From NCBI GenBank assembly GCA_951406725.2, contig OX597827.1, forward strand, positions 57,536,001 through 57,600,000: a stretch of DNA of 64,000 nucleotides. Reading direction: 5' to 3'. Positions 1-64,000 of the stretch are shown here, one piece after another; within the stretch, counting starts at the first letter, position 1, and each line of letters begins with the position of its first letter. This DNA comes from Octopus vulgaris (Eukaryota). A model generated the notes under the pieces. That model was not told the DNA's origin. It saw nothing but the letters and a program-made list of their open reading frames with translations, and did no database searches. Both the position numbers and the translations under genes were made by a program.

Positions 1-1475
1 TTTAGCCATAACATCTATTTTTAGCTCGGGGAAAATTTTCGAAAAACTTTTGGGGAAAATTTTCGATGGAAATTTTCGAAAAATTTTTGGGTAAAATTTG
101 TGGTGAAAATTTTCGAAAATTTTTGGGTAAAATTTCCAATGAAAATTTTCGGAAACCCATATAACGAATATGCTCCATATGCTGATGTCTATAAACGTCG
201 ATATGGTCATAGTTGTTAAGTGTAAAGTAGAATCTGGTGTATTGTTGATCGTGAGGCATCTTAACTGTAATATTAAACCAGAATTCACTCTATACAAAGA
301 AAGCAGCAGAAGCAGCCACCTAAAATTCTATTTTTAGCCATAACATCTATTTTTAGCTCGGGGAAAATTTTCGAAAAATTTTTGGGGAAAATTTTTGAAA
401 AGTTTTTGGGTAAAATTTTCGATAATTTTGGCACCACTGGCTTTCCATACTTTGTGATTTTGGCAGCGCTATCTTTCCATACTTTATGATTTCGACACCG
501 CTAGGTATCCATACTTTGGGATGTTGGCACCACTGATTTTCCATACTTTGGGGAAAATTTTTGTTGAAAATTTTCGTAAAATTATTGGGTAAAATTTTCT
601 AAAATTTTTTGGGAAAATTTTCTAAAAATTTTTTGAGAAAATTTTCGGCAAAAATGTTCCAAAAATTTTCGTAAAATTTTTGGGGAAAATTTTCCAAATA
701 TTTTTAGGTAAAATTTTCGGTGAAAATTTTCTAAAAATTTTTGGGTAAAATTTTTGGTGAAAATTTTAGAAAGATTTTTGGTGAAAATTTTGGAAAAATT
801 TTTGGGTAAAATTTTCAGGTAAAATTTTTGGTGATTTAGGCACCATTGGTCTTCCATACTTTATGATTTTGGCACCTCTTGCCTTCCATACTTTGTGATT
901 TTGGCACCGCTGGCTTTCCATACTTTGTGATTTTGGCAGCGCTATCTTTCCATACTTTATGATTTCGACACCGCTAGGTATCCATACTTTGGGATGTTGG
1001 CACCACTGATTTTCCATACTTTGGGGAAAATTTTTGTTGAAAATTTTCGTAAAATTATTGGGTAAAATTTTCAGCAAAAATGTTCGAAAAATTTTTGCGG
1101 AAAATCTTCGTAAAATTTTTGGGAAAAATTTTCTGTGAAAATTTTCCAAAAATTTTTAGGTAAAATTTTCTAAAAATTTTCTGGTAAAATTTTTGGTAAA
1201 AATTTTACAAAGATTTTTAGGTAAAATTTTGGAAAAATTTCTGGGTAAATTTTCGAAAAATTTTGGGGTAAAATTTTCGGTGATTTTGGCACCATTGGTC
1301 TTCCATACTTTATGATTTTGGCACCTCTGGCCTTCCATACTTTGTAATTTTGGCACCGCTGGCTTTCCATACTTTGTAATTTTGGCACCGCTGGCTTTCC
1401 ATACTTTGGGGAAAAATCTTTGGGTAAATTTATTGTTGAAAATTTCTGTAAAATTTTCGATGGGGAAAACTATTT
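1..1475. repeat. Complex satellite: AAAATTTT-rich low-complexity blocks alternating with tandem ~32-bp units (TGATTTTGGCACCGCTGGCTTTCCATACTTTG-like); higher-order duplication (~428-600 repeated at ~901-1070; 1-30 repeated at 333-362)
   Basis: Repeated units read directly at ~424-550, ~832-1025 and ~1282-1410; the ORF-track peptides here are low-complexity repeats. Confidence 0.9.
152..259 (-). pseudogene. Fragment resembling the N-terminus of a CRESS-DNA virus (circovirus-like) Rep, with RCR motif I
   Basis: MPHDQQYTRFYFTLNNYDHIDVYRHQHMEHIRYMGF; FTLNNY is the classical Rep motif I; the frame runs into satellite sequence after YMGF; TAATATTAC at 275-267 on the same strand. Confidence 0.5.
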
Positions 1476-2134
1476 TTTTCAAGTATAATATATCTGATGG
1501 TGTTTCATTAGATTACATATTTTTACAGCTGCATGTCCTGTCTAACTGCTATGCACCAAACAATGGTGATACAACTGACAAATCTATCCAGATTAAAATC
1601 ATATAAATATCTGAAATGAATCGATGTTGTTCATTAAGATTATAAATTTTCAGGCTATTAACCTTTCTTTTGAGATGAAAAATCTTTCGTCTATAAATAT
1701 GAGATCAATAGTCTGCAAAATACTAATCTTATTACTTGGTCATTAGTACTTGTAGCAGAGCCTAAGCTCACTGGAAGTCTCACTGTCTGCTTGCTGCTTG
1801 ACAAATATTTATCAGTTCAATTTTTCATATGATTACAGCAGTGGGATATTCCGCTCTGTGGTAATTGCTCACAGTAATCTCAATAGAGCTGTTGAACGTT
1901 AAGTAGTGTTTTGACTGTGAACACAATGCAGTGCTAATGAGAAGCTATGAATTGCTATCCTCTCAGCTGGTCATCACAGCTCTCAATAGCTTTGATGAAG
2001 ACTGAGAAAATTCTGAATTATTTGTACCAGAACATTTCACCTCTTTTCAAAGCGTACTCCTCTTCAGAATAATTGCTCTGGGAGACCATCAACCAATAGA
2101 TTAAAAATGAAAGAAATAGATTGTAAATTAGATA

Positions 2135-2600
2135 TCATCATCGTCATCATCATCATCATTTAATGTCTGCTTTCCATGTTGGCATGGGTTGGATGGTTTG
2201 ACAGGAGCTGGCAAGCCAAAGGGTTGCATTGGGCTCCACTATCATCTTTGGCATGGTTTCTACGACTATATTCCCTTCATCATCATCATCATCAATACCT
2301 ACCACTTTACAGAGTGCCCTGGGTGCTTTTTACATGGCACCATCATCGGTTAGATCACCAAGAAACTTGCAACACAAAGACCCCTTCAACTGAGAAGTAG
2401 GAGATTATCTGTGCCAATTGACGAGAAGTTAAAATGTGATAGAGGGACAGAAACAGGTGTCTTGTTGTAGAGGAGATACATGGCTGCCCCAGCTTGAGGA
2501 GAGAGAGGTGGAGTGAAGATGGTGATGAAGGTGTGTTGGGGTATAGCCTCAGGGTACAGGAAGGTGAATATAAGTGAAGTGGTACATTTCACTTATATTG
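2135..2600 (-). mobile_element. Interspersed retroposon family with (GAT)n tail; related copies at ~6380-6720 (+), 25460-25660 (+), 26800-27140 (-), 34930-35095 (+), 54595-54910 (-), 55290-55510 (+)
   Basis: Shared GGCGTTAGGAAGGGCATCC...CCCATGCTAGCATGGAAA...GTTAAA(CGATGAT)n consensus in many copies. Confidence 0.7.
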
Positions 2601-2693
2601 ATGATGATGATGATACAAAGGATCGGACAGGGTGAGTGGGTAGGGAGTTCACAAGTGTGCTGTATATATCTGTTGGAAATAAATGAATATGTA

Positions 2694-2761
<68 letters not shown>

Positions 2762-3547
2762 CACACACACATATATGTTTGTATATATGTTTGCATATGT
2801 TTATGTGAATATATTTGTAATTATGTATGCATGTGCTTATTGTCATAAAGAAATATATAATAGGTAATAGGTTATAGCAAGGTTTCAAATTTTGGCACAA
2901 GATCAGCAACTTCAAGGGAGGGAGCTAGCTGATTACATGAACCCCAGTACTAAACTGGTACTTAGTTTATCAACCCCAAAGAGATAAAAGGTAATGTTGA
3001 CCTCAGCAGAATTTGAACTCTGAAATGCTGCTAAAGCATTTTTCTTGACATGCTAACAATTCTGCCAGCTTGCCACCTTATGCCATTAGATAATATTGAC
3101 ATCTGTTTTGGAGATGTTGGCTAGAAGCATAAATTGTACTGTATTTTTCTAACTTCCTCCCAGTTGAAGGATTTCTCTCTAGAAAGGTGTGTATATATAA
3201 ACAATATATATGTGTGTATATATAAACAATAGTCTTCTTTCAGTTTCCATCTATGAAATCCGTTCAAGGCATTGGTCCCCCCAGGGCTATAATAGAAGAT
3301 ACATGCCCAAGGTGTCTCACAGTGTGATTGAACCTAAGACCACATAGTTGGAAAGCAAGCTTCCTAACCACACAACCATGCCTGCACTTATTACTTTAAA
3401 ATGTTAAAAAAAAAAAAGGAAAAACGGTCTTCATTAGAATGACTTTGATCTTTGGTTTGTCCAATCAACACAGACTTGCAACTAAATAACAACAACAAGA
3501 GCAACTAAATATTTCTTGGTTTTATGTTTGTCTTGTTTCTTTTTCAG

Positions 3548-3682
3548 ATACTCCAAATTTATTTATGGTTGAATCAGTAAATTCCACAAAGTTAGCAAAT
3601 TCTTTGAACCAGTCCTGCAGCAAATACCAATCCCTTGTGCCTCTCCATGTGATGGTTCAAATAAATACAAGTGCAGAGGAAA
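3548..3682 (+). CDS. PLPBP: Pyridoxal phosphate homeostasis protein (PLPBP/PROSC, YggS family), internal exon; upstream exons not found in window
   Basis: tttcag|ATACT...GAAA|gtgagt; TPNLFMVESVNSTKLANSLNQS...LHVMVQINTSAEE matches the PROSC PNLFMLETVDS...VMVQINTSGEE segment. Confidence 0.93.
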
Positions 3683-4132
3683 GTGAGTTGGTTTCCTTCA
3701 AACCCCTTATCAAATCCAGTAGAGCTCAGAATTTAGAATGAAAAGCTTCAAATAGATAGGATAACTTTTGGCTTGATTGTTTTTATCATCATTTGGTAAC
3801 CTCAGTAAAACAGAACTTACTAATGCTCAGTATAGTAATGCAGGATGATGAGCTCTTACCCTGAGCTCATAATTTTGCATTAACACATCAAGGTCCTACA
3901 CCTTTTGGTACCTCAGTCCTGTAATATGTTTAATTCAAAACAATGTAAACAAACATTCTATTTGACAGAATAAACCATCAGCTACAGGGTTAAATGCACA
4001 AATAATGTATTGTTGGAATTGTTACATGTGCTACTTGCAACTTACTTCAAACACCACTGAGTTTGACAGACTTACTTTCAGAATTATTCTTTGTTAAGAA
4101 GGCTAACAAGTAATTCTCATTTGACAACATTT

Positions 4133-4530
4133 ACTCTCTTTTACTTGTTTCAGTCATTTGACTGCGGCCATGCTGGAGCACCGCCTTTAATCGAGCAACT
4201 CGACCCCAGGACTTATTCTTTTGTAAGCCCAGTACTTATTTTATCGGTCTCTTTTGCCGAACCGCTAAGTAACGGGGATGTAAACACACCAGCATCAGTT
4301 GTCAAGCAATGCTAGGGGGACAAACACAGACACACAAACATACACGCACACACACATATATATACATACATATATACGACGGGCTTCTTTCAGTTTTCGT
4401 CTACCAGATCCACTCACAAGGCATTGGTCGGCCCGGGGCTATAGCAGAAGACACTTGCCCAAGGTGCCACGCAGTGGGACTGAACCCGGAACCATGTGGT
4501 TGGATAGCAAGCTACTTACCACACAGCCAC
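4133..4530 (-). mobile_element. tRNA-derived SINE, family A (CORE-like ACCTTGGGCAAGT segment, internal (TA)n/(TG)n)
   Basis: Minus strand begins GTGGCTGTGTGGTAAG (A box) ...GGTTCAGTCCC (B box); other copies at ~3231-3385, 5198-5560, 12035-12165, 13248-13375, 15481-15833, 29645-30028, 30860-30975, 32845-32995, 40893-41297, 41645-41760, 43520-43860, 54360-54490, 55870-56090, 56345-56690. Confidence 0.85.
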
Positions 4531-4776
4531 ATGGTTTACAAATTTTTTTTTGCTCACTGCCGAACATTCAGACATAACTGATTGGTTGATTAACCCAATA
4601 ATTAATCAAACAGTCAATTGGTTAGTTAGTCAAATAGTTTTACCAATTATAATTGAATAATAAAGAAGTGAAACTGATTCAGTGAATGTGTTTATTATTG
4701 TTGACATACCGAGTATTACTTCTTTTTACACCAATGCTAAAATATCTTCAGCATTTTTCAATGTTAATGCTTTCAG

Positions 4777-4919
4777 ATAAAAGTGGTTGTCATCCAGATG
4801 AGGTTAAAGAAATTGTGGAATTTGTCATTAACCAGTGTCCCAACTTGAAGTTCTGTGGCTTGATGACGATCGGTTCATTCAATCATGATCTCAGTAAAGG
4901 CCCAAACCCAGATTTCCAG
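4777..4919 (+). CDS. PLPBP: PLPBP/PROSC internal exon
   Basis: tttcag|ATAAAAGT...TTCCAG|gtatgc; [47 protein letters not shown]; phase matches the previous exon. Confidence 0.95.
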
Positions 4920-5051
4920 GTATGCATTGACCTGCTGAATAGAATGTTTGTTATATTCTTGATTTTAGTTTTTCGTTAGTATCTCCTGTTTTCTTCCAGA
5001 TTGAGCTGCACCATGGGAATGATATTGAATTTTTATTTATGCTAAGCAGGC

Positions 5052-5197
5052 AAGCTGGTGGAAACAGCATTGAGAAAAGCTGGTAGAGAAGGCGTTGAGA
5101 AAAGATGGTAGAAAAGGCGTTGAGAAAAGCTGGTGGAAAAAAGCATTGAGAAAAGATGGTAGAGTTCAAAGTTGAGAAAAGCTGATGGAAAAAGCAT
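5052..5197. repeat. Minisatellite, ~6 x 24-25 bp (TTGAGAAAAGCTGGTAGAAAAGGCG-like)
   Basis: Tandem units read directly. Confidence 0.85.
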
Positions 5198-5560
5198 TAC
5201 TCTTTTACTTGTTTCAGTCATTTGACTGTGGCTATGCTGGAGCACTGCCTTTAGTCGAGCAAATCGACCCCAGGACTTATTCTTTGTAAGCCTAGTACTT
5301 ACTCTATTGGTCTCTTTTTGCTGAACCGCTAAGTTACAGGGACGTAAACACACCACCATCGGTTGTCAAGCAATATTGGGGAGACAAACACATAAACACA
5401 CACACATACATATACATATATCTACATATATACGACAGGCTTCTTTCAGTTTCTGTCTACCAAATCCACGCACAAGGCTTTGGTCGGCCCAAGGCTATAG
5501 TTGAAGACACTTGCCCAAGGTGCCACTCAGTAGGAATGAACCCGAAACCATGAGGTTGTT
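5198..5560 (-). mobile_element. tRNA-derived SINE family A copy
   Basis: Closely similar to 4133-4530. Confidence 0.85.
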
Positions 5561-6237
5561 AATCTATGTGTTATTTTATTTTTAAATCTATATGCAAATT
5601 TATTCATATGTCTACTGTAAAAGTAAATGTCAGTCTGTTTCTACATTCATTGCAATTCCATTTCAACACCAACACTCCTAAGGGTTATATTCTCTGGGAA
5701 CACACAAAAGCCCTTTTCAGAGTTATTTACTTTGAATTGTTTATTATGTCATATCTTGTTATTACATAACATGCTTCACAATTTTGGTATACATACCTTA
5801 TTGGTATTTCCTCCTAAGTTCTATATTCTCTGGGAACGCATTAAAGCCCTTTTTGGGGCTACTTTATTTGAGTTCTTACTATCGTGTAACTAATTTCATG
5901 TTATTATGTAATTGACTTCATGATTTGGGTATTCATAACTTATTGAGTTTTCCTCAAGACAAGATCCTATGTAAGACAGTTTGGTATTCTCTGTAAATGC
6001 ACAAAAACTGTTTTAAGGGCTACATACTTTGCATTGTTGTTATTGGATTATTGAAACAATTATGAGAATGGAACCAAGGGATAAGCCCCGCTTTTCCGGG
6101 TATTACTGGGTACATCAGCTAGTAATAAATATATATATATATATATGTATGTATATATATATATGTGCACCAGAACGGGCGAAATGAATTCTTTGATTTT
6201 AATTTAACATAATTTTTGTTTTATTTGTCCTCTACAG

Positions 6238-6336
6238 AAATTAATCTCCTGCAAAGATGAAGTTTGTGAACATTTTCAAATGTCTCCTGAGGAAGTTGAA
6301 TTAAGTATGGGAATGTCAAATGATTTTGAACATGCA
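6238..6336 (+). CDS. PLPBP: PLPBP/PROSC internal exon (ELSMGMS motif)
   Basis: ctacag|AAATTA...CATGCA|gtaagt; KLISCKDEVCEHFQMSPEEVELSMGMSNDFEHA. Confidence 0.95.
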
Positions 6337-6795
6337 GTAAGTTCTATAGTTCAACTCTTTCTAATATTTAATTCTATGCAATCTGGCTTGGCAACCATGT
6401 ACCTCTTCCACAGCAAGACACCTGTTTCTGTCTCACTATAACCTGTTATCATCTGACACAAGATCATCTCCTCCAATGCCCCGTCCTCTCTCAAAGGATC
6501 TTTGTCTTGCGAGTTACTTATTGACCCTGTCAGTGCTGATGCCACATAAAAAGCACTCAGTCCACTCTGTTGGGTGGTTGGTGTTAGGAAGGGCATCTAG
6601 TGGTAAAAACCCTGCCAAAACAGACTCAGATGTCTGGTGCAGGCTGCTGCCTGGCCAGCTCCTGTCAAACCATCCAACCTATGCCAGCATGGAAGGCAGA
6701 TGTTGAATGATGATAATGATGCTGATAGCAAAGCTTGTAAGCATTGGCTCAGACTAATGAACCAACTTCTCTGTTAGCTTTCAGTAATGTTTTAA

Positions 6796-7015
6796 CCCTT
6801 TTGTTACTGTATTTATTTTGAGAAGCTCTGTGTTTCTTTCAATTACTTTAAATATAACAAAGAATTTAGTAAAACAACTTAGTTATCATTAAGCTAGTAT
6901 TAGGAACATAAATTGTGACTAAGGTTTGGTGGACGATTTTAATTCCAAACTTATGAAAACAAGATATTTGTACTCAGATCCAGAACTGGTTTCAGCCGAG
7001 TTGGTAATGAAAGGA
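6796..7015. mobile_element. piggyBac-like MITE (TTAA target, CCCT termini)
   Basis: TTAA|CCCTTTTGTTAC ... GTAATGAAAGGA|TTAA; same family at 10733-10954, 35336-35552 (reverse orientation), and partial at ~10281-10430, 14627-14700, 26525-26780, 30311-30540. Confidence 0.75.
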
Positions 7016-8404
7016 TTAAACACACACATACACATACTCATTTCTCTCTCTCTCTTTCTCTCTCTCATTCACTCACTCACTCACAAGTTCATACATGCAT
7101 GGAAATATATATATATATATTTAAGAAGTCACTCATATATTGATATAATCATACAGCGTAACATATACACTCAGATGCAAGCTTACATACTCACATATAC
7201 ATACACAATCATACATTTATACAAAGATTAATACAGTCACTCTCTTTCTCTATCCCCCTCCCTCTCCCCCCTCCTTGTCTGTGTAAAGACTTGAGGTTTA
7301 TTAGTAACTAGCTTAAAAGCTGCCTCCCATGCAAACTTCTAAGCTATCTCCTGTCGAGTGCTAATTGGACCTGCTGCCTAAAACTGAGGAGAGCTGAATA
7401 GCATCACTATAATACATCTATAATGACTGTATGCTCCGGTGGTGTTTGATCAGAGGTTAAAGGACAGATGAGCATTAATTCTGTAATGCAATGATTCTAT
7501 TATTCTGTCCCAGTTTGAATCCCGACTGTTGGCCAATTTGTCTCAAAGTTCTTATCGCGACGTAAAATTAACGAAGTGAATGTCATTTATCTCCCCCGTG
7601 ATCTCTGACGTCATCTGACAAATGCCAACCCAAGATGGCATGAATTAGCCAAACTTTACCTGCTAGAAATAACAACCCAAATGCTTTTAAATCAGATACC
7701 AATGCTAGATGTTCAAGAACTAAACAAAGGGCAGGTTTTAAATCCCGGGATCATCCTGATTCCAAAATGTCTATGTTGAGCAAATATTGACTGAGATATA
7801 GAGATAGACAGAATTTCGCATTTATTATCTAGTATATATAAATCTCAGTGTGTGTGTGTGTATATTGACTAATGCATACATTTTCACATTTCTCAACCGA
7901 TTTTCACCAAACTTTACATACTTATGTGCCAAGGATGGTCATGCACTATAACATTTTGCCCAGAGCTACTGTGTAAATGGAAAAACTGTGGTTTACACAT
8001 GTTTTTCTCTAATTCATTGTATGTACATAGTTTTTTAGTATGTAGGGTCTTTTAATCTATATGGTTGTATATTGGCATTAGAGAATATTTTTTAGTAGTT
8101 TTCACATTTTTTGATTTATTATTTATATGCTGTAATTGTATATTATTATTTTCTATATTTTTATATGTGTATTGGTATTGTTTTAGGGTTTTGGTTAGAG
8201 AATATTATAAAAGTGAAATGATTTTTTTTATTTATTTCAACTGTTTTCCATACTTTTTTCATCTATATGGTCCTATATTTGCATTATAGAATAGTTTTTA
8301 GTTGCTTACATATTTTTTTGATTTATTATTTATTTATATGTCAAACTGTCTGAAGGATGGGTGTGTTTGCTACTTAGTAATATAAATATTTTCTTATTTT
8401 ACAG

Positions 8405-8521
8405 ATTGAAGCAGGAAGCAGTAATGTTCGTGTGGGTAGCCTCATTTTTGGTGCTCGTTCATATCCTGCAAAAGCTCAAGGAGACAACCATCTCACAAAT
8501 AGTGATGAGAAACCAAAATGA
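8405..8521 (+). CDS. PLPBP: PLPBP/PROSC terminal coding exon
   Basis: ttacag|ATTGAAGCAGGA...AAATGA; IEAGSSNVRVGSLIFGARSYPAKAQGDNHLTNSDEKPK*; conserved GSxxVRxGSxIFGxR. Confidence 0.95.
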   Translation: MEAGSSNVRVGSLIFGARSYPAKAQGDNHLTNSDEKPK

Positions 8522-8777
8522 TAAACCTTAACTTAAGAAGTATTCTTTATTAAACTGTATGACTTAGAACTTTCCATTTGACTAAAGTAGGAAACAAGAA
8601 TCATTTTGAAATTCCCTAAAGAGATCTATAATTTACTTGCTACAACAACAACAATTAGATGATGGAATATTTAGTAGGAGTTTTTTTTTTTTAAATAATT
8701 TTTATCAACTGACATTGAAAATTGTGTGCTTTGATATTTAGATGTGCCATATTTATGTATGATATACACTTATGTTA

Positions 8778-9210
8778 GGGCAGCGAGCTGGCAAAATTGT
8801 TAGCATGCCGGGCGAAATGCTTAGCAGTATTTCGTTTGCCATTACGTTCTGAGTTCAAATTCCGCCGAGGTCGACTTTGCCTTCCATACTTTCGTGATCA
8901 ATATATTAAGTACCAGTTACGCACTGGGGTCAATATAATCGACTTAATACCTATGTCTGTCCTTGTTTGTCCCCTCTGTCTGTAGCCCCTTGTGGGCAGT
9001 AAAGAAATAAGAATCATAAGCATGCCAGGCAAAATGCTTAGCAGCATTCTATCCGTCTTTATGTTTTGAGTTCAAATTTCACCGAGGTCAACTTTACCTT
9101 TCATCCTTTTGAGGTTGATAAAATAAGTACCAGTTGAGTATTGTGGTTTATGTAATTGACTTACCCACTCCACTGAATTTGCTGGCCTTGTGCCAAAATT
9201 TGAAACCAAA
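8778..9210 (+). mobile_element. tRNA-derived SINE family B, two tandem copies (core GTCGACTTTGCCTTTCATCCTTTCGGGGTCGATAAATTAAGTACCAG, MetaSINE-like)
   Basis: GGCGAGCTGGCAGAA...GAGTTCAAATTCC head; other copies at ~2880-3080, 15340-15475, 16500-16700, 22245-22478, 24993-25222, 34636-34866, 45652-45860, 62040-62190, 63725-63915. Confidence 0.8.
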
Positions 9211-9654
9211 TATACCCCTATATCCTGATTTGAATAATTTAATACTAAGATTGTTCATTTTACACAAGAAATAATAGCTAGGTGCTAAAGTAATTGCAGA
9301 TTATTTTGGTATCTGTTTATGACAAAAACTGCAACTGTTTTAATGCCAACCTCTTCTGCATATCATTTATGGATGTAATGCACACAACAATATTTCTTGG
9401 AAAAGAACTCCAAAAGATTTAATTTGCAAGAGAGAAAGTATCTCTTGTTAAAAAAGGTATATTCTTTTCCAAGATGTCTTTCAAGAGAATTGGAGTGCGC
9501 CTTATGTATGAGTGTATATTATATATGAATAAATAGAGCTACTGTAAAATCTAAAATTGATGTTTTAAAGCCCCCTTCCCTGATGCATTTTTGATAGAAA
9601 TATTTTAGTAAATTTAAAGAAGTTATTTCAAATGGAAATTATGTCTATCAATAA

Positions 9655-10145
9655 CACTGTGTAACACGATTTTTGTCCTTGGGTAGCAACTATTATTTCT
9701 TATTTGCTTACCCCTAGAAATTATGAAAAATGGCTAATATTTCCTTCAAACTTTGCTTTTGCTATGCTATTTATTCAAACCCCAAAGAATCCCTCTCAAC
9801 AAATAGCTATAATAATCCCCAACAATTCCTGCTCATGATCAGAGATGCATATATTGTCAGCCACTAAGGGACAAGCTCAAGTGGTTACGGTCAAGCAACT
9901 GACAAACAAACCTGTGGTATTGAGCAGAATATTTGCTATAACAATATTTCTGCTTCAGCAACTCAATGCTAAATCTGTCTGCAATGTAATGGAAAATAAG
10001 TGAGTTTCAAAATATTGATGTCCAGATGACAAAAGCAAAGTTCGAAGGGAATAATAGTCATTCCCTTTGATTTTTAGATAGAAGCAAATAGGAAATAACA
10101 CTTACTGATCAAAGACAAAACAAAAATAATAATTTTGTTACAGTG
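9655..10145. mobile_element. Non-autonomous DNA element with CACTGT...ACAGTG termini; a second, interrupted copy lies at ~21080-21645
   Basis: Short terminal inverted repeat; internal sequence shared with 21080-21143 plus 21345-21645. Confidence 0.6.
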
Positions 10146-10732
10146 TCATTTTACAAATTACTAATACTAGTAGTGCTTAGAGTAGGGTACTTTGGCACTA
10201 ATAACTAATCAACTTATTTTATCTAATAGATCATGTAACCGCAGACAACATTTGCAACAAAAAACTCAAATTTGATAATTTAACTCTTGTTATCATATTT
10301 CTGTTGAAATACATTGCTTTTGTTTCAATTTATTTTGAAACTAATGAAGAATTTACTAAAATAACTTTATCATTATTAAGTTGGGCGTTTGGATCATAAA
10401 TTAACATGAAATTTTGATTGAAGATTTTTTTTTTTATTGTTATATGTAGGGATTGTCAAATTTTGCCAATTAAACACACACTATAAATTTGATCTTCCCT
10501 TTGGCTGTTTTGTTTCTATTTTCGTTTCTTTGTCAAAGCTCTTTTGTCACAAGTCCTGGACCTCTTCTTCTTATTCCATTTTGGAATATGCAGAACAAGA
10601 GGAGACACATGGGATAGAGAGTCACTGAAGAGGTCACAGGATGTGTGACGAAAGAGCTTTGACAAAGAAACAAAATAATAATAATAATATTAAAGCTGAA
10701 GTGAAGACTAAATATATAGTGCATATATTTAA

Positions 10733-10954
10733 CCCTTTTGTTACCATATTTCTTTTGAGATGCTCTGTGTTTCTTTCAATTAATTTTAAATATAACAAAG
10801 AATTTAGTAAAATAACTTAGTTATCATTAAACTAGTGTTAGGAACATAAATTTTGACTAAGGTTTGGTGGAAGATATAAATTTAGAACTTTTGAAAACAA
10901 GACATTTATACCACAGAGCCAGAGGCAGTTTCAGCTGGATTGGTAACAAAAGGG
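10733..10954. mobile_element. piggyBac-like MITE with intact TIRs
   Basis: TTAA|CCCTTTTGTTACCA ... TGGTAACAAAAGGG|TTAA. Confidence 0.8.
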
Positions 10955-11425
10955 TTAATTGACAAAATACAGCCATCCCCAGGTACAACAGTATCTTTCA
11001 ACACAGAATTTCACATCAAGAATCTTACAAAACAAATACATAAACAATTTTTATTTAGATTACTGTAAAAAGGAAATTTGTATTAGAGAACTCAGATGGG
11101 TTGACATCAAAAGGGTTTCACAGTTTGGCCACAGCCAAACATTGGTCTGTAAACATATTTCCTGTAGAAAAGATGCTGGGATGCTATCAACTTTTGCTGC
11201 TATTCTTCATTTGGAAGGTTTTGGTAAAACTGATGAATTTTTTTGATTGGAAATCACAAAAATTACCTTGTTCTAGAAAAGTTTATGTTTAAATTATTTT
11301 ATTGAATTTATTTTATTAACTATGATGGAAAATATTTTTAGCTTTGTTCTGTGTTTTTTATCCAGTTTTCAGAGTTTCACATTACCAGTTGGTGAAGATT
11401 TTTTGGTTTTTAATAAATGTTTATG

Positions 11426-11466
<41 letters not shown>

Positions 11467-11661
11467 GTAAAATAATATGTGACAATTATCCAATAGCCAA
11501 GATAAAACTCTGAGTTTTGGATGCTGAGGTGGAAATCCACAACACCATCTCTTCGGTTATCTGGTCATCTCTATATATATATATATTTTGTGTAATATTC
11601 CAGCATTCTAGTCTATTACAACATCTACAAGTAAACTGAACCATATGAAACATGTTATATT

Positions 11662-11888
11662 CAACTGTTTAGCATTCAGATTACTCTGACACATGTCAAG
11701 TTGATTTATTCACGTTATTTTGAATTAATTATGCATTATTTCATAGCTTTGAGATTTCAATAATGCAATTGTTTATTTTTAGAATGATATTGTAGTCTAG
11801 GTACAAGAAGCTAGATCTAGCTGGCTTTAACATCAAACAGATTGGATATTTTGGCTGAATATGTCCTGTTTAAATGCTAAAGGGTTAA
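11662..11888. mobile_element. Second TTAA-type MITE family (TAACCCTTTAGCATT...AATGCTAAAGGGTTAA); copies at ~20089-20314, 33834-34054, 63086-63210
   Basis: Terminal inverted repeats and shared internal sequence. Confidence 0.65.
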
Positions 11889-13395
11889 AAATAAAAACTA
11901 GAAAAAAATATTGCTGTTAACTCTTTGGAAAAAAAAAAAGATGTTTCCATCGAGAAATGTTTAATAACGTTGACGAAAATAAAACAAAGGATTAAATTTT
12001 TTTAAATCTGTCTTTTTCTTTCATGAAGAGTGCTTCCTGACCACATACTTTCAGGTTCTCTCTTATGACATAACACTTTGGTCAAGTGTCTTCTACTATA
12101 GCTCCAGGCCAACAAAAGTCTTGGGAGTGGCTTTGATAATTGGAAACTAAAAGAAGCCTGTCAAAACTCCTATGTTTTTTATATCAGAGATTACAATTTT
12201 GGAGAAAAAAACACATTTTCAAAATTTAAATTTCACCCCCATTTTCTTTATTTTTCACCATTTTTTGAATTTTTTTTAAAATTCACGTGGGAAAAAACAG
12301 AGATTACAAATCTGGAAAATATTTTTTTTTTAAATTTCAAATTTTCTTAGAAAACATTCTATGTCGCCCCCACCCCTTCCCACTTTCCTAAGGCACAAAA
12401 CTCCAGATGTTTTACATATTGGATATCTTCATTTAATGGAAACTTGCCTAGTCATGGGGGAAATATTACCTTGCTTGAAGAACTTGAGGACTGGCAACAG
12501 GAAGGACATGCAGCTAGAGAAAAAATTTCCTTATCAAATTCTCTCTGACTCATGAAAGCCTGGAAAAATGAACATTAAACTGACAATGATGTTGGTGGTA
12601 GTGATGATGATGATGATGATGATGATGATGACACATCATCGTTTGTCATCATGATCATTTTTCATCTCTGCTTTTCCATGCTTGCATGAGTTGGACAGGC
12701 TCTTTTCAGCACAGCATCACACCACTAGTTACATTCCTTTGTCATCTTCTTTATGTGGTTCAACATCCAGAGACTATCTTTCACAATATCTACCAGTGAC
12801 TTCCTTTGTCGTCATCATTATCATCTTCTTTCCTCCTCCTCCTCCATACTCTATGATTTTGCTACATGTCTTGCTAATTAGATTAAAAAGGTAACAATGT
12901 GTGACGGTTGCAAATAGGCGTCACCATTCATGCAAGTGGCATCATTTGTTTGGGCAGAGGATGGGTGTTAGCACCCCTACTCCACCCACTTTTGTTTTTT
13001 TGTCAAAAATTTCTTTAGACTCCTATGTTTTTGATATCAGAGATTACAATTTTCGAAGAAAGAAAACGCATTTTCAAAATTTTAATTTCACGCCTTCCCA
13101 CCCCCATTTTCTTTATTTTTCCCCTTTTTTCGATTTTTTTTTTTTTTTTTGTAATTCATGTAGGAAAAAAAGGTGATTACAAATCTGGAAAATATATTTT
13201 TTAATTTCGAATTTTGTGTAAGAGACCTGTATATGGTTTTGTACTTATGCTTTTACTTGTTTCAGTCATTTGACTGTGGCCATGCTGGAGCACCACTTTT
13301 AGTCGAGCAAATCAACCCCAGGACTTATTCTTTGTAAGCCTAGTACTTATTCTATCAGTCTCTTTCGCTGAACCAGAGAGAATTTGATAAGGAAA

Positions 13396-14344
13396 GTGTG
13401 ACTGCGCATGCGCGAAAGTTGTGACAGGTGCCAGTCCATCGACCCTGCTCCGGTCGTGCATGAAGCGGGAAGTATTCCAGTGGACCAGGACTGGAGACGA
13501 CTGGCGGTGGACATAACACACTACCGGCAGGGGACATACCTCTCAATGGTTGACTGCAGGCCGGGGCGGTTTGCCATATGGAGGGAGATGAAGTCGGTGA
13601 CCGCAGAAGAAATTGTGAAAGTGTTAAATGAGATATTCCTGGAACGAGGCCCCGTGGATGAACTGCTTCTGGACAACGGCACTGCATTTCGCTCGGATGT
13701 GCTGAGAGAAATGCTTGATGAGCGGAAGGTCAACCGCTTCTTCAGAGCGGCATACCGGCCAAGTGGAAACGGGGTGGTGGAAAGGCATCATCGTACCATC
13801 AAGGCCATGGCAGAGAGGAGTCACATTTCACCAGTCGAGGCCGTGTTTTGGTACAATATGTCGCCCAGATCAGGACAGGCTGAGGAGTCGGTGCCACACA
13901 GGGCAATATTCAGGTACGAGTGGAGGTATCCGTGTACTACATAAATGCGACCCGGGGCAGAGGAAGAGCACGCCTTCGTGCAGGTCGGGGAGGAAGTCTG
14001 GGTAAAACCCCCAAACGCACGGTGTACATCGCAATGGGGAAAGGGGACAATAACCTCCGTAAATTCAAAGAATAACATCTCAGTCGATGGTATGCCACGC
14101 CACGTTTTGGACATACGGAGGATTGTCCATGCCCCAGAGGATGGGACCAGCAGCAGTGGGCAAGACGAAAACAACAGACAGGATGACGAGGTTGGCAGCA
14201 ACACACCAGGAACAAGTCCTAGGGTCGCACTGCGACCACAGAGGGAGCGGCACCCTCTTCCCTGGTTGGCTGATTATGAAACCAGTTTCAGGTGCGGGAG
14301 CGAGTGAGGAAGCCGGTTCAGTGGTCTGTAGATCAGGGGGGGCG
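13396..14344 (+). mobile_element. Ty3/Gypsy LTR-retrotransposon 3' fragment: integrase core, interrupted by one in-frame TAA (13942-13944), then polypurine tract
   Basis: CDRCQ zinc remnant; WRRLAVDITHY, LLLDNGTAF and PSGNGVVERHHRTIK give the D-D-E triad; ORF 13945-14307 continues in the same frame; AGGGGGGG PPT at 14335-14342; GC-rich against the background. Confidence 0.9.
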
Positions 14345-14598
14345 TGTGGTGAAGGAGTGTGACGGATGGGGGAGAGCGGAAGTGGGGCTTGCAGGGCTTG
14401 CAGGGCGCATGCGCCGGAGGAAGCGGAAGTGACAGGCAGAACGCACGTGCGGCATTGACCAGTTGCGGCAGACACGACGAAGGGACCAGACGAGCGAGTT
14501 GGCTAAAAGCGATCCAAGTTCATCTCTGACGAGGTAAGACCCAATTACATTTCCATTCTCCCTTTTTCTGTTGTACTCTTTTCACCGTTCACACCACA
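14345..14598 (+). mobile_element. LTR (~254 bp) of the Gypsy fragment
   Basis: Starts TGTGGTG directly after the PPT and ends CACCACA (7-bp terminal inverted repeat, TG...CA). Confidence 0.75.
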
Positions 14599-15480
14599 TT
14601 GGGGATGGCTGTATTTTGTCAATTAACCCTTTTGTTACCAACCCAGCTGAAACTGCCTCTGGCTCTGTGGTATAAATGTCTTGTTTTCAAAAGTTCTAAA
14701 TTTATAGAAATACTGCTAAGCATTTCGTCCAATGTACTAACATTTCTGCTAGCTCACTGCCTTGGGGATAATAAATATTGATCTGACTAAAGTGGACAGA
14801 AATAAGTTTCATTATTCATTGCTAGTGTAGCAGAGATTTGAAACCGAACCGCCAGGTAGCCGGCTATGCATGATGAGCGAACCACAATAGTATCACTTGA
14901 TCAGTCTATTAAGCAACCAATCAGCCAAGCCATCATGTGATTCAGTCTTCTAGAATCTTCTTGTACCCTATTAAAGGGCCATTTTTGGCACTAATTGTAG
15001 AATGTTGAAACAGCTGCATGATATGTCACCATTCTTTCTACCGCCAGACAACCCAGAAAGGCAATTTAGACAGATGACATAGAAGACGGGAATCTCCGTT
15101 GCCATGAATATAGCACAATAGGTCACAGGAATTCATTCAACGAAATAAAAAAAGTTTTCCAATGATGCCTGGATGGGGGAGGGGGTTCTTCCGAACAAAA
15201 ATAAGAAATTTGCAGCATATTAGGAGGTCAGGGTACTTGATTCCACGCAAAAAATCTATGTTTCTTTTTTTTTTTCTTAGTGAAAATCGTGCAGGTCAAA
15301 ATGTTCAGTATCATTTCGTCCATCTTTACATTTTCAGATCCAATGTCGCCGAAGTCGTCTTTGACTTTTATCCTTTCGAGAAGTAAATGAAATAAGTACC
15401 AAATAAACACTGGGGTCTGTGTAAATTGACTTAACTCCACCTCTGAAATTGCTGGCCTTGTGCCAGAATTTGAAACTCTT

Positions 15481-15833
15481 TACTCTTTTACTCTTTTACT
15501 TGTTTCAGTCATTTGACTGCGGCCATGCTGGAGCACCGCCTTTAGTCGAGCAAATCGACCCGGGACTTATTCTTTGTAAGCCCAGTACTTATTCTATCAG
15601 TCTCTTTTGCCGAACCGCTAAGTGACGGGGACGTAAACACACCAGCATCGGTTGTCAAGCAATGCTAGGGGGGCAAACACAGACACACAAATACACATAC
15701 ATATATATATACATATACGACAGGCTTCTTTCAGTTTCCGTCTACCAAATCCACTTGCCCAAGATGCCACGCAGTGGGACTGAACCCGGAATCATGTGGC
15801 TGGTTAGCAAGCTACTTACTACACAGCCACTCC
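15481..15833 (-). mobile_element. tRNA-derived SINE family A copy with internal deletion
   Basis: Closely similar to 4133-4530. Confidence 0.85.
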
Positions 15834-15899
15834 TATTATTTTGAAGAGGCTGAGTGTCATTTTGATGAGTATTTGGCTGCTATTTTTAGCGACATCAAC

Positions 15900-16174
15900 A
15901 AGTAAGTAGAGGTTATTTACGTCGGTTCGTTCGTACAAATTTTACTTTCCAATTAAGCACATCACACCCTCGAAACATTCGTTCAAAACTCTCAAACCCG
16001 TTTTGGAATAAGCAGAAATCTTTAAGAAACGGGAGAGTTTTTTCGGTCGACACCGTTTGCAAAACGTGAACAGTTTGTGTTGAGGGAAATTAAAATCCTT
16101 CAGCAAAATCATATCAACAAGTATAGAAGATTGTTCATCGTAGTGGGATGAAATACTCGTTTCCTTGACATAAC
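15900..16174 (+). promoter_or_regulatory. Putative promoter/5' UTR of the Macro-RING-DTC gene
   Basis: Non-repetitive stretch with more CpG than surrounding DNA, directly upstream of ATGACA|gtaagt; inference only. Confidence 0.35.
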
Positions 16175-16180
16175 ATGACA
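16175..16180 (+). CDS. Putative first coding exon (Met-Thr) of the Macro-RING-DTC gene
   Basis: AAC-ATG-ACA followed by a consensus GTAAGT donor; phase 0 fits the acceptor at 23497. Confidence 0.55.
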
Positions 16181-17633
16181 GTAAGTTTAAACAAGTTTCG
16201 GACGTCTGTATATATATATTTTTAAATTCGTTTTCTGTAGTTTTCTCATTTTCATTTCCATTGCTGTTTTCTCTTATAGTTTCATTTTATTTTCATTTTG
16301 TCTGTCAACACCTTCAAGTTAAAAGTGAAGTTTAGTTTATTTTTTAAAGACTTGTTAAATAAGAAAACGTTGTTGCGAGCTGCCCTATCGGTCGACCAGC
16401 TAAAAATAGTAGCCAAAATCTCTCTCAAATTAATACTCGTGTTTACAAAAAGGAATGACGACACATTGGTTAACGATCCGACTTCCTGAAATAATGATGA
16501 TGATTTCAAATTTTGACAGAAAGCCAGCAGTCACGTGGGACGGGGTAAGTCGATTACATTTGGCGGCAGTACTCAACGGGTACTTGTTTTGTTGGTCCTG
16601 AAAGGATGAAAAGCAAACTTGACATCGGTGGGATTTGAACTCAGAATGTAAAGGGTCGGAGCAGATACCGCCAAGAAATTTTTCCGACGCTCTAAACGAT
16701 GCTGAATCGCATTAAATCATATGTCTGTTTATTCGTTATTTGTAAATAAATATATTTTCGTGTGTTCATATCAAAACGTGCTGAAGTAGAACTCAGTATC
16801 AACACATTATCATTCATTGGCATTATGTCGCCACTAGAACTGAACAGTTATTCATACCTCTAAGTTAGATAAGATATGTGGCAGTTGTCAACTAAGAAAG
16901 TAGTTCACTTAACTGTGTTTACTCTTCCTTACGAAGACTGGTCTAGTGAATTATATAAACATAATTTGTCTTTTTACCACATAAGCCCCGAGATCTAAGT
17001 TTTAAAATATTTAAAGAAACATTGGCAACCGAAACATTTATTGTAGGCCAGCTCAAACAGTTGGCCCGATTAATCACTATAACAAAAAACGGCCAATTTA
17101 CTCGTCGAGGCCTTGCTGTTATAAAACAAAGATGTCGCGACTGATGTCATTACTCGAAACAAGTTTATTTTTTTCAAAGTGAAAATGCTTTCTTTAGATG
17201 GGCGCAAGGCAAAACAGGCACTGGTGACTTTTCGGGATTCAAAATTGTTTTCCTTTTGGTTGGGTTTGTTATTGGAAACTACTCCTGATAATTTTAATTA
17301 CTTTTTTACATTTCGTAGGCGAACTGTGACTGTAAACATGCCTTTTTGAGGAAGTAACAGTGACAATAAAAACAAAGACTACTGTTATATTAATTAAATT
17401 ACATGTTTAATTAGTAGACTGATGTGATTGCTGAAGCAGTATTTCTTCCGGCTCTTCGCGTTCCGAGTTCAAATCCCACTGTGGCCTACTCGGATGGTAG
17501 ACTTAATTTGTCACCAGGTTTAACACCCTGTCCTGTTATTAAGTGCTTCTGGCATAACTACAGTTTTCTGCCCCCCACCCCCGATGTTGGATGATCATAA
17601 CTTTCAGAAAAATTGATATTTTTTAATGAAATT

Positions 17634-18025
17634 GGATCTTTTCGGTTTGAACGGCAGTTTTTTCTAGCTGTGTTATATGAGATTGTCACCCATAATTATG
17701 ACCTAGTATAGATCTATTGTATTTCAATGTTTTAGGGTTAGGGGTGGGGGGAAGGGTATCTTTTTTTTTTTCAACTCAATCTGTTTCTTAAACGAAGGAC
17801 AGACATATTCATACGGCACAGAATGTTTTCACCTCAATAGACGTCATTGATTGGTTGAAATTGCAGAAATTGAAGAGAAAAACAACAACAAATATCTTAC
17901 AAACTATAGAATTTTCTTAATAAAGCCAAGAGAAAAGGTGTTTTATAAACACATTCCACCAGTATACGAAGTTTAAAAGTGTTTAGTTATCGTGGAAATT
18001 ATATTAAAAAACTGCCGTTCAAACC
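17634..18025. mobile_element. MITE, same family as 22951-23367; right TIR truncated
   Basis: GGATCTTTTCGGTTTGAACGGCAGTTTTT...AAAAACTGCCGTTCAAACC. Confidence 0.8.
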
Positions 18026-18884
18026 ATTAAATTTTCTACGAATACGTGTTATAACATGTAGATTCCGAATATACAAAACTTTGGGGGCGGGGAGTGTTTT
18101 AGGAGGGGTGGGGTGGGGAATTTCGAAAAAATTCACCCCCCTCTATCTAAATTGCTGACTTTGTGCCAAAAATTTGAAATCACTACAATAGAGCTGAAAT
18201 TACATATGCCCACAAAGACAAAATGCTTAGCGAATAGTAAAATTTGCTTAAGCTGATAGTGCTCCAGCATGGCCTTAGCTGTAATGGCTAATACAAAGTA
18301 AAGAAAAGAATATTTCAGTAGCAAAATTTTACCAGAAAAGAGCTTTCTTTCTCATTTTAATAATCACTACTCTCTCATTTCATTTTCACAGAATCCTGAA
18401 GGTGTTGGTACACTGCATGAGTGTTATATTCCCATTTGTTATTGTTATTAGTGAGATATAGTGCCATTTCAGTGTTCTTTGTGGAATTTGTGTTCATTTA
18501 GTTCCTGAGTTCAACTGCCAAAGATCATATTTGTGTTTCATTTTTGCGGGTCAATAAAAGACAAAATCAGTTGAGGACCAGGGTTGGTTTTGTAGAGTAC
18601 GACCTGTTCCCTAAAATATGCGGGCTCCCTGATTATTTCATTATTTTGTATTACTGAACATATATCACATACCCTGGAGACAGCAACAAAGTAAACCTTA
18701 TATGTATGTATATATGTGTGTGTATGTGTCTGTGTATAAAGAATAGTGGGGGTTTAGTTCACTTGTGATCTAAATGAATAGGTACGCTGAGTAAGTGCTA
18801 TAGTTGGTTGACCGTTATTTTGTCAAGATCACGGCTAAGGCTGGATCTATGGATCCTTACCAAGGTTTTGTTACAGCAAAATCA

Positions 18885-19428
18885 AAAACCAAGGCAAAAC
18901 GAGTATCTCAAGTCATTTAGAATAATTTAATTAGGGTAAGGTGAATTTGAAGTCTTACAGCCGTTTCTGCGATAACCCAAGTGGTAGGTTAACATGTCCA
19001 CACACTGGGCTTTCTTTCATCAGAGACAAGGTATGAATATTTTAGACAGGGAACATTTACAGTTTATGAGGAATAAAATAGAAGAATAAAGAGTAAAGGT
19101 AGTTAGAAGAATATAGGCAGGAGAATAATGTTAACAACTCATCTTTTTCCAGAGGATATAGATGTTGGTCAATACCACCTGGATTTACCTGGGATTTTAA
19201 CTAAGGACCTGTATCTTCATGGAAGTACTGACCAGCAATTTCTTAAAAACTGTAAATGTTTCCTGTCTAAAATATTAATACCTTGTCTCTGATGAAGGAA
19301 TATCCAGTGCACGGACATGCTAACCTACCACTTGGGTTATTGTAGAAACAGTTGTAAGACTTCAAATTCACCTTACCCTAATTAAATTATTTTAAATGAC
19401 CTGAGATATTCATTCTGCCTTGGTTTTT
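18885..19428. mobile_element. Foldback of ~190-bp arms (Penelope-like inverted terminal repeat); each arm carries a hammerhead motif
   Basis: 18885-19073 is the diverged reverse complement of 19238-19428; CTGATGA...GAAACAGTTGTA core. Confidence 0.7.
19285..19360 (+). ncRNA. Candidate minimal type-I hammerhead ribozyme (mirror copy at 18952-19027, minus strand)
   Basis: GTCT-CTGATGA-[stem II CCAGTG...CACTTGG]-GAAA-CAGTTG-TA-AGAC; stem I GTCT/AGAC. Confidence 0.55.
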
Positions 19429-19491
19429 CATATGTGTGTGTGTGTATGTATGTATATATATATATATATAAATATATAGGTGTGTGTGGTG

Positions 19492-19720
19492 AGGGCACAT
19501 GGCTTACTGATCAAGGTGTTGGACTCATGATCATAAGATTGTGGTTTCAATTCCTGGACTGGGCGACATGTGTTCTTGAGCAAAACACTTCATTTCACAT
19601 TGGTCCAGTCCACTCAGCTGGCAAAAATGAATAATCTTGCATCATACCGGTGTCCCATCCTGTTTAGGAATATATACGCCATGGAAATAGGGGAAACCAA
19701 CCTTATGAGAAGGAACTTTA
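19492..19720 (+). mobile_element. tRNA-derived SINE family C; second copy at ~60805-61115
   Basis: Shared TCATGATC(A/G)TAAG...TTGAGCAA...CCAGTCCACTCAGCTGGCAAAAATGA. Confidence 0.65.
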
Positions 19721-20571
19721 CTATATATTTATGAACTTAAAAAAATCTTGTCAGAATGTGTGACATCAGAATTATAAAAGTCTTTATGCATTGCCAATTC
19801 CTGATGGAAACAGAAGCATAGGAAGACCATGGCTTAGGTACAAAGATAAGCTTAAAACTAACCTGAAAGTGGCAAAAATTCCTATAGAAATATTTGAAAA
19901 AGCTGCATTGAATCCAATGAGTGGAGGTTGACTTGCTATAATCCCATGAAGATCTGTGAATTGGGTTGTCTAGATCTTCAAGAATTGAAAGAAAAAGACA
20001 AAGTCTCAAACTAACATGCCAGCTACATGGTATAACAGTTGTTTCTTTTGTTCAGTCTTAGACTTTGTCTTCAAATCATTGGCTGGATTAACCCTTTGGC
20101 ATTTAATCTGGCCATATCTGGCCAAAATATTCTGCCTCTTATATGGTCAAACTGACTAGATCCAACATCCTACGTATGCCCTACAATGTCATTCTAAAAC
20201 TAAACAAGCGCATTATCAAAATCTTGAAGCCACAAGATAATGCATGATAATTTTTTTTTTTAAATGTGAATAAGCTTTGCATTTGGTAGGATAACCTGAA
20301 TACTAAAGGATTAAAGTCACATTAGAGTTAAAAATAAAAATATTCCTTGATCCTCATATGTTGAAATCAACAAGAAAATCCATTAAAGGATCATAGATAA
20401 TTGCCACCTTCAAGAATAGAAAACAATGTCTGTTAATATTTGGATCTCTTCTGGGTCATCACCATTGACCAGCAAAATGACTTGTGTGGATGTAATGCTG
20501 TACTATCAGTTCATAAATCTTGAGTTCAAATCAACCATCGTGGAAAGCAGATGTAAATATGATGATGATGA

Positions 20572-21891
20572 TGGGTACCAGAAAGTAATGTCATATTTCC
20601 AAGTAAATAGCAACTGAAGAGGATCTACGTTAAAGTATTGGGGACTTATTGTGGTGGTTTAATAAACTTTGCTCTGCTATGCAAAATCATCTCAAGCGAA
20701 TTGGGAAAGTATATAAAGAAAGGAATGGGTGCCTCATGAGCTCCTGCCTAAGCATAAAGCATTGCATTAAACAATTTGCAAATCAGGAATGAAAAAGTAC
20801 GACTTCTTAATTAAATTGTAACAGATGATGAGAAATGGATAGTCTATGCTAACAGTAATTGTAAGAAGCAGTGGTGAAAATCCAGTTTCAACACCCAAAG
20901 AAGATCTTGCTTGTATTTGGTGAAATACCATAGGTCTTGTCCACTTCTAATTATTGGAACAAATGAAAAGAATCATTGCAGAACTTTATTATTAACAACT
21001 TGAATGTGTCAATCAAGTTTTGCTTGAAAATCATCCAGTTCTTGTTCAACAGAAATGGAGTCATCCTGCAACATGATATCACTATGTAATAATTTTTTGT
21101 CCTTGTGTAGCAAATGTGGTTTCTTATTTGCTTACCCCTAGAACAGTGGTTTTCAACCAGGGTTCCGCCAGTACAGTCCAGGGGTTCCGCAAGAAGTTAC
21201 AAAACTGCTAAAATTGGCAGTAATTTTTAATTCTCCTGTGCAGATATGTGTGCATAAGACTATTAAATTATTGCACAGGGGTTCCCCAAGCCAGTGGAAT
21301 GTTTCCTTGGGGTTCCGCTCCAGCAAAAAGTTTGAAAAGCACTGCCTTAGAAAGTAAGAGAAATGGCTAATATTTCCTTTGAAATTTGCTTTTGTTACAT
21401 TTATTCAAACCCCAAAGAATCCCTCTCAACACACGGCTATGATGCTTCCTAACTACTCATACTCATGATAAGAGATGCACTTATTGTCAGCCACCAAGGG
21501 ACATGCTAAAGTAGTTAAGGTCAAACAACTGACAAGCAAATCTGTGGTATTGAACAGAATATTCGCTGTAATGATATTTCTGCTTCGGCAACTCAGCACT
21601 GAATCTGTCTGAAATGTATTGGAAAATAGGTCAGTTCCAAAACATTGAGAAAACATTGGACAAAGCAAGGACAATGTTGAAACAGCACTTCAAACATTTT
21701 TCTCTTCTAAAGAATCTGATTGGGTTTTTTTTTCTTTTTGGCCCAAGAAATTAGGAAACTGGTTTCAAGGTGGGTAAGTGTTATTGTTAATGACGAAAAT
21801 TATATTTTGAATAAATAAATATTTTTACAATATGTTTTATGCTGATTTGAACCCATTACACAAAATGTGACATTACTTTTCAAGACCCCTA
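20572..21891 (+). mobile_element. Degenerate mariner transposon with nested insertions
   Basis: TIR core GAAAGTAATGTCA / TGACATTACTTTC; WVPHEL (20727), IVTDDEKW (20815) and LQHD (21066) remnants. Confidence 0.75.
21144..21344. mobile_element. hAT (Charlie/Buster-like) MITE with 8-bp TSD
   Basis: CAGTGGTTTTCAA...TTGAAAAGCACTG; TSD CCCTAGAA/CCTTAGAA; the empty site is visible in the paralogous element near 9712-9719. Confidence 0.85.
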
Positions 21892-22950
21892 ATATATATA
21901 TATATATATATCACGTGACCGAGCAGGCCATCAGATGTTGCTACACATCACTGGTCACAATGCGCTTCACATTGTTTTAGCTTTCACTGATGCCACCCCG
22001 CTGGCTAAGCAAGCAGGCCAACAGAAGAAAGCGTGAGAGAAAGTTATGGTGAAAGAGTACAGCAGGGATCACCACCACCCCCTGCCGGAGCCTTGTGGAG
22101 CTTTAGGTGTTTTCGCTCAATAAATACTCATAATGCCCGATCTGGGAATCGAAACCACGATCCTACGACTAGTCCGTTGCCCTAACCACTGGGCCATTGC
22201 GCCTCTATACACACACACACACACATATATACATATATATATATGTATTTCTTTACTACCCACAAGGGGCTAAACACAGAGGTGATAAACAAGGACAGAC
22301 AAACGGATTAAGTCGATTATATCGACCCCAGTGTGTAACTGGTACTTAATTTATCGACCCCGAAAGGATGAAAGGCAAAGTCGACCTCGGCGGAATTTGA
22401 ACTCAGAACGTAACGGCAGACGAATACGGCTACGCATTTCGCCCGACGTGCTAACGTTTCTGCCAGCTCGCTGCCTTACCATATATACATATATATACAT
22501 ATATATATATATCGTGTGCATATGTGTGCGTGTATATATGTATGTTTGTTTTCATTTTCATTTATGATAGAAACATTAAGCTGATGGGTTGCTCTATACT
22601 GTTGTAGAGTACAAATTTATCATTCTTATACAAGAATGTTGTTGACAGTCCGACAGTTTCTTAGCTGGCCAAAATTTTGGATTCACTGTCAACAACATTC
22701 TTGTTTAAGAATAATAAATGTGTGTGTGTGTATTTGTACTTACATATGAATGGACACGAGGCTGGACAGATGGCATGCTTCTGCACAGTTCCTGTCTACC
22801 AAATTCCATTCACAAAGTGTTTGGTTATCTGAGGCCTAAGATGCTAAACATCTTGACCACATAACCATACCGTTTACTTTTGTTGTTGTTTCTTCATCTT
22901 AATTGCATGTGACCAACAGGCATTGAACTCTAATATAGAAAGACACTAGT

Positions 22951-23367
22951 GGATCTTTTTGGTTTGAACGGCAGTTTTTCTAGTGGTGTCATATGAAATT
23001 GTCACCCATAATTATGACCCTAGTATCGATCTATTGCATTTCAATCTCTTTTAGGGTTAGGGTTAGGGGTGGGGGGAAGGGTATCTTTTTTTCTTCAGAA
23101 ATGTAAATTAAACCCAATCTGTTTCTTAAACGAGGGACTTATTCATACGGCACAGAATGTTGTTTACCTCAATGGACGTCAGTGATTGGTTGAAATTGCA
23201 GAAATTGAAGAAAAAAAACAACAAATATCTTACAAACTATAGAATTTTCTCAATAAAGCCAAGAGAAAAAGATGTTTTATTAACACATTCTACCAGTATA
23301 CGAAGTTTAAAATTTTTTAGTTACCTAGAAATTATGTTAAAAACTGCCGTTCAAACCGAAAAGATCT
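22951..23367. mobile_element. MITE with ~29-bp TIRs and ~8-bp TSD (Merlin-like GG termini); internal (TTAGGG)3
   Basis: GGATCTTTTTGGTTTGAACGGCAGTTTTT / AAAAACTGCCGTTCAAACCGAAAAGATCT; flanks ACACTAGT / ACACTAGC. Confidence 0.8.
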
Positions 23368-23496
23368 ACACTAGCTCCTTAATCAGAAAAATAATCCACT
23401 TCAAATACTGAAGATAATTGCATGTATATTGTATGTTGTTTTGCTTTTATTTTATTTGAATTCATTTTATTTTATTTTTATTTTCTTTCTTGTCAG

Positions 23497-23878
23497 GGCG
23501 TAAAATGTTCCCTGCATGGCTGTTGTATTGAGGCCTACATTGGTGACATCACTAAAGTGAAATGTGATGCTATTGTATGTGCAAGTGATAGTAGAGTTGC
23601 ATTAAATGCAGGTCTTTTGGGTGAAATAAAAAAAGCAGGCGGTTCACCGATATTAGAAGAAATTGACCGTAAACTGAAAAGGCTTCCTGGCAAAAATATC
23701 AAACCAGGGCAGGTTCTGGTGACAGGTGCTGGTAAAATGCATTGCGAATTTGTCATGTATATCAATGGGCCTGCAATATCAAGTGGAGACAAGACTATTG
23801 AATCTGCAATAATGACATGTTTGAAAGAAGCTGAAGCCAGGAAGTTAAAATCCATTGCCTTTCCTGCCCTTGGTTCTG
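23497..23878 (+). CDS. Macro-RING-DTC gene exon 2: macrodomain (N-terminal part)
   Basis: tgtcag|GGCGTA...TCTG|gttagt; IEAYIGDITKVKCDAIVCAS...AGG...PGQVLVTGAGKMHCEFVMYINGP...CLKEAEARKLKSIAFPALGSG shows macrodomain signature motifs. Confidence 0.92.
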
Positions 23879-24285
23879 GTTAGTATATATATATATGTAT
23901 ATGCATATATACATATATATTAATATAATATTTTTGGACTTTGTTTTGTCCATTTCTTTCACATTGTCATTGGTTGGACAAGTATAGAAATATTTATTCC
24001 TATCAGATAAACATACTACCACCACCCAAACCCTAGCAGTGCACCTACGTCTCTGTATCTTACCCACCAAACACTACACTAACCACTTTCTCTTCTGACT
24101 CATAACTGCATTTCCCTGGAACATCCTCCCTCTCTTTTCACCTTACCAGCTTTCTCCGGTATCAACCCATGGAAAAGTTCAAGCTAAACTTGAATGGCAT
24201 CTGAGAGTGTCTTGCAAAAGGTCATTGTCATCATTTTCCAATTAAAATAAATATATAAATAAACTATTAAAGTGTTTGTTTAGGA

Positions 24286-24504
24286 CAGTGGTTCTTGACC
24301 AGGGTCCTTATGACCTTTGGGGGTCCATATTAGATTTTGTTAAAATTTATGTGCAATAAAATTGGTTACACTTCTACAATATACAATTTTTTTTATACAA
24401 TTCCTAATAATATTCAATTATGAAAATATGGGACTTTTTTGAACATCAAATGTTTTTTAAGGTTTAGTTGGGGTCCATAAGCAATAAATGGTTGAGAACC
24501 ACTG
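24286..24504. mobile_element. hAT-like MITE
   Basis: CAGTGGTTCTTGACC...GGTTGAGAACCACTG; TSD GTTTAGGA/GTTTAAGA. Confidence 0.8.
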
Positions 24505-27500
24505 GTTTAAGATATGTTCAGGATTAGGGTATAAATAATGCTTCTAAACTAGCCAGCTTCTTCATTTCTACTGATGACTGTAATCTCAGTTCTGCCAGTA
24601 GAGTCACTAGTAATGCAAAGAGTAATACATCTGACAGAGAAATCTGGATACTAAAGAACATACCTGTTGACATCAAAATAAAATGTTAGTTTGAAATCAA
24701 ACTGCTTTCTGTGTGGCTTTTCAATGTCAGCATCATTAATGTATCATTTTATTTATTACCTTTTAGGGATGCTTTTATCTTGGCAGTATAAACTACCAAG
24801 CTAAGATCAATATCTAGTTAGTTCAACACACCACTATCTAGTTATTCTCTGGTCTGCTTGTTAAGTAAGTGACATAAAGAATGATTCAGGGTTTATAGGT
24901 TATGAAGTGAAAGCTCTGAAAACATACTCTAGAAACAAAACATTACATGAAGCATAGATGCAATGAAGTGTTAGAATGGGAAGAGACAACCTAAGGCGGT
25001 GATCTGGCAGAATCGTTAGCACGCCAGGTGAAATGCTTTGCAGTATTTTGTCTGCTGCTACGTTCTGAATTCAAATTCCGCTGAGGTTGACTTTGTCTTT
25101 CATCCTTTCGAGGTCGATAAATTAAATACCAGTTACACACTGGGGTCAATGTAATCGACTTAATCCCTTTGTCCTTGTTTGTCCCCTCTATGTTTAGCCC
25201 CTTGTGGGCAATAAAAAAATAAGAATGGGTAGGAATAACCTTTTTCAAGAAGCAGGCCAGATGAGACATGGTTCATCATTAGGCAGGCTGCACTACTAAA
25301 AAAAAAATTCAAGGTTCTTTTTCATTAGTATGCCATTCAGAAAAGTCCCATGAGCCACAGATTGCCCATGTCTATATTAGAGCAGGCACTCGTACACTTT
25401 CACATCAGATTTAACAGTTTTACTTTTTGTTTAACACTCAGTCAAACAAGTGTTGGTGCTATGAAAATAAATGGCCGGTACACTCTGTAATGTAGTTGGT
25501 GTTAGGAAGGGCATCCTAACAGCTACAGAAACCAAGTCAAGATAGACACTGGAGCAAGATGTGGGCTTCTTAACTGTCAGATCTTGTTGGACTCTCCAAC
25601 CCATGCTAGCATGGAAAGTAGATGTAAAATAAGGAGAAGGATGCTGATGATGGTGGTGATGGCAATGACAACTTAATTTTGCTTTTTTACACTTCCACAG
25701 CTTACTCTTATTTTTCACTTTATAACTTGCCTTCATTACATAGTCTCTGTAGTTGCCCATCCTGTTAGAAATAGCAACAAAATATCTTCAACAAATGGTA
25801 AATATCAAGTCACTTCATTCTACTACCACCACTGCCTTTCTTTTTCTTTTTTTAGTAATTTACTTTAATTTCCCATTCGTGTTTGACCATTTCCTCAGAC
25901 ATATTCCAAGGTGAACCAGCACTTGAGTACCACAAATAAAGTAGGCTAAAATTTGTAGTGCTTATAGTTTGGTACAAATGTCACAGTCTGAATTTGTGAT
26001 ATATAATTGGATTCTATGTCTGGGGGCCTTCTTCATCTTTAGTATTTTTCTTACTCTAACATTATTTTACTTCAAAGATTGTATTTTCTTCTTGTTATTG
26101 TATGTGGGTACCAAGCTGGAGTTAAAATGTGAAAAAGAAATTGTTTTAGTGTAAAAAGAAATGTTTCAAAGTTTTAGATGTAGTGCAAAAGTGTAGTTGT
26201 GGCCAAGAGGTCGGCTGTTTATATCCTATCATGAGTACTCTTGTAGCCAAGACACTTTAACTTTGATGATCAGGTTCAACTGGCTATCAGAAAATGCTAT
26301 AGAGCAGGGTAACTCACTGCTGTAAGCACCAGCAGTTGTAAATTTAACAAACATTTTGTTAGTTTGCAGTGCTAAGTTAATGCTTAGTTGAAGGCCTGGG
26401 AAAGCCAATCTGAAACTACTTAACTGTAATGCTGTTATGAAGATTGTGGTCAACCAGGGTTATGGGATTAACTACATGCCTCATATTTATATATCTGTAT
26501 ATCATCATCTTCATCATCATTTAACCCTTTTGTTACCAACCCGGCTGAAACTGGCTCTGGCTTTGTAGTACAAATGTCTTGTTTTCATAAATTTTGAATT
26601 AAAATCTTCCCCCAAACCTTAGTCACAATTTATGTTCCTATCACTAGCTTAATGATAACTAAGTTATTTTACTAAATTCTTTGTTACATCTAAAATAATT
26701 GAAAGAAACACAGATCATCTCAAAATAAATAATTGAAAGAAACACAGAGCATCTCAAAATAAATAATTGAAAGAAACACAGAGCATCTCAAAATAAATAT
26801 GGCATGAGTTGGATGGTTTGGCAAGAGCTGGCAAGCCTGAAAACTGTGCCAAGCTCCACTTTCTTTTGGCATGTTTTTTATAGCTGGATGCCTTTCCTAA
26901 TGCCAACCACTTCACAGAGTAGACTGGGTGCTTTCCATGTGGCACCAGCACTGATGAGATCTGTTTTGGCATGGTTTTCATGGCTAGATGTCCTTCCTAA
27001 TGCCAACCATTTTGCAGAGTGGACTGGGTGCTTTTTACATTGCACTAGCACCAGTGTGGTCTTTTTGACTGGATGCCCTTCCTAATGCCAACCACTTTAC
27101 AGGGCGGACTGAGAGCTTTTTATGTGGCAGCAGGCACCAGCCTACAAAATCTCCAATATATTACAATGAACAGTGTGGCTGGACAGAAAAAAACGAAAGC
27201 AGGATAGTTACAGCTGAAACACCTTTCATGTCATGGCCAACTTCATCTAAGCTAAAGAGCAAACAAGTATCTACAAGTAGGCTGTGTATGCAATTTTAGA
27301 CATGCGTTGTTGAGAAGTTTGCTTTTAAACCACACCATCCTAGTCCCTGTTCCACAACATGGCACCTCAGGCAAGCATTGTTCACTACAATTCCAATATA
27401 TTATTAGATAATAAATCATATGGTATACACCTTACTGGTAAAGCATGTTCACTTTCAAAGTGCTTGTTGGGTATTTGGTTAATGAGAAAGACAGAAGACG

Positions 27501-27688
27501 GAAGGTATGAGAATGTTTATTAATCACCACAATTGTTTCGCTCTATCTAGCATTGATCCCTCATGCGTGGTGTACTGAACAACTAGTTTAGGAGCATCTG
27601 TTGAAAAAAGTATTAAAAATACTTTTTTGCTGTATTATATATTTGTTTCTTTTTGCATCTGATATTTATTATTATTGATCTTCTATAA

Positions 27689-27940
27689 TGTGGAGGCACA
27701 TGGTCTAGTGGTTAGAGCAGTGGTCGAGGGATCACAGGTTTGAATCTCAGACCGGGCGATGTGTGTGTTTATGAGCGAAAACACCTAAGCTCTACACAAC
27801 TCTGGCAGAAGGTAATGGTGAACTTCTGCTGACTCTTTCACCACAACTTTCTCTCACTCTTTCCTCCTGCATCATGCAACAGACTGGCGTCCTGTCCAAG
27901 TGGGGAACCTATATGCCAAGGAAACCGGGAAACCGGCCCT
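27689..27940 (+). mobile_element. tRNA-derived SINE family D; copies at ~31227-31505 (+) and 21912-22205 (-)
   Basis: GGAGGCACATGG(C/T)CTAGTGGTTAGAGC head; TGTTTATGAGCGAAACACCTAAGCTC core. Confidence 0.75.
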
Positions 27941-28191
27941 TCTATAATAATGAAGCTGTATCCCTTAATTTGCTTCTTTTGTCTACACATACCAAGAAGA
28001 AAACTAACAGAGCAGATGTTATTTTAATGAGAGACATCTTATAATCATCTGAAGAGACACATCAACACTGACAGATACTCCTAATTAGTTGTTTAGTATC
28101 CCACCCATGAGATATCGATGCTAGATGGGTCAAAACAATTGTGATCAATAAACATTCTTGTATCTTCCATCTCTCTCTCATTAATCAAATA

Positions 28192-29167
28192 TCTATATTC
28201 ATAAATGGCAATTTGTGGCTGTGTGTGTTTGTGAATTTGTTACTTTAACTCCTCAGAGACTGAACTTGATGAAACTTGACACGTGTGGGGGGCTTATGCC
28301 CATCTGGTCACTTATGCATTTGGAATTTCAAAAAAAATCGATAATTTTTAATCAGCATCGATTTTTCAAAAATCAATAGCACATTTCAATGCAAATTCTC
28401 ATATGAATGTTATTTTCTGCCTTAACTTTTAAAGTTTTCAACCAATTTTCTTGAAATATTATACACAGATGGAATATGTGCTCAGGCTGGGTTGAGACAA
28501 ATAAATTTTTACCTAGGCCACTCAAGCAAAGCATAAGATGATTTTTGATTAGCTAACTAATTAACGAAATTTGGCCTAAATTGTTGTGGGTTTAAAATGT
28601 TCATCAATTATTTCAGCATTCTCAGGTTGCTGTAACATGTATAATATGTTTAATAAAATCATAACTGATCTTCCCATATTTTCTTAACACCTGCACTTAA
28701 AATTATCAATTCTAAATGTTGCAGCTTCGCGTCCTAAAACATGTAACATGTATTTTCTTAACACCTGCACTTAAAATTGTCGGTTCTAACTGTTGCAATT
28801 GATATTTGATTTTCATGATCAGTGGAACTATACCCACGAATCACAGTTGTCAAACTAAATGCTTTTTCTCTAAATAAATTTCTGTTTAATTTTCAAACTT
28901 TTATGTTAGTATTTTTATCATAGCACTCCTTTACAATTCCCTTCTTGATGTTTCCATTGATTATATATTTGCAGCTTTCCACTCATCTGACCAAACAATT
29001 GTCATTTTCCATTTCCACACATATTTAATTGTATTATTGTTTTGTGAATGAATTTACTTATGCCTTCTATTATCTGTTCCTATGTCTTGATTTCATTTTT
29101 CATCTGAGAGAAATTAGGCATTGTAATGGGTACCGGGAATATCCCTGCTCCCAGGTACCCTGGCTAG
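28192..29167 (+). mobile_element. Non-autonomous Helitron-like element
   Basis: A|TC start; GGGTACC...GGTACCC hairpin followed by CTAG|T end. Confidence 0.6.
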
Positions 29168-29209
29168 TTTATATATATACATATATATAAATATACACAC
29201 ACACACATG

Positions 29210-29423
29210 AGGGGGTACTGAAAAGTTCCTGGCTTTAAAGGTATCATGAAAGGCCTGGTTGGAAGCCCAAACTTCTGAGTTCTTTTATAGGGCTTAGAAG
29301 AACTGAAGGACCACTGCAGTAAGTGTGTGAATCTGACAGGGGAATATGTTTAATAAAATCATAATTAACTGATCTTCCCATATTTTCTTTTGCCCAAAAC
29401 CAGGAATTTTTCAGCAACCCCTT
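29210..29423. mobile_element. Tc1/mariner-type MITE; related copy at 32612-32794 (reverse orientation), fragment at ~37877-37920
   Basis: GAGGGGGTACTGAAAAGTTCCTGG...CCAGGAATTTTTCAGCAACCCCTT inverted termini in TA-rich context. Confidence 0.7.
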
Positions 29424-29559
29424 GTATATATATATATATATTTATAAAAATGAAGTTTGAAAATGCCACTATATAAGATAAATTTTAATTTTCTTAGAAA
29501 TTTGACTGCAGTTTCTGGGTATTGACCCGTCATCAGCGCACGACAATCACCGGTTTTCG

Positions 29560-29597
<38 letters not shown>

Positions 29598-29644
29598 GAT
29601 ATGTATATATATTTACATATTTATTTATATATATATATTTATTT

Positions 29645-30028
29645 GAGTGGCTGTGTGGTAAGTAGCTTGCTTATCAACCACATGGTTCCGGGTTCAGTCC
29701 CACTGCATGACACCTTGGGCAAGTGTCTTCAACTATAGCCCTGGGCCGACCAAAGCCTTTTGAATGGATTTGGTAGACGGAAACTGAAAGAAGCCCATCA
29801 TATATATGTATATATATATATATCTGTGTGTCTGTGCCCCCCCCCCCCCCAACATCACTTGAGAACCAATGCTGGTGTGTTTATGTCCCCGTAACTTAGC
29901 GGTTCAGCAAAAGAGACCGATAGAATAAGCGCTAGGCTTACAAAGAATAAGTCCTGAGGGCGATTTGCTCAACTAAAAGCGGTGCTCCAGCATGGCCGCA
30001 GTCAAATGACTGAAACAAGTAAAAGAGT
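29645..30028 (+). mobile_element. tRNA-derived SINE family A, full-length copy
   Basis: GTGGCTGTGTGGTAAGTAGC...GGTTCAGTCCC...GACTGAAACAAGTAAAAGAG. Confidence 0.85.
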
Positions 30029-30597
30029 ATGTATATAATCTATGTCAATATTATCTAACTCTACACTATATTTCAACCATTTCGATCTCCATTTGTCATC
30101 GGGTGTTTTCGTTCATAAATGTGTGACTCAGAATGAATTCAAGCAAGAAACCTATATTTCTAAACTATATGTGTGACCACCACCTTATTCTCTAAACCAC
30201 TGGTGCGTGTATTACATACCTATCCATGATTATGACATCTGGTGACAGTGAGAAATGCAAAGTATTCATATGTATTTAATATTTAAAAAAAAAAATAGGA
30301 TACATTCATCTTTAACCATTTCATTTCCATATTTCTACTGAAATATACAACCTGTGCTTCAATTAATTTTTAAATTAATTAAGCATTTAGCACAATAATT
30401 TTGTCATTATTAAGCTGTTGCTTGGAACTTAAATTAGCATAAAATTTTGATGGAAGATTTGAATTTAGATCACTTTAAAACAAGATGCTTGTGTCCTAAA
30501 ACCAGGGGCATTTCTGTGGGTTGGTAACAAAAGGGTTTTAAAGTGAAATTAATCTGAAAAAATAATAATTTTTTTTCAAAATTGCTTCTTTTTTCAG

Positions 30598-30805
30598 GGC
30601 TGTTGGGAATCCCTTATGATACATGTGTTCAACAGTATGTTAGTGCCATAAAAAACTGGCCCACTTCTCTACCAAAAACCATTCATTTTGTTCTCTTCGA
30701 TGACGATATGTTCAATAAAATAAAAGATTCTTTCAAAGCTAATTTCAGCAAGTGGCATCCATCGACTGCAGATTCAACATCAAATGCAAATACTGAAGAG
30801 AAAAG
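30598..30805 (+). CDS. Macro-RING-DTC gene exon 3: end of macrodomain and start of linker
   Basis: tttcag|GGCTG...AAAAG|gtaaac; GLLGIPYDTCVQQYVSAIKNW...KTIHFVLFDDDMFNKIKDSF completes the macro fold; phase 1 in, phase 2 out. Confidence 0.9.
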
Positions 30806-31058
30806 GTAAACTTATACCATCACCAGTTTATATACTCTTATTTGTCCAACATGAAAGGTGTAGTTGTGTGGTAAGGAGTTTGCTTCCCAAGCATATGGTT
30901 TTGGTTTCAGTCCCACTGTATTGTACCTTGGGTAGGTGTCTTCTACTATCGCATTGGGTTGACCAAAGCCTTGTACGGGTAGAGATGTAAATGCAAAGAT
31001 ATTCAAGTTAGACAGGTCAATTTATAAAGACTAATTTGCATATCCCATCATTTACTTA

Positions 31059-31108
<50 letters not shown>

Positions 31109-31529
31109 TAGATAGAAATGGCAAGACAACAAAAGAATGAAAGCGACCTCGATATTATATAAATAGAGGAATTTATCTGTAAATATATTATGTGACAATT
31201 ATATTTACAGATTTATATATATATATGTGGAGGCACATGGCCTAGTGGTTAGAGCAGTGGATTCGGGATCGTGGGTTCGAATCTCAGACCGTGCAATGTG
31301 TGTGTTTATGAGCGAAACACCTAAGCTCCATGCGGTTCTGGCAGAAGGTAATGACAAACTTCTGCTGACTTTTTCACCACAACTTTCTCTCACGCTTTCC
31401 TCCTGCATCTTGCAGCTCACCTGCAACAGACCAGCGTCCTGTACAGGTGGGGAACCTATACGCCAAGGAAACTGGCCCTATGAGCCAGGCATGGCTCGAG
31501 AAGAAACACACATTTATATATATATATAT

Positions 31530-32580
31530 AGTGAGAATTTACAAAAAAACAAAAGACGGGTGTGTAAACAACAAACACATGTATTAGTTTAATGCTCAGG
31601 AAGTGAGAAAGTCTTTTACGTTTCGAGCCTATGCTCCTCAACAGAAAGGAACACAGAAATAAACCGGGATAGAAAATAGAAAAGGTTTAGTGGCTAGCAA
31701 TCTATCATGGTGAATGCTGGACAGAGGGATCACATAGGAAGAAGGGGAGATAATAAAGTAGTGGTGATCCCAAAACAAAGGTGCGCATGTGTGTGTATGT
31801 GAGAGCGTGTACGTGCATGTGGAAGGGTGCTGGTGACCTTGATGTGTGGATGATGGTGTAGGTGCTGGGAAATGGTCAGGGTGGGGTGGGATAATGAGGG
31901 AGGTGGTGACGATGAAGGGAGAAGGTAGGAAGTAGGTATATGAAAAGGGGAGGGGGAGTTAAACCCATGTGGCACAAAGGAGCTAAGAGAAGATTAATCC
32001 CTGTTCACAGCAAAGACGGGAGTTCGGATGGCTCCTGTGCAAGGACAATCTGAACGCAGACAGGTGTTGTAAAGGATGACTTTTTTCTTAGAGCAGAAAT
32101 GGCATGAGACCGGGGTGTTGTTGCTGAGTCTGATGTCTTGGAGGTGTTCCGCGAACTGGTCAGCCAAGCGGTGTCCTATTTGACTGATGTACAGAGAGAG
32201 CAGGAGATGCAGTAGATGACGTTGCTAGCAGTGTAGGTGAAGGAATCAGTGATATGATGGGTGTCTGTGAGGAGGGTGGTGTTGGAGAGGTAAGGGCAAG
32301 CGTGGGAGCAGGGGAACGAGCTGGGTTAGGGAAGAAGCTGTGGACCAAGAAGTTTCGTAGGTTGTGGGCTTGTTTGAAGGAGGGGAAGTATTGGACTGTA
32401 GTCGCCAGAAGGCTCAGAGAATGGTGCATTGGAGAGGCAGAGTGGTAGGTGAGGGGTGATGGCGGTGGAAGAGAGCTGATGCACAGCCCACGAAACATGC
32501 TCTGGCAAGGGCGGTGTGAATAGTGGTGAGGGGATATCCACGTAGGATGTAGTGAGCCATGAGTTGAGACTGAGTCTCAA
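31530..32580 (-). mobile_element. Penelope-like retroelement 3' remnant with frameshifted GIY-YIG endonuclease and terminal hammerhead motif; inverted terminal copy at ~33153-33250
   Basis: Minus-strand FKQAHNLRNFLVHS; SFTYTASNVIYCISCSLC; LYISQIGHRLADQFAEHLQDIRLSNNTPVSCHF. Confidence 0.8.
31611..31648 (-). ncRNA. Candidate minimal hammerhead ribozyme of the Penelope-like element
   Basis: Minus strand CTTT-CTGTTGA-G-GAGC-ATAG-GCTC-GAAA-CG-TA-AAAG; stems I and II pair; core is the variant CUGUUGA. Confidence 0.55.
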
Positions 32581-33107
32581 AGTATATATATATATATATA
32601 TATATATATAAGAGGGGGTACTGAAAAGTGCTCAGCTTTGGGTAAAAGAAAATACAGGAGGATTAATTAATTATGATTTTATTCAACATATTCTCCTCTC
32701 AGGTTGACACACTGCAGCAGTCCTTCAGTTTTTCTGTATCCTGTAAAAGAATTCAGAATGTTCAGCTTCCAACCAGGCCTTTTCAGCACCCTCTTGTGTG
32801 TGTATGCATGATACTGTGTCCTTGCCTTGGCAACAAAAATGAAGTGTGTGTTACAAAGTTATCTTCCCAACCACATGGTTTCTGGTTCAGTCCTACAGCA
32901 TGGCACCTTAAGAAAGTGTCTTCTACTGTAGCCCTGGGCCAGCCAAAAATCTTGTGAATGGACTTGGTAAACAAAAACTGAAAGAACCCTGTCATATGTA
33001 TGTTTGTGTATATATGTATGTACATATATATTTGATGTGTGTGTGGATGTACCTCTATATGTCTGTACATACATATATATAAATACATACACATGCATTT
33101 ATTTATA

Positions 33108-33146
<39 letters not shown>

Positions 33147-33245
33147 TATATAAAAGACTTTTTCTATTCCTGAGCGCTATACTAATACATTTGTTTGTTT
33201 GTACACCACCTGCCTTCATCTTTTGTTTATTTTTGTAAACTTTCC

Positions 33246-33286
<41 letters not shown>

Positions 33287-33405
33287 TATTTAGAGAAAGA
33301 GACATACAGAGAATGTATGTATACTCATACACTGTTGTCTGGTGGATTAAATCAGTAATGTTTATCTGAGGAAGTCCTCAATATTTCTGTGATTTTTTAT
33401 GTAAA

Positions 33406-33697
33406 TCTTTATATATAAAAGTGAAGTTGTGTGAGTGTCTGTCTCCTACGATTTAGATTCCTAACTACTACCACATTTTGCGGTGCAGTTTAACCAAAAG
33501 CGGGTATCTTATAGTCGTGATTCATATCAAGCCCTTCTGGGTATTAGTGCGCATCTACAATTCAAAAAAAAAATTACCATCATTTTTTCCCATTTTTAAT
33601 GCATTTTTTTGCTATTATATAAGGGAAGTAACTCTCTAAAAATGCTTATATAGTTATTTCCCTTACAAACCCGAGCAACACCGGGCGATACTGCTAG
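33406..33697 (+). mobile_element. Non-autonomous Helitron
   Basis: A|TCTTTATATATAAAA start; CCCGAGCAACACCGGG hairpin then CTAG|T. Confidence 0.8.
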
Positions 33698-34090
33698 TCA
33701 GATATAAATTTAAATGTCAACAAATGTGATATCACTAGAAACAAGCCCATATGTAAAATATGTAGGGAAATGATGTTTTTCATGTCTTTCTGATTTCTTG
33801 TGCTTCCAATTTTTTTCATTTCACACAACATATCCCTTTAGCATTTAAACTGACCAGATCCTGCCCCGATATTATACTTGTTTTATGTTGAAATTGGCCA
33901 TATTCGGCCACTCACAGCTGTCCTGTGATGTCATACTAAAGATAAATAAGCCCACCTTTGAAATCCCAATGCGAAAAGATAATGCGTTAGCAATTCTAAA
34001 CGTTGTGAATAAATAAGCATTACATTAGACAGAGTAATCTGAATGCTAAAGGGATATATATATATATGTCTTTATTCATTTATTCGTTAG

Positions 34091-34526
34091 CCGAAAAAAG
34101 AAGTCCAGTGGGAAATCAGGTCACAGAAACCAGCCTGAGAAACATGGAAGAGATGCGTCATATATGAACGATACATCAGACGTGGACAGTGCATCAGATG
34201 TAGAGGACAGATCAGATGTGGAAGATGCTTCAGAAGCGAAAGGTGCATCTGGAGGACAGAATGGAGATTGTCCGATCTGCCTGTGCCCAATTACTGATGC
34301 TAAAACTTTGTCCCTTTGCGGACATGTATTCTGTCAGCAGTGCATTGACCATAGTTTCTCTGCGATTGGTCAATATTGTCCGATATGTCTAAAAGTCTAC
34401 GGAGTGATTACAGGCAATCAGCCATCTTCTTCGATGACGGTTCAAGACTCATTTAGTCATTTACCTGGTTTTGAAAATTCTCATTCATACCAGATATCAT
34501 ACCACATTCCCGGCGGAGTACAAGGT
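34091..34526 (+). CDS. Macro-RING-DTC gene exon 4: basic/acidic linker, C3HC4 RING, start of Deltex C-terminal domain (DTX3L-like E3 ligase)
   Basis: cgttag|CCGAAAA...CAAGGT|gtaagt; CPICLCPITDAKTLSLCGHVFCQQCI...CPICLKVYGVITGNQP...LPGF...ISYHIPGGVQG. Confidence 0.93.
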
Positions 34527-35335
34527 GTAAGTAATTCTATTTTTCGTCTTTTCTTTCTTCTTATTTTTTTAAAAATTGAAGTGATGACAGAAACGTTTGT
34601 AGCACCGAATTGAAGTGATGACAGAAACGTTTAAAGGTGGCGAGCTGGCAGAAATGTTAGCACACCGGGTGAAATGCTTAGCAGTATTTCGTCTGCCACT
34701 ATGTTCTGAGTTCAAATTCCACCAAGGTCGACTTTGCCTTTCATCCTTTTGGGGTCGATAAATTAAGTACCAGTTACGCACTGGGTCGATATAATTGAAT
34801 TAATCCGTTTGTCTGTCCTTGTTTGTCCCCTCTGTTTATCGCCCCTTGTGGGCAATAAAGAAATAAACGTTTATAGCTCACAGTAGGACACTATTTCTGC
34901 TCTTTTTTTTCAACATGACTGTTGCAATATAAAATGCACCCAATACACTCTGTAAAGTGGTTGGCTTTGAGAAGGGCATCCAGCCATGGAAACCATGCCT
35001 AAACAGACCTGATGTGGCCCCTGGCCTTGCCACTTCCTGTCAGGCTGTCCAACCCATGCCAGCATGGAAAACGAATGTTAAATGATGATGATGTTAATAT
35101 TACTATTCAAGAGTTGTATGAGGTATCAATGATGAGGTGGCTCAAATACCATTTCATTCATGCAATTAGACTTAATTCAATTGTTGTTTTGCCTCACATA
35201 GTTTCAAATTGAGTAAACCTATGATCAAAGACATTCCAGCTGTGATCATGTCATCTTTTTTTTTTCTCAGTTATGTTGTAGATGGTCACCACAAAGTCAA
35301 GTCTTTGTCATTGTGTGGTGGCTTATGTCCCTTAA

Positions 35336-35552
35336 CCCTTCCGTTGCCAACCCGGCTGAAACCAGCTCTGGCTCTTTAGTATAAATGTCTTGTTTTCATA
35401 AGTTTTGAATTCAAATTTTCCACCAAATCTTAGTTAAAATTTATGTTCCTAACACTAGCTTAATGATAACGAAGTTAATTTACTAAATTCTTTGTTATAT
35501 ATAAAATAATTGAAAGAAACACAGAGCATCTCAAAATACAGTAATGAAAGGG
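35336..35552. mobile_element. piggyBac-like MITE copy
   Basis: TTAA|CCCTT...AAAGGG|TTAA; reverse complement of the 10733-10954 family. Confidence 0.75.
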
Positions 35553-36503
35553 TTAATGCTCCTGGTAGGGCCTCAAATGCTCTTAGACAGGTCAAAAGAT
35601 TGAGGCCTCATTAATATGGGACACCTCTTCCAAGATTAATGACTTGTAGGGACACCGTATTTTGTTACACAACCATGATGTACTACAAAGTATATTAAAT
35701 GGTTTTTGAGTCAGTACTGTGTTCTGTATTAGCAGTGCTGTTAAATCACTTTTTAAGGTTATCTGTAAAGATAACGTTGATAAGTGCTTCTTCCAAGAAG
35801 TGAAAATAGGTTTGCATGCATAGGGCTCAACTTATATACTTATATATAAAAAAAAAAAAAATAAAAAAAACGGTTTATAGAAGAATTGATGACAATTTAA
35901 AAGCAGGAACACCTAGCAGAGGAAGACTCTTCTTCAGGTAAACATATGTCAGGCCCTAACCTTGAATTTGCAAGGGAGGTGGAAAAAGAGGGTGCCCTAA
36001 AAATAGGTGGATGTTGGATAATGAAACAGAACTGTGAAAGTAGGGATCCAACTAGAGTGAAACAGAAAGACAACATAAAGTTGAAAACAGTTGAGAAAAG
36101 TTGTTTGTGGTTTATACTTCATAGGTAACAAAGGACCTCAGTAAGTCTGTTATAGACGAGACTGCATCATCCAATGCATTCTTGCTCTTTATTTTTTTCT
36201 TTTTTTAAAGATGACCAAGTAGGATTTGAAGGATATTTAGCTGTTATTTTTCTAACAGGTTTGCGTGTCTATGACGAGCCTTTCTCATTAACTTCAGACT
36301 TGTTTTATTTACACATTTTTATTGCAATTTGTGAACCAGGATTAGTTATAGGTGTCCAACAAGCCAGTCACTGGTTCACTGCATTTCTGATGATGCGGAT
36401 AAGAAGGGATTGTCTCTAACCCAGGTAGAGCAAACATCACAAGGGATTTCATTCAAGAGTCCCAGCTTATTGGATTTCTTGATAATTTATGCATCATCAA
36501 AGG

Positions 36504-36544
<41 letters not shown>

Positions 36545-37554
36545 TATGACAGGCTTTTAGGCTTTCACATTATTTTCTTCCAAATTCCACTCCCAAAAGT
36601 AGCCATCAGTCTGGGGCAGTGAGAGACTTGCCCTGGCTGTTGTGCTGTGGGTTTAAACTTAGAGCTACATATTTTCAAAATAAACTGCTCGACCACACGG
36701 CCATACCTGCATCCGTGACTTACCCAATGGCAAATAGTTGTGACTTAACATTTCTTAAGATGTTCAGATAGGTAGGCAGGCTTCTGCAATAGCAAAAAAA
36801 AGGGAAGAAGCTTGATGTGAAATCCAAGTCACAGAAATCATCCCCCAAATATGAAAATGCTCTACCTGCACTTCTTTGAGTCTCAGTTCTACAACTAGTA
36901 CTGTTCCTGGAAGACAAACTCTAGATTGTCCAGTTTACCTATGCCCATTAGTAAAGCTAAAATTTTACCCCAATTTAGACATATTCTACCTGTTGTACAT
37001 AGATAATAATTTGTGAAGAAATAAATTTTTCTTCAATGTAGGCTACTAATCTGTTACACGAAACTTTTTCCTCCATCATAAGGAACTTCATCTCTGCTCC
37101 GTGAGACAACACAAGTATTTATGAATACGACAGTGTTGTTACTTACTTTCCTGAATTACATTGCACTACCAATGTTATTTACTTGGAACTAGGTGAAGCA
37201 ATGAGGGAACTTTACTAAGTTGCTCAACCTGCTAGAAATAGCAGCCATATATCCTTTAAATTACATCCTAATGTCTTAAGTTAGGGAAGAACCCATTAGA
37301 TAGTATAGTCCTGCTGGGATGATCACTCATCTAAAACATCTTTGAGCAGAGGTCTATTTGGTTTGAGTAAATCCAATTGTGTGGAGTTAAACAATAACTA
37401 CGAAATGTTGTTATACATGTTTTTAAATTACATGTGATCTAATGTAAATTATTCAAACATATTGTACAGTATTATTTCTAATTTATCTTTCTAAAACTCT
37501 TTTTTTATGAACTGATATTGTTTATTAAGAATTGCTTTCTTTTTTGTTCCAAAG

Positions 37555-37772
37555 AAAAACCACCCAAATCCTGGTAAAAGTTACTATGGAACAGATCGAA
37601 CAGCTTACCTTCCAAAAACTGAACAAGGTACCACAGTTTTAAAAATGCTTCAGTTAGCCTTCAGTAGACGGCTGATATTTACAGTGGGAAAATCTCGAAC
37701 CACAAACATGGAAAATATGGTTACATGGAATGACATTCATCACAAAACTAGCCGTATTGGAGGTCCCAGTGG
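37555..37772 (+). CDS. Macro-RING-DTC gene exon 5: Deltex C-terminal domain (absent from the ORF track)
   Basis: ccaaag|AAAAACCAC...AGTGG|gtaaat; [72 protein letters not shown]. Confidence 0.95.
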
Positions 37773-38098
37773 GTAAATAACATTTAAATTATTTAAATCC
37801 TTTATTTGCCTTATACTACTCACCAGCTCAGTAAATAAATTTAAAATTATACCAAAAACTCGAAAACAGCATTATGAGGGGTTGCTGGAAAGTTCCTGGC
37901 TTTGGGTAAAAGAAAATATAGTGTGAAATTGAAATCTTCAATAATAATAGAATATTGAAAATAATGTTTTGATAAAAATGTATTAAAATTGGGATTTATA
38001 AAAACTTTTTAGACAGTGTAGACTTAAATAATTGCTTTTAGTGAAAGTTGCATGCTTCAAACTAAATAATAAGCAGCTTTCTTTACTATAGTGTAGAA

Positions 38099-38591
38099 CA
38101 GGCATCACCAAACCTTTTTCACAGCAGGCCAGATAATTGAGAGAATGATGAGCACAATACAGTGAATACACAAAAAATATAGACATAACATATTTATTTA
38201 CCAAAAATTATCAAAGAAGGCGACGTTAGCAATAAGATAATTATATCACACCCAATGCACACATATCTGAATCTCACAAACTAAACAGCAAAAAAGGTTA
38301 AAGAGATTTGTGAAACTGGTGTTTAGGTTTTAAGATATCATCAGTATTTGCTTTAGAATTGCTGTAGCCAATCAAGAGAATTTCTTTCAAATGTTCATCA
38401 GTCAACTTCATTCGACGTGCTGACTTCACAAACATCAGTTTTGAAAATGTTTGCTTGCAGGCATAAATTGTTCAAAACACTGATGCCATACCAGAGGCAA
38501 ATGAACTCTCATTGCAGGTACTTACACAAAAGGTACAGTGCAGCGATGGGCTAAATGAACTGACCTCGCGAACTGTAGTTTGGTAGCCCTG
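38099..38591 (-). mobile_element. hAT (SPIN/Charlie-like) deletion derivative retaining the transposase C-terminal remnant
   Basis: CAGGCATCACCAAAC...GTTTGGTAGCCCTG; TSD GTGTAGAA/GTATAGAA; minus-strand ASVF*TIYACKQTFSKLMFVKSARRMKLTDEHL. Confidence 0.8.
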
Positions 38592-38882
38592 GTATAGAAG
38601 ATGGGGAGATATACGATTGTGAAAGAAAATTGAATTCAAGGGAATTAATTCTGTTTGTCACTAAGAAACATGTTGGCTACTTACATTAGCTAAGGAATAG
38701 CAAGTAGAATAACTTTTTCTCTTTTTACAATTAAATGATTCAGTTGTGGTCATCAAAGTATTAAGAGAATTACTGATGACAGTAAAAGCTCATGGATAAT
38801 ATGTATCTTAATTTTTTGGCTTAAATTGTCTCCAAAAATTTATACCACCACATATAACATCTAATGTTATACTGCTGCTACA

Positions 38883-39254
38883 TCTCTCTCTATATAAACG
38901 GCAGTTTGTCTGTGCGTCTGTTTGCTTGTACCCTCACCCTGACCACGGCTTTCAACCGATTCTGATGAAACTTGACACACACATAGCCCAATGTCATAAT
39001 TCAAAACTAACGCAGCGAAAATTTTGAAAAGTTCCCCCAGTTCTGAAAAAAGTCGATAAATTCGACATGGGGTCGAGAATCAGGAACACAAACCACAAAC
39101 TGTGTAGGGGACGCAACTCCACCTTTTTTAACTATCAAAAAAAATTTACCATCATTTTTTTCCATTTTTTTGCTATTTTTTGGCTATAACTCTCTAAAAA
39201 TGCTTTATAGTTATTTCCCTTACAAACCTGAGCAACGCCGGGCGATACTGCTAG
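38883..39254 (+). mobile_element. Non-autonomous Helitron; 3' end shared with 33406-33697
   Basis: A|TC start; CCTGAGCAACGCCGGG hairpin, CTAG|T end. Confidence 0.8.
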
Positions 39255-39514
39255 TAATAATATATAATAAAATATATTGCTTTTTAATATTCCATTTTAT
39301 ATAAAAATATATGGATAAAATATTATTACAAAAATATAAATTAATCTATGTTTTTGTTACTTATCATTTGTCTTGCTCGCTTACGTTCTGGTGTTTGCTA
39401 AATTTTCTTGAGAACATTTCTTAGTGGTAAGACCATAGCAGATCTACTTCTAGCATAAGGGTTATCCACATAGTGGTCATCCCTCTCATATGTATATATA
39501 TATGTGTGTGTGTA

Positions 39515-39871
39515 TATAATTTAGAGAAAAAAATGTATTAAACTATTCATTCAATAAAGAAAGATGTTATACACACCATATAGAAAACATATACTATAAA
39601 AATACCTTATTTTAAAAATCAATGAAGTACAATAAATAGTAAATAGTAGTAAAAAGACTATGCACGTTTCATGGCTATATTTTCAAATAGATAATAATAA
39701 TAAAATCAATTCAATTCAAAATTAAATTGAACTTACTACTATTTACTATTTATTGTACTTTATTGATTTAAAATAAGGTTTTTTTTTATAGTACATGTTT
39801 TCTATATGGTGTGAATAACATCTTTCTTTATTGAATTGTTTAATAGTTTTTTTTCTCTAAATTATATACAT

Positions 39872-39872
<1 letters not shown>
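39515..39872. repeat. AT-rich inverted repeat pair (foldback) flanked by (TA)n
   Basis: ~39515-39652 is the reverse complement of ~39733-39870. Confidence 0.75.
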
Positions 39873-39919
<47 letters not shown>

Positions 39920-39925
39920 ATATAC

Positions 39926-39971
<46 letters not shown>

Positions 39972-39972
<1 letters not shown>

Positions 39973-40240
39973 AAAAAATCAAGATAGAAAATACTAAAAT
40001 AATTTTATAAAAAAACAATTCAGTACCGGTTTCAGTCATTGAGACTTTTTCAACTGTAACAATTAAATAATTAAATTTTTAAAAATTAAAAGTTTTTTTA
40101 AAAGAATATTTGTATAGTGTTCAAATACAAGTGGCATTTTCTGTTAATTATTTGTTACAGTTGAAAAAGTCTCAATGACTGAAACCAGTTCTGAAATGTT
40201 TTTTATAAAATTATTTTAGCATTTTCTATCTTGACTTTTT
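39972..40240. repeat. Inverted repeat pair with a degenerate hammerhead-like motif
   Basis: ~39972-40066 is the reverse complement of ~40148-40240. Confidence 0.7.
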
Positions 40241-40892
40241 TTTTCCACATATATCAACTCGTGTTCGTTTTCATCCTTATAAATACATATATATATATTA
40301 TATAAAATCTGTTCTGTCTGTCTGTGTGTGTGTTTTCTAGGATCTTGGGTATCCTCCATCCAATTGCGCTCAAATATAATAATGTAGATACTGATGGTAT
40401 CAGGGCATGTATAAGTCTTGAAAAAATTACAAAAATCGATTCCAGGTGAGAAAGTGATCAATAAAGCTATGGGAACGTGCATTTGTATGTGCAAGTACAT
40501 CAGTTGTTGCAATCGATACTACGCATACATGAGAAAAATGCATGTGCAGTTTGCGCAAAGAAAGCCGGCTGGCTTGAAATAATGCTACAAAATGGGACGG
40601 TCGGACAAGTTGTTTTGAGAAAATTTGGTTTAAATGTTTGACAACTCGGCACCATCCATTGGACGGTGGGGGTGGGGGGCATTTTGCTTGTATATATATA
40701 TATATATATAAAGTTATATACAATGCACTTTATTGTGCTTTGTTATGCACATGGTCTCCCCGTCCATGGAAAAATTGTCTTGCATGAAACCAGGCTGTGG
40801 TGCGAATAATGGTTGTGGATCGCTGCTTAGAATAACAGAGACAAAATAAAATTTCTGTTTTCTATTCTTAAATATTTTTTCATCATCATATA

Positions 40893-41297
40893 GGCGCAAG
40901 AGTGGCTGTGTAGTAAGAAGCTTGCTTTTCAACCACATGGCCCCAGATTCAGTCCCACTGCATGGCACCTTGAGCAAGTATCTTTTACTATAGCTTCGGG
41001 CCGACCAAAGCCTTGTGAGTGGATTTGTTAGTAGGAAACTGAAAGAAGCCCATTGTATATATATAAATATATATATGTGTGTGTGTGTGTCTTTGTATTA
41101 TGTCTCCCATCACCACTTGACAGCCGGTGTTGGTGTGTTTATGTCCTCATAACCCAACGGTTCAGCTAAAAGAGACCAATAGAATAAGTACTAGACTTAA
41201 AAAAATATAAATCCTGGGATTACTTTGTTCAACTAAAACTCAAGGTGATGCTCCAGCATGGCCACAGTCAAATGACTGAAACAAGTAAAAGAATAAA
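40893..41297 (+). mobile_element. tRNA-derived SINE family A copy ending at the last acceptor of the DTX-like gene
   Basis: Full head-to-tail match to family A. Confidence 0.85.
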
Positions 41298-41324
41298 GTC
41301 ATTTTTTTTTTCGTTTTTTCCTAG

Positions 41325-41442
41325 ATTTGGTTACCCAGATGATGATTATTTGAACAGAGTGACCAGTGAGTTAAGCGCTAAAGGTATCACCCCAGAAGAT
41401 GTTGCAGACAAGAGAGTAAAATCAAAGATCAACATCACTTGA
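41325..41442 (+). CDS. Macro-RING-DTC gene terminal exon (end of DTC domain)
   Basis: tcctag|ATTTGGTTAC...ACTTGA; FGYPDDDYLNRVTSELSAKGI is the Deltex C-terminal motif; AATAAA at 41582-41587. Confidence 0.95.
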
Positions 41443-42268
41443 GTTTTTTTTTCATTGAATTCATTTATGGGCCTCAAGGAGGATGCATAAGAGCATTATA
41501 TTGCAAAAAGTTGAATTTTATTATTTTATTTTGAAAACAAAATTCTATCTGTTGATTTTTATGACTACTTTCTGCATTTGAAATAAAAGATTTTTTCTTG
41601 TTTGTTGTTGTTGATATTTTTTTCATATTACAATTGTTTCTTTGGGCATAGGAGTGGCTGTGTGGTGAGTAGCATGCTTACCAACCACATGGTTCCGGGT
41701 TCAGTCCCACTGCGTGGCACCTTGGGCAAGTGTCTTCTATAACCTCAGGCTGACCAAAACATTTGACAGAGAAACTTAAATGCTGAAGGGTCAATGGTAG
41801 GGTTCGTTTTATGACAAGCAGTGTCTTCCAAAGTCTGCTGCTAGAAAAGTCATCCCCTGTCACATACATTAACCTTAATTCTTTCTCCTAACCACTGAGC
41901 CAGTTTCTTTCCTTGTACTTCCCATTATATCTTACATATTTTGTACTAAACAGTCAGCTTACTGAGTTCTTCCACTAGAACTTGCAGCTATCAAAAATTG
42001 GTTTTCAGTCTATGCTTTGTTTTTCTCCCCACTTTTGCAGACAACCTGTATATCATCACACCAAACAATCTATCTCTCCAGAGTGGTTCACAAACGGAGT
42101 CCATATTACCCTTGGAGGTCCTTATAAAATTTATCTGCAAGGCATCCACAGGTAAAAAATGATTGAGAAGAACTGCACTAGAGTGAGAAGGATTGTAAAG
42201 GTATTGAACACATCTCCAATTTTTAAGAAAAACTCAGAGTTTGTTTACAATATTGCTCACTACATATA

Positions 42269-43516
42269 TCAGGTCATCCCATAAGTTCTGTCCGAATTTT
42301 GAATAAAGAAAACAAGTGATCATATGTTATATTTAATTGAAATTTAATCATCAATGTAGTTTCCCTGATTATCTATCACTTCCTTTCCATCTGTTTACAA
42401 GCTTTTTAATCCCATCAATGTAAAACTCTTTTGTTTCAAAGCAAAGAACTCTGAAATGTCAGTTTCGACCTCCTCCTGGCTTGCGAAAGTTATGTCCCCC
42501 AAATGATTCTGTAAACTACGAAACAAATGGTAGTCTGAAGGAGCAAGGTCGGGAGAATAAGGTGGATGAATTTTTTCACAACCATGCTCTTCGATCTTCT
42601 GTGATGTGATCTTTGCAGTGTGGGGTCGAGCATTATCCTGATGAAACATCACTCATTTTCGATTCACTAAAGTGGGTCTTTTTTTCTTCAAACGCTCTAA
42701 TTGCTGACAGTAGACTTAAGCATTGATTGTTGCATTAAGTGGTAACAATTCAAAGTGAATTACTCCTTTGCAATCCCACCAGATAGAAAGAAGAACCTTT
42801 TTTTCCATGAAGTTCCTTTCTTGGTTGTGGTTGAGCTTTTTCCCTTTTACCAAGCCACTGTTTACAACGTTTAATATTTCAATAGAAGATCTATTTTTCG
42901 TCACCAGTCACAAGCCTATCCAAAAAGGGTGAAATGTGTTCACGAGAAAGGAGAGAAGAGCAGATGTCAACTCAGGATTTGTGGTTGCTTTCAGACAATT
43001 CACGAGGCACCCATTTTCCAAGTTTAGGAACCTTTCTAAGTTGTTGAAGATGACGATGAACAGTTGTATGGTTTGAACTAAGCTTTATTGCCAATTCTTC
43101 AACTGATAATGCAAGATTTTCTTCAAGTAATGCCTCAAGGAGCATCAAACTCAACTGGACGTCCTGTTCGATCTTCAAGGCTGAAATCTCCACACCATCT
43201 TCAGCAAGTTCTTTCATTTACACATTCTTTCCCATAAACTGAGTTTATGTTTCGTGTCACTTCGGCTGTAGAGTTTCCTTTTTGTACTCATAAAGCATTA
43301 TGTGCCTCAAATGCTCTTTGGATACTTCCATGTTAGAAAGGGTTTTAATCAAAGAAATTTTAATTCTATTATTCTGTAAAATAATATTTAATTAGTTTAA
43401 ATGTCACACAAATGCATAAAAATAATTTTTATTTTCATTAGACATTCTAAAATACTATAAAATTTCATTCAATTTTAAAAAAGGTAAAACCAGACAGAAC
43501 TTATGGGATGACCTGA
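42269..43516 (-). mobile_element. Full-length (1248 bp) mariner transposon with pseudogenised DD34D transposase
   Basis: 24-bp TIRs TCAGGTCATCCCATAAGTTCTGTC with TA TSD; WVPRELS, KKVLLSIWWD, HQDNARPH and YSPDLAPSDYHLF in broken frames. Confidence 0.92.
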
Positions 43517-44505
43517 TAGGTGTAGGCATGGCTGTGAAGTTAAGCTTAATTCTTAAAAATGTGGTCAAGGATTAAGTCCCACTGTACACAACTTTGGTGT
43601 GTGTCTTCTTCTATAGGCCTAGGTCAACCAAAACCTTGTGATTTGGTAAACGGAAACTGAAAGAAGCCCATTACATGTGTGTTGTGTTAGTCTTCCACCA
43701 CCACTTAACAACCAGTGTTAGTTTGTTTACATCCTCGTAACATATTTCAGCAAAAAGAGACTAATAAGTATCAGGCTTTATAAATATCTAGTCAAGTGAT
43801 TTGTTTGACAAAAGACTTCAAGAGGGTGTACCAGCATGGCCACAGTCCAATAACATAAACAAGAAAAAAAAAAAAAAAGAAGCATAGTGCTGTGTAGTTC
43901 TTATAAATTCTAGCTTCGTTTGAGACTCCACAATTTAGCAGCAGTTTTAGTAAATGTTAAAAACAAGGAAAACAAATGCATTGGAAGGTTAGTATTATTT
44001 ATTTTGTCTTTATTGGGCATTTAGTTTACATGGAATTGATTTGCATAGCTCATGGGGAAATTGATACAGATAGCTTGGAAGCTTAAACCTGATATATTTA
44101 TTACAATTTGGAATAGATTAACTCTTAACTTTTTGCTTTTAAAAGAAGAGAACAGCAAAGTAAGAGATTTAGCTTCCAAAAAGATCTTCACAAAAGGCGT
44201 TTTGTTTAATAGTTTTATTTTCATCATTATTTATACACCACTCTCTCTTTGTACAAGATGTGACTCAAAATTGCCACTAGTAAGGAGCTCAGGTTTCTGG
44301 CTAAAAAAACTCAAAGACATACTACAGAAGATACCAAACTGAAAGTCTAATGTGATTCAACCAAAGATTAATAAGGAGCTTTAGTCAGATTAGTAGATTA
44401 AAAGAAAGAACAAAATGAATTGCATGAAACCGTTAAGGAAATATTTTAGTTTGCAAATATAAAAATAGGTGGATTTGTTTTAAAGACAAGTTTTAACAGG
44501 AAAAA

Positions 44506-44542
<37 letters not shown>

Positions 44543-44631
44543 ATATGAGGGAATATTATTCCAAACTTATAGGGAAAAATTCAATTTAGAAATACTAAAT
44601 CAAATTTCACAAAATATATATATATATATAT

Positions 44632-44880
44632 ATAAATTAGAAAATCAACCTTTTATCAATTCAATAATGAAAAATTAAATTATACCATCTAGAAAATTAC
44701 ATATAATAGAAAGATTAAATATAAGATAAAACATAACGATGATTTTTTGCATATTACTTAATCATCGTTATATGTTTTATCGTATATTTAATCTTTCTAT
44801 TATATGTAATTTTCTAGATGGTATAATTTAATTTTTCATTATTGAATTGACAAAAGGTGATTTTTTTTTTCTAATATATA
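44632..44880. repeat. Foldback with ~110-bp arms and ~20-bp spacer; related single arm at ~54150-54310
   Basis: ~44632-44743 is the reverse complement of ~44761-44877. Confidence 0.75.
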
Positions 44881-44895
44881 TATATATACACACAG

Positions 44896-44927
<32 letters not shown>

Positions 44928-47900
44928 TACTAACCTTAAATAATAAAAACAATTTTAAATCTCTCTTACATAAGCTTAATTCAATCTTCATAAAAAAAAA
45001 TTTCTATGCATTTGAACATAATCAATGGAAAACGAATTATCTGATGGACAAAGCTAAAGTTTTGGTGGGTTTGAATCAAATGCTTTGTTAAGCTGCACTT
45101 TCATCTGCTGGTTAAATACATTACTAAAAGCAGTGGTGGGAGGCCACCAGTTACAAATTCTGATGGATCGTTTGAAACCAGGGAGAGAAATTACCAAGAT
45201 CAAAAAGTAGGATTTGAAATTTTAAGTGATTAGTTTAGTGCTTGGACCGTAATGTTTCATAAGCAATAATGATTCAGTTAGAAAAAGGAAGCAGCCCCTC
45301 CTGACATCACCTTTTCCAAAATGATGCAGATGTTAGAGCCTAATTCAATATCAAAGGAGGTGGGATTTTTGGAAAGACTGTTTTGAGAGAGATATTTGGG
45401 GAATTACTGAAATGAAGAGCTGAATGTTAATTTACAAAAAGGGAAATGGTAAAGTCGACACAACAAAATAACATAAATGCAAATAAATCAAGACAGAGTT
45501 TAAGAATTCTTTGACAAATTTAAGAAACAGAAAATTATATAAATATATTAGTTACTAATGGCAGGAATTTTTGCAACAAATTTTTCTCATGATCTTCCTC
45601 TTTTCTGACAATAATAATAATTTATATATATGGTTATTATTATCATCATCAGGGCAGTGAGCTGGTTGAGTCATTAGCACAACAGACAAGATACTTTGAG
45701 GCATTCCTTCCAGCTTTATGTTCCGAGTTCAGATGTCACCAAAGGCTGACTTTGCCTTTCATCCTTTCAGAGTTGATAAACTACCAGTTGAGCACTGGAG
45801 GCTGATGTAATCAATTAGACCCTTCCCCCCAAATTTCAGGCCTTGTGTCTATAGTAGAAAAGATTTATTACTATTAAGGTAGTCATTAGCATGCTAGACA
45901 AAATGATTTGCAGTATTCCTTCTAGCTTTTACATTACTCCAAATTCAACTGAGATTGACTTTGTGAGGGTTCATAAAATAAGTACCAGTCAAGCACTAGG
46001 GTTAAGGTAATTGACTTCCCCTACCCCTCAAAATTGATGGCCTTTTGCCAATAACAGAACTATTATCTGTAACATTGTCCTTTCATTAAATGTGGTTTGT
46101 ACCAAACAGAGACATCACTATTTGACTGCTATTTTATTATCCCATTCCAACAACATTTGAATTCAAAATGAAAAGGAACTACAAAATACTTCGATGCCTG
46201 CCACAACATCACCCTTATTCAGCATCTGTTTTTCTATGCTTCCACAGGTCTTCTCCAACACAGTATCTCACTACCAGCAGTGTCTTGCAGCCTCTTTCAT
46301 ACGATTCAGCATCCAGATAACAGCCCTCATCACCCCTATTTATATATATAATTTCATTTGGATGAAGGAAGGCAGTTCTATGACCTTTAAGAGATCCTCC
46401 TGGATTGGTGAGAAAATTCTGAACACAAAAAAGACAAATATGGTGAAACATTTTGCTCAGGTTTCAACTGTTTCTACCAATTTGCTATGTTGCTTATCTA
46501 TTTAGTCATGAAGCCAGAGATTTTAAGAGATAAAGGGAATTGCTTGTTAGCAGCAGAAGCTTTAATGAATAGGGAATTCAAGTGAGAACTGAACTAAGCC
46601 CTGAACTTGATTTACTAGGAGCTTCTACCTGACTTAGTAGGATTATAATCACATGCAAAGTGAATGAAGCAAAGAGGCTGGCATGCAAAGTGAAAGAAGA
46701 AATAAAATAATTCTTTCAATTAAACTGTATGAGGGAATCCTGGACTCTTCAACATCATGATAGACAATCTTTGATAGAAGCGACAGAGCGTTTAGCAGGA
46801 CAGTTTAGTGCTGATCTCAAGGATTTTAAGAAAATAACACTCCTGTTACATATATTGGTGGGGAAGAATGTTTAATAGATCAAAATAAAATGATTTATAA
46901 GTGTCTTTTAACCCTACAGAATTCCCTGTTGAAAAATTTTGTTTACACAAATGCATATTTAGTTGAAAAAAACAAAGGAGTCTCTACACATTCGACCTGC
47001 TGGAGATAGTAGTCACATCACACCCAGCTATCTTAAATGAGGAAGGACATACTGAACAATATGGTTTTGGATGCCCTATGGCTGAATAAAAGGAATGCTA
47101 TTGATCATAAGTATGCTCAATCAAGAATGTCCTGGGACTTTAACACCAATAATATACTTGATTTCACAGATAAAAATGAATCCTATGAGAAATTAAAGCA
47201 GTTTTTTAATGCAAGCAATAACTTGTAAAATTTTGGGACTGCACTTTTTTTTTAATTAATTTCAATAGGATGACAAACAGATGACTATATAAAAAATAAA
47301 GTAAAAAGTGCAAACAGCACAGAAATATATAGGGGGGTGGGGGTGGAAATAAACTTTGAGTGTTCTTTTATTTCAAAATCTGTTTTTATTTTTGTTTCAC
47401 TTTGCTTACAAAGTTAAAAGAATTAAAAAAGAGTAAAATAAAAAAAATAAAAAAGTATTAACTGCAAAACTGCAGGTAAGATGAGGGGTTGGATGTCGGT
47501 GGGTTATAAATTACAAAATAACAGATTTAAAGAATGCAGATTTGTTTGAAAAGTAGCTGAAGGTTTCTAAAATACCAGGATTTGTTGGGAAGAAATAGTT
47601 TGTTGTGTCTCGTCTTTTCACAAAATTCACAACTGATCCAACAACAATACTGCTGCTGGAACTTAAACTTTTCAAATAACGAAGTAATAAACCTTAGACA
47701 ACATTCTTATGTCTTCATTGCATAATATTTGACTCTTTCAAACCCAAACCTGCTGAAAGAATCAAAATTGTTGCAAAGAAAAAAAAAGTTAGATCCTAAC
47801 CTGCTCCAAGCGTTTTGGCCATCATTTTGTCTGACAGGAGATAGCTACCCACACAAAATATCTCTGCATGATTCTTTAATCTCATCTGTGTGGGAATTTG

Positions 47901-48130
47901 ATCTCAAATCTAAACCAAACTACTTATTCACATGTCTTTCTTGGTCAAACTCCATCTATCCACTACCTCATGTCACATTATCACTCCACACATGTTTAAG
48001 AGTCCAGTACAAAACATGCTTGGTTCAGATATGACTTCACATACATAATTATCTCATTTAGTATAACAATGGTTGTTGCTAGAATTACTTTTAACTTCTC
48101 AGAACAAAAAGACACCAAGAGAGAGAGAGA

Positions 48131-48161
<31 letters not shown>

Positions 48162-49477
48162 GAGTAAACAAATAAGGAATTAACTCAATGATAGATGTGT
48201 CCTTTATTATAAGTTTAATTTTGGGGAAAAACTTTATGGGACAGGGAAATATGTTATATTCAACACTCCCACTTTATACACACGCACATATATATACACA
48301 CATAATTATTGTATGTACATATATACATACAGACATATAGATAGATATCTTTGTTAGTAGACTAAAACATGTTTATAGCATTATTTTGTTGCTTTGAAAA
48401 AAGCAAAGAGATAAACAAACTCTAGTATTGGTAAGATCAAACTGGAAATCCATCTTTTAGTTTTGGTGTCTTTGATGAAAAGAGATCTCTAAGCATTGGA
48501 GAAATTACCTGTGTACCCCACCACCATTACCAGTGCCTTATCATCAACGTACCCCCTTCTTAAATCTCACATTTGTCCAATTATTTCTTAAGAGCCATTT
48601 AACTAAATTTGCAAAGTAAAAAGATTAATTTCGTAAAACGAGCAGTAATAATTATAATAGAAAAAGATTTTGTTTCATTTCTTTTACAGAACGTAAACAA
48701 TAAAAAAATAATGAGTTGGAGTTTAAAATAAAAAATACAAAAACAAAAATCTGAACTGCAAACAGTTATAGGAGACATCACAGTTGTGGTATTGGTTTGG
48801 GGATAAAATAAATCCCATATTTTCCACTGGTCAGGTGAAATATTGCTAATATATGTTTTTAAACATACAAAAAAATAGATGCAGCTTCATTATATATGAT
48901 TTTTTTTTCTTTTTACTTGTCTTTTTTTTTCCCAAATTTCTTTCATAAGACAAAATTCTATTAACAAAATGTAATTACGCTCTTACATGAATTTTTTGAG
49001 AAATAACATAAAAAAAAAAAAAAAAAAAAAAAAATCAGGAAAGGAGAGAATGCTTTTTATCAAGTTTTCAGCTTGAGGTGTCCAAGGAATTAGTTTTGCA
49101 ATGAAGGTGCCGTAGACCTTACAAGGAACACCCAACAAAAGGGGCCCTCCCCGCCACCACCAAACACGTTCTTGTGCTACCAATTAGTGTGGGGAAGGGA
49201 TAAGGAAAGAAGAAAAAAGTCGGTACATTCTGACTTGAATTGCACACTGTCTTTATGCCAGGGCGAGGAAATTCAGAGTTAATCCAGTCAGCATCTTTAT
49301 CCCGAGCTCCCCTCCATTCACACTGTCGTGTCGTGATGGAGTAGCTAAAAGTTAACGCTCAACATCAGAACCAGTTGGACAACAATGGAAGGACCATCTG
49401 CTTTTGGGAGAAAACAGAGAACCAACTGATAAAGTTCATCCTGATAAGCTAATTGGATCACTTTGGAGATCAAGTGC

Positions 49478-49603
49478 TCACTCTTCTTGCACGGTGAAAT
49501 GCGTCACTTGAAATACAAAACAATGATTGCAGACACGCACTGGCTTCACATGTCCATACTGCGGCAATGGAACAGAGTTAGCTGAGCATCGAGAACAAAA
49601 TAC
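49478..49603 (-). CDS. ZFYVE28: Lateral signaling target protein 2 homolog, terminal exon (second half of FYVE)
   Basis: ttccag|GTATTT...GAGTGA; [41 protein letters not shown]. Confidence 0.95.
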
Positions 49604-50111
49604 CTGGAAAGATAAGAGAGAGAGAAAGGAATCAGATAAGCTACCTTCAATTTAAAGTACACTTATTTTTTTGTTGTCATCATGATTTAACATAATTTTC
49701 CATGCTTGCATGGGTCAGATGGTATTTATCGAAGCAGATTTTTTACAGCTGAATGCCCTTCCTGTCACCAACTCTCACTTGTTTACAAAGTAGTGTTTTC
49801 CCATAGAGAGATGTTTCTAAACAGAAAAAAAATTTACACAAAAATTTGGATTTAAACCCCATTTCCAAAAACAACACATTCTAAATTATTGCAACACTGC
49901 AGCCTGCTGGCATGAATAGCTAAGACACTAATAAATAGATCTGCACAAGTGTTCTGTTATGAGGTAATTTTCGACATCAACTATTCTAATTAAGCCTTAT
50001 TTCAGTTTGAGATATTTTTTTATTCTTATCAATTTAAATGCTATGAGTTGAAATAATGAAATGAAAAAGAAAAAAAAAAAAGGAAGATCTATAGTAAAAT
50101 TCAATATTTAC

Positions 50112-50215
50112 CTTGCCACAGTTTCTACAATGATGTCGTCTCTTCACGAAGGTGAAGGGGGCTTTGCAGGAAGAACAGTGGGGACACTGTTCATCTGGAA
50201 CCCAAGGAGGTGGTT
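50112..50215 (-). CDS. ZFYVE28: ZFYVE28/Lst2 exon (first half of FYVE)
   Basis: ttgcag|AACCA...GGCAAG|gtaaat; [34 protein letters not shown] (WxxD and RRHHCR intact). Confidence 0.95.
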
Positions 50216-51106
50216 CTGCAAATAAAGGAATGAAAATAAGTTTCAGTTCTATTTCAAGCAGTTAGCAAAGGAAAAGTAAGTTTCACATTAAAGAAAAAAC
50301 AAAACTAATATTCAGTTCCCCACTTCTTTTTCTTTTTTTATTAAACAGTTAACCGATTATTTCCATGGCAGTTTCCGGGTTTAATTGATGCTTTCAGAAT
50401 CTTATGTCAACCTTCCTGATCATGTTGAAATATTACTCATCTTTAATAATTTGGTTTGAAAAAAAGTGGTATATCTGTTTTGCTTAGAAGTCCATTTATA
50501 CTCTTTGCATTTTGATTCATAGTTGTAAGCCCTGACCATTTAGCTACTATGCTTAAGTGAGATTTTTGAGTTAAGACAATTGTAAAAAATGTTAGCCAAC
50601 ATGGTTAATTATTAGAACAACAAAATACACTAAGTAAAATATCCATTGTTTCTGCTATTAGGAAAATTAAGTGGTATGCTCAGTTCAGTTAAAAATAAGA
50701 CTGGTTTAAATTGTTGATGCAAAATCTTTTCCATGTGTTTGCATGAATCAGATGGAATTTGTTGAGGCAGATTTTCTATGACCTCATGCCCTTTCTGTTG
50801 CCAACCCTCACCTGTTTTCAAGTAATGTTTTTTCACATGCCACTGGTACAAGTGCCAGTAAGGCGATGCTGGTAATGATCACCTTCGAATGGTGCGTTTT
50901 AAATGCCACCGACATGGGAGCCAGTCAGCGTCCCTGGCAACGATCACTCTTGGATGGTGCTCTTAGCGCTCCACTATGACAAACTTATGAAAATGTTTTG
51001 GACTGGAAAGGGGTTAAAAGACATGATGATATCTGTTTTTCCTTTGCTGACAGACCAGACTGACCGACAAATAACAATGATAGATCTGGGTGGATAGAAA
51101 GCTTAC

Positions 51107-51397
51107 CTTGGAATGACCTTGAGCGTGCATACTGTTCAAGATGTTGATCATCATCACTGCTGGCACTACGAGCTAATAATGGAGGAGATGGCGAACCCGT
51201 TGAGCCAGAAGCAGCAATGTGATGAGGTACACCCACACTTCCCATTGCGTGACTGGAGCTGGCTGTGTAAAGTTGAGAGCCACTCTCGATAGCATTGTCA
51301 GCCATTACTAAAGGTTCTGAACAGTTAATATCAAAAACTGCCTTAAGTATACTGCGTAGATCACTGGCAAAATTGGTCTGCAATTGATCAGCCACAC
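51107..51397 (-). CDS. ZFYVE28: ZFYVE28/Lst2 exon
   Basis: ttctag|GTGTGGCT...CAAG|gtaagc; VADQLQTNFASDLRSILKAVF is a conserved Lst2 segment. Confidence 0.93.
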
Positions 51398-52446
51398 CTA
51401 GAAAGAGAGAGAAATCAAATGTGATGTTGTGGATACTGAAACAAACTTGATCAAACGTTTTTGAACCAATACTAAATTATTTTCCCTTGGAACCATGAAC
51501 TAAAGAAAACTGATTGATAATTCCTAATTCACTGAGTTTCCAAATATCAAGGATGCCAGTTTTCACCACTATATTACAAGCCCTGAGAGATCCGCTTATA
51601 TATGCGCTTGGTGGATAAAAGCAAAGACATAGATCCTAGAAAACAACTGTTAAATTGTTTGTAAATTAATTCTAACCTCAGATGAAAGTTATCTCTGCTA
51701 ACCTTACTGTGTGTCTGCACGGTGAAAGTAAAAATGTAGACCTTAAAAAGCACTGGCGATGGTACCATGTATTCTGTTTGTCAATTTACGTGGCACCAGC
51801 ATTAAGCCACTAACAAAAATATTTCTGGTAAACTATGAGAAAGTGTTGAGATATAGTATCAGTTTTTATCTCTAAAATTTGAGATGCGTCTTCAAAGTTA
51901 GGAGTGTCCTCAATATTGGGAAATACAATAATTCTAACTAATTAAAATTTCAGAGTAGTCTTTTTCATTCTTTTCCTCATTTTTTTTTTTCACCAGAATT
52001 AGCCATTTAGAAATAATTCTCATCACTAAAGATGTAATTTTAATTAATGTCTCTTGGTTTACTGCATCAAATAAACCAACAGCAATTTTACTATTTACTT
52101 TGCTATTAAGTCCTCAAGTGTAAGTTATCTTTGGGTATGTTTCCAACATTTTTTTAATTAACCCTCCTCCACCGAGTAACAGTGGCAGAGAAACGGGGGG
52201 GGGGCAACTCCATGATGGTGTAAATATGTATTAAATTAAATTCACTGAATCAAATTTGGACAAATCAAGAAGCATATGAAAAGAGTTTTGCTTTAATCAC
52301 ACAAAGGAGACAGATTCTCCAAGCTTCAGCTAAAGCAACTCATCTAGAAGAGCAGAAACTAAATTTAAAAACTGATGTAGTATAAAAGGAAGGGGGCACT
52401 TTAGTCTCGGCATAAGAGACTCTAGTGTTAGTGAAACAATAAAATA

Positions 52447-53147
52447 TTGGGTCATCTCATAAATAATGCAGTTTTTTCAATTGCATGAACTAAAAGTCGA
52501 AGGGGGACAGGATAAACTACCTGCATCAACTTGCTATAAAAACCAGTAGTAATTTTATCCACTTATTCTTAGTGCAAGTTTTGAAGAGTGCAGTTTGATT
52601 TTAACAAACGGAAAGTGTGAGGAATATTAATACAGTCTTTGGGGATCAGACAATAAACATAAACCAGTGTCAACGGTGGTTTCAGAAATTCCGAGCTGGA
52701 AACTACAGCCAAGAAGACAAGCTTTGTCCTGGAAGATCTGTAGAGCTCAACATGGACATCCTGCAAACCCTGGTGGAACAAAATCTCATCGTAACTGTTG
52801 AGGAACTAGCAGAGAAGCTTGGATTTGGTCATTCAACCATTCATCAACACCTGCATGCCATCAGAAAAGCCAGCAAATTGGGTCAATGGGTTCCTCACAA
52901 ACTTTCCGAGAGAGTGAATGTGTGCTCTTCTTTGTCGGCACATCTCATTAATGAACCTTTTTTGGACCGAATAGTGACTGGTGATGAGAAATGGGTTCTC
53001 TATAAAAATGTCAAGTGCCAAAGACATTGGGTAAGGAAAGAAGAAACACTGGCACCCAGGCTAAAGAAGGTCTTTACCCACATAAGATGCTGTTATCAGT
53101 TTGGTGGGATATGAAAGGTTTAGTCCACTTTGAACTTTTTAACTCAA
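52447..53147 (+). mobile_element. Mariner transposon, 5' half (truncated)
   Basis: TTGGGTCATCTCATAA terminus; QRWFQKFRAG, WVPHKLS and RIVTGDEKWVLY motifs. Confidence 0.88.
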
Positions 53148-53161
53148 AAATATTCACTCAC

Positions 53162-53322
53162 CCGATATACATACAAAAAGTCGATGAATGAGATCACTAC
53201 TGTTTTGAAAGCGTGAACGGGCTTCATTTCGTGAAGCTAGTTCAGCAGCTTGGATAGCAAGTGCTATCTCTTCATCATCATGGCAATCAGAATTATACGA
53301 ACTTGTTTCACTACTGGCACAA
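53162..53322 (-). CDS. ZFYVE28: ZFYVE28/Lst2 exon
   Basis: tttcag|TTGTGCC...TCGG|gtgagt; [54 protein letters not shown]. Confidence 0.93.
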
Positions 53323-54066
53323 CTGAAAGAATAGAAAGAGAAACAAAGGCATTTTAAAAAGTACTGAACTTAAAAATCCTATTACAGTCATTCTTTAAGA
53401 TAAAGTGTTCCGATGCAAGGTTATTTCTAAACTAAAAATAAATGAAGTCTAGTCTTCTAATATAATCATCTACTCACCTCTGGCTCTGTCATACAAAACC
53501 TATTTTAAAGTGTTCCTATTTGAATTAAAACCTTCTGACAAAATGTTATTTAAGAAACTTTCGTTAAATTACATTTGAAAAAATCAGTTTGATATTCTTT
53601 TTGTTTTTTATTCTTTTATTTGTTTCAGTCATTTCACTGTGGCCATGCCTACACATTGTTAAATGACTTCCTTTTGAAATTCTCCCTGAAGATATACCCA
53701 ATTCACTGGTTTTGAATATGGAATTTTATTTCTGAAATTAAAGAATTGGGTATGGAAACAGCTGTAGGTAGGAGTTTCTATGTATGAATTTCAATGTCTT
53801 TAAATATAAACAATAAGTACGTAAATTTTCATCCATTTTCTTCTTTTTCTTATCTAAAAAGGTTTATCTAAATACCTATACATTTTCATGATAAACTAAT
53901 ATACTTGGTTTTCTCTGAACACCAGTATAAACTGGTGAACTAGGAAGCTTGCATCCTTTAAGGGACTTTAATTCCTTGACTAATTAAATGAAAGTTTGTC
54001 TGTGTGTGTTTCTGCGTGTCTGTTTGTGTGTGTGTGTGTGTCATAATTCAAAACTAACGCAGCGAA

Positions 54067-54117
<51 letters not shown>

Positions 54118-54305
54118 GTATATATTTTATCGAATATTTTATTTTTTACTATATGGTATAATTTAATTATATCATTGTTATTTCATTGTTGAATTGATAA
54201 AAGGTGGTTCTTCTCTAATTTATATACATATATTATATATTGTGAAATTTGATTTAGTATTATTAAATTGAATTTTTCCCTGTAGTTTGGAATAATATTC
54301 CCTAA

Positions 54306-54339
<34 letters not shown>

Positions 54340-56432
54340 CACACACACGAGAGACCTCAATTTTGTTTCTGTCTTCCAAATCCATTCACAAGGCTTTGGT
54401 CAGCTTGAGGCCTTAACTGAAGGTGCTATGCAAATGGAACTGAACCTGTAACAGTGTGGATGGGAAGCAAACTACTATCACACAACATGCTAGCATATTT
54501 ATTTTTGTTTCACTAAAAATATATATGTCACAAGCACACATCACATTATCATAACTAAGCAAATATTTTTTTCTGAAGAACAAGAAAATGATTTCATCAT
54601 CATCATCGTTTAACGTCCGTTCTCCATGCTAGCATGGGTTGGACGGTTTGACCGGGGATCTGGGAAGCCAGAAGGCTGCACCAGGCTCCAGTCTTATCTG
54701 GCAATGTTTCTACAGCTGGATGCCCTTCCTAACGCCAACCACTCCGTGAGTGTAGTGGGTGCTTTTTACGTGCCACCTGCACAGGTGCCAGGCGAGGCTG
54801 GCAACGGCCATGGTCGGATTGGTGTATTTTACGTGCCACCGGCACGGAAGCCAGTGGAGGCTGCGCTGGCATCGGTCACAAGTCGGATAGTGCTTTTTAC
54901 GTACCACCAGACCAGGGATCCTGGCTGGTTCAATTCGATTTCGATTTCGCTTATCGGCCACGATATATAATCAAGACAGCTGCTTCCAGTTGTAGACACA
55001 GGCAAATAATTGAAGTTGTGAATGCTGAAATAGACTATCATTGCAAATGACTTCAGTCTTGCAGTAGACATTAATATTATATGGTAAGACGCCATGAAGT
55101 AAAAGAAACTAAGTCTTTAAGCATGGTCATGAGTTTGGTTAGATTTTGCACAACAGCAAACTTCTATACAGTTCTCTTTCACATGTATCTGCTATCTGTG
55201 CAGGTTCAAACTTCACAAAGTAAGATCGGTCTTGTCCAATTGCTTCTCAAATTTATTTCAGCAGAAAAGCAAAAAGCACCAACTGATCATGGCTGTTTGC
55301 CAGCCTCCTCTGGCCCCTGTGCCAGTGGCACGTAAAAAGCACCCACTACATTCACGGAGTGGTTGGCGTCAGGGAAGGGCATCCAGTTGTAGAGACACTG
55401 CCAGATCAGGCTGGAGCCTGACGCAGCTGCCTGGCTTCCCAGACTCCAGTCGAACTGTGCAACTCATGCTAGCATGGAAAATGGATGTTAAACAATGATG
55501 ATGATGATGATCCAAATATCTCCAGTTCATTCTCATAACAATATTTTTTTTCTTTTTGTCAGCTCTGCCTGTGTCATCATATTACCATGTTTTCTATTCA
55601 ACCGCAAAGGCAACTAACATCCAGTTACTTTCTCAAGTTCACTTGCAGTTTCTCTCAAGTTTCACATTCAAACTCAGTATAACATTACAATGTGCAATAC
55701 ACAAACCACCAGGATGCAATCAACGTTCACACACTACATCAGTTGGAGAGTAGGAGAAAGTGAGAACTTTACATTTTATTTGCTTCGAGTTGCTAGACTG
55801 CTGCCATGCAAGAGCACCATCTTGAAGGGCTTAGGTAAAAAAAAAAAAAAATTGACCCCTCCTCCACTAATTTTATTAGTTTCTTTTGCTGAACTGCTAA
55901 TTTTACAAGGATGTAAACAAACCAACACTAGCTATTAAGCAGTGGGGACAAAAACGCACACACACACACATGCGTGGCAGCTTCAACACATTTTCCATCT
56001 ACCAAATTCACTCACAAGGCATTGATTGGCGAGGGACTGTAATAGCCCAAGGTGCCATGCAGTGGGACTGAACCCAAAACCAAGTAGTTACAAAGTGAAA
56101 AATTTCTTTTAAATATATATTTTCTTGATACTAGTATGGTTTCATGCAGAACAAGGAAATAATACATCCTGAACCTGGAGGAAGTGACTAAGCCCATGAC
56201 ACTTGCAGTTCCTCTGAGATTGGTGAAATTGATGCAGGGAATGTTGTGTTTAATTTGTTGTACATCAATGACTGCAGGAAAGACATGAGTGAGGAGGAAA
56301 TTCCAGATGGATGATGTTTTGAACGAAGAAGGATTTGGTGTGTTACCTTGGGCAAGTGTCTTCTACTATAGCCTTGGGCTGACCAAAGCCTTGAGAGTGG
56401 ATTTGGTAGACGGAAACTGAAAGAAGCCCGTC

Positions 56433-56470
<38 letters not shown>

Positions 56471-57030
56471 ATGTATATGTTTGTGTGTCTGTGTTTGTCC
56501 CCTCAGCATCGCTTGACAACTGATGCTGGTGTGTTTACATCCCCCGTAACTTAGCGGTTCGGCAAAAGAGACTGATAAAATAAGTACTAAGCATACAAAG
56601 AATAAGTCCTGGGGTCGATTTGCTCGACTAAAGGTGGTGCTCCAGCATGGTCACAGTCAAATGACTGAAACAAGTAAAAGAGTAAAGAGTACAGACAAAA
56701 AAAAAATCGTTACACAGTGCAATGTAAGCCTAAATATACTATGACAGGAAAACAGATAGGTTGATCGAAGACAGATGCTTTTGAGTGGAGATCTAACCTG
56801 GTTTTAAACAAGAACTATACATGCCTAAGTCTGCATAGCTGTAGCTAAGTGCCACTGTTACCTCACAGATAAAAAAAAAAAAAAGACACAGACATGTAAA
56901 AACAGTCATCCCAATAATATATGTAATCGGTTGAAACTGAGAAATTAATATTTGGATATAATTAAAGTAGTTACAACAGCAAAAGAAAATATATACAAAA
57001 AAATAAAAAAGAACAAAGGTAGCAACTAAC

Positions 57031-58680
57031 CTTTCTCGGTCCCACTCACAGTCACTACCAACACTGCAGCCACTGCGACAACTGGAGCAGGTTGAACTGA
57101 TGCTCTCAGTATAGCGCAGCCGTTGAATCCTTGGAATTTCCAGACAGGCTTCCGAGTCATCTGGTAACATAGCACCATGGCTCACACTGCTACCACCACC
57201 GCCGCCAACACTCCCCCGACGGTAGGGGTTGCCAGCCTTGTGTTGGAACTTTTCAAGGGCACAAGCATTCATTGCTGTACTGAACTTCAATGTTCCTTTG
57301 CAGTCTGGCTCCGTGACGCGATTCGAGTGGCACACTTTCCGCTTGTTCTTAATGAGGTCTCCTCCAGCGTGGCTCGTTGCCTCCGTGCTGCGACGGCAGC
57401 TCCCTAAGTAGTGACTTGATGGCCGGATTGTTGCAGCTGATTCAGCACACTCTTGTAACAGATGATCATGGCTTGGGTTGTGTGCTGAGTGAACTTGTTG
57501 TTTGTGATTACTCTGTTGCTGCTGCTGCTGTTGTTGCTGTTGTTGTTGTGGCTGCTGTGACAGTGATGGAGGTGAAGATGAAGAATTCTGTTGCACATCC
57601 TGCTGTGGCTGCTGCTTCTGCTGTAGTCCTACATCATGTATAGCATCTATGTCCTCGACAGAACTCGACGGTTGTATTGATATACGAGGAATTTCAAACT
57701 GAATATCATACTGCCAACTTTGGGTCATTGCAGGCGGTATATCCATGGTGGAAGGGAGCTGGGGTGACAGAGATGAAGAGGGTGGCATGAATGAGGGCAA
57801 TGTCAGGTTCTGGCTCACTAGGCGGTCAGTTAAATCATGTTGTGTGGTCAGAATATCTGTGGATGTGTTGGGGCTCTCGCAAGCCTCCTGTTTGTGTCGA
57901 ACTTGTTTGGGGGATGGAGTAGATGATGGTGAGGATGGGTAAGGGTGTTGATAGCTTAATGAATGTGACTCTTGTTGAAGCTGTGATGGTGACGGGTAAG
58001 ATGGATTTACTGGTAAACTTGCTGTGTCACAAAGTTCAGCTCCACAACTAGCCTGGGCAGCACCAACTCTGTCATTTGGAATGTTGTTGTTATTATTGTT
58101 GTTGTTGTTAGTATTACTACTGGTACTACTATTACTACTGCTATTGCTACTAGTGTCCATGGCACAATCGGCAGAACTGTGGTGATCATCATCATCACAT
58201 GATGACACCGGATTGCTCAAGCTCCCACTGGAGCCAATGTTCTCACTAGAAAAACCAGAGTCTTTACTGGCACATTTGTTCAGAGATGAAATCTCTACAC
58301 TTTCAACAGTTCGGTGGTCACTGGCAGGTGACCCTTTGAGTATTATGGTAACCACAGATGGAGAATGACTCATCTGTCCAATACTAAACTCACCCTCACT
58401 ATCTGGAGTGACTGGGCTACCTGAGCTGGGCGAATGGACCAAAATATCTTCCTGACAAGCAGCAGAGTCTTGGTAGAGGGCAGGAGTTAGTGGAGAGATG
58501 GTTAAAAACCGGGCATCCATAGATGCAACTTTTTCTGTTTGGCAAGACACCTGTGACTGGCTGTCTATATCAGACTGATGAATCAACGAGGAAGACAGGT
58601 CTATCTCTGGTTCATCTGCACTGCACAGGGCCTTCTCTAAAGTAAATAATTCATCCCGACTGAGAGTGTAAAGAAGTTCT
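57031..58680 (-). CDS. ZFYVE28: ZFYVE28/Lst2 large (1650 bp) low-complexity exon with poly-N, poly-Q and Ser-rich tracts
   Basis: tatcag|AGAACTT...GAAAG|gttagt; begins ELLYTLSRDELFTLEKALCS; open throughout; phases fit both neighbours. Confidence 0.92.
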
Positions 58681-58814
58681 CTGATAAAAGAAAAGAAAGA
58701 AAAGAAAAAAGGGTTACAAATTAAAAATAAATTTTACTTTTTTACATGGCACCAGTTTACACAATGTATTTTATCCACATTTTTCAAATTATTTCACTTG
58801 TATAGTTTACTCAT

Positions 58815-58859
<45 letters not shown>

Positions 58860-59145
58860 CATGAGGTCTTTGATGCTGATGTAATTTTGTTCACTGAATG
58901 ACAAAAGAAAATACTTAGAGAAAAGTTGTCAAAAAGAAAAAAAAATGTGTGGGTAATAAATGCCAAAATATTCTAATCTAAGTAAATTTACAGAACATCT
59001 GTGTGTGCTTTGTCTCTCAATTTTGAAAATCTATACTGTGCAGCCACATTAAATTCCTCATGTAAATCTGAGCCAGTTAGTGGAAGAAATTGATGAAGAT
59101 GATGAAGAGAGACTTGTCAAAACCAAACAAACTGCAGTAATAGAC

Positions 59146-59178
<33 letters not shown>

Positions 59179-60453
59179 AGAGAAAAAGACTGTGAGAATA
59201 AAAAACAAAGAAATAAAAAGAAATGGAAATGCTATCATTACTACTGCTACTATTATGACACACACTTCATGAACAATGATATTGTGTCCACCAACCTGGT
59301 GGAGGAGACAGTGGTGGTAGTTGTAATATTAGTGAAGCCTTGTTGATCCACACCAAACACACACCCTGAAAATGTTTAGCTATAAAGAAAACAAAATGAC
59401 AACCTTTGTTTCATCTTCTGCAATTGTTTATGTTCAAAAGCTTTTCTAGCCATGATTATCCAGTTTTGTATATTACGGACAACACTGCCCCATTAGATGG
59501 TGATGGTAGCAGTCCTACCACTATAACTACTACAATTGCTATTTCCACTTTCACTACAAACACTGCAACTGCAACTAGAATTTTTAAAGCTAAAGAACCC
59601 CCACATAAAGAATGAACTTCTTGTCGGAGTTACCTTTATAAGCTCCATGTAAGAATACACATAAAAACACATCTGACCAAATATATATAAATATACACAC
59701 ATGTCCCTTTTACTAGGCCTATACAAAAGAGGCTGTATCAGACTGTCCTCATCTCTACATACAATCTTCTGTACTAACAGGGTTCACTTCTATTACTAAC
59801 CATCACCTGCTCTAACTTCATCTCATCACTCACCCTTACTTTTCTGTCCACCTATAATTATCAATCACTCTTCTCTTGAACCCACCCCAAATAACCCGAC
59901 CTCTCACATCATAGATCAGGTCTTTCTAATATTGCTGCTTTTTCTTCTAATACCCTTCTTGGTAACTTGAGCAAAATGTTTATAACTTTTCCAGTGTTAT
60001 TTACAAAGGTAAAAGCTAACAGTATTGGAGAATAATGTAAAGAGAAAAGGGAAGATGTAAAACAAGTATGAGAGGAAAGACAGGATAGAGAAAAAGAAAT
60101 GAGATAGGTAAGTGTATTGTTATATTTTTCATCTATCTATGAAAATATAATAATACATTTATCTATTTTCATATTACATATCTAAATGAGAACCATAACC
60201 AGATTGTGACAGCTGTAATAGCATTGAATTTGAGTCCCTGAAAACTTAAAAGTCAATAAATTTTAAGTTTCCAAGAACGCAAATTTAGTAATACTTGTTC
60301 AGGCTGCATCAAACAGGCTGTGCAAATTTACAACCATCATACACCACAGAAAAAAAATTAAGGTAAAGAATATATATCTAAGTACAATGTTTATAGATAA
60401 AACCTCTTTTCATTGACCACATTATTTCACCAAATATTTCATAAAAAACATAC

Positions 60454-60555
60454 CTTATTTTGTAAAGGAGGGGCTGAAAAGGACGGAACATCTCCGACAT
60501 ATTGCTAGTTTCCATGTCTGGATTTAGTGGACCCTCAGGGTATACAAGAAGGCCG
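60454..60555 (-). CDS. ZFYVE28: ZFYVE28/Lst2 exon
   Basis: tttcag|CGGCCTT...ATAAG|gtatgt; GLLVYPEGPLNPDMETSNMSEMFRPFQPLLYKIR. Confidence 0.93.
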
Positions 60556-62364
60556 CTGAAACAATAAAAGGTGAGCAGTTTTAAGCATCTGTGGTGCCAT
60601 CAAGTAAACAATTTTAGATAATTCCATAAATTAGTGACTAAGTTAGATTTAGGGAAAATAAAATACAAAAATCCTGAAAAAATTTTGTTTATATTCAAAT
60701 AATTGATACCAAGGAACAGAAATCATTATTTTTGTTTTAGCTTGATTCAACTTTGAACTGGAGCTTTCTTAAGTTTTGTCAACATACACAAATATGTGTG
60801 TCTGTAGCTTAGTGGTTAGGGGCATTTGGCTCATGATCGTAAGGTTGTGAGTTCAATTCATGGCGGCACATTGTATCCTTGAGCAAGACACTTTATTTTA
60901 CGTTGCTCCAGTCCACTCAGCTGGCAAAAATGAGTAGTACTTGTATTTCAAAGGGCAAGCCTTGTCACACACTGTGTCACGCTGAATCTCCCTGAGAACT
61001 ACGTTAAGGTTATACGTGTGTGGAATGCTCAGCCACTTACACGTAAATTTCATGAGCAAGCTGTTCTGTTGATCGTATCAGCTGGGACCTCATTGTCGCA
61101 ACTGACGTAGTGCTCTCCATATATATATATATATATAAAGACACACAAGCATATATGCCAAGGTCAGTAAAGCATTGGATAGAATGTCTCGCAAACATTT
61201 GTTCTGGCACCCTCTACTCTCACCTCAAATCCTGCTGAGGTTAACTTTCTCTTATATCACTTCTGGATTAGTAATAAAGTACCAGTACAGGGTAGTGAGA
61301 TGGCAGCAATTGTTGGAGAAAAGGAGATACTTGTTCTGGGTCTTTGCATCCATAGTTCAACTTCCACCAAGAGCTACAAATCCTACTGATGCCCATGTCA
61401 CCAACTTCAGTCTTCCTTGGCACATTCCCTCAGTGCAGGAAGGTATGACAGACTACATCACCTCTCTGTAATCATAAAGGCCATCAGTCATCTCAATACA
61501 GTTTGAGTCATCGTTACAGAAACTTTGAAGATTAAGAACACAGGGGACTGAACTCCTGTCTCTTTCTCCACATTAACCAAACTCACTGGCAAATGGTTCC
61601 TGGGGTTTTAGACTCAGAAAACATCCTCAACAATAAAGAAACGCCACTGCCACCGAGATTTCACATATTTATATGTGTGAACAGTTTTTAGTTCAATTAT
61701 CAAAACTACTGTGTCAGGTAAACTCAGGACTTAGCTACTACTGTCTCGGTCATAAGTTGTAAACAACAGACATCTGTACTTACACACTAACAGAAGAATT
61801 TGCATTGAAAGTCAGTCATAAGAAACCAATATAGGTTTGTTTCTTCCAGCTGGCTTCAATAGTAAGTTTAGACAAAAGCCTTAGGATGGGGTGAAGCAGT
61901 GACTTATTACTTTAAGAAAATAGCTTCAACGTTCTTGAAACAAATTAGAATTACTAGAGAAATGAGGGCAAAGGCTAACAGAATCAATGGAAAAATCAGA
62001 TAAATTTTCATATTGATATCTGATATATACTTCTGCCTTACCAGTGTTCAACTGGTAATTATTTTATCAACCCTGAATGGACGAAAGGCAAAGTCAACCT
62101 TGGCAGAATTTTAACTTGGAAGGTAAAGACAGATGAAATGCCACAAAACATTTCGCCCAGTGCGATAACAATTCTGCCAGCTCACCATCTTTATATATAT
62201 ATTTTTTCAATATTAAAAAGATACAGGATAAGATTTTACTAGAAATTTCTTAAAACAGCAATGCACCATTTTAAAATGACGCACTGGAGTTTTGTAACAA
62301 ATACTAGAGAAAGAGATGCTTTGCTGTTGCCCTTACTGGTAAATTTCTGGTCTTAAGTACTTAC

Positions 62365-62454
62365 CAAACAATAGCCAATCGAGGGATAGTGAACATTAGT
62401 GCAGGGTCGTAGTCATCTATCATTTCCTGAGTAAGAAGACCTAACTTTAGTGAT
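62365..62454 (-). CDS. ZFYVE28: ZFYVE28/Lst2 exon; further 5' exons lie beyond the window
   Basis: ttgcag|ATCACTA...GTTTG|gtaagt; [30 protein letters not shown]. Confidence 0.93.
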
Positions 62455-64000
62455 CTGCAAAAAAATTTTAAAATTTCTTTTTAATTACAGAATGACACTC
62501 AAAATTGTAACAAACTAATTTTTGTCTCCAAATGAATGCACACATAAGAGTGATCTATCTTCTTAATTTGTAACCAAATGTTTTAGAAATTGATCCATTT
62601 TAACCATTCCCTGAGGATAGTTGAGGGGAAAAAATAGAAATTTAGCATTAAAGCCTGCTGTTTGGTATCCATGAGAAGGGGAGTTCTTAAAGTTAATGTG
62701 AAAACAGAGAAAAGTATAAATGTGCATTCATGTGAATTAGGGTGTGAAAATTAAAAATAAATAAAAACTATTGGAGAGAAAAATTGTTTGTGAAAATATA
62801 TGAAGTACAATGGTAGGGATAGGTGGATGGATTACAGTTCACATGATACTGCTACAACCGTTGAGTGACAACCTTTTGGTAAGGTACATAACTCTGTGAG
62901 GACTTAGTGTTTGTGAATAACACTTATTTCACAGATGAGCATTTTGTGAAGTGTCAACTATGAAAAGAATAGCTGTAGCAATAACAGTCTCAATACTATT
63001 TTTACTGTTATTTGCATGAGGCAAATAATACATGTAAAATATCAAAAATTAGATTGATATTTTTTTATATTTTAGATTTCTTTTTTAACCCTAAAGCATT
63101 CAGATTTCTCAAGTTTAATGTCTGTTTATTCACATTGATATGAATTAGTCATGCATTACCTTGTAGCTTTGCGATTTCAATGACATGATTGCTTAGTTTT
63201 AGAATATCAGATCCATGAAGACGTACAAAAGCAGACACTAAAATGATGATTAATTAGGCTGTGTATTTCAATAAATATAAGGTTACAAAATGGTGAGGAA
63301 GTCAATAGATAGAGCTTCTTTTGTCAGACTTGCAGTAATTTTAACATAAAAACTGAAGACAGGTGTCAAAACCGTGATGATAGAAAATATAAAAATGCCT
63401 AGATCAAAGTTCTCAATCATTTATGTACTGGAGTCAATATTTTCCAATTAGTGAAGGCATGTGAGGAAAATAACTCAAAAATATATTCTCCAAATGGCAG
63501 AGTAGCAGTATGGAGAACCCTGCTCTAGATATTATGCACACAGTGATGATATCAACTTCTCAGACTATTTGCAACACCTGTAGACTTGGTTAATTCCTAT
63601 TCTTAACACATCAATATAATAAAGAGGAAAAGAAAATATATTTCTTGCGATATCACCATTCAAAACAGAAAAATATGACATAAACTTGTAACTACGAACA
63701 GTCATATTCTTTTCAACTCTATGCACAAGGCCCAAAATTTGGGAGGATGGGACCAGTCGATAAGATCAACCCCAGTACGCAACTGGTACTTAATTTATCA
63801 ACCCTAAAAGGATGAAAGGCAAAGTAGACCTCAGCCGAATTTGAACTTACAATGTAGACAGACGAAATACCGCGAAGCATTTCGCCCGGTGTGCTAACAA
63901 TTCTAACAGCTCACCAATAATAATAATAATCCTTTCTACTATAGGCAACAAGGTCTGACATTTGGTAGGAGAGGGCCAGTTGAACAGATGTACTCCAGTA

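Follow-up and report, generated by a model that had tools for sequence, protein, structure and literature searches.

A compact macrodomain-RING-DTC gene of Octopus vulgaris and its predicted role as a single-chain reader of ADP-ribose marks and writer of ubiquitin

Does a single octopus gene join a macrodomain to a Deltex-type ubiquitin ligase and, if so, what would such a protein do? A preliminary description of a 64,000-nucleotide stretch of Octopus vulgaris DNA (the window) had assembled six exons into one polypeptide and read it as the PARP9/DTX3L module fused into a single chain. The gene model holds. All six exons lie at the coordinates given below with GT-AG introns, and their 1368 nt encode 455 aa and a stop codon with 0 internal stops. 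The order macrodomain, linker, C3HC4 RING and Deltex C-terminal domain (DTC) was likewise seen by Pfam on single exons.

16175..16180, + strand: coding exon 1 (Met-Thr); the database models of O. vulgaris and O. sinensis begin here too
23497..23878, + strand: exon 2, macrodomain residues 3-130 (Pfam PF01661, E 1.6e-15; alignment to human PARP14 macrodomains)
23545, 23587 and 23611, + strand: key residues of exon 2, namely Asp19, Asp33 (at the catalytic Asn position) and Gly41
23878, + strand: 3' end of exon 2, falling within loop 2 and followed by a phase-1 intron
30598..30805, + strand: exon 3, remaining macrodomain (Leu131-Leu132, without an aromatic lid) and first part of the linker
34091..34526, + strand: exon 4, linker rich in Ser, Asp and Lys with predicted disorder, then C3HC4 RING and start of the DTC (Pfam)
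34269-34388, + strand: C3HC4 RING in exon 4 (C259, C262, C275, H277, C280, C283, C295, C298)
from 34410, + strand: start of the DTC in exon 4
37555..37772, + strand: exon 5, core of the DTC, including catalytic His406 (37738) (PF18102, E 3.9e-31; alignment to 3pg6 and 6y22)
41325..41442, + strand: exon 6, end of the DTC with Phe418, catalytic Glu432 (41368) and the stop codon
41582 and 42302: polyA-type hexamers downstream of exon 6

In single-exon Pfam searches, the DTC profile is split across exons 4, 5 and 6 in register (positions 1-38, 40-110 and 113-133), and exon 3 alone gives no match. An in-frame TGA lies 9 nt upstream of the ATG, and the upstream neighbour gene, PLPBP/yggS, terminates at its own stop near 8520. 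When 279 proteins, including long DTX3L- and PARP14-like ones, were compared with the window by tblastn, the sole matches were the PLPBP exons and coding exons 2-6 of the gene described here, with no RRM, KH, WWE or PARP exon. A longer PARP14-like gene was rejected, given the single macrodomain, the stop after the DTC and the lack of a PARP exon in the window.

Octopus databases already list the gene under the name DTX3L or DTX3. In O. sinensis, RefSeq protein XP_036364898.1, named DTX3L, has 455 aa, of which 443/455 are identical (12 substitutions, no indel). GenBank model CAI9733114.1 of O. vulgaris shares the 30805/34091 junction with ours and uses a weaker donor after 23818, with the loss of 20 aa of the macrodomain core; the six-exon, 455-aa model is therefore better. 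Junctions agree in two Octopus models and one full Argonauta model, and Logan contigs of 1.6-2.3 kb from relatives, which we infer to be spliced transcripts, carry complete Macro-RING-DTC frames, 434-461 aa long. That the macrodomain and RING-DTC exons are separate genes, or parts of a longer gene joined by a modelling artefact, might be suspected from a Sepia model at the equivalent locus, itself fused with yggS, likely falsely, and from an O. bimaculoides entry that is a 194-aa piece without the macrodomain, but the shared junctions, the whole reading frames in relatives, the upstream in-frame stop and a window without further exons make this hardly credible.

The C-terminal part has the layout of a Deltex E3 ligase, with the RING at residues 258-298 followed by the DTC at 306-438 (E 1.8e-56, Pfam). 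All eight RING zinc ligands are present. The catalytic pair of the DTC (PMC7615817, PMC10810221) is kept by alignment to 3pg6 and 6y22: His406 corresponds to DTX3L H707 and DTX2 H582, and Glu432 to DTX3L E733 and DTX2 E608, with Phe418 at the position of DTX3L Y719. Across 153 Macro+DTC proteins including that of the octopus, the His is found in 142 and the Glu in 137. In human Deltex RING-DTC units, ADP-ribose is bound in the DTC and the His/Glu pair puts ubiquitin on the 3'-OH of the adenine-side ribose, the targets being ADP-ribose on proteins or nucleic acids. The residue directly after the last RING Cys is Leu, found in 3 of the counted Macro+DTC proteins, and lysine ubiquitylation may be weaker as a result. 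The best sequence match among solved structures is DTX3L (3pg6, E 2e-44), with DTX1/2 less close. A RING-DTC tree, which included no vertebrate DTX3 row, did not separate orthology to DTX3L from orthology to DTX3, its backbone being unsettled. It placed the coleoid RING-DTC beside a pair of cnidarian sequences (95/90), which was not accepted as ancestry, given 186 columns and unsettled bootstrap.

The predicted fold of the O. sinensis orthologue (pLDDT 80.7, pTM 0.46) has two ordered regions and a linker whose position is not fixed, residues 186-255 having pLDDT under 50. The C-terminal part of its macrodomain is modelled as helix 136-148, strand 157-162 and helix 165-178. In Foldseek, structures of Deltex RING-DTC or DTC units rank first (TM 0.95 to the DTX3L DTC) and macrodomains next.

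The macrodomain, whose best sequence match is PARP14, keeps the adenine-binding Asp19 and Gly41; Asp33 replaces the catalytic Asn and Leu132 the aromatic lid. Macrodomain erasers have been described by Asn/Ser and Gly flanking loop 1 together with a hydrophobic and an aromatic residue in loop 2 (PMC10221186). By this measure the octopus domain, with Asp33, Gly41 and Leu131-Leu132, lacks two features of the MacroD-type hydrolases such as PARP9/PARP14 MD1, and the Asn, His and aromatic residue of hydrolases are all missing. Loop 1 reads NAG followed by two leucines and is not glycine-rich. With Asp19 present and the aromatic lid absent, the pocket fits the reader type by sequence. Asp19 occurs in 5/5 coleoid-group sequences and in 27/33 compact members of the family.

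Because Asp19 is in place whereas the catalytic Asn and the aromatic lid are not, we consider a single-chain reader-writer the likeliest mechanism, with a probability of about 0.6. In this prediction the macrodomain binds ADP-ribose marks on a target but leaves them intact; the RING-DTC would go on to couple ubiquitin to ADP-ribose carried by that target. Both domains would probably grip the adenine end, so one mark would not be held by both at once; instead, the macrodomain may tether the protein on one mark while the RING-DTC modifies another mark or a nearby lysine, within a reach that the 70-residue flexible linker could give. A macrodomain without hydrolase activity could, in addition, keep hold of the ubiquitin-ADP-ribose product rather than erase it. 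The reader-writer part of the preliminary description thus fits the residues, with His406/Glu432 intact and a pocket of non-hydrolase type; its framing as a PARP9/DTX3L fusion is not supported, as set out below. The immune or DNA-damage role that it put forward is conjectural; the likeliest setting would be innate immunity downstream of mono-ADP-ribosylating PARPs. An Aplysia transcript that bears the label DTX3L belongs to an antiviral-type co-expression module (PMC8195618).

Less probable, though to be taken seriously, is a macrodomain that does not bind ADP-ribose, being in decay or turned to protein binding, in a DTX3-type ligase whose DTC finds ADP-ribose alone. The macrodomain diverges fast: it differs from that of O. 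sinensis at 8/185 residues versus 0/200 for the RING-DTC (Fisher p 0.003), and its identity to three Logan relatives is 23-34% versus 55-59% for the DTC, a pattern that decay would explain as readily as an arms race. Loop 1 is altered and the aromatic lid is gone; the pocket is strongly degenerate in several of the compact relatives, with Gly at the Asn position in 13/33. The DTC of DTX2 alone recruits ADP-ribosylated targets, its WWE domains not being needed (PMC7615817), so the macrodomain need not be a reader. Against this, the fold is whole and confidently modelled, Asp19-Ile20, Gly41 and the loop-2 glycines occur in 4/5 coleoid-group proteins, and human reader macrodomains without the aromatic residue still bind ADP-ribose.

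Mutations of PARP9 MD1 bear on both sides. A change of its Asn to Asp, at a site equated with octopus Asp33 by spacing and by alignment to PARP14 MD1, raised ADP-ribose affinity ~4-fold and lowered hydrolysis, and F244I, a loss of the aromatic lid, markedly lowered affinity (bioRxiv 10.64898/2026.08.12.744356). The N140D variant kept reduced activity on protein, and one change in PARP9 MD2 gave some activity on RNA (same preprint). These last two results would suit a macrodomain with some hydrolase activity, giving a coupled eraser and writer like PARP9 MD1 with DTX3L and, judged by signature, most longer invertebrate relatives, as would the presence of Gly41 and a loop-2 intron position (shared with octopus MD1-like exons) and loop-1 length that agree with MD1-type macrodomains. 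We regard this as improbable, since Asn, His and aromatic residue are all gone and the eraser signature is found in 0/33 compact members. A protein acting mainly as a Notch-pathway Deltex ligase, with the ADP-ribose link secondary, draws on the regulation of Notch by Deltex ligases (PMC12687431) but is very unlikely given the lack of a WWE domain, a separate Deltex-like locus on contig C25 with the WNEIHH motif known from DTX1/2, and DTX3L as the best solved-structure match.

How, then, did the reader-writer candidate arise? A profile search found Macro and DTC together in 135 of the best 150 representatives, with named members in cnidarians, rotifers, molluscs, echinoderms, hemichordates and amphioxus. 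An amphioxus member has KH_DTX3L, Macro, RING and DTC, and a mussel member PARP14-type RRMs, two Macro, RING and DTC. The octopus protein has the invertebrate macro-bearing DTX3L layout (Macro N-terminal to RING-DTC, no WWE or PARP); its macrodomain begins at about residue 10, with no Pfam match to the N-terminal RRM/KH of vertebrate-type DTX3L, and its upstream neighbour is PLPBP in place of the locus shared with PARP9 in vertebrates. A 2026 preprint (bioRxiv 10.64898/2026.04.23.720386) treats macro-bearing DTX3L as the earlier state, from which the macrodomain was lost when PARP9 arose, and proposes that PARP9 took over its job. PARP9 is confined to jawed vertebrates (PMC10221186), and contig C14 carries no PARP-domain match among the matches listed. 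On this range, the widespread invertebrate macro-bearing DTX3L and the literature, a fusion of PARP9 and DTX3L was rejected. Most likely, the octopus gene derives by trimming from a longer RRM/KH-Macro-RING-DTC ancestor.

The compact form may have more than one origin. After fragments were removed from 36 candidates, 33 compact members were compared with 119 others, one ambiguous row being set aside; the eraser signature occurs in 0/33 versus 82/119. We used the published looser rule (82/153) instead of a strict rule with two glycines (64/153). An octopus paralogue, at C14:20.6 Mb, has the opposite losses, with an eraser-like macrodomain and a DTC predicted to be dead. Tentatively, these observations may be read together: invertebrates would repeatedly have derived a stripped reader-writer from an RNA-binding, self-erasing Macro-DTX3L ancestor, losing the hydrolase residues with RRM/KH each time, and the octopus paralogues would split the work between a writer with a dead eraser and an eraser-like macrodomain with a dead DTC, a two-gene arrangement reached in parallel with the DTX3L/PARP9 split of vertebrates but independently of it. 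A quick macrodomain tree (77 rows) did not separate an MD1 from an MD2/3 origin and carried a long-branch pair warning, and a search for longer relatives of the macrodomain part returned 3/611 candidates, two of them fish PARP14, too few to place it.

Several known systems resemble parts of this protein. The invertebrate orthologues of the 2026 preprint likewise hold Macro and RING-DTC in one chain, a layout that is common in invertebrates, but mostly have an RRM, whereas the octopus protein lacks an RRM or KH region. Human DTX3L with PARP9 also couples macrodomains to a RING-DTC with His707/Glu733 equivalents, in two chains with eraser and reader macrodomains and an inactive PARP domain; the octopus has one chain with one predicted reader, no RRM/KH and no PARP domain. 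DTX1/DTX2/DTX4 and Drosophila Deltex share the RING-DTC, its catalytic pair and an N-terminal domain of ADP-ribose reader type, but that domain is a WWE there, and similarity is lower (E 1e-39). The macrodomains of PARP14 (MD1 an eraser, MD2/MD3 readers) and macroH2A1.1 have the same fold, the octopus pocket residues being reader-like; PARP14-like macroPARPs differ in having three macrodomains, WWE and ART, where the octopus has one macrodomain and neither of the others.

By the preliminary description's own account, an already characterised family would speak against its reading, and this applies in part: the architecture is noted in the 2026 preprint, but we found no biochemical study of it. 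The main text of the preprint does not mention a cephalopod, gastropod or bivalve by name, and the passages of it covered here do not discuss macrodomain pocket residues. We did not find in print the compact members without eraser signature, the possible repeated origin of the compact form or the octopus paralogue with opposite losses. Since the gene is annotated as DTX3L/DTX3 in Octopus databases and the layout is in the preprint, the result is useful rather than surprising to a specialist.

If the proposed mechanism is true, this 455-aa protein would be a small natural system for the steering of a Deltex ligase by a macrodomain to ADP-ribosylated targets; the human equivalent needs a large oligomeric DTX3L/PARP9 complex. 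The findings support an origin of macrodomain-guided ubiquitylation of ADP-ribose before the vertebrates and an expansion of the family among molluscs.

We confirm a six-exon Macro-RING-DTC gene at 16175-41442 (+). All six exons lie where the preliminary description placed them, every intron is GT-AG, and the joined 1368 nt encode 455 aa and a stop. When the five long exons were searched singly against Pfam, exon 2 matched Macro, exon 4 RING and DTC positions 1-38, exon 5 DTC positions 40-110 and exon 6 DTC positions 113-133, with no Pfam match for exon 3. Exon 4 is a 100% match to an Octopus vulgaris protein named probable DTX3. That protein, the GenBank model CAI9733114.1 (435 aa), uses a weaker donor after 23818 (CAT/GTTTGA) in place of that after 23878 (CTG/GTTAGT). 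It skips the 60 nt at 23819-23878, which breaks the macro core: its macrodomain is without one helix, one strand and part of loop 2. This skip probably reflects an annotation error or else a minor isoform. As stand-in for the octopus protein in searches and folding we took XP_036364898.1 (P0006), an O. sinensis RefSeq protein of 455 aa under the name DTX3L, which aligns to the six-exon model without an indel and differs from it by 12 substitutions. The differences number 8/185 in the macrodomain, 4/70 in the linker and 0/200 in RING-DTC (p 0.003 for macrodomain against RING-DTC); the macrodomain and RING-DTC figures are residue-level counts, as such assignable neither to selection nor to decay.

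On the question of one gene or two, an Argonauta hians model of 463 aa has the same domain layout. Four Logan proteins (P0003, P0007, P0009 and P0010; 434-461 aa) cluster with octopods in trees; because the window gene spans 25 kb and their contigs at most 1.6-2.3 kb, we infer that these contigs are spliced transcripts. P0003 matches the C-terminal portion of a Sepia pharaonis model almost exactly. At 9 nt 5' of the ATG there is an in-frame stop, and the upstream PLPBP gene terminates at its own stop near 8520. A tblastn search with 279 proteins matched only the PLPBP exons and coding exons 2-6 of the Macro-RING-DTC gene in the window. Neighboring features are:

3511-8521 (+), PLPBP/yggS exons, upstream of the Macro-RING-DTC gene on the same strand
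13402-13944 (+), a frame, presumably a retroelement integrase fragment
50985-58733 (-), downstream gene on the opposite strand with long coding frames (646 aa at 56793-58733), presumably resembling ZFYVE28/Lst2
52605-53114 (-), a frame, presumably a mariner-type transposase fragment

A likely false gene fusion, the S. pharaonis model CAE1281248.1 links yggS with the second macro half and RING-DTC, and suggests that the two genes adjoin in cuttlefish too.

The eight zinc ligands of the RING follow the C3HC4 pattern, and His406, Phe418 and Glu432 align with DTX3L H707, Y719 and E733 (residue numbers obtained by counting backwards on the alignment to 3pg6). The His/Glu mechanism of the DTC and 3'-OH ubiquitylation have been described (PMC7615817, PMC10810221); among Macro+DTC proteins, the His is kept in 142/153 and the Glu in 137/153. 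Among solved structures, the DTX3L DTC matches best by sequence (E 2.3e-44), followed by DTX2 and DTX1 (1e-39) and then PARP14 macrodomains. In an AlphaFold2 model of P0006 (22-row alignment, mean pLDDT 80.7), macrodomain 1-185 and RING-DTC are ordered and linker 186-255 is of low confidence; a pTM of 0.46 suggests that the two ordered parts have no fixed mutual arrangement. Foldseek ranked Deltex RING-DTC and DTC structures first and macrodomains next.

The macrodomain keeps Gly41 and Asp19, the latter equivalent to the macrodomain Asp that binds adenine. Asp33 occupies the catalytic Asn position, Leu38 the His position and Leu132 that of the loop-2 aromatic. Since Asn is replaced by Asp33 and the aromatic by Leu132, the eraser signature (criteria of PMC10221186) is absent. 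Among the PARP9 MD1 and MD2 mutants of bioRxiv 10.64898/2026.08.12.744356, N140D in MD1 diminished hydrolysis and increased affinity about 4-fold; F244I lowered both. As the octopus macrodomain carries changes of both kinds, ADP-ribose binding appears likely from its residues but not certain. That it no longer binds ADP-ribose is the main alternative, and we consider it unlikely. A single-chain reader-writer is the likeliest reading, with a probability of roughly 0.6.

The preliminary description regarded the protein as a fused PARP9/DTX3L module. We find no support for this view, as the layout is old, widespread and already noted in bioRxiv 10.64898/2026.04.23.720386, a 2026 preprint whose main text does not mention cephalopods, gastropods or bivalves. 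PARP9 is restricted to jawed vertebrates, and PARP14 is present in cnidarians and molluscs (PMC10221186). Among the 120 of 300 matches listed by a word-based search, precomputed Macro and DTC occur together in, among others, Xenia, Saccoglossus, Ptychodera, Brachionus, Haliotis, Patella, Gigantopelta and Babylonia, and no vertebrate DTX3L carries Macro. Of the best 150 matches to a profile searched against 1.84 billion representatives (50% identity), 135 have both domains by our own HMMs, with 1 to 5 macrodomains each, and 22 a single macro within the first 40 residues; as the profile was built from Macro+DTC proteins, the count sets a minimum for the number of clusters and is not a frequency. 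Fifteen of 20 representatives looked up were named, as gastropods, bivalves, a brittle star, a hemichordate and amphioxus. Pfam searches of 11 sequences gave KH_DTX3L+Macro+RING+DTC for an amphioxus protein and PARP14-type RRMs+2 Macro+RING+DTC for a freshwater mussel protein; these architectures connect the group with DTX3L and PARP14. Six other proteins (P0128, P0130, P0131, P0138, P0150 and P0261) have no macrodomain and two or three DTC units per chain, mostly each preceded by its own RING; they may represent genuine tandem ligases or result from the merging of gene models.

A clean compact form (one N-terminal macro, 380-805 aa) was found in 33 of the 153 Macro+DTC proteins, one fragment being set aside. 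The eraser signature is present in 0/33 compact forms versus 82/119 others and 38/69 single-macro proteins with a long N-terminus; with near-duplicates and related species among them, the rows do not count as independent. The five coleoid-group proteins come together in RING-DTC trees as a supported clade (99/92). Their grouping with seven gastropod compact proteins was rejected (p-AU 0.018), a suggestive result, as the test was named only after a first tree was seen. The two sets are also apart in the macro tree, with weak support. The compact form may have arisen more than once.

The octopus genome holds three DTC loci, the window gene and the first two features below; macro arrays follow.

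C25:24,233,605-24,235,807 (+), Deltex-like RING-DTC exons with a WNEIHH motif, likely a WWE-type Deltex
C14:20,643,735-20,606,870 (-), second Macro-RING-DTC gene (loci L001, L012, L032-L039)
C1 at ~5-9 Mb, 206-207 Mb and 215-216 Mb, and C29 at 31.8 Mb, large tandem arrays of PARP14-like macro exons

In the C14 paralogue, ~32 kb separate a macro exon from one RING and one DTC exon downstream, and some exons are very long and of low complexity, with open frames of 904 and 548 aa; the last DTC exon was not found within the 80 kb examined. Its macrodomain keeps Asn, Gly-Gly and Phe, the last preceded by Ser, has Ser at the adenine Asp, and looks closer to an eraser; its DTC has Asn at the catalytic His position. 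Both genes share with 12/12 MD1-like macro exons checked on C1 a phase-1 intron at one and the same loop-2 glycine; MD2-like exons and a macroH2A-like exon lack it. This shared intron hints that the window macrodomain descends from an MD1-type eraser. The arrays account for most of the 76 Macro matches in the genome, one 150-kb stretch holding at least seven MD2-like repeats beside a single MD1-like one. PARP-domain matches number at least 9 at 5 loci; none was found on C1 in this lower-bound search, and the macro arrays there may lack a transferase domain.

The available text of PMC12583694, PMC12687431 and PMC13224862 contains no invertebrate Macro-DTC protein, and a literature search, mostly of papers outside subscription, yielded no study of one beyond the 2026 preprint. 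Nor did it find in print the compact eraser-less variant or the paralogue with opposite losses. As a reader-writer, the protein would be tethered to ADP-ribosylated targets by its non-hydrolysing macrodomain, and RING-DTC would then ubiquitylate ADP-ribose or nearby lysines; the PARP-domain loci could supply the marks. By analogy with human data, and with an Aplysia co-expression table (PMC8195618), the protein may have a role in immunity.
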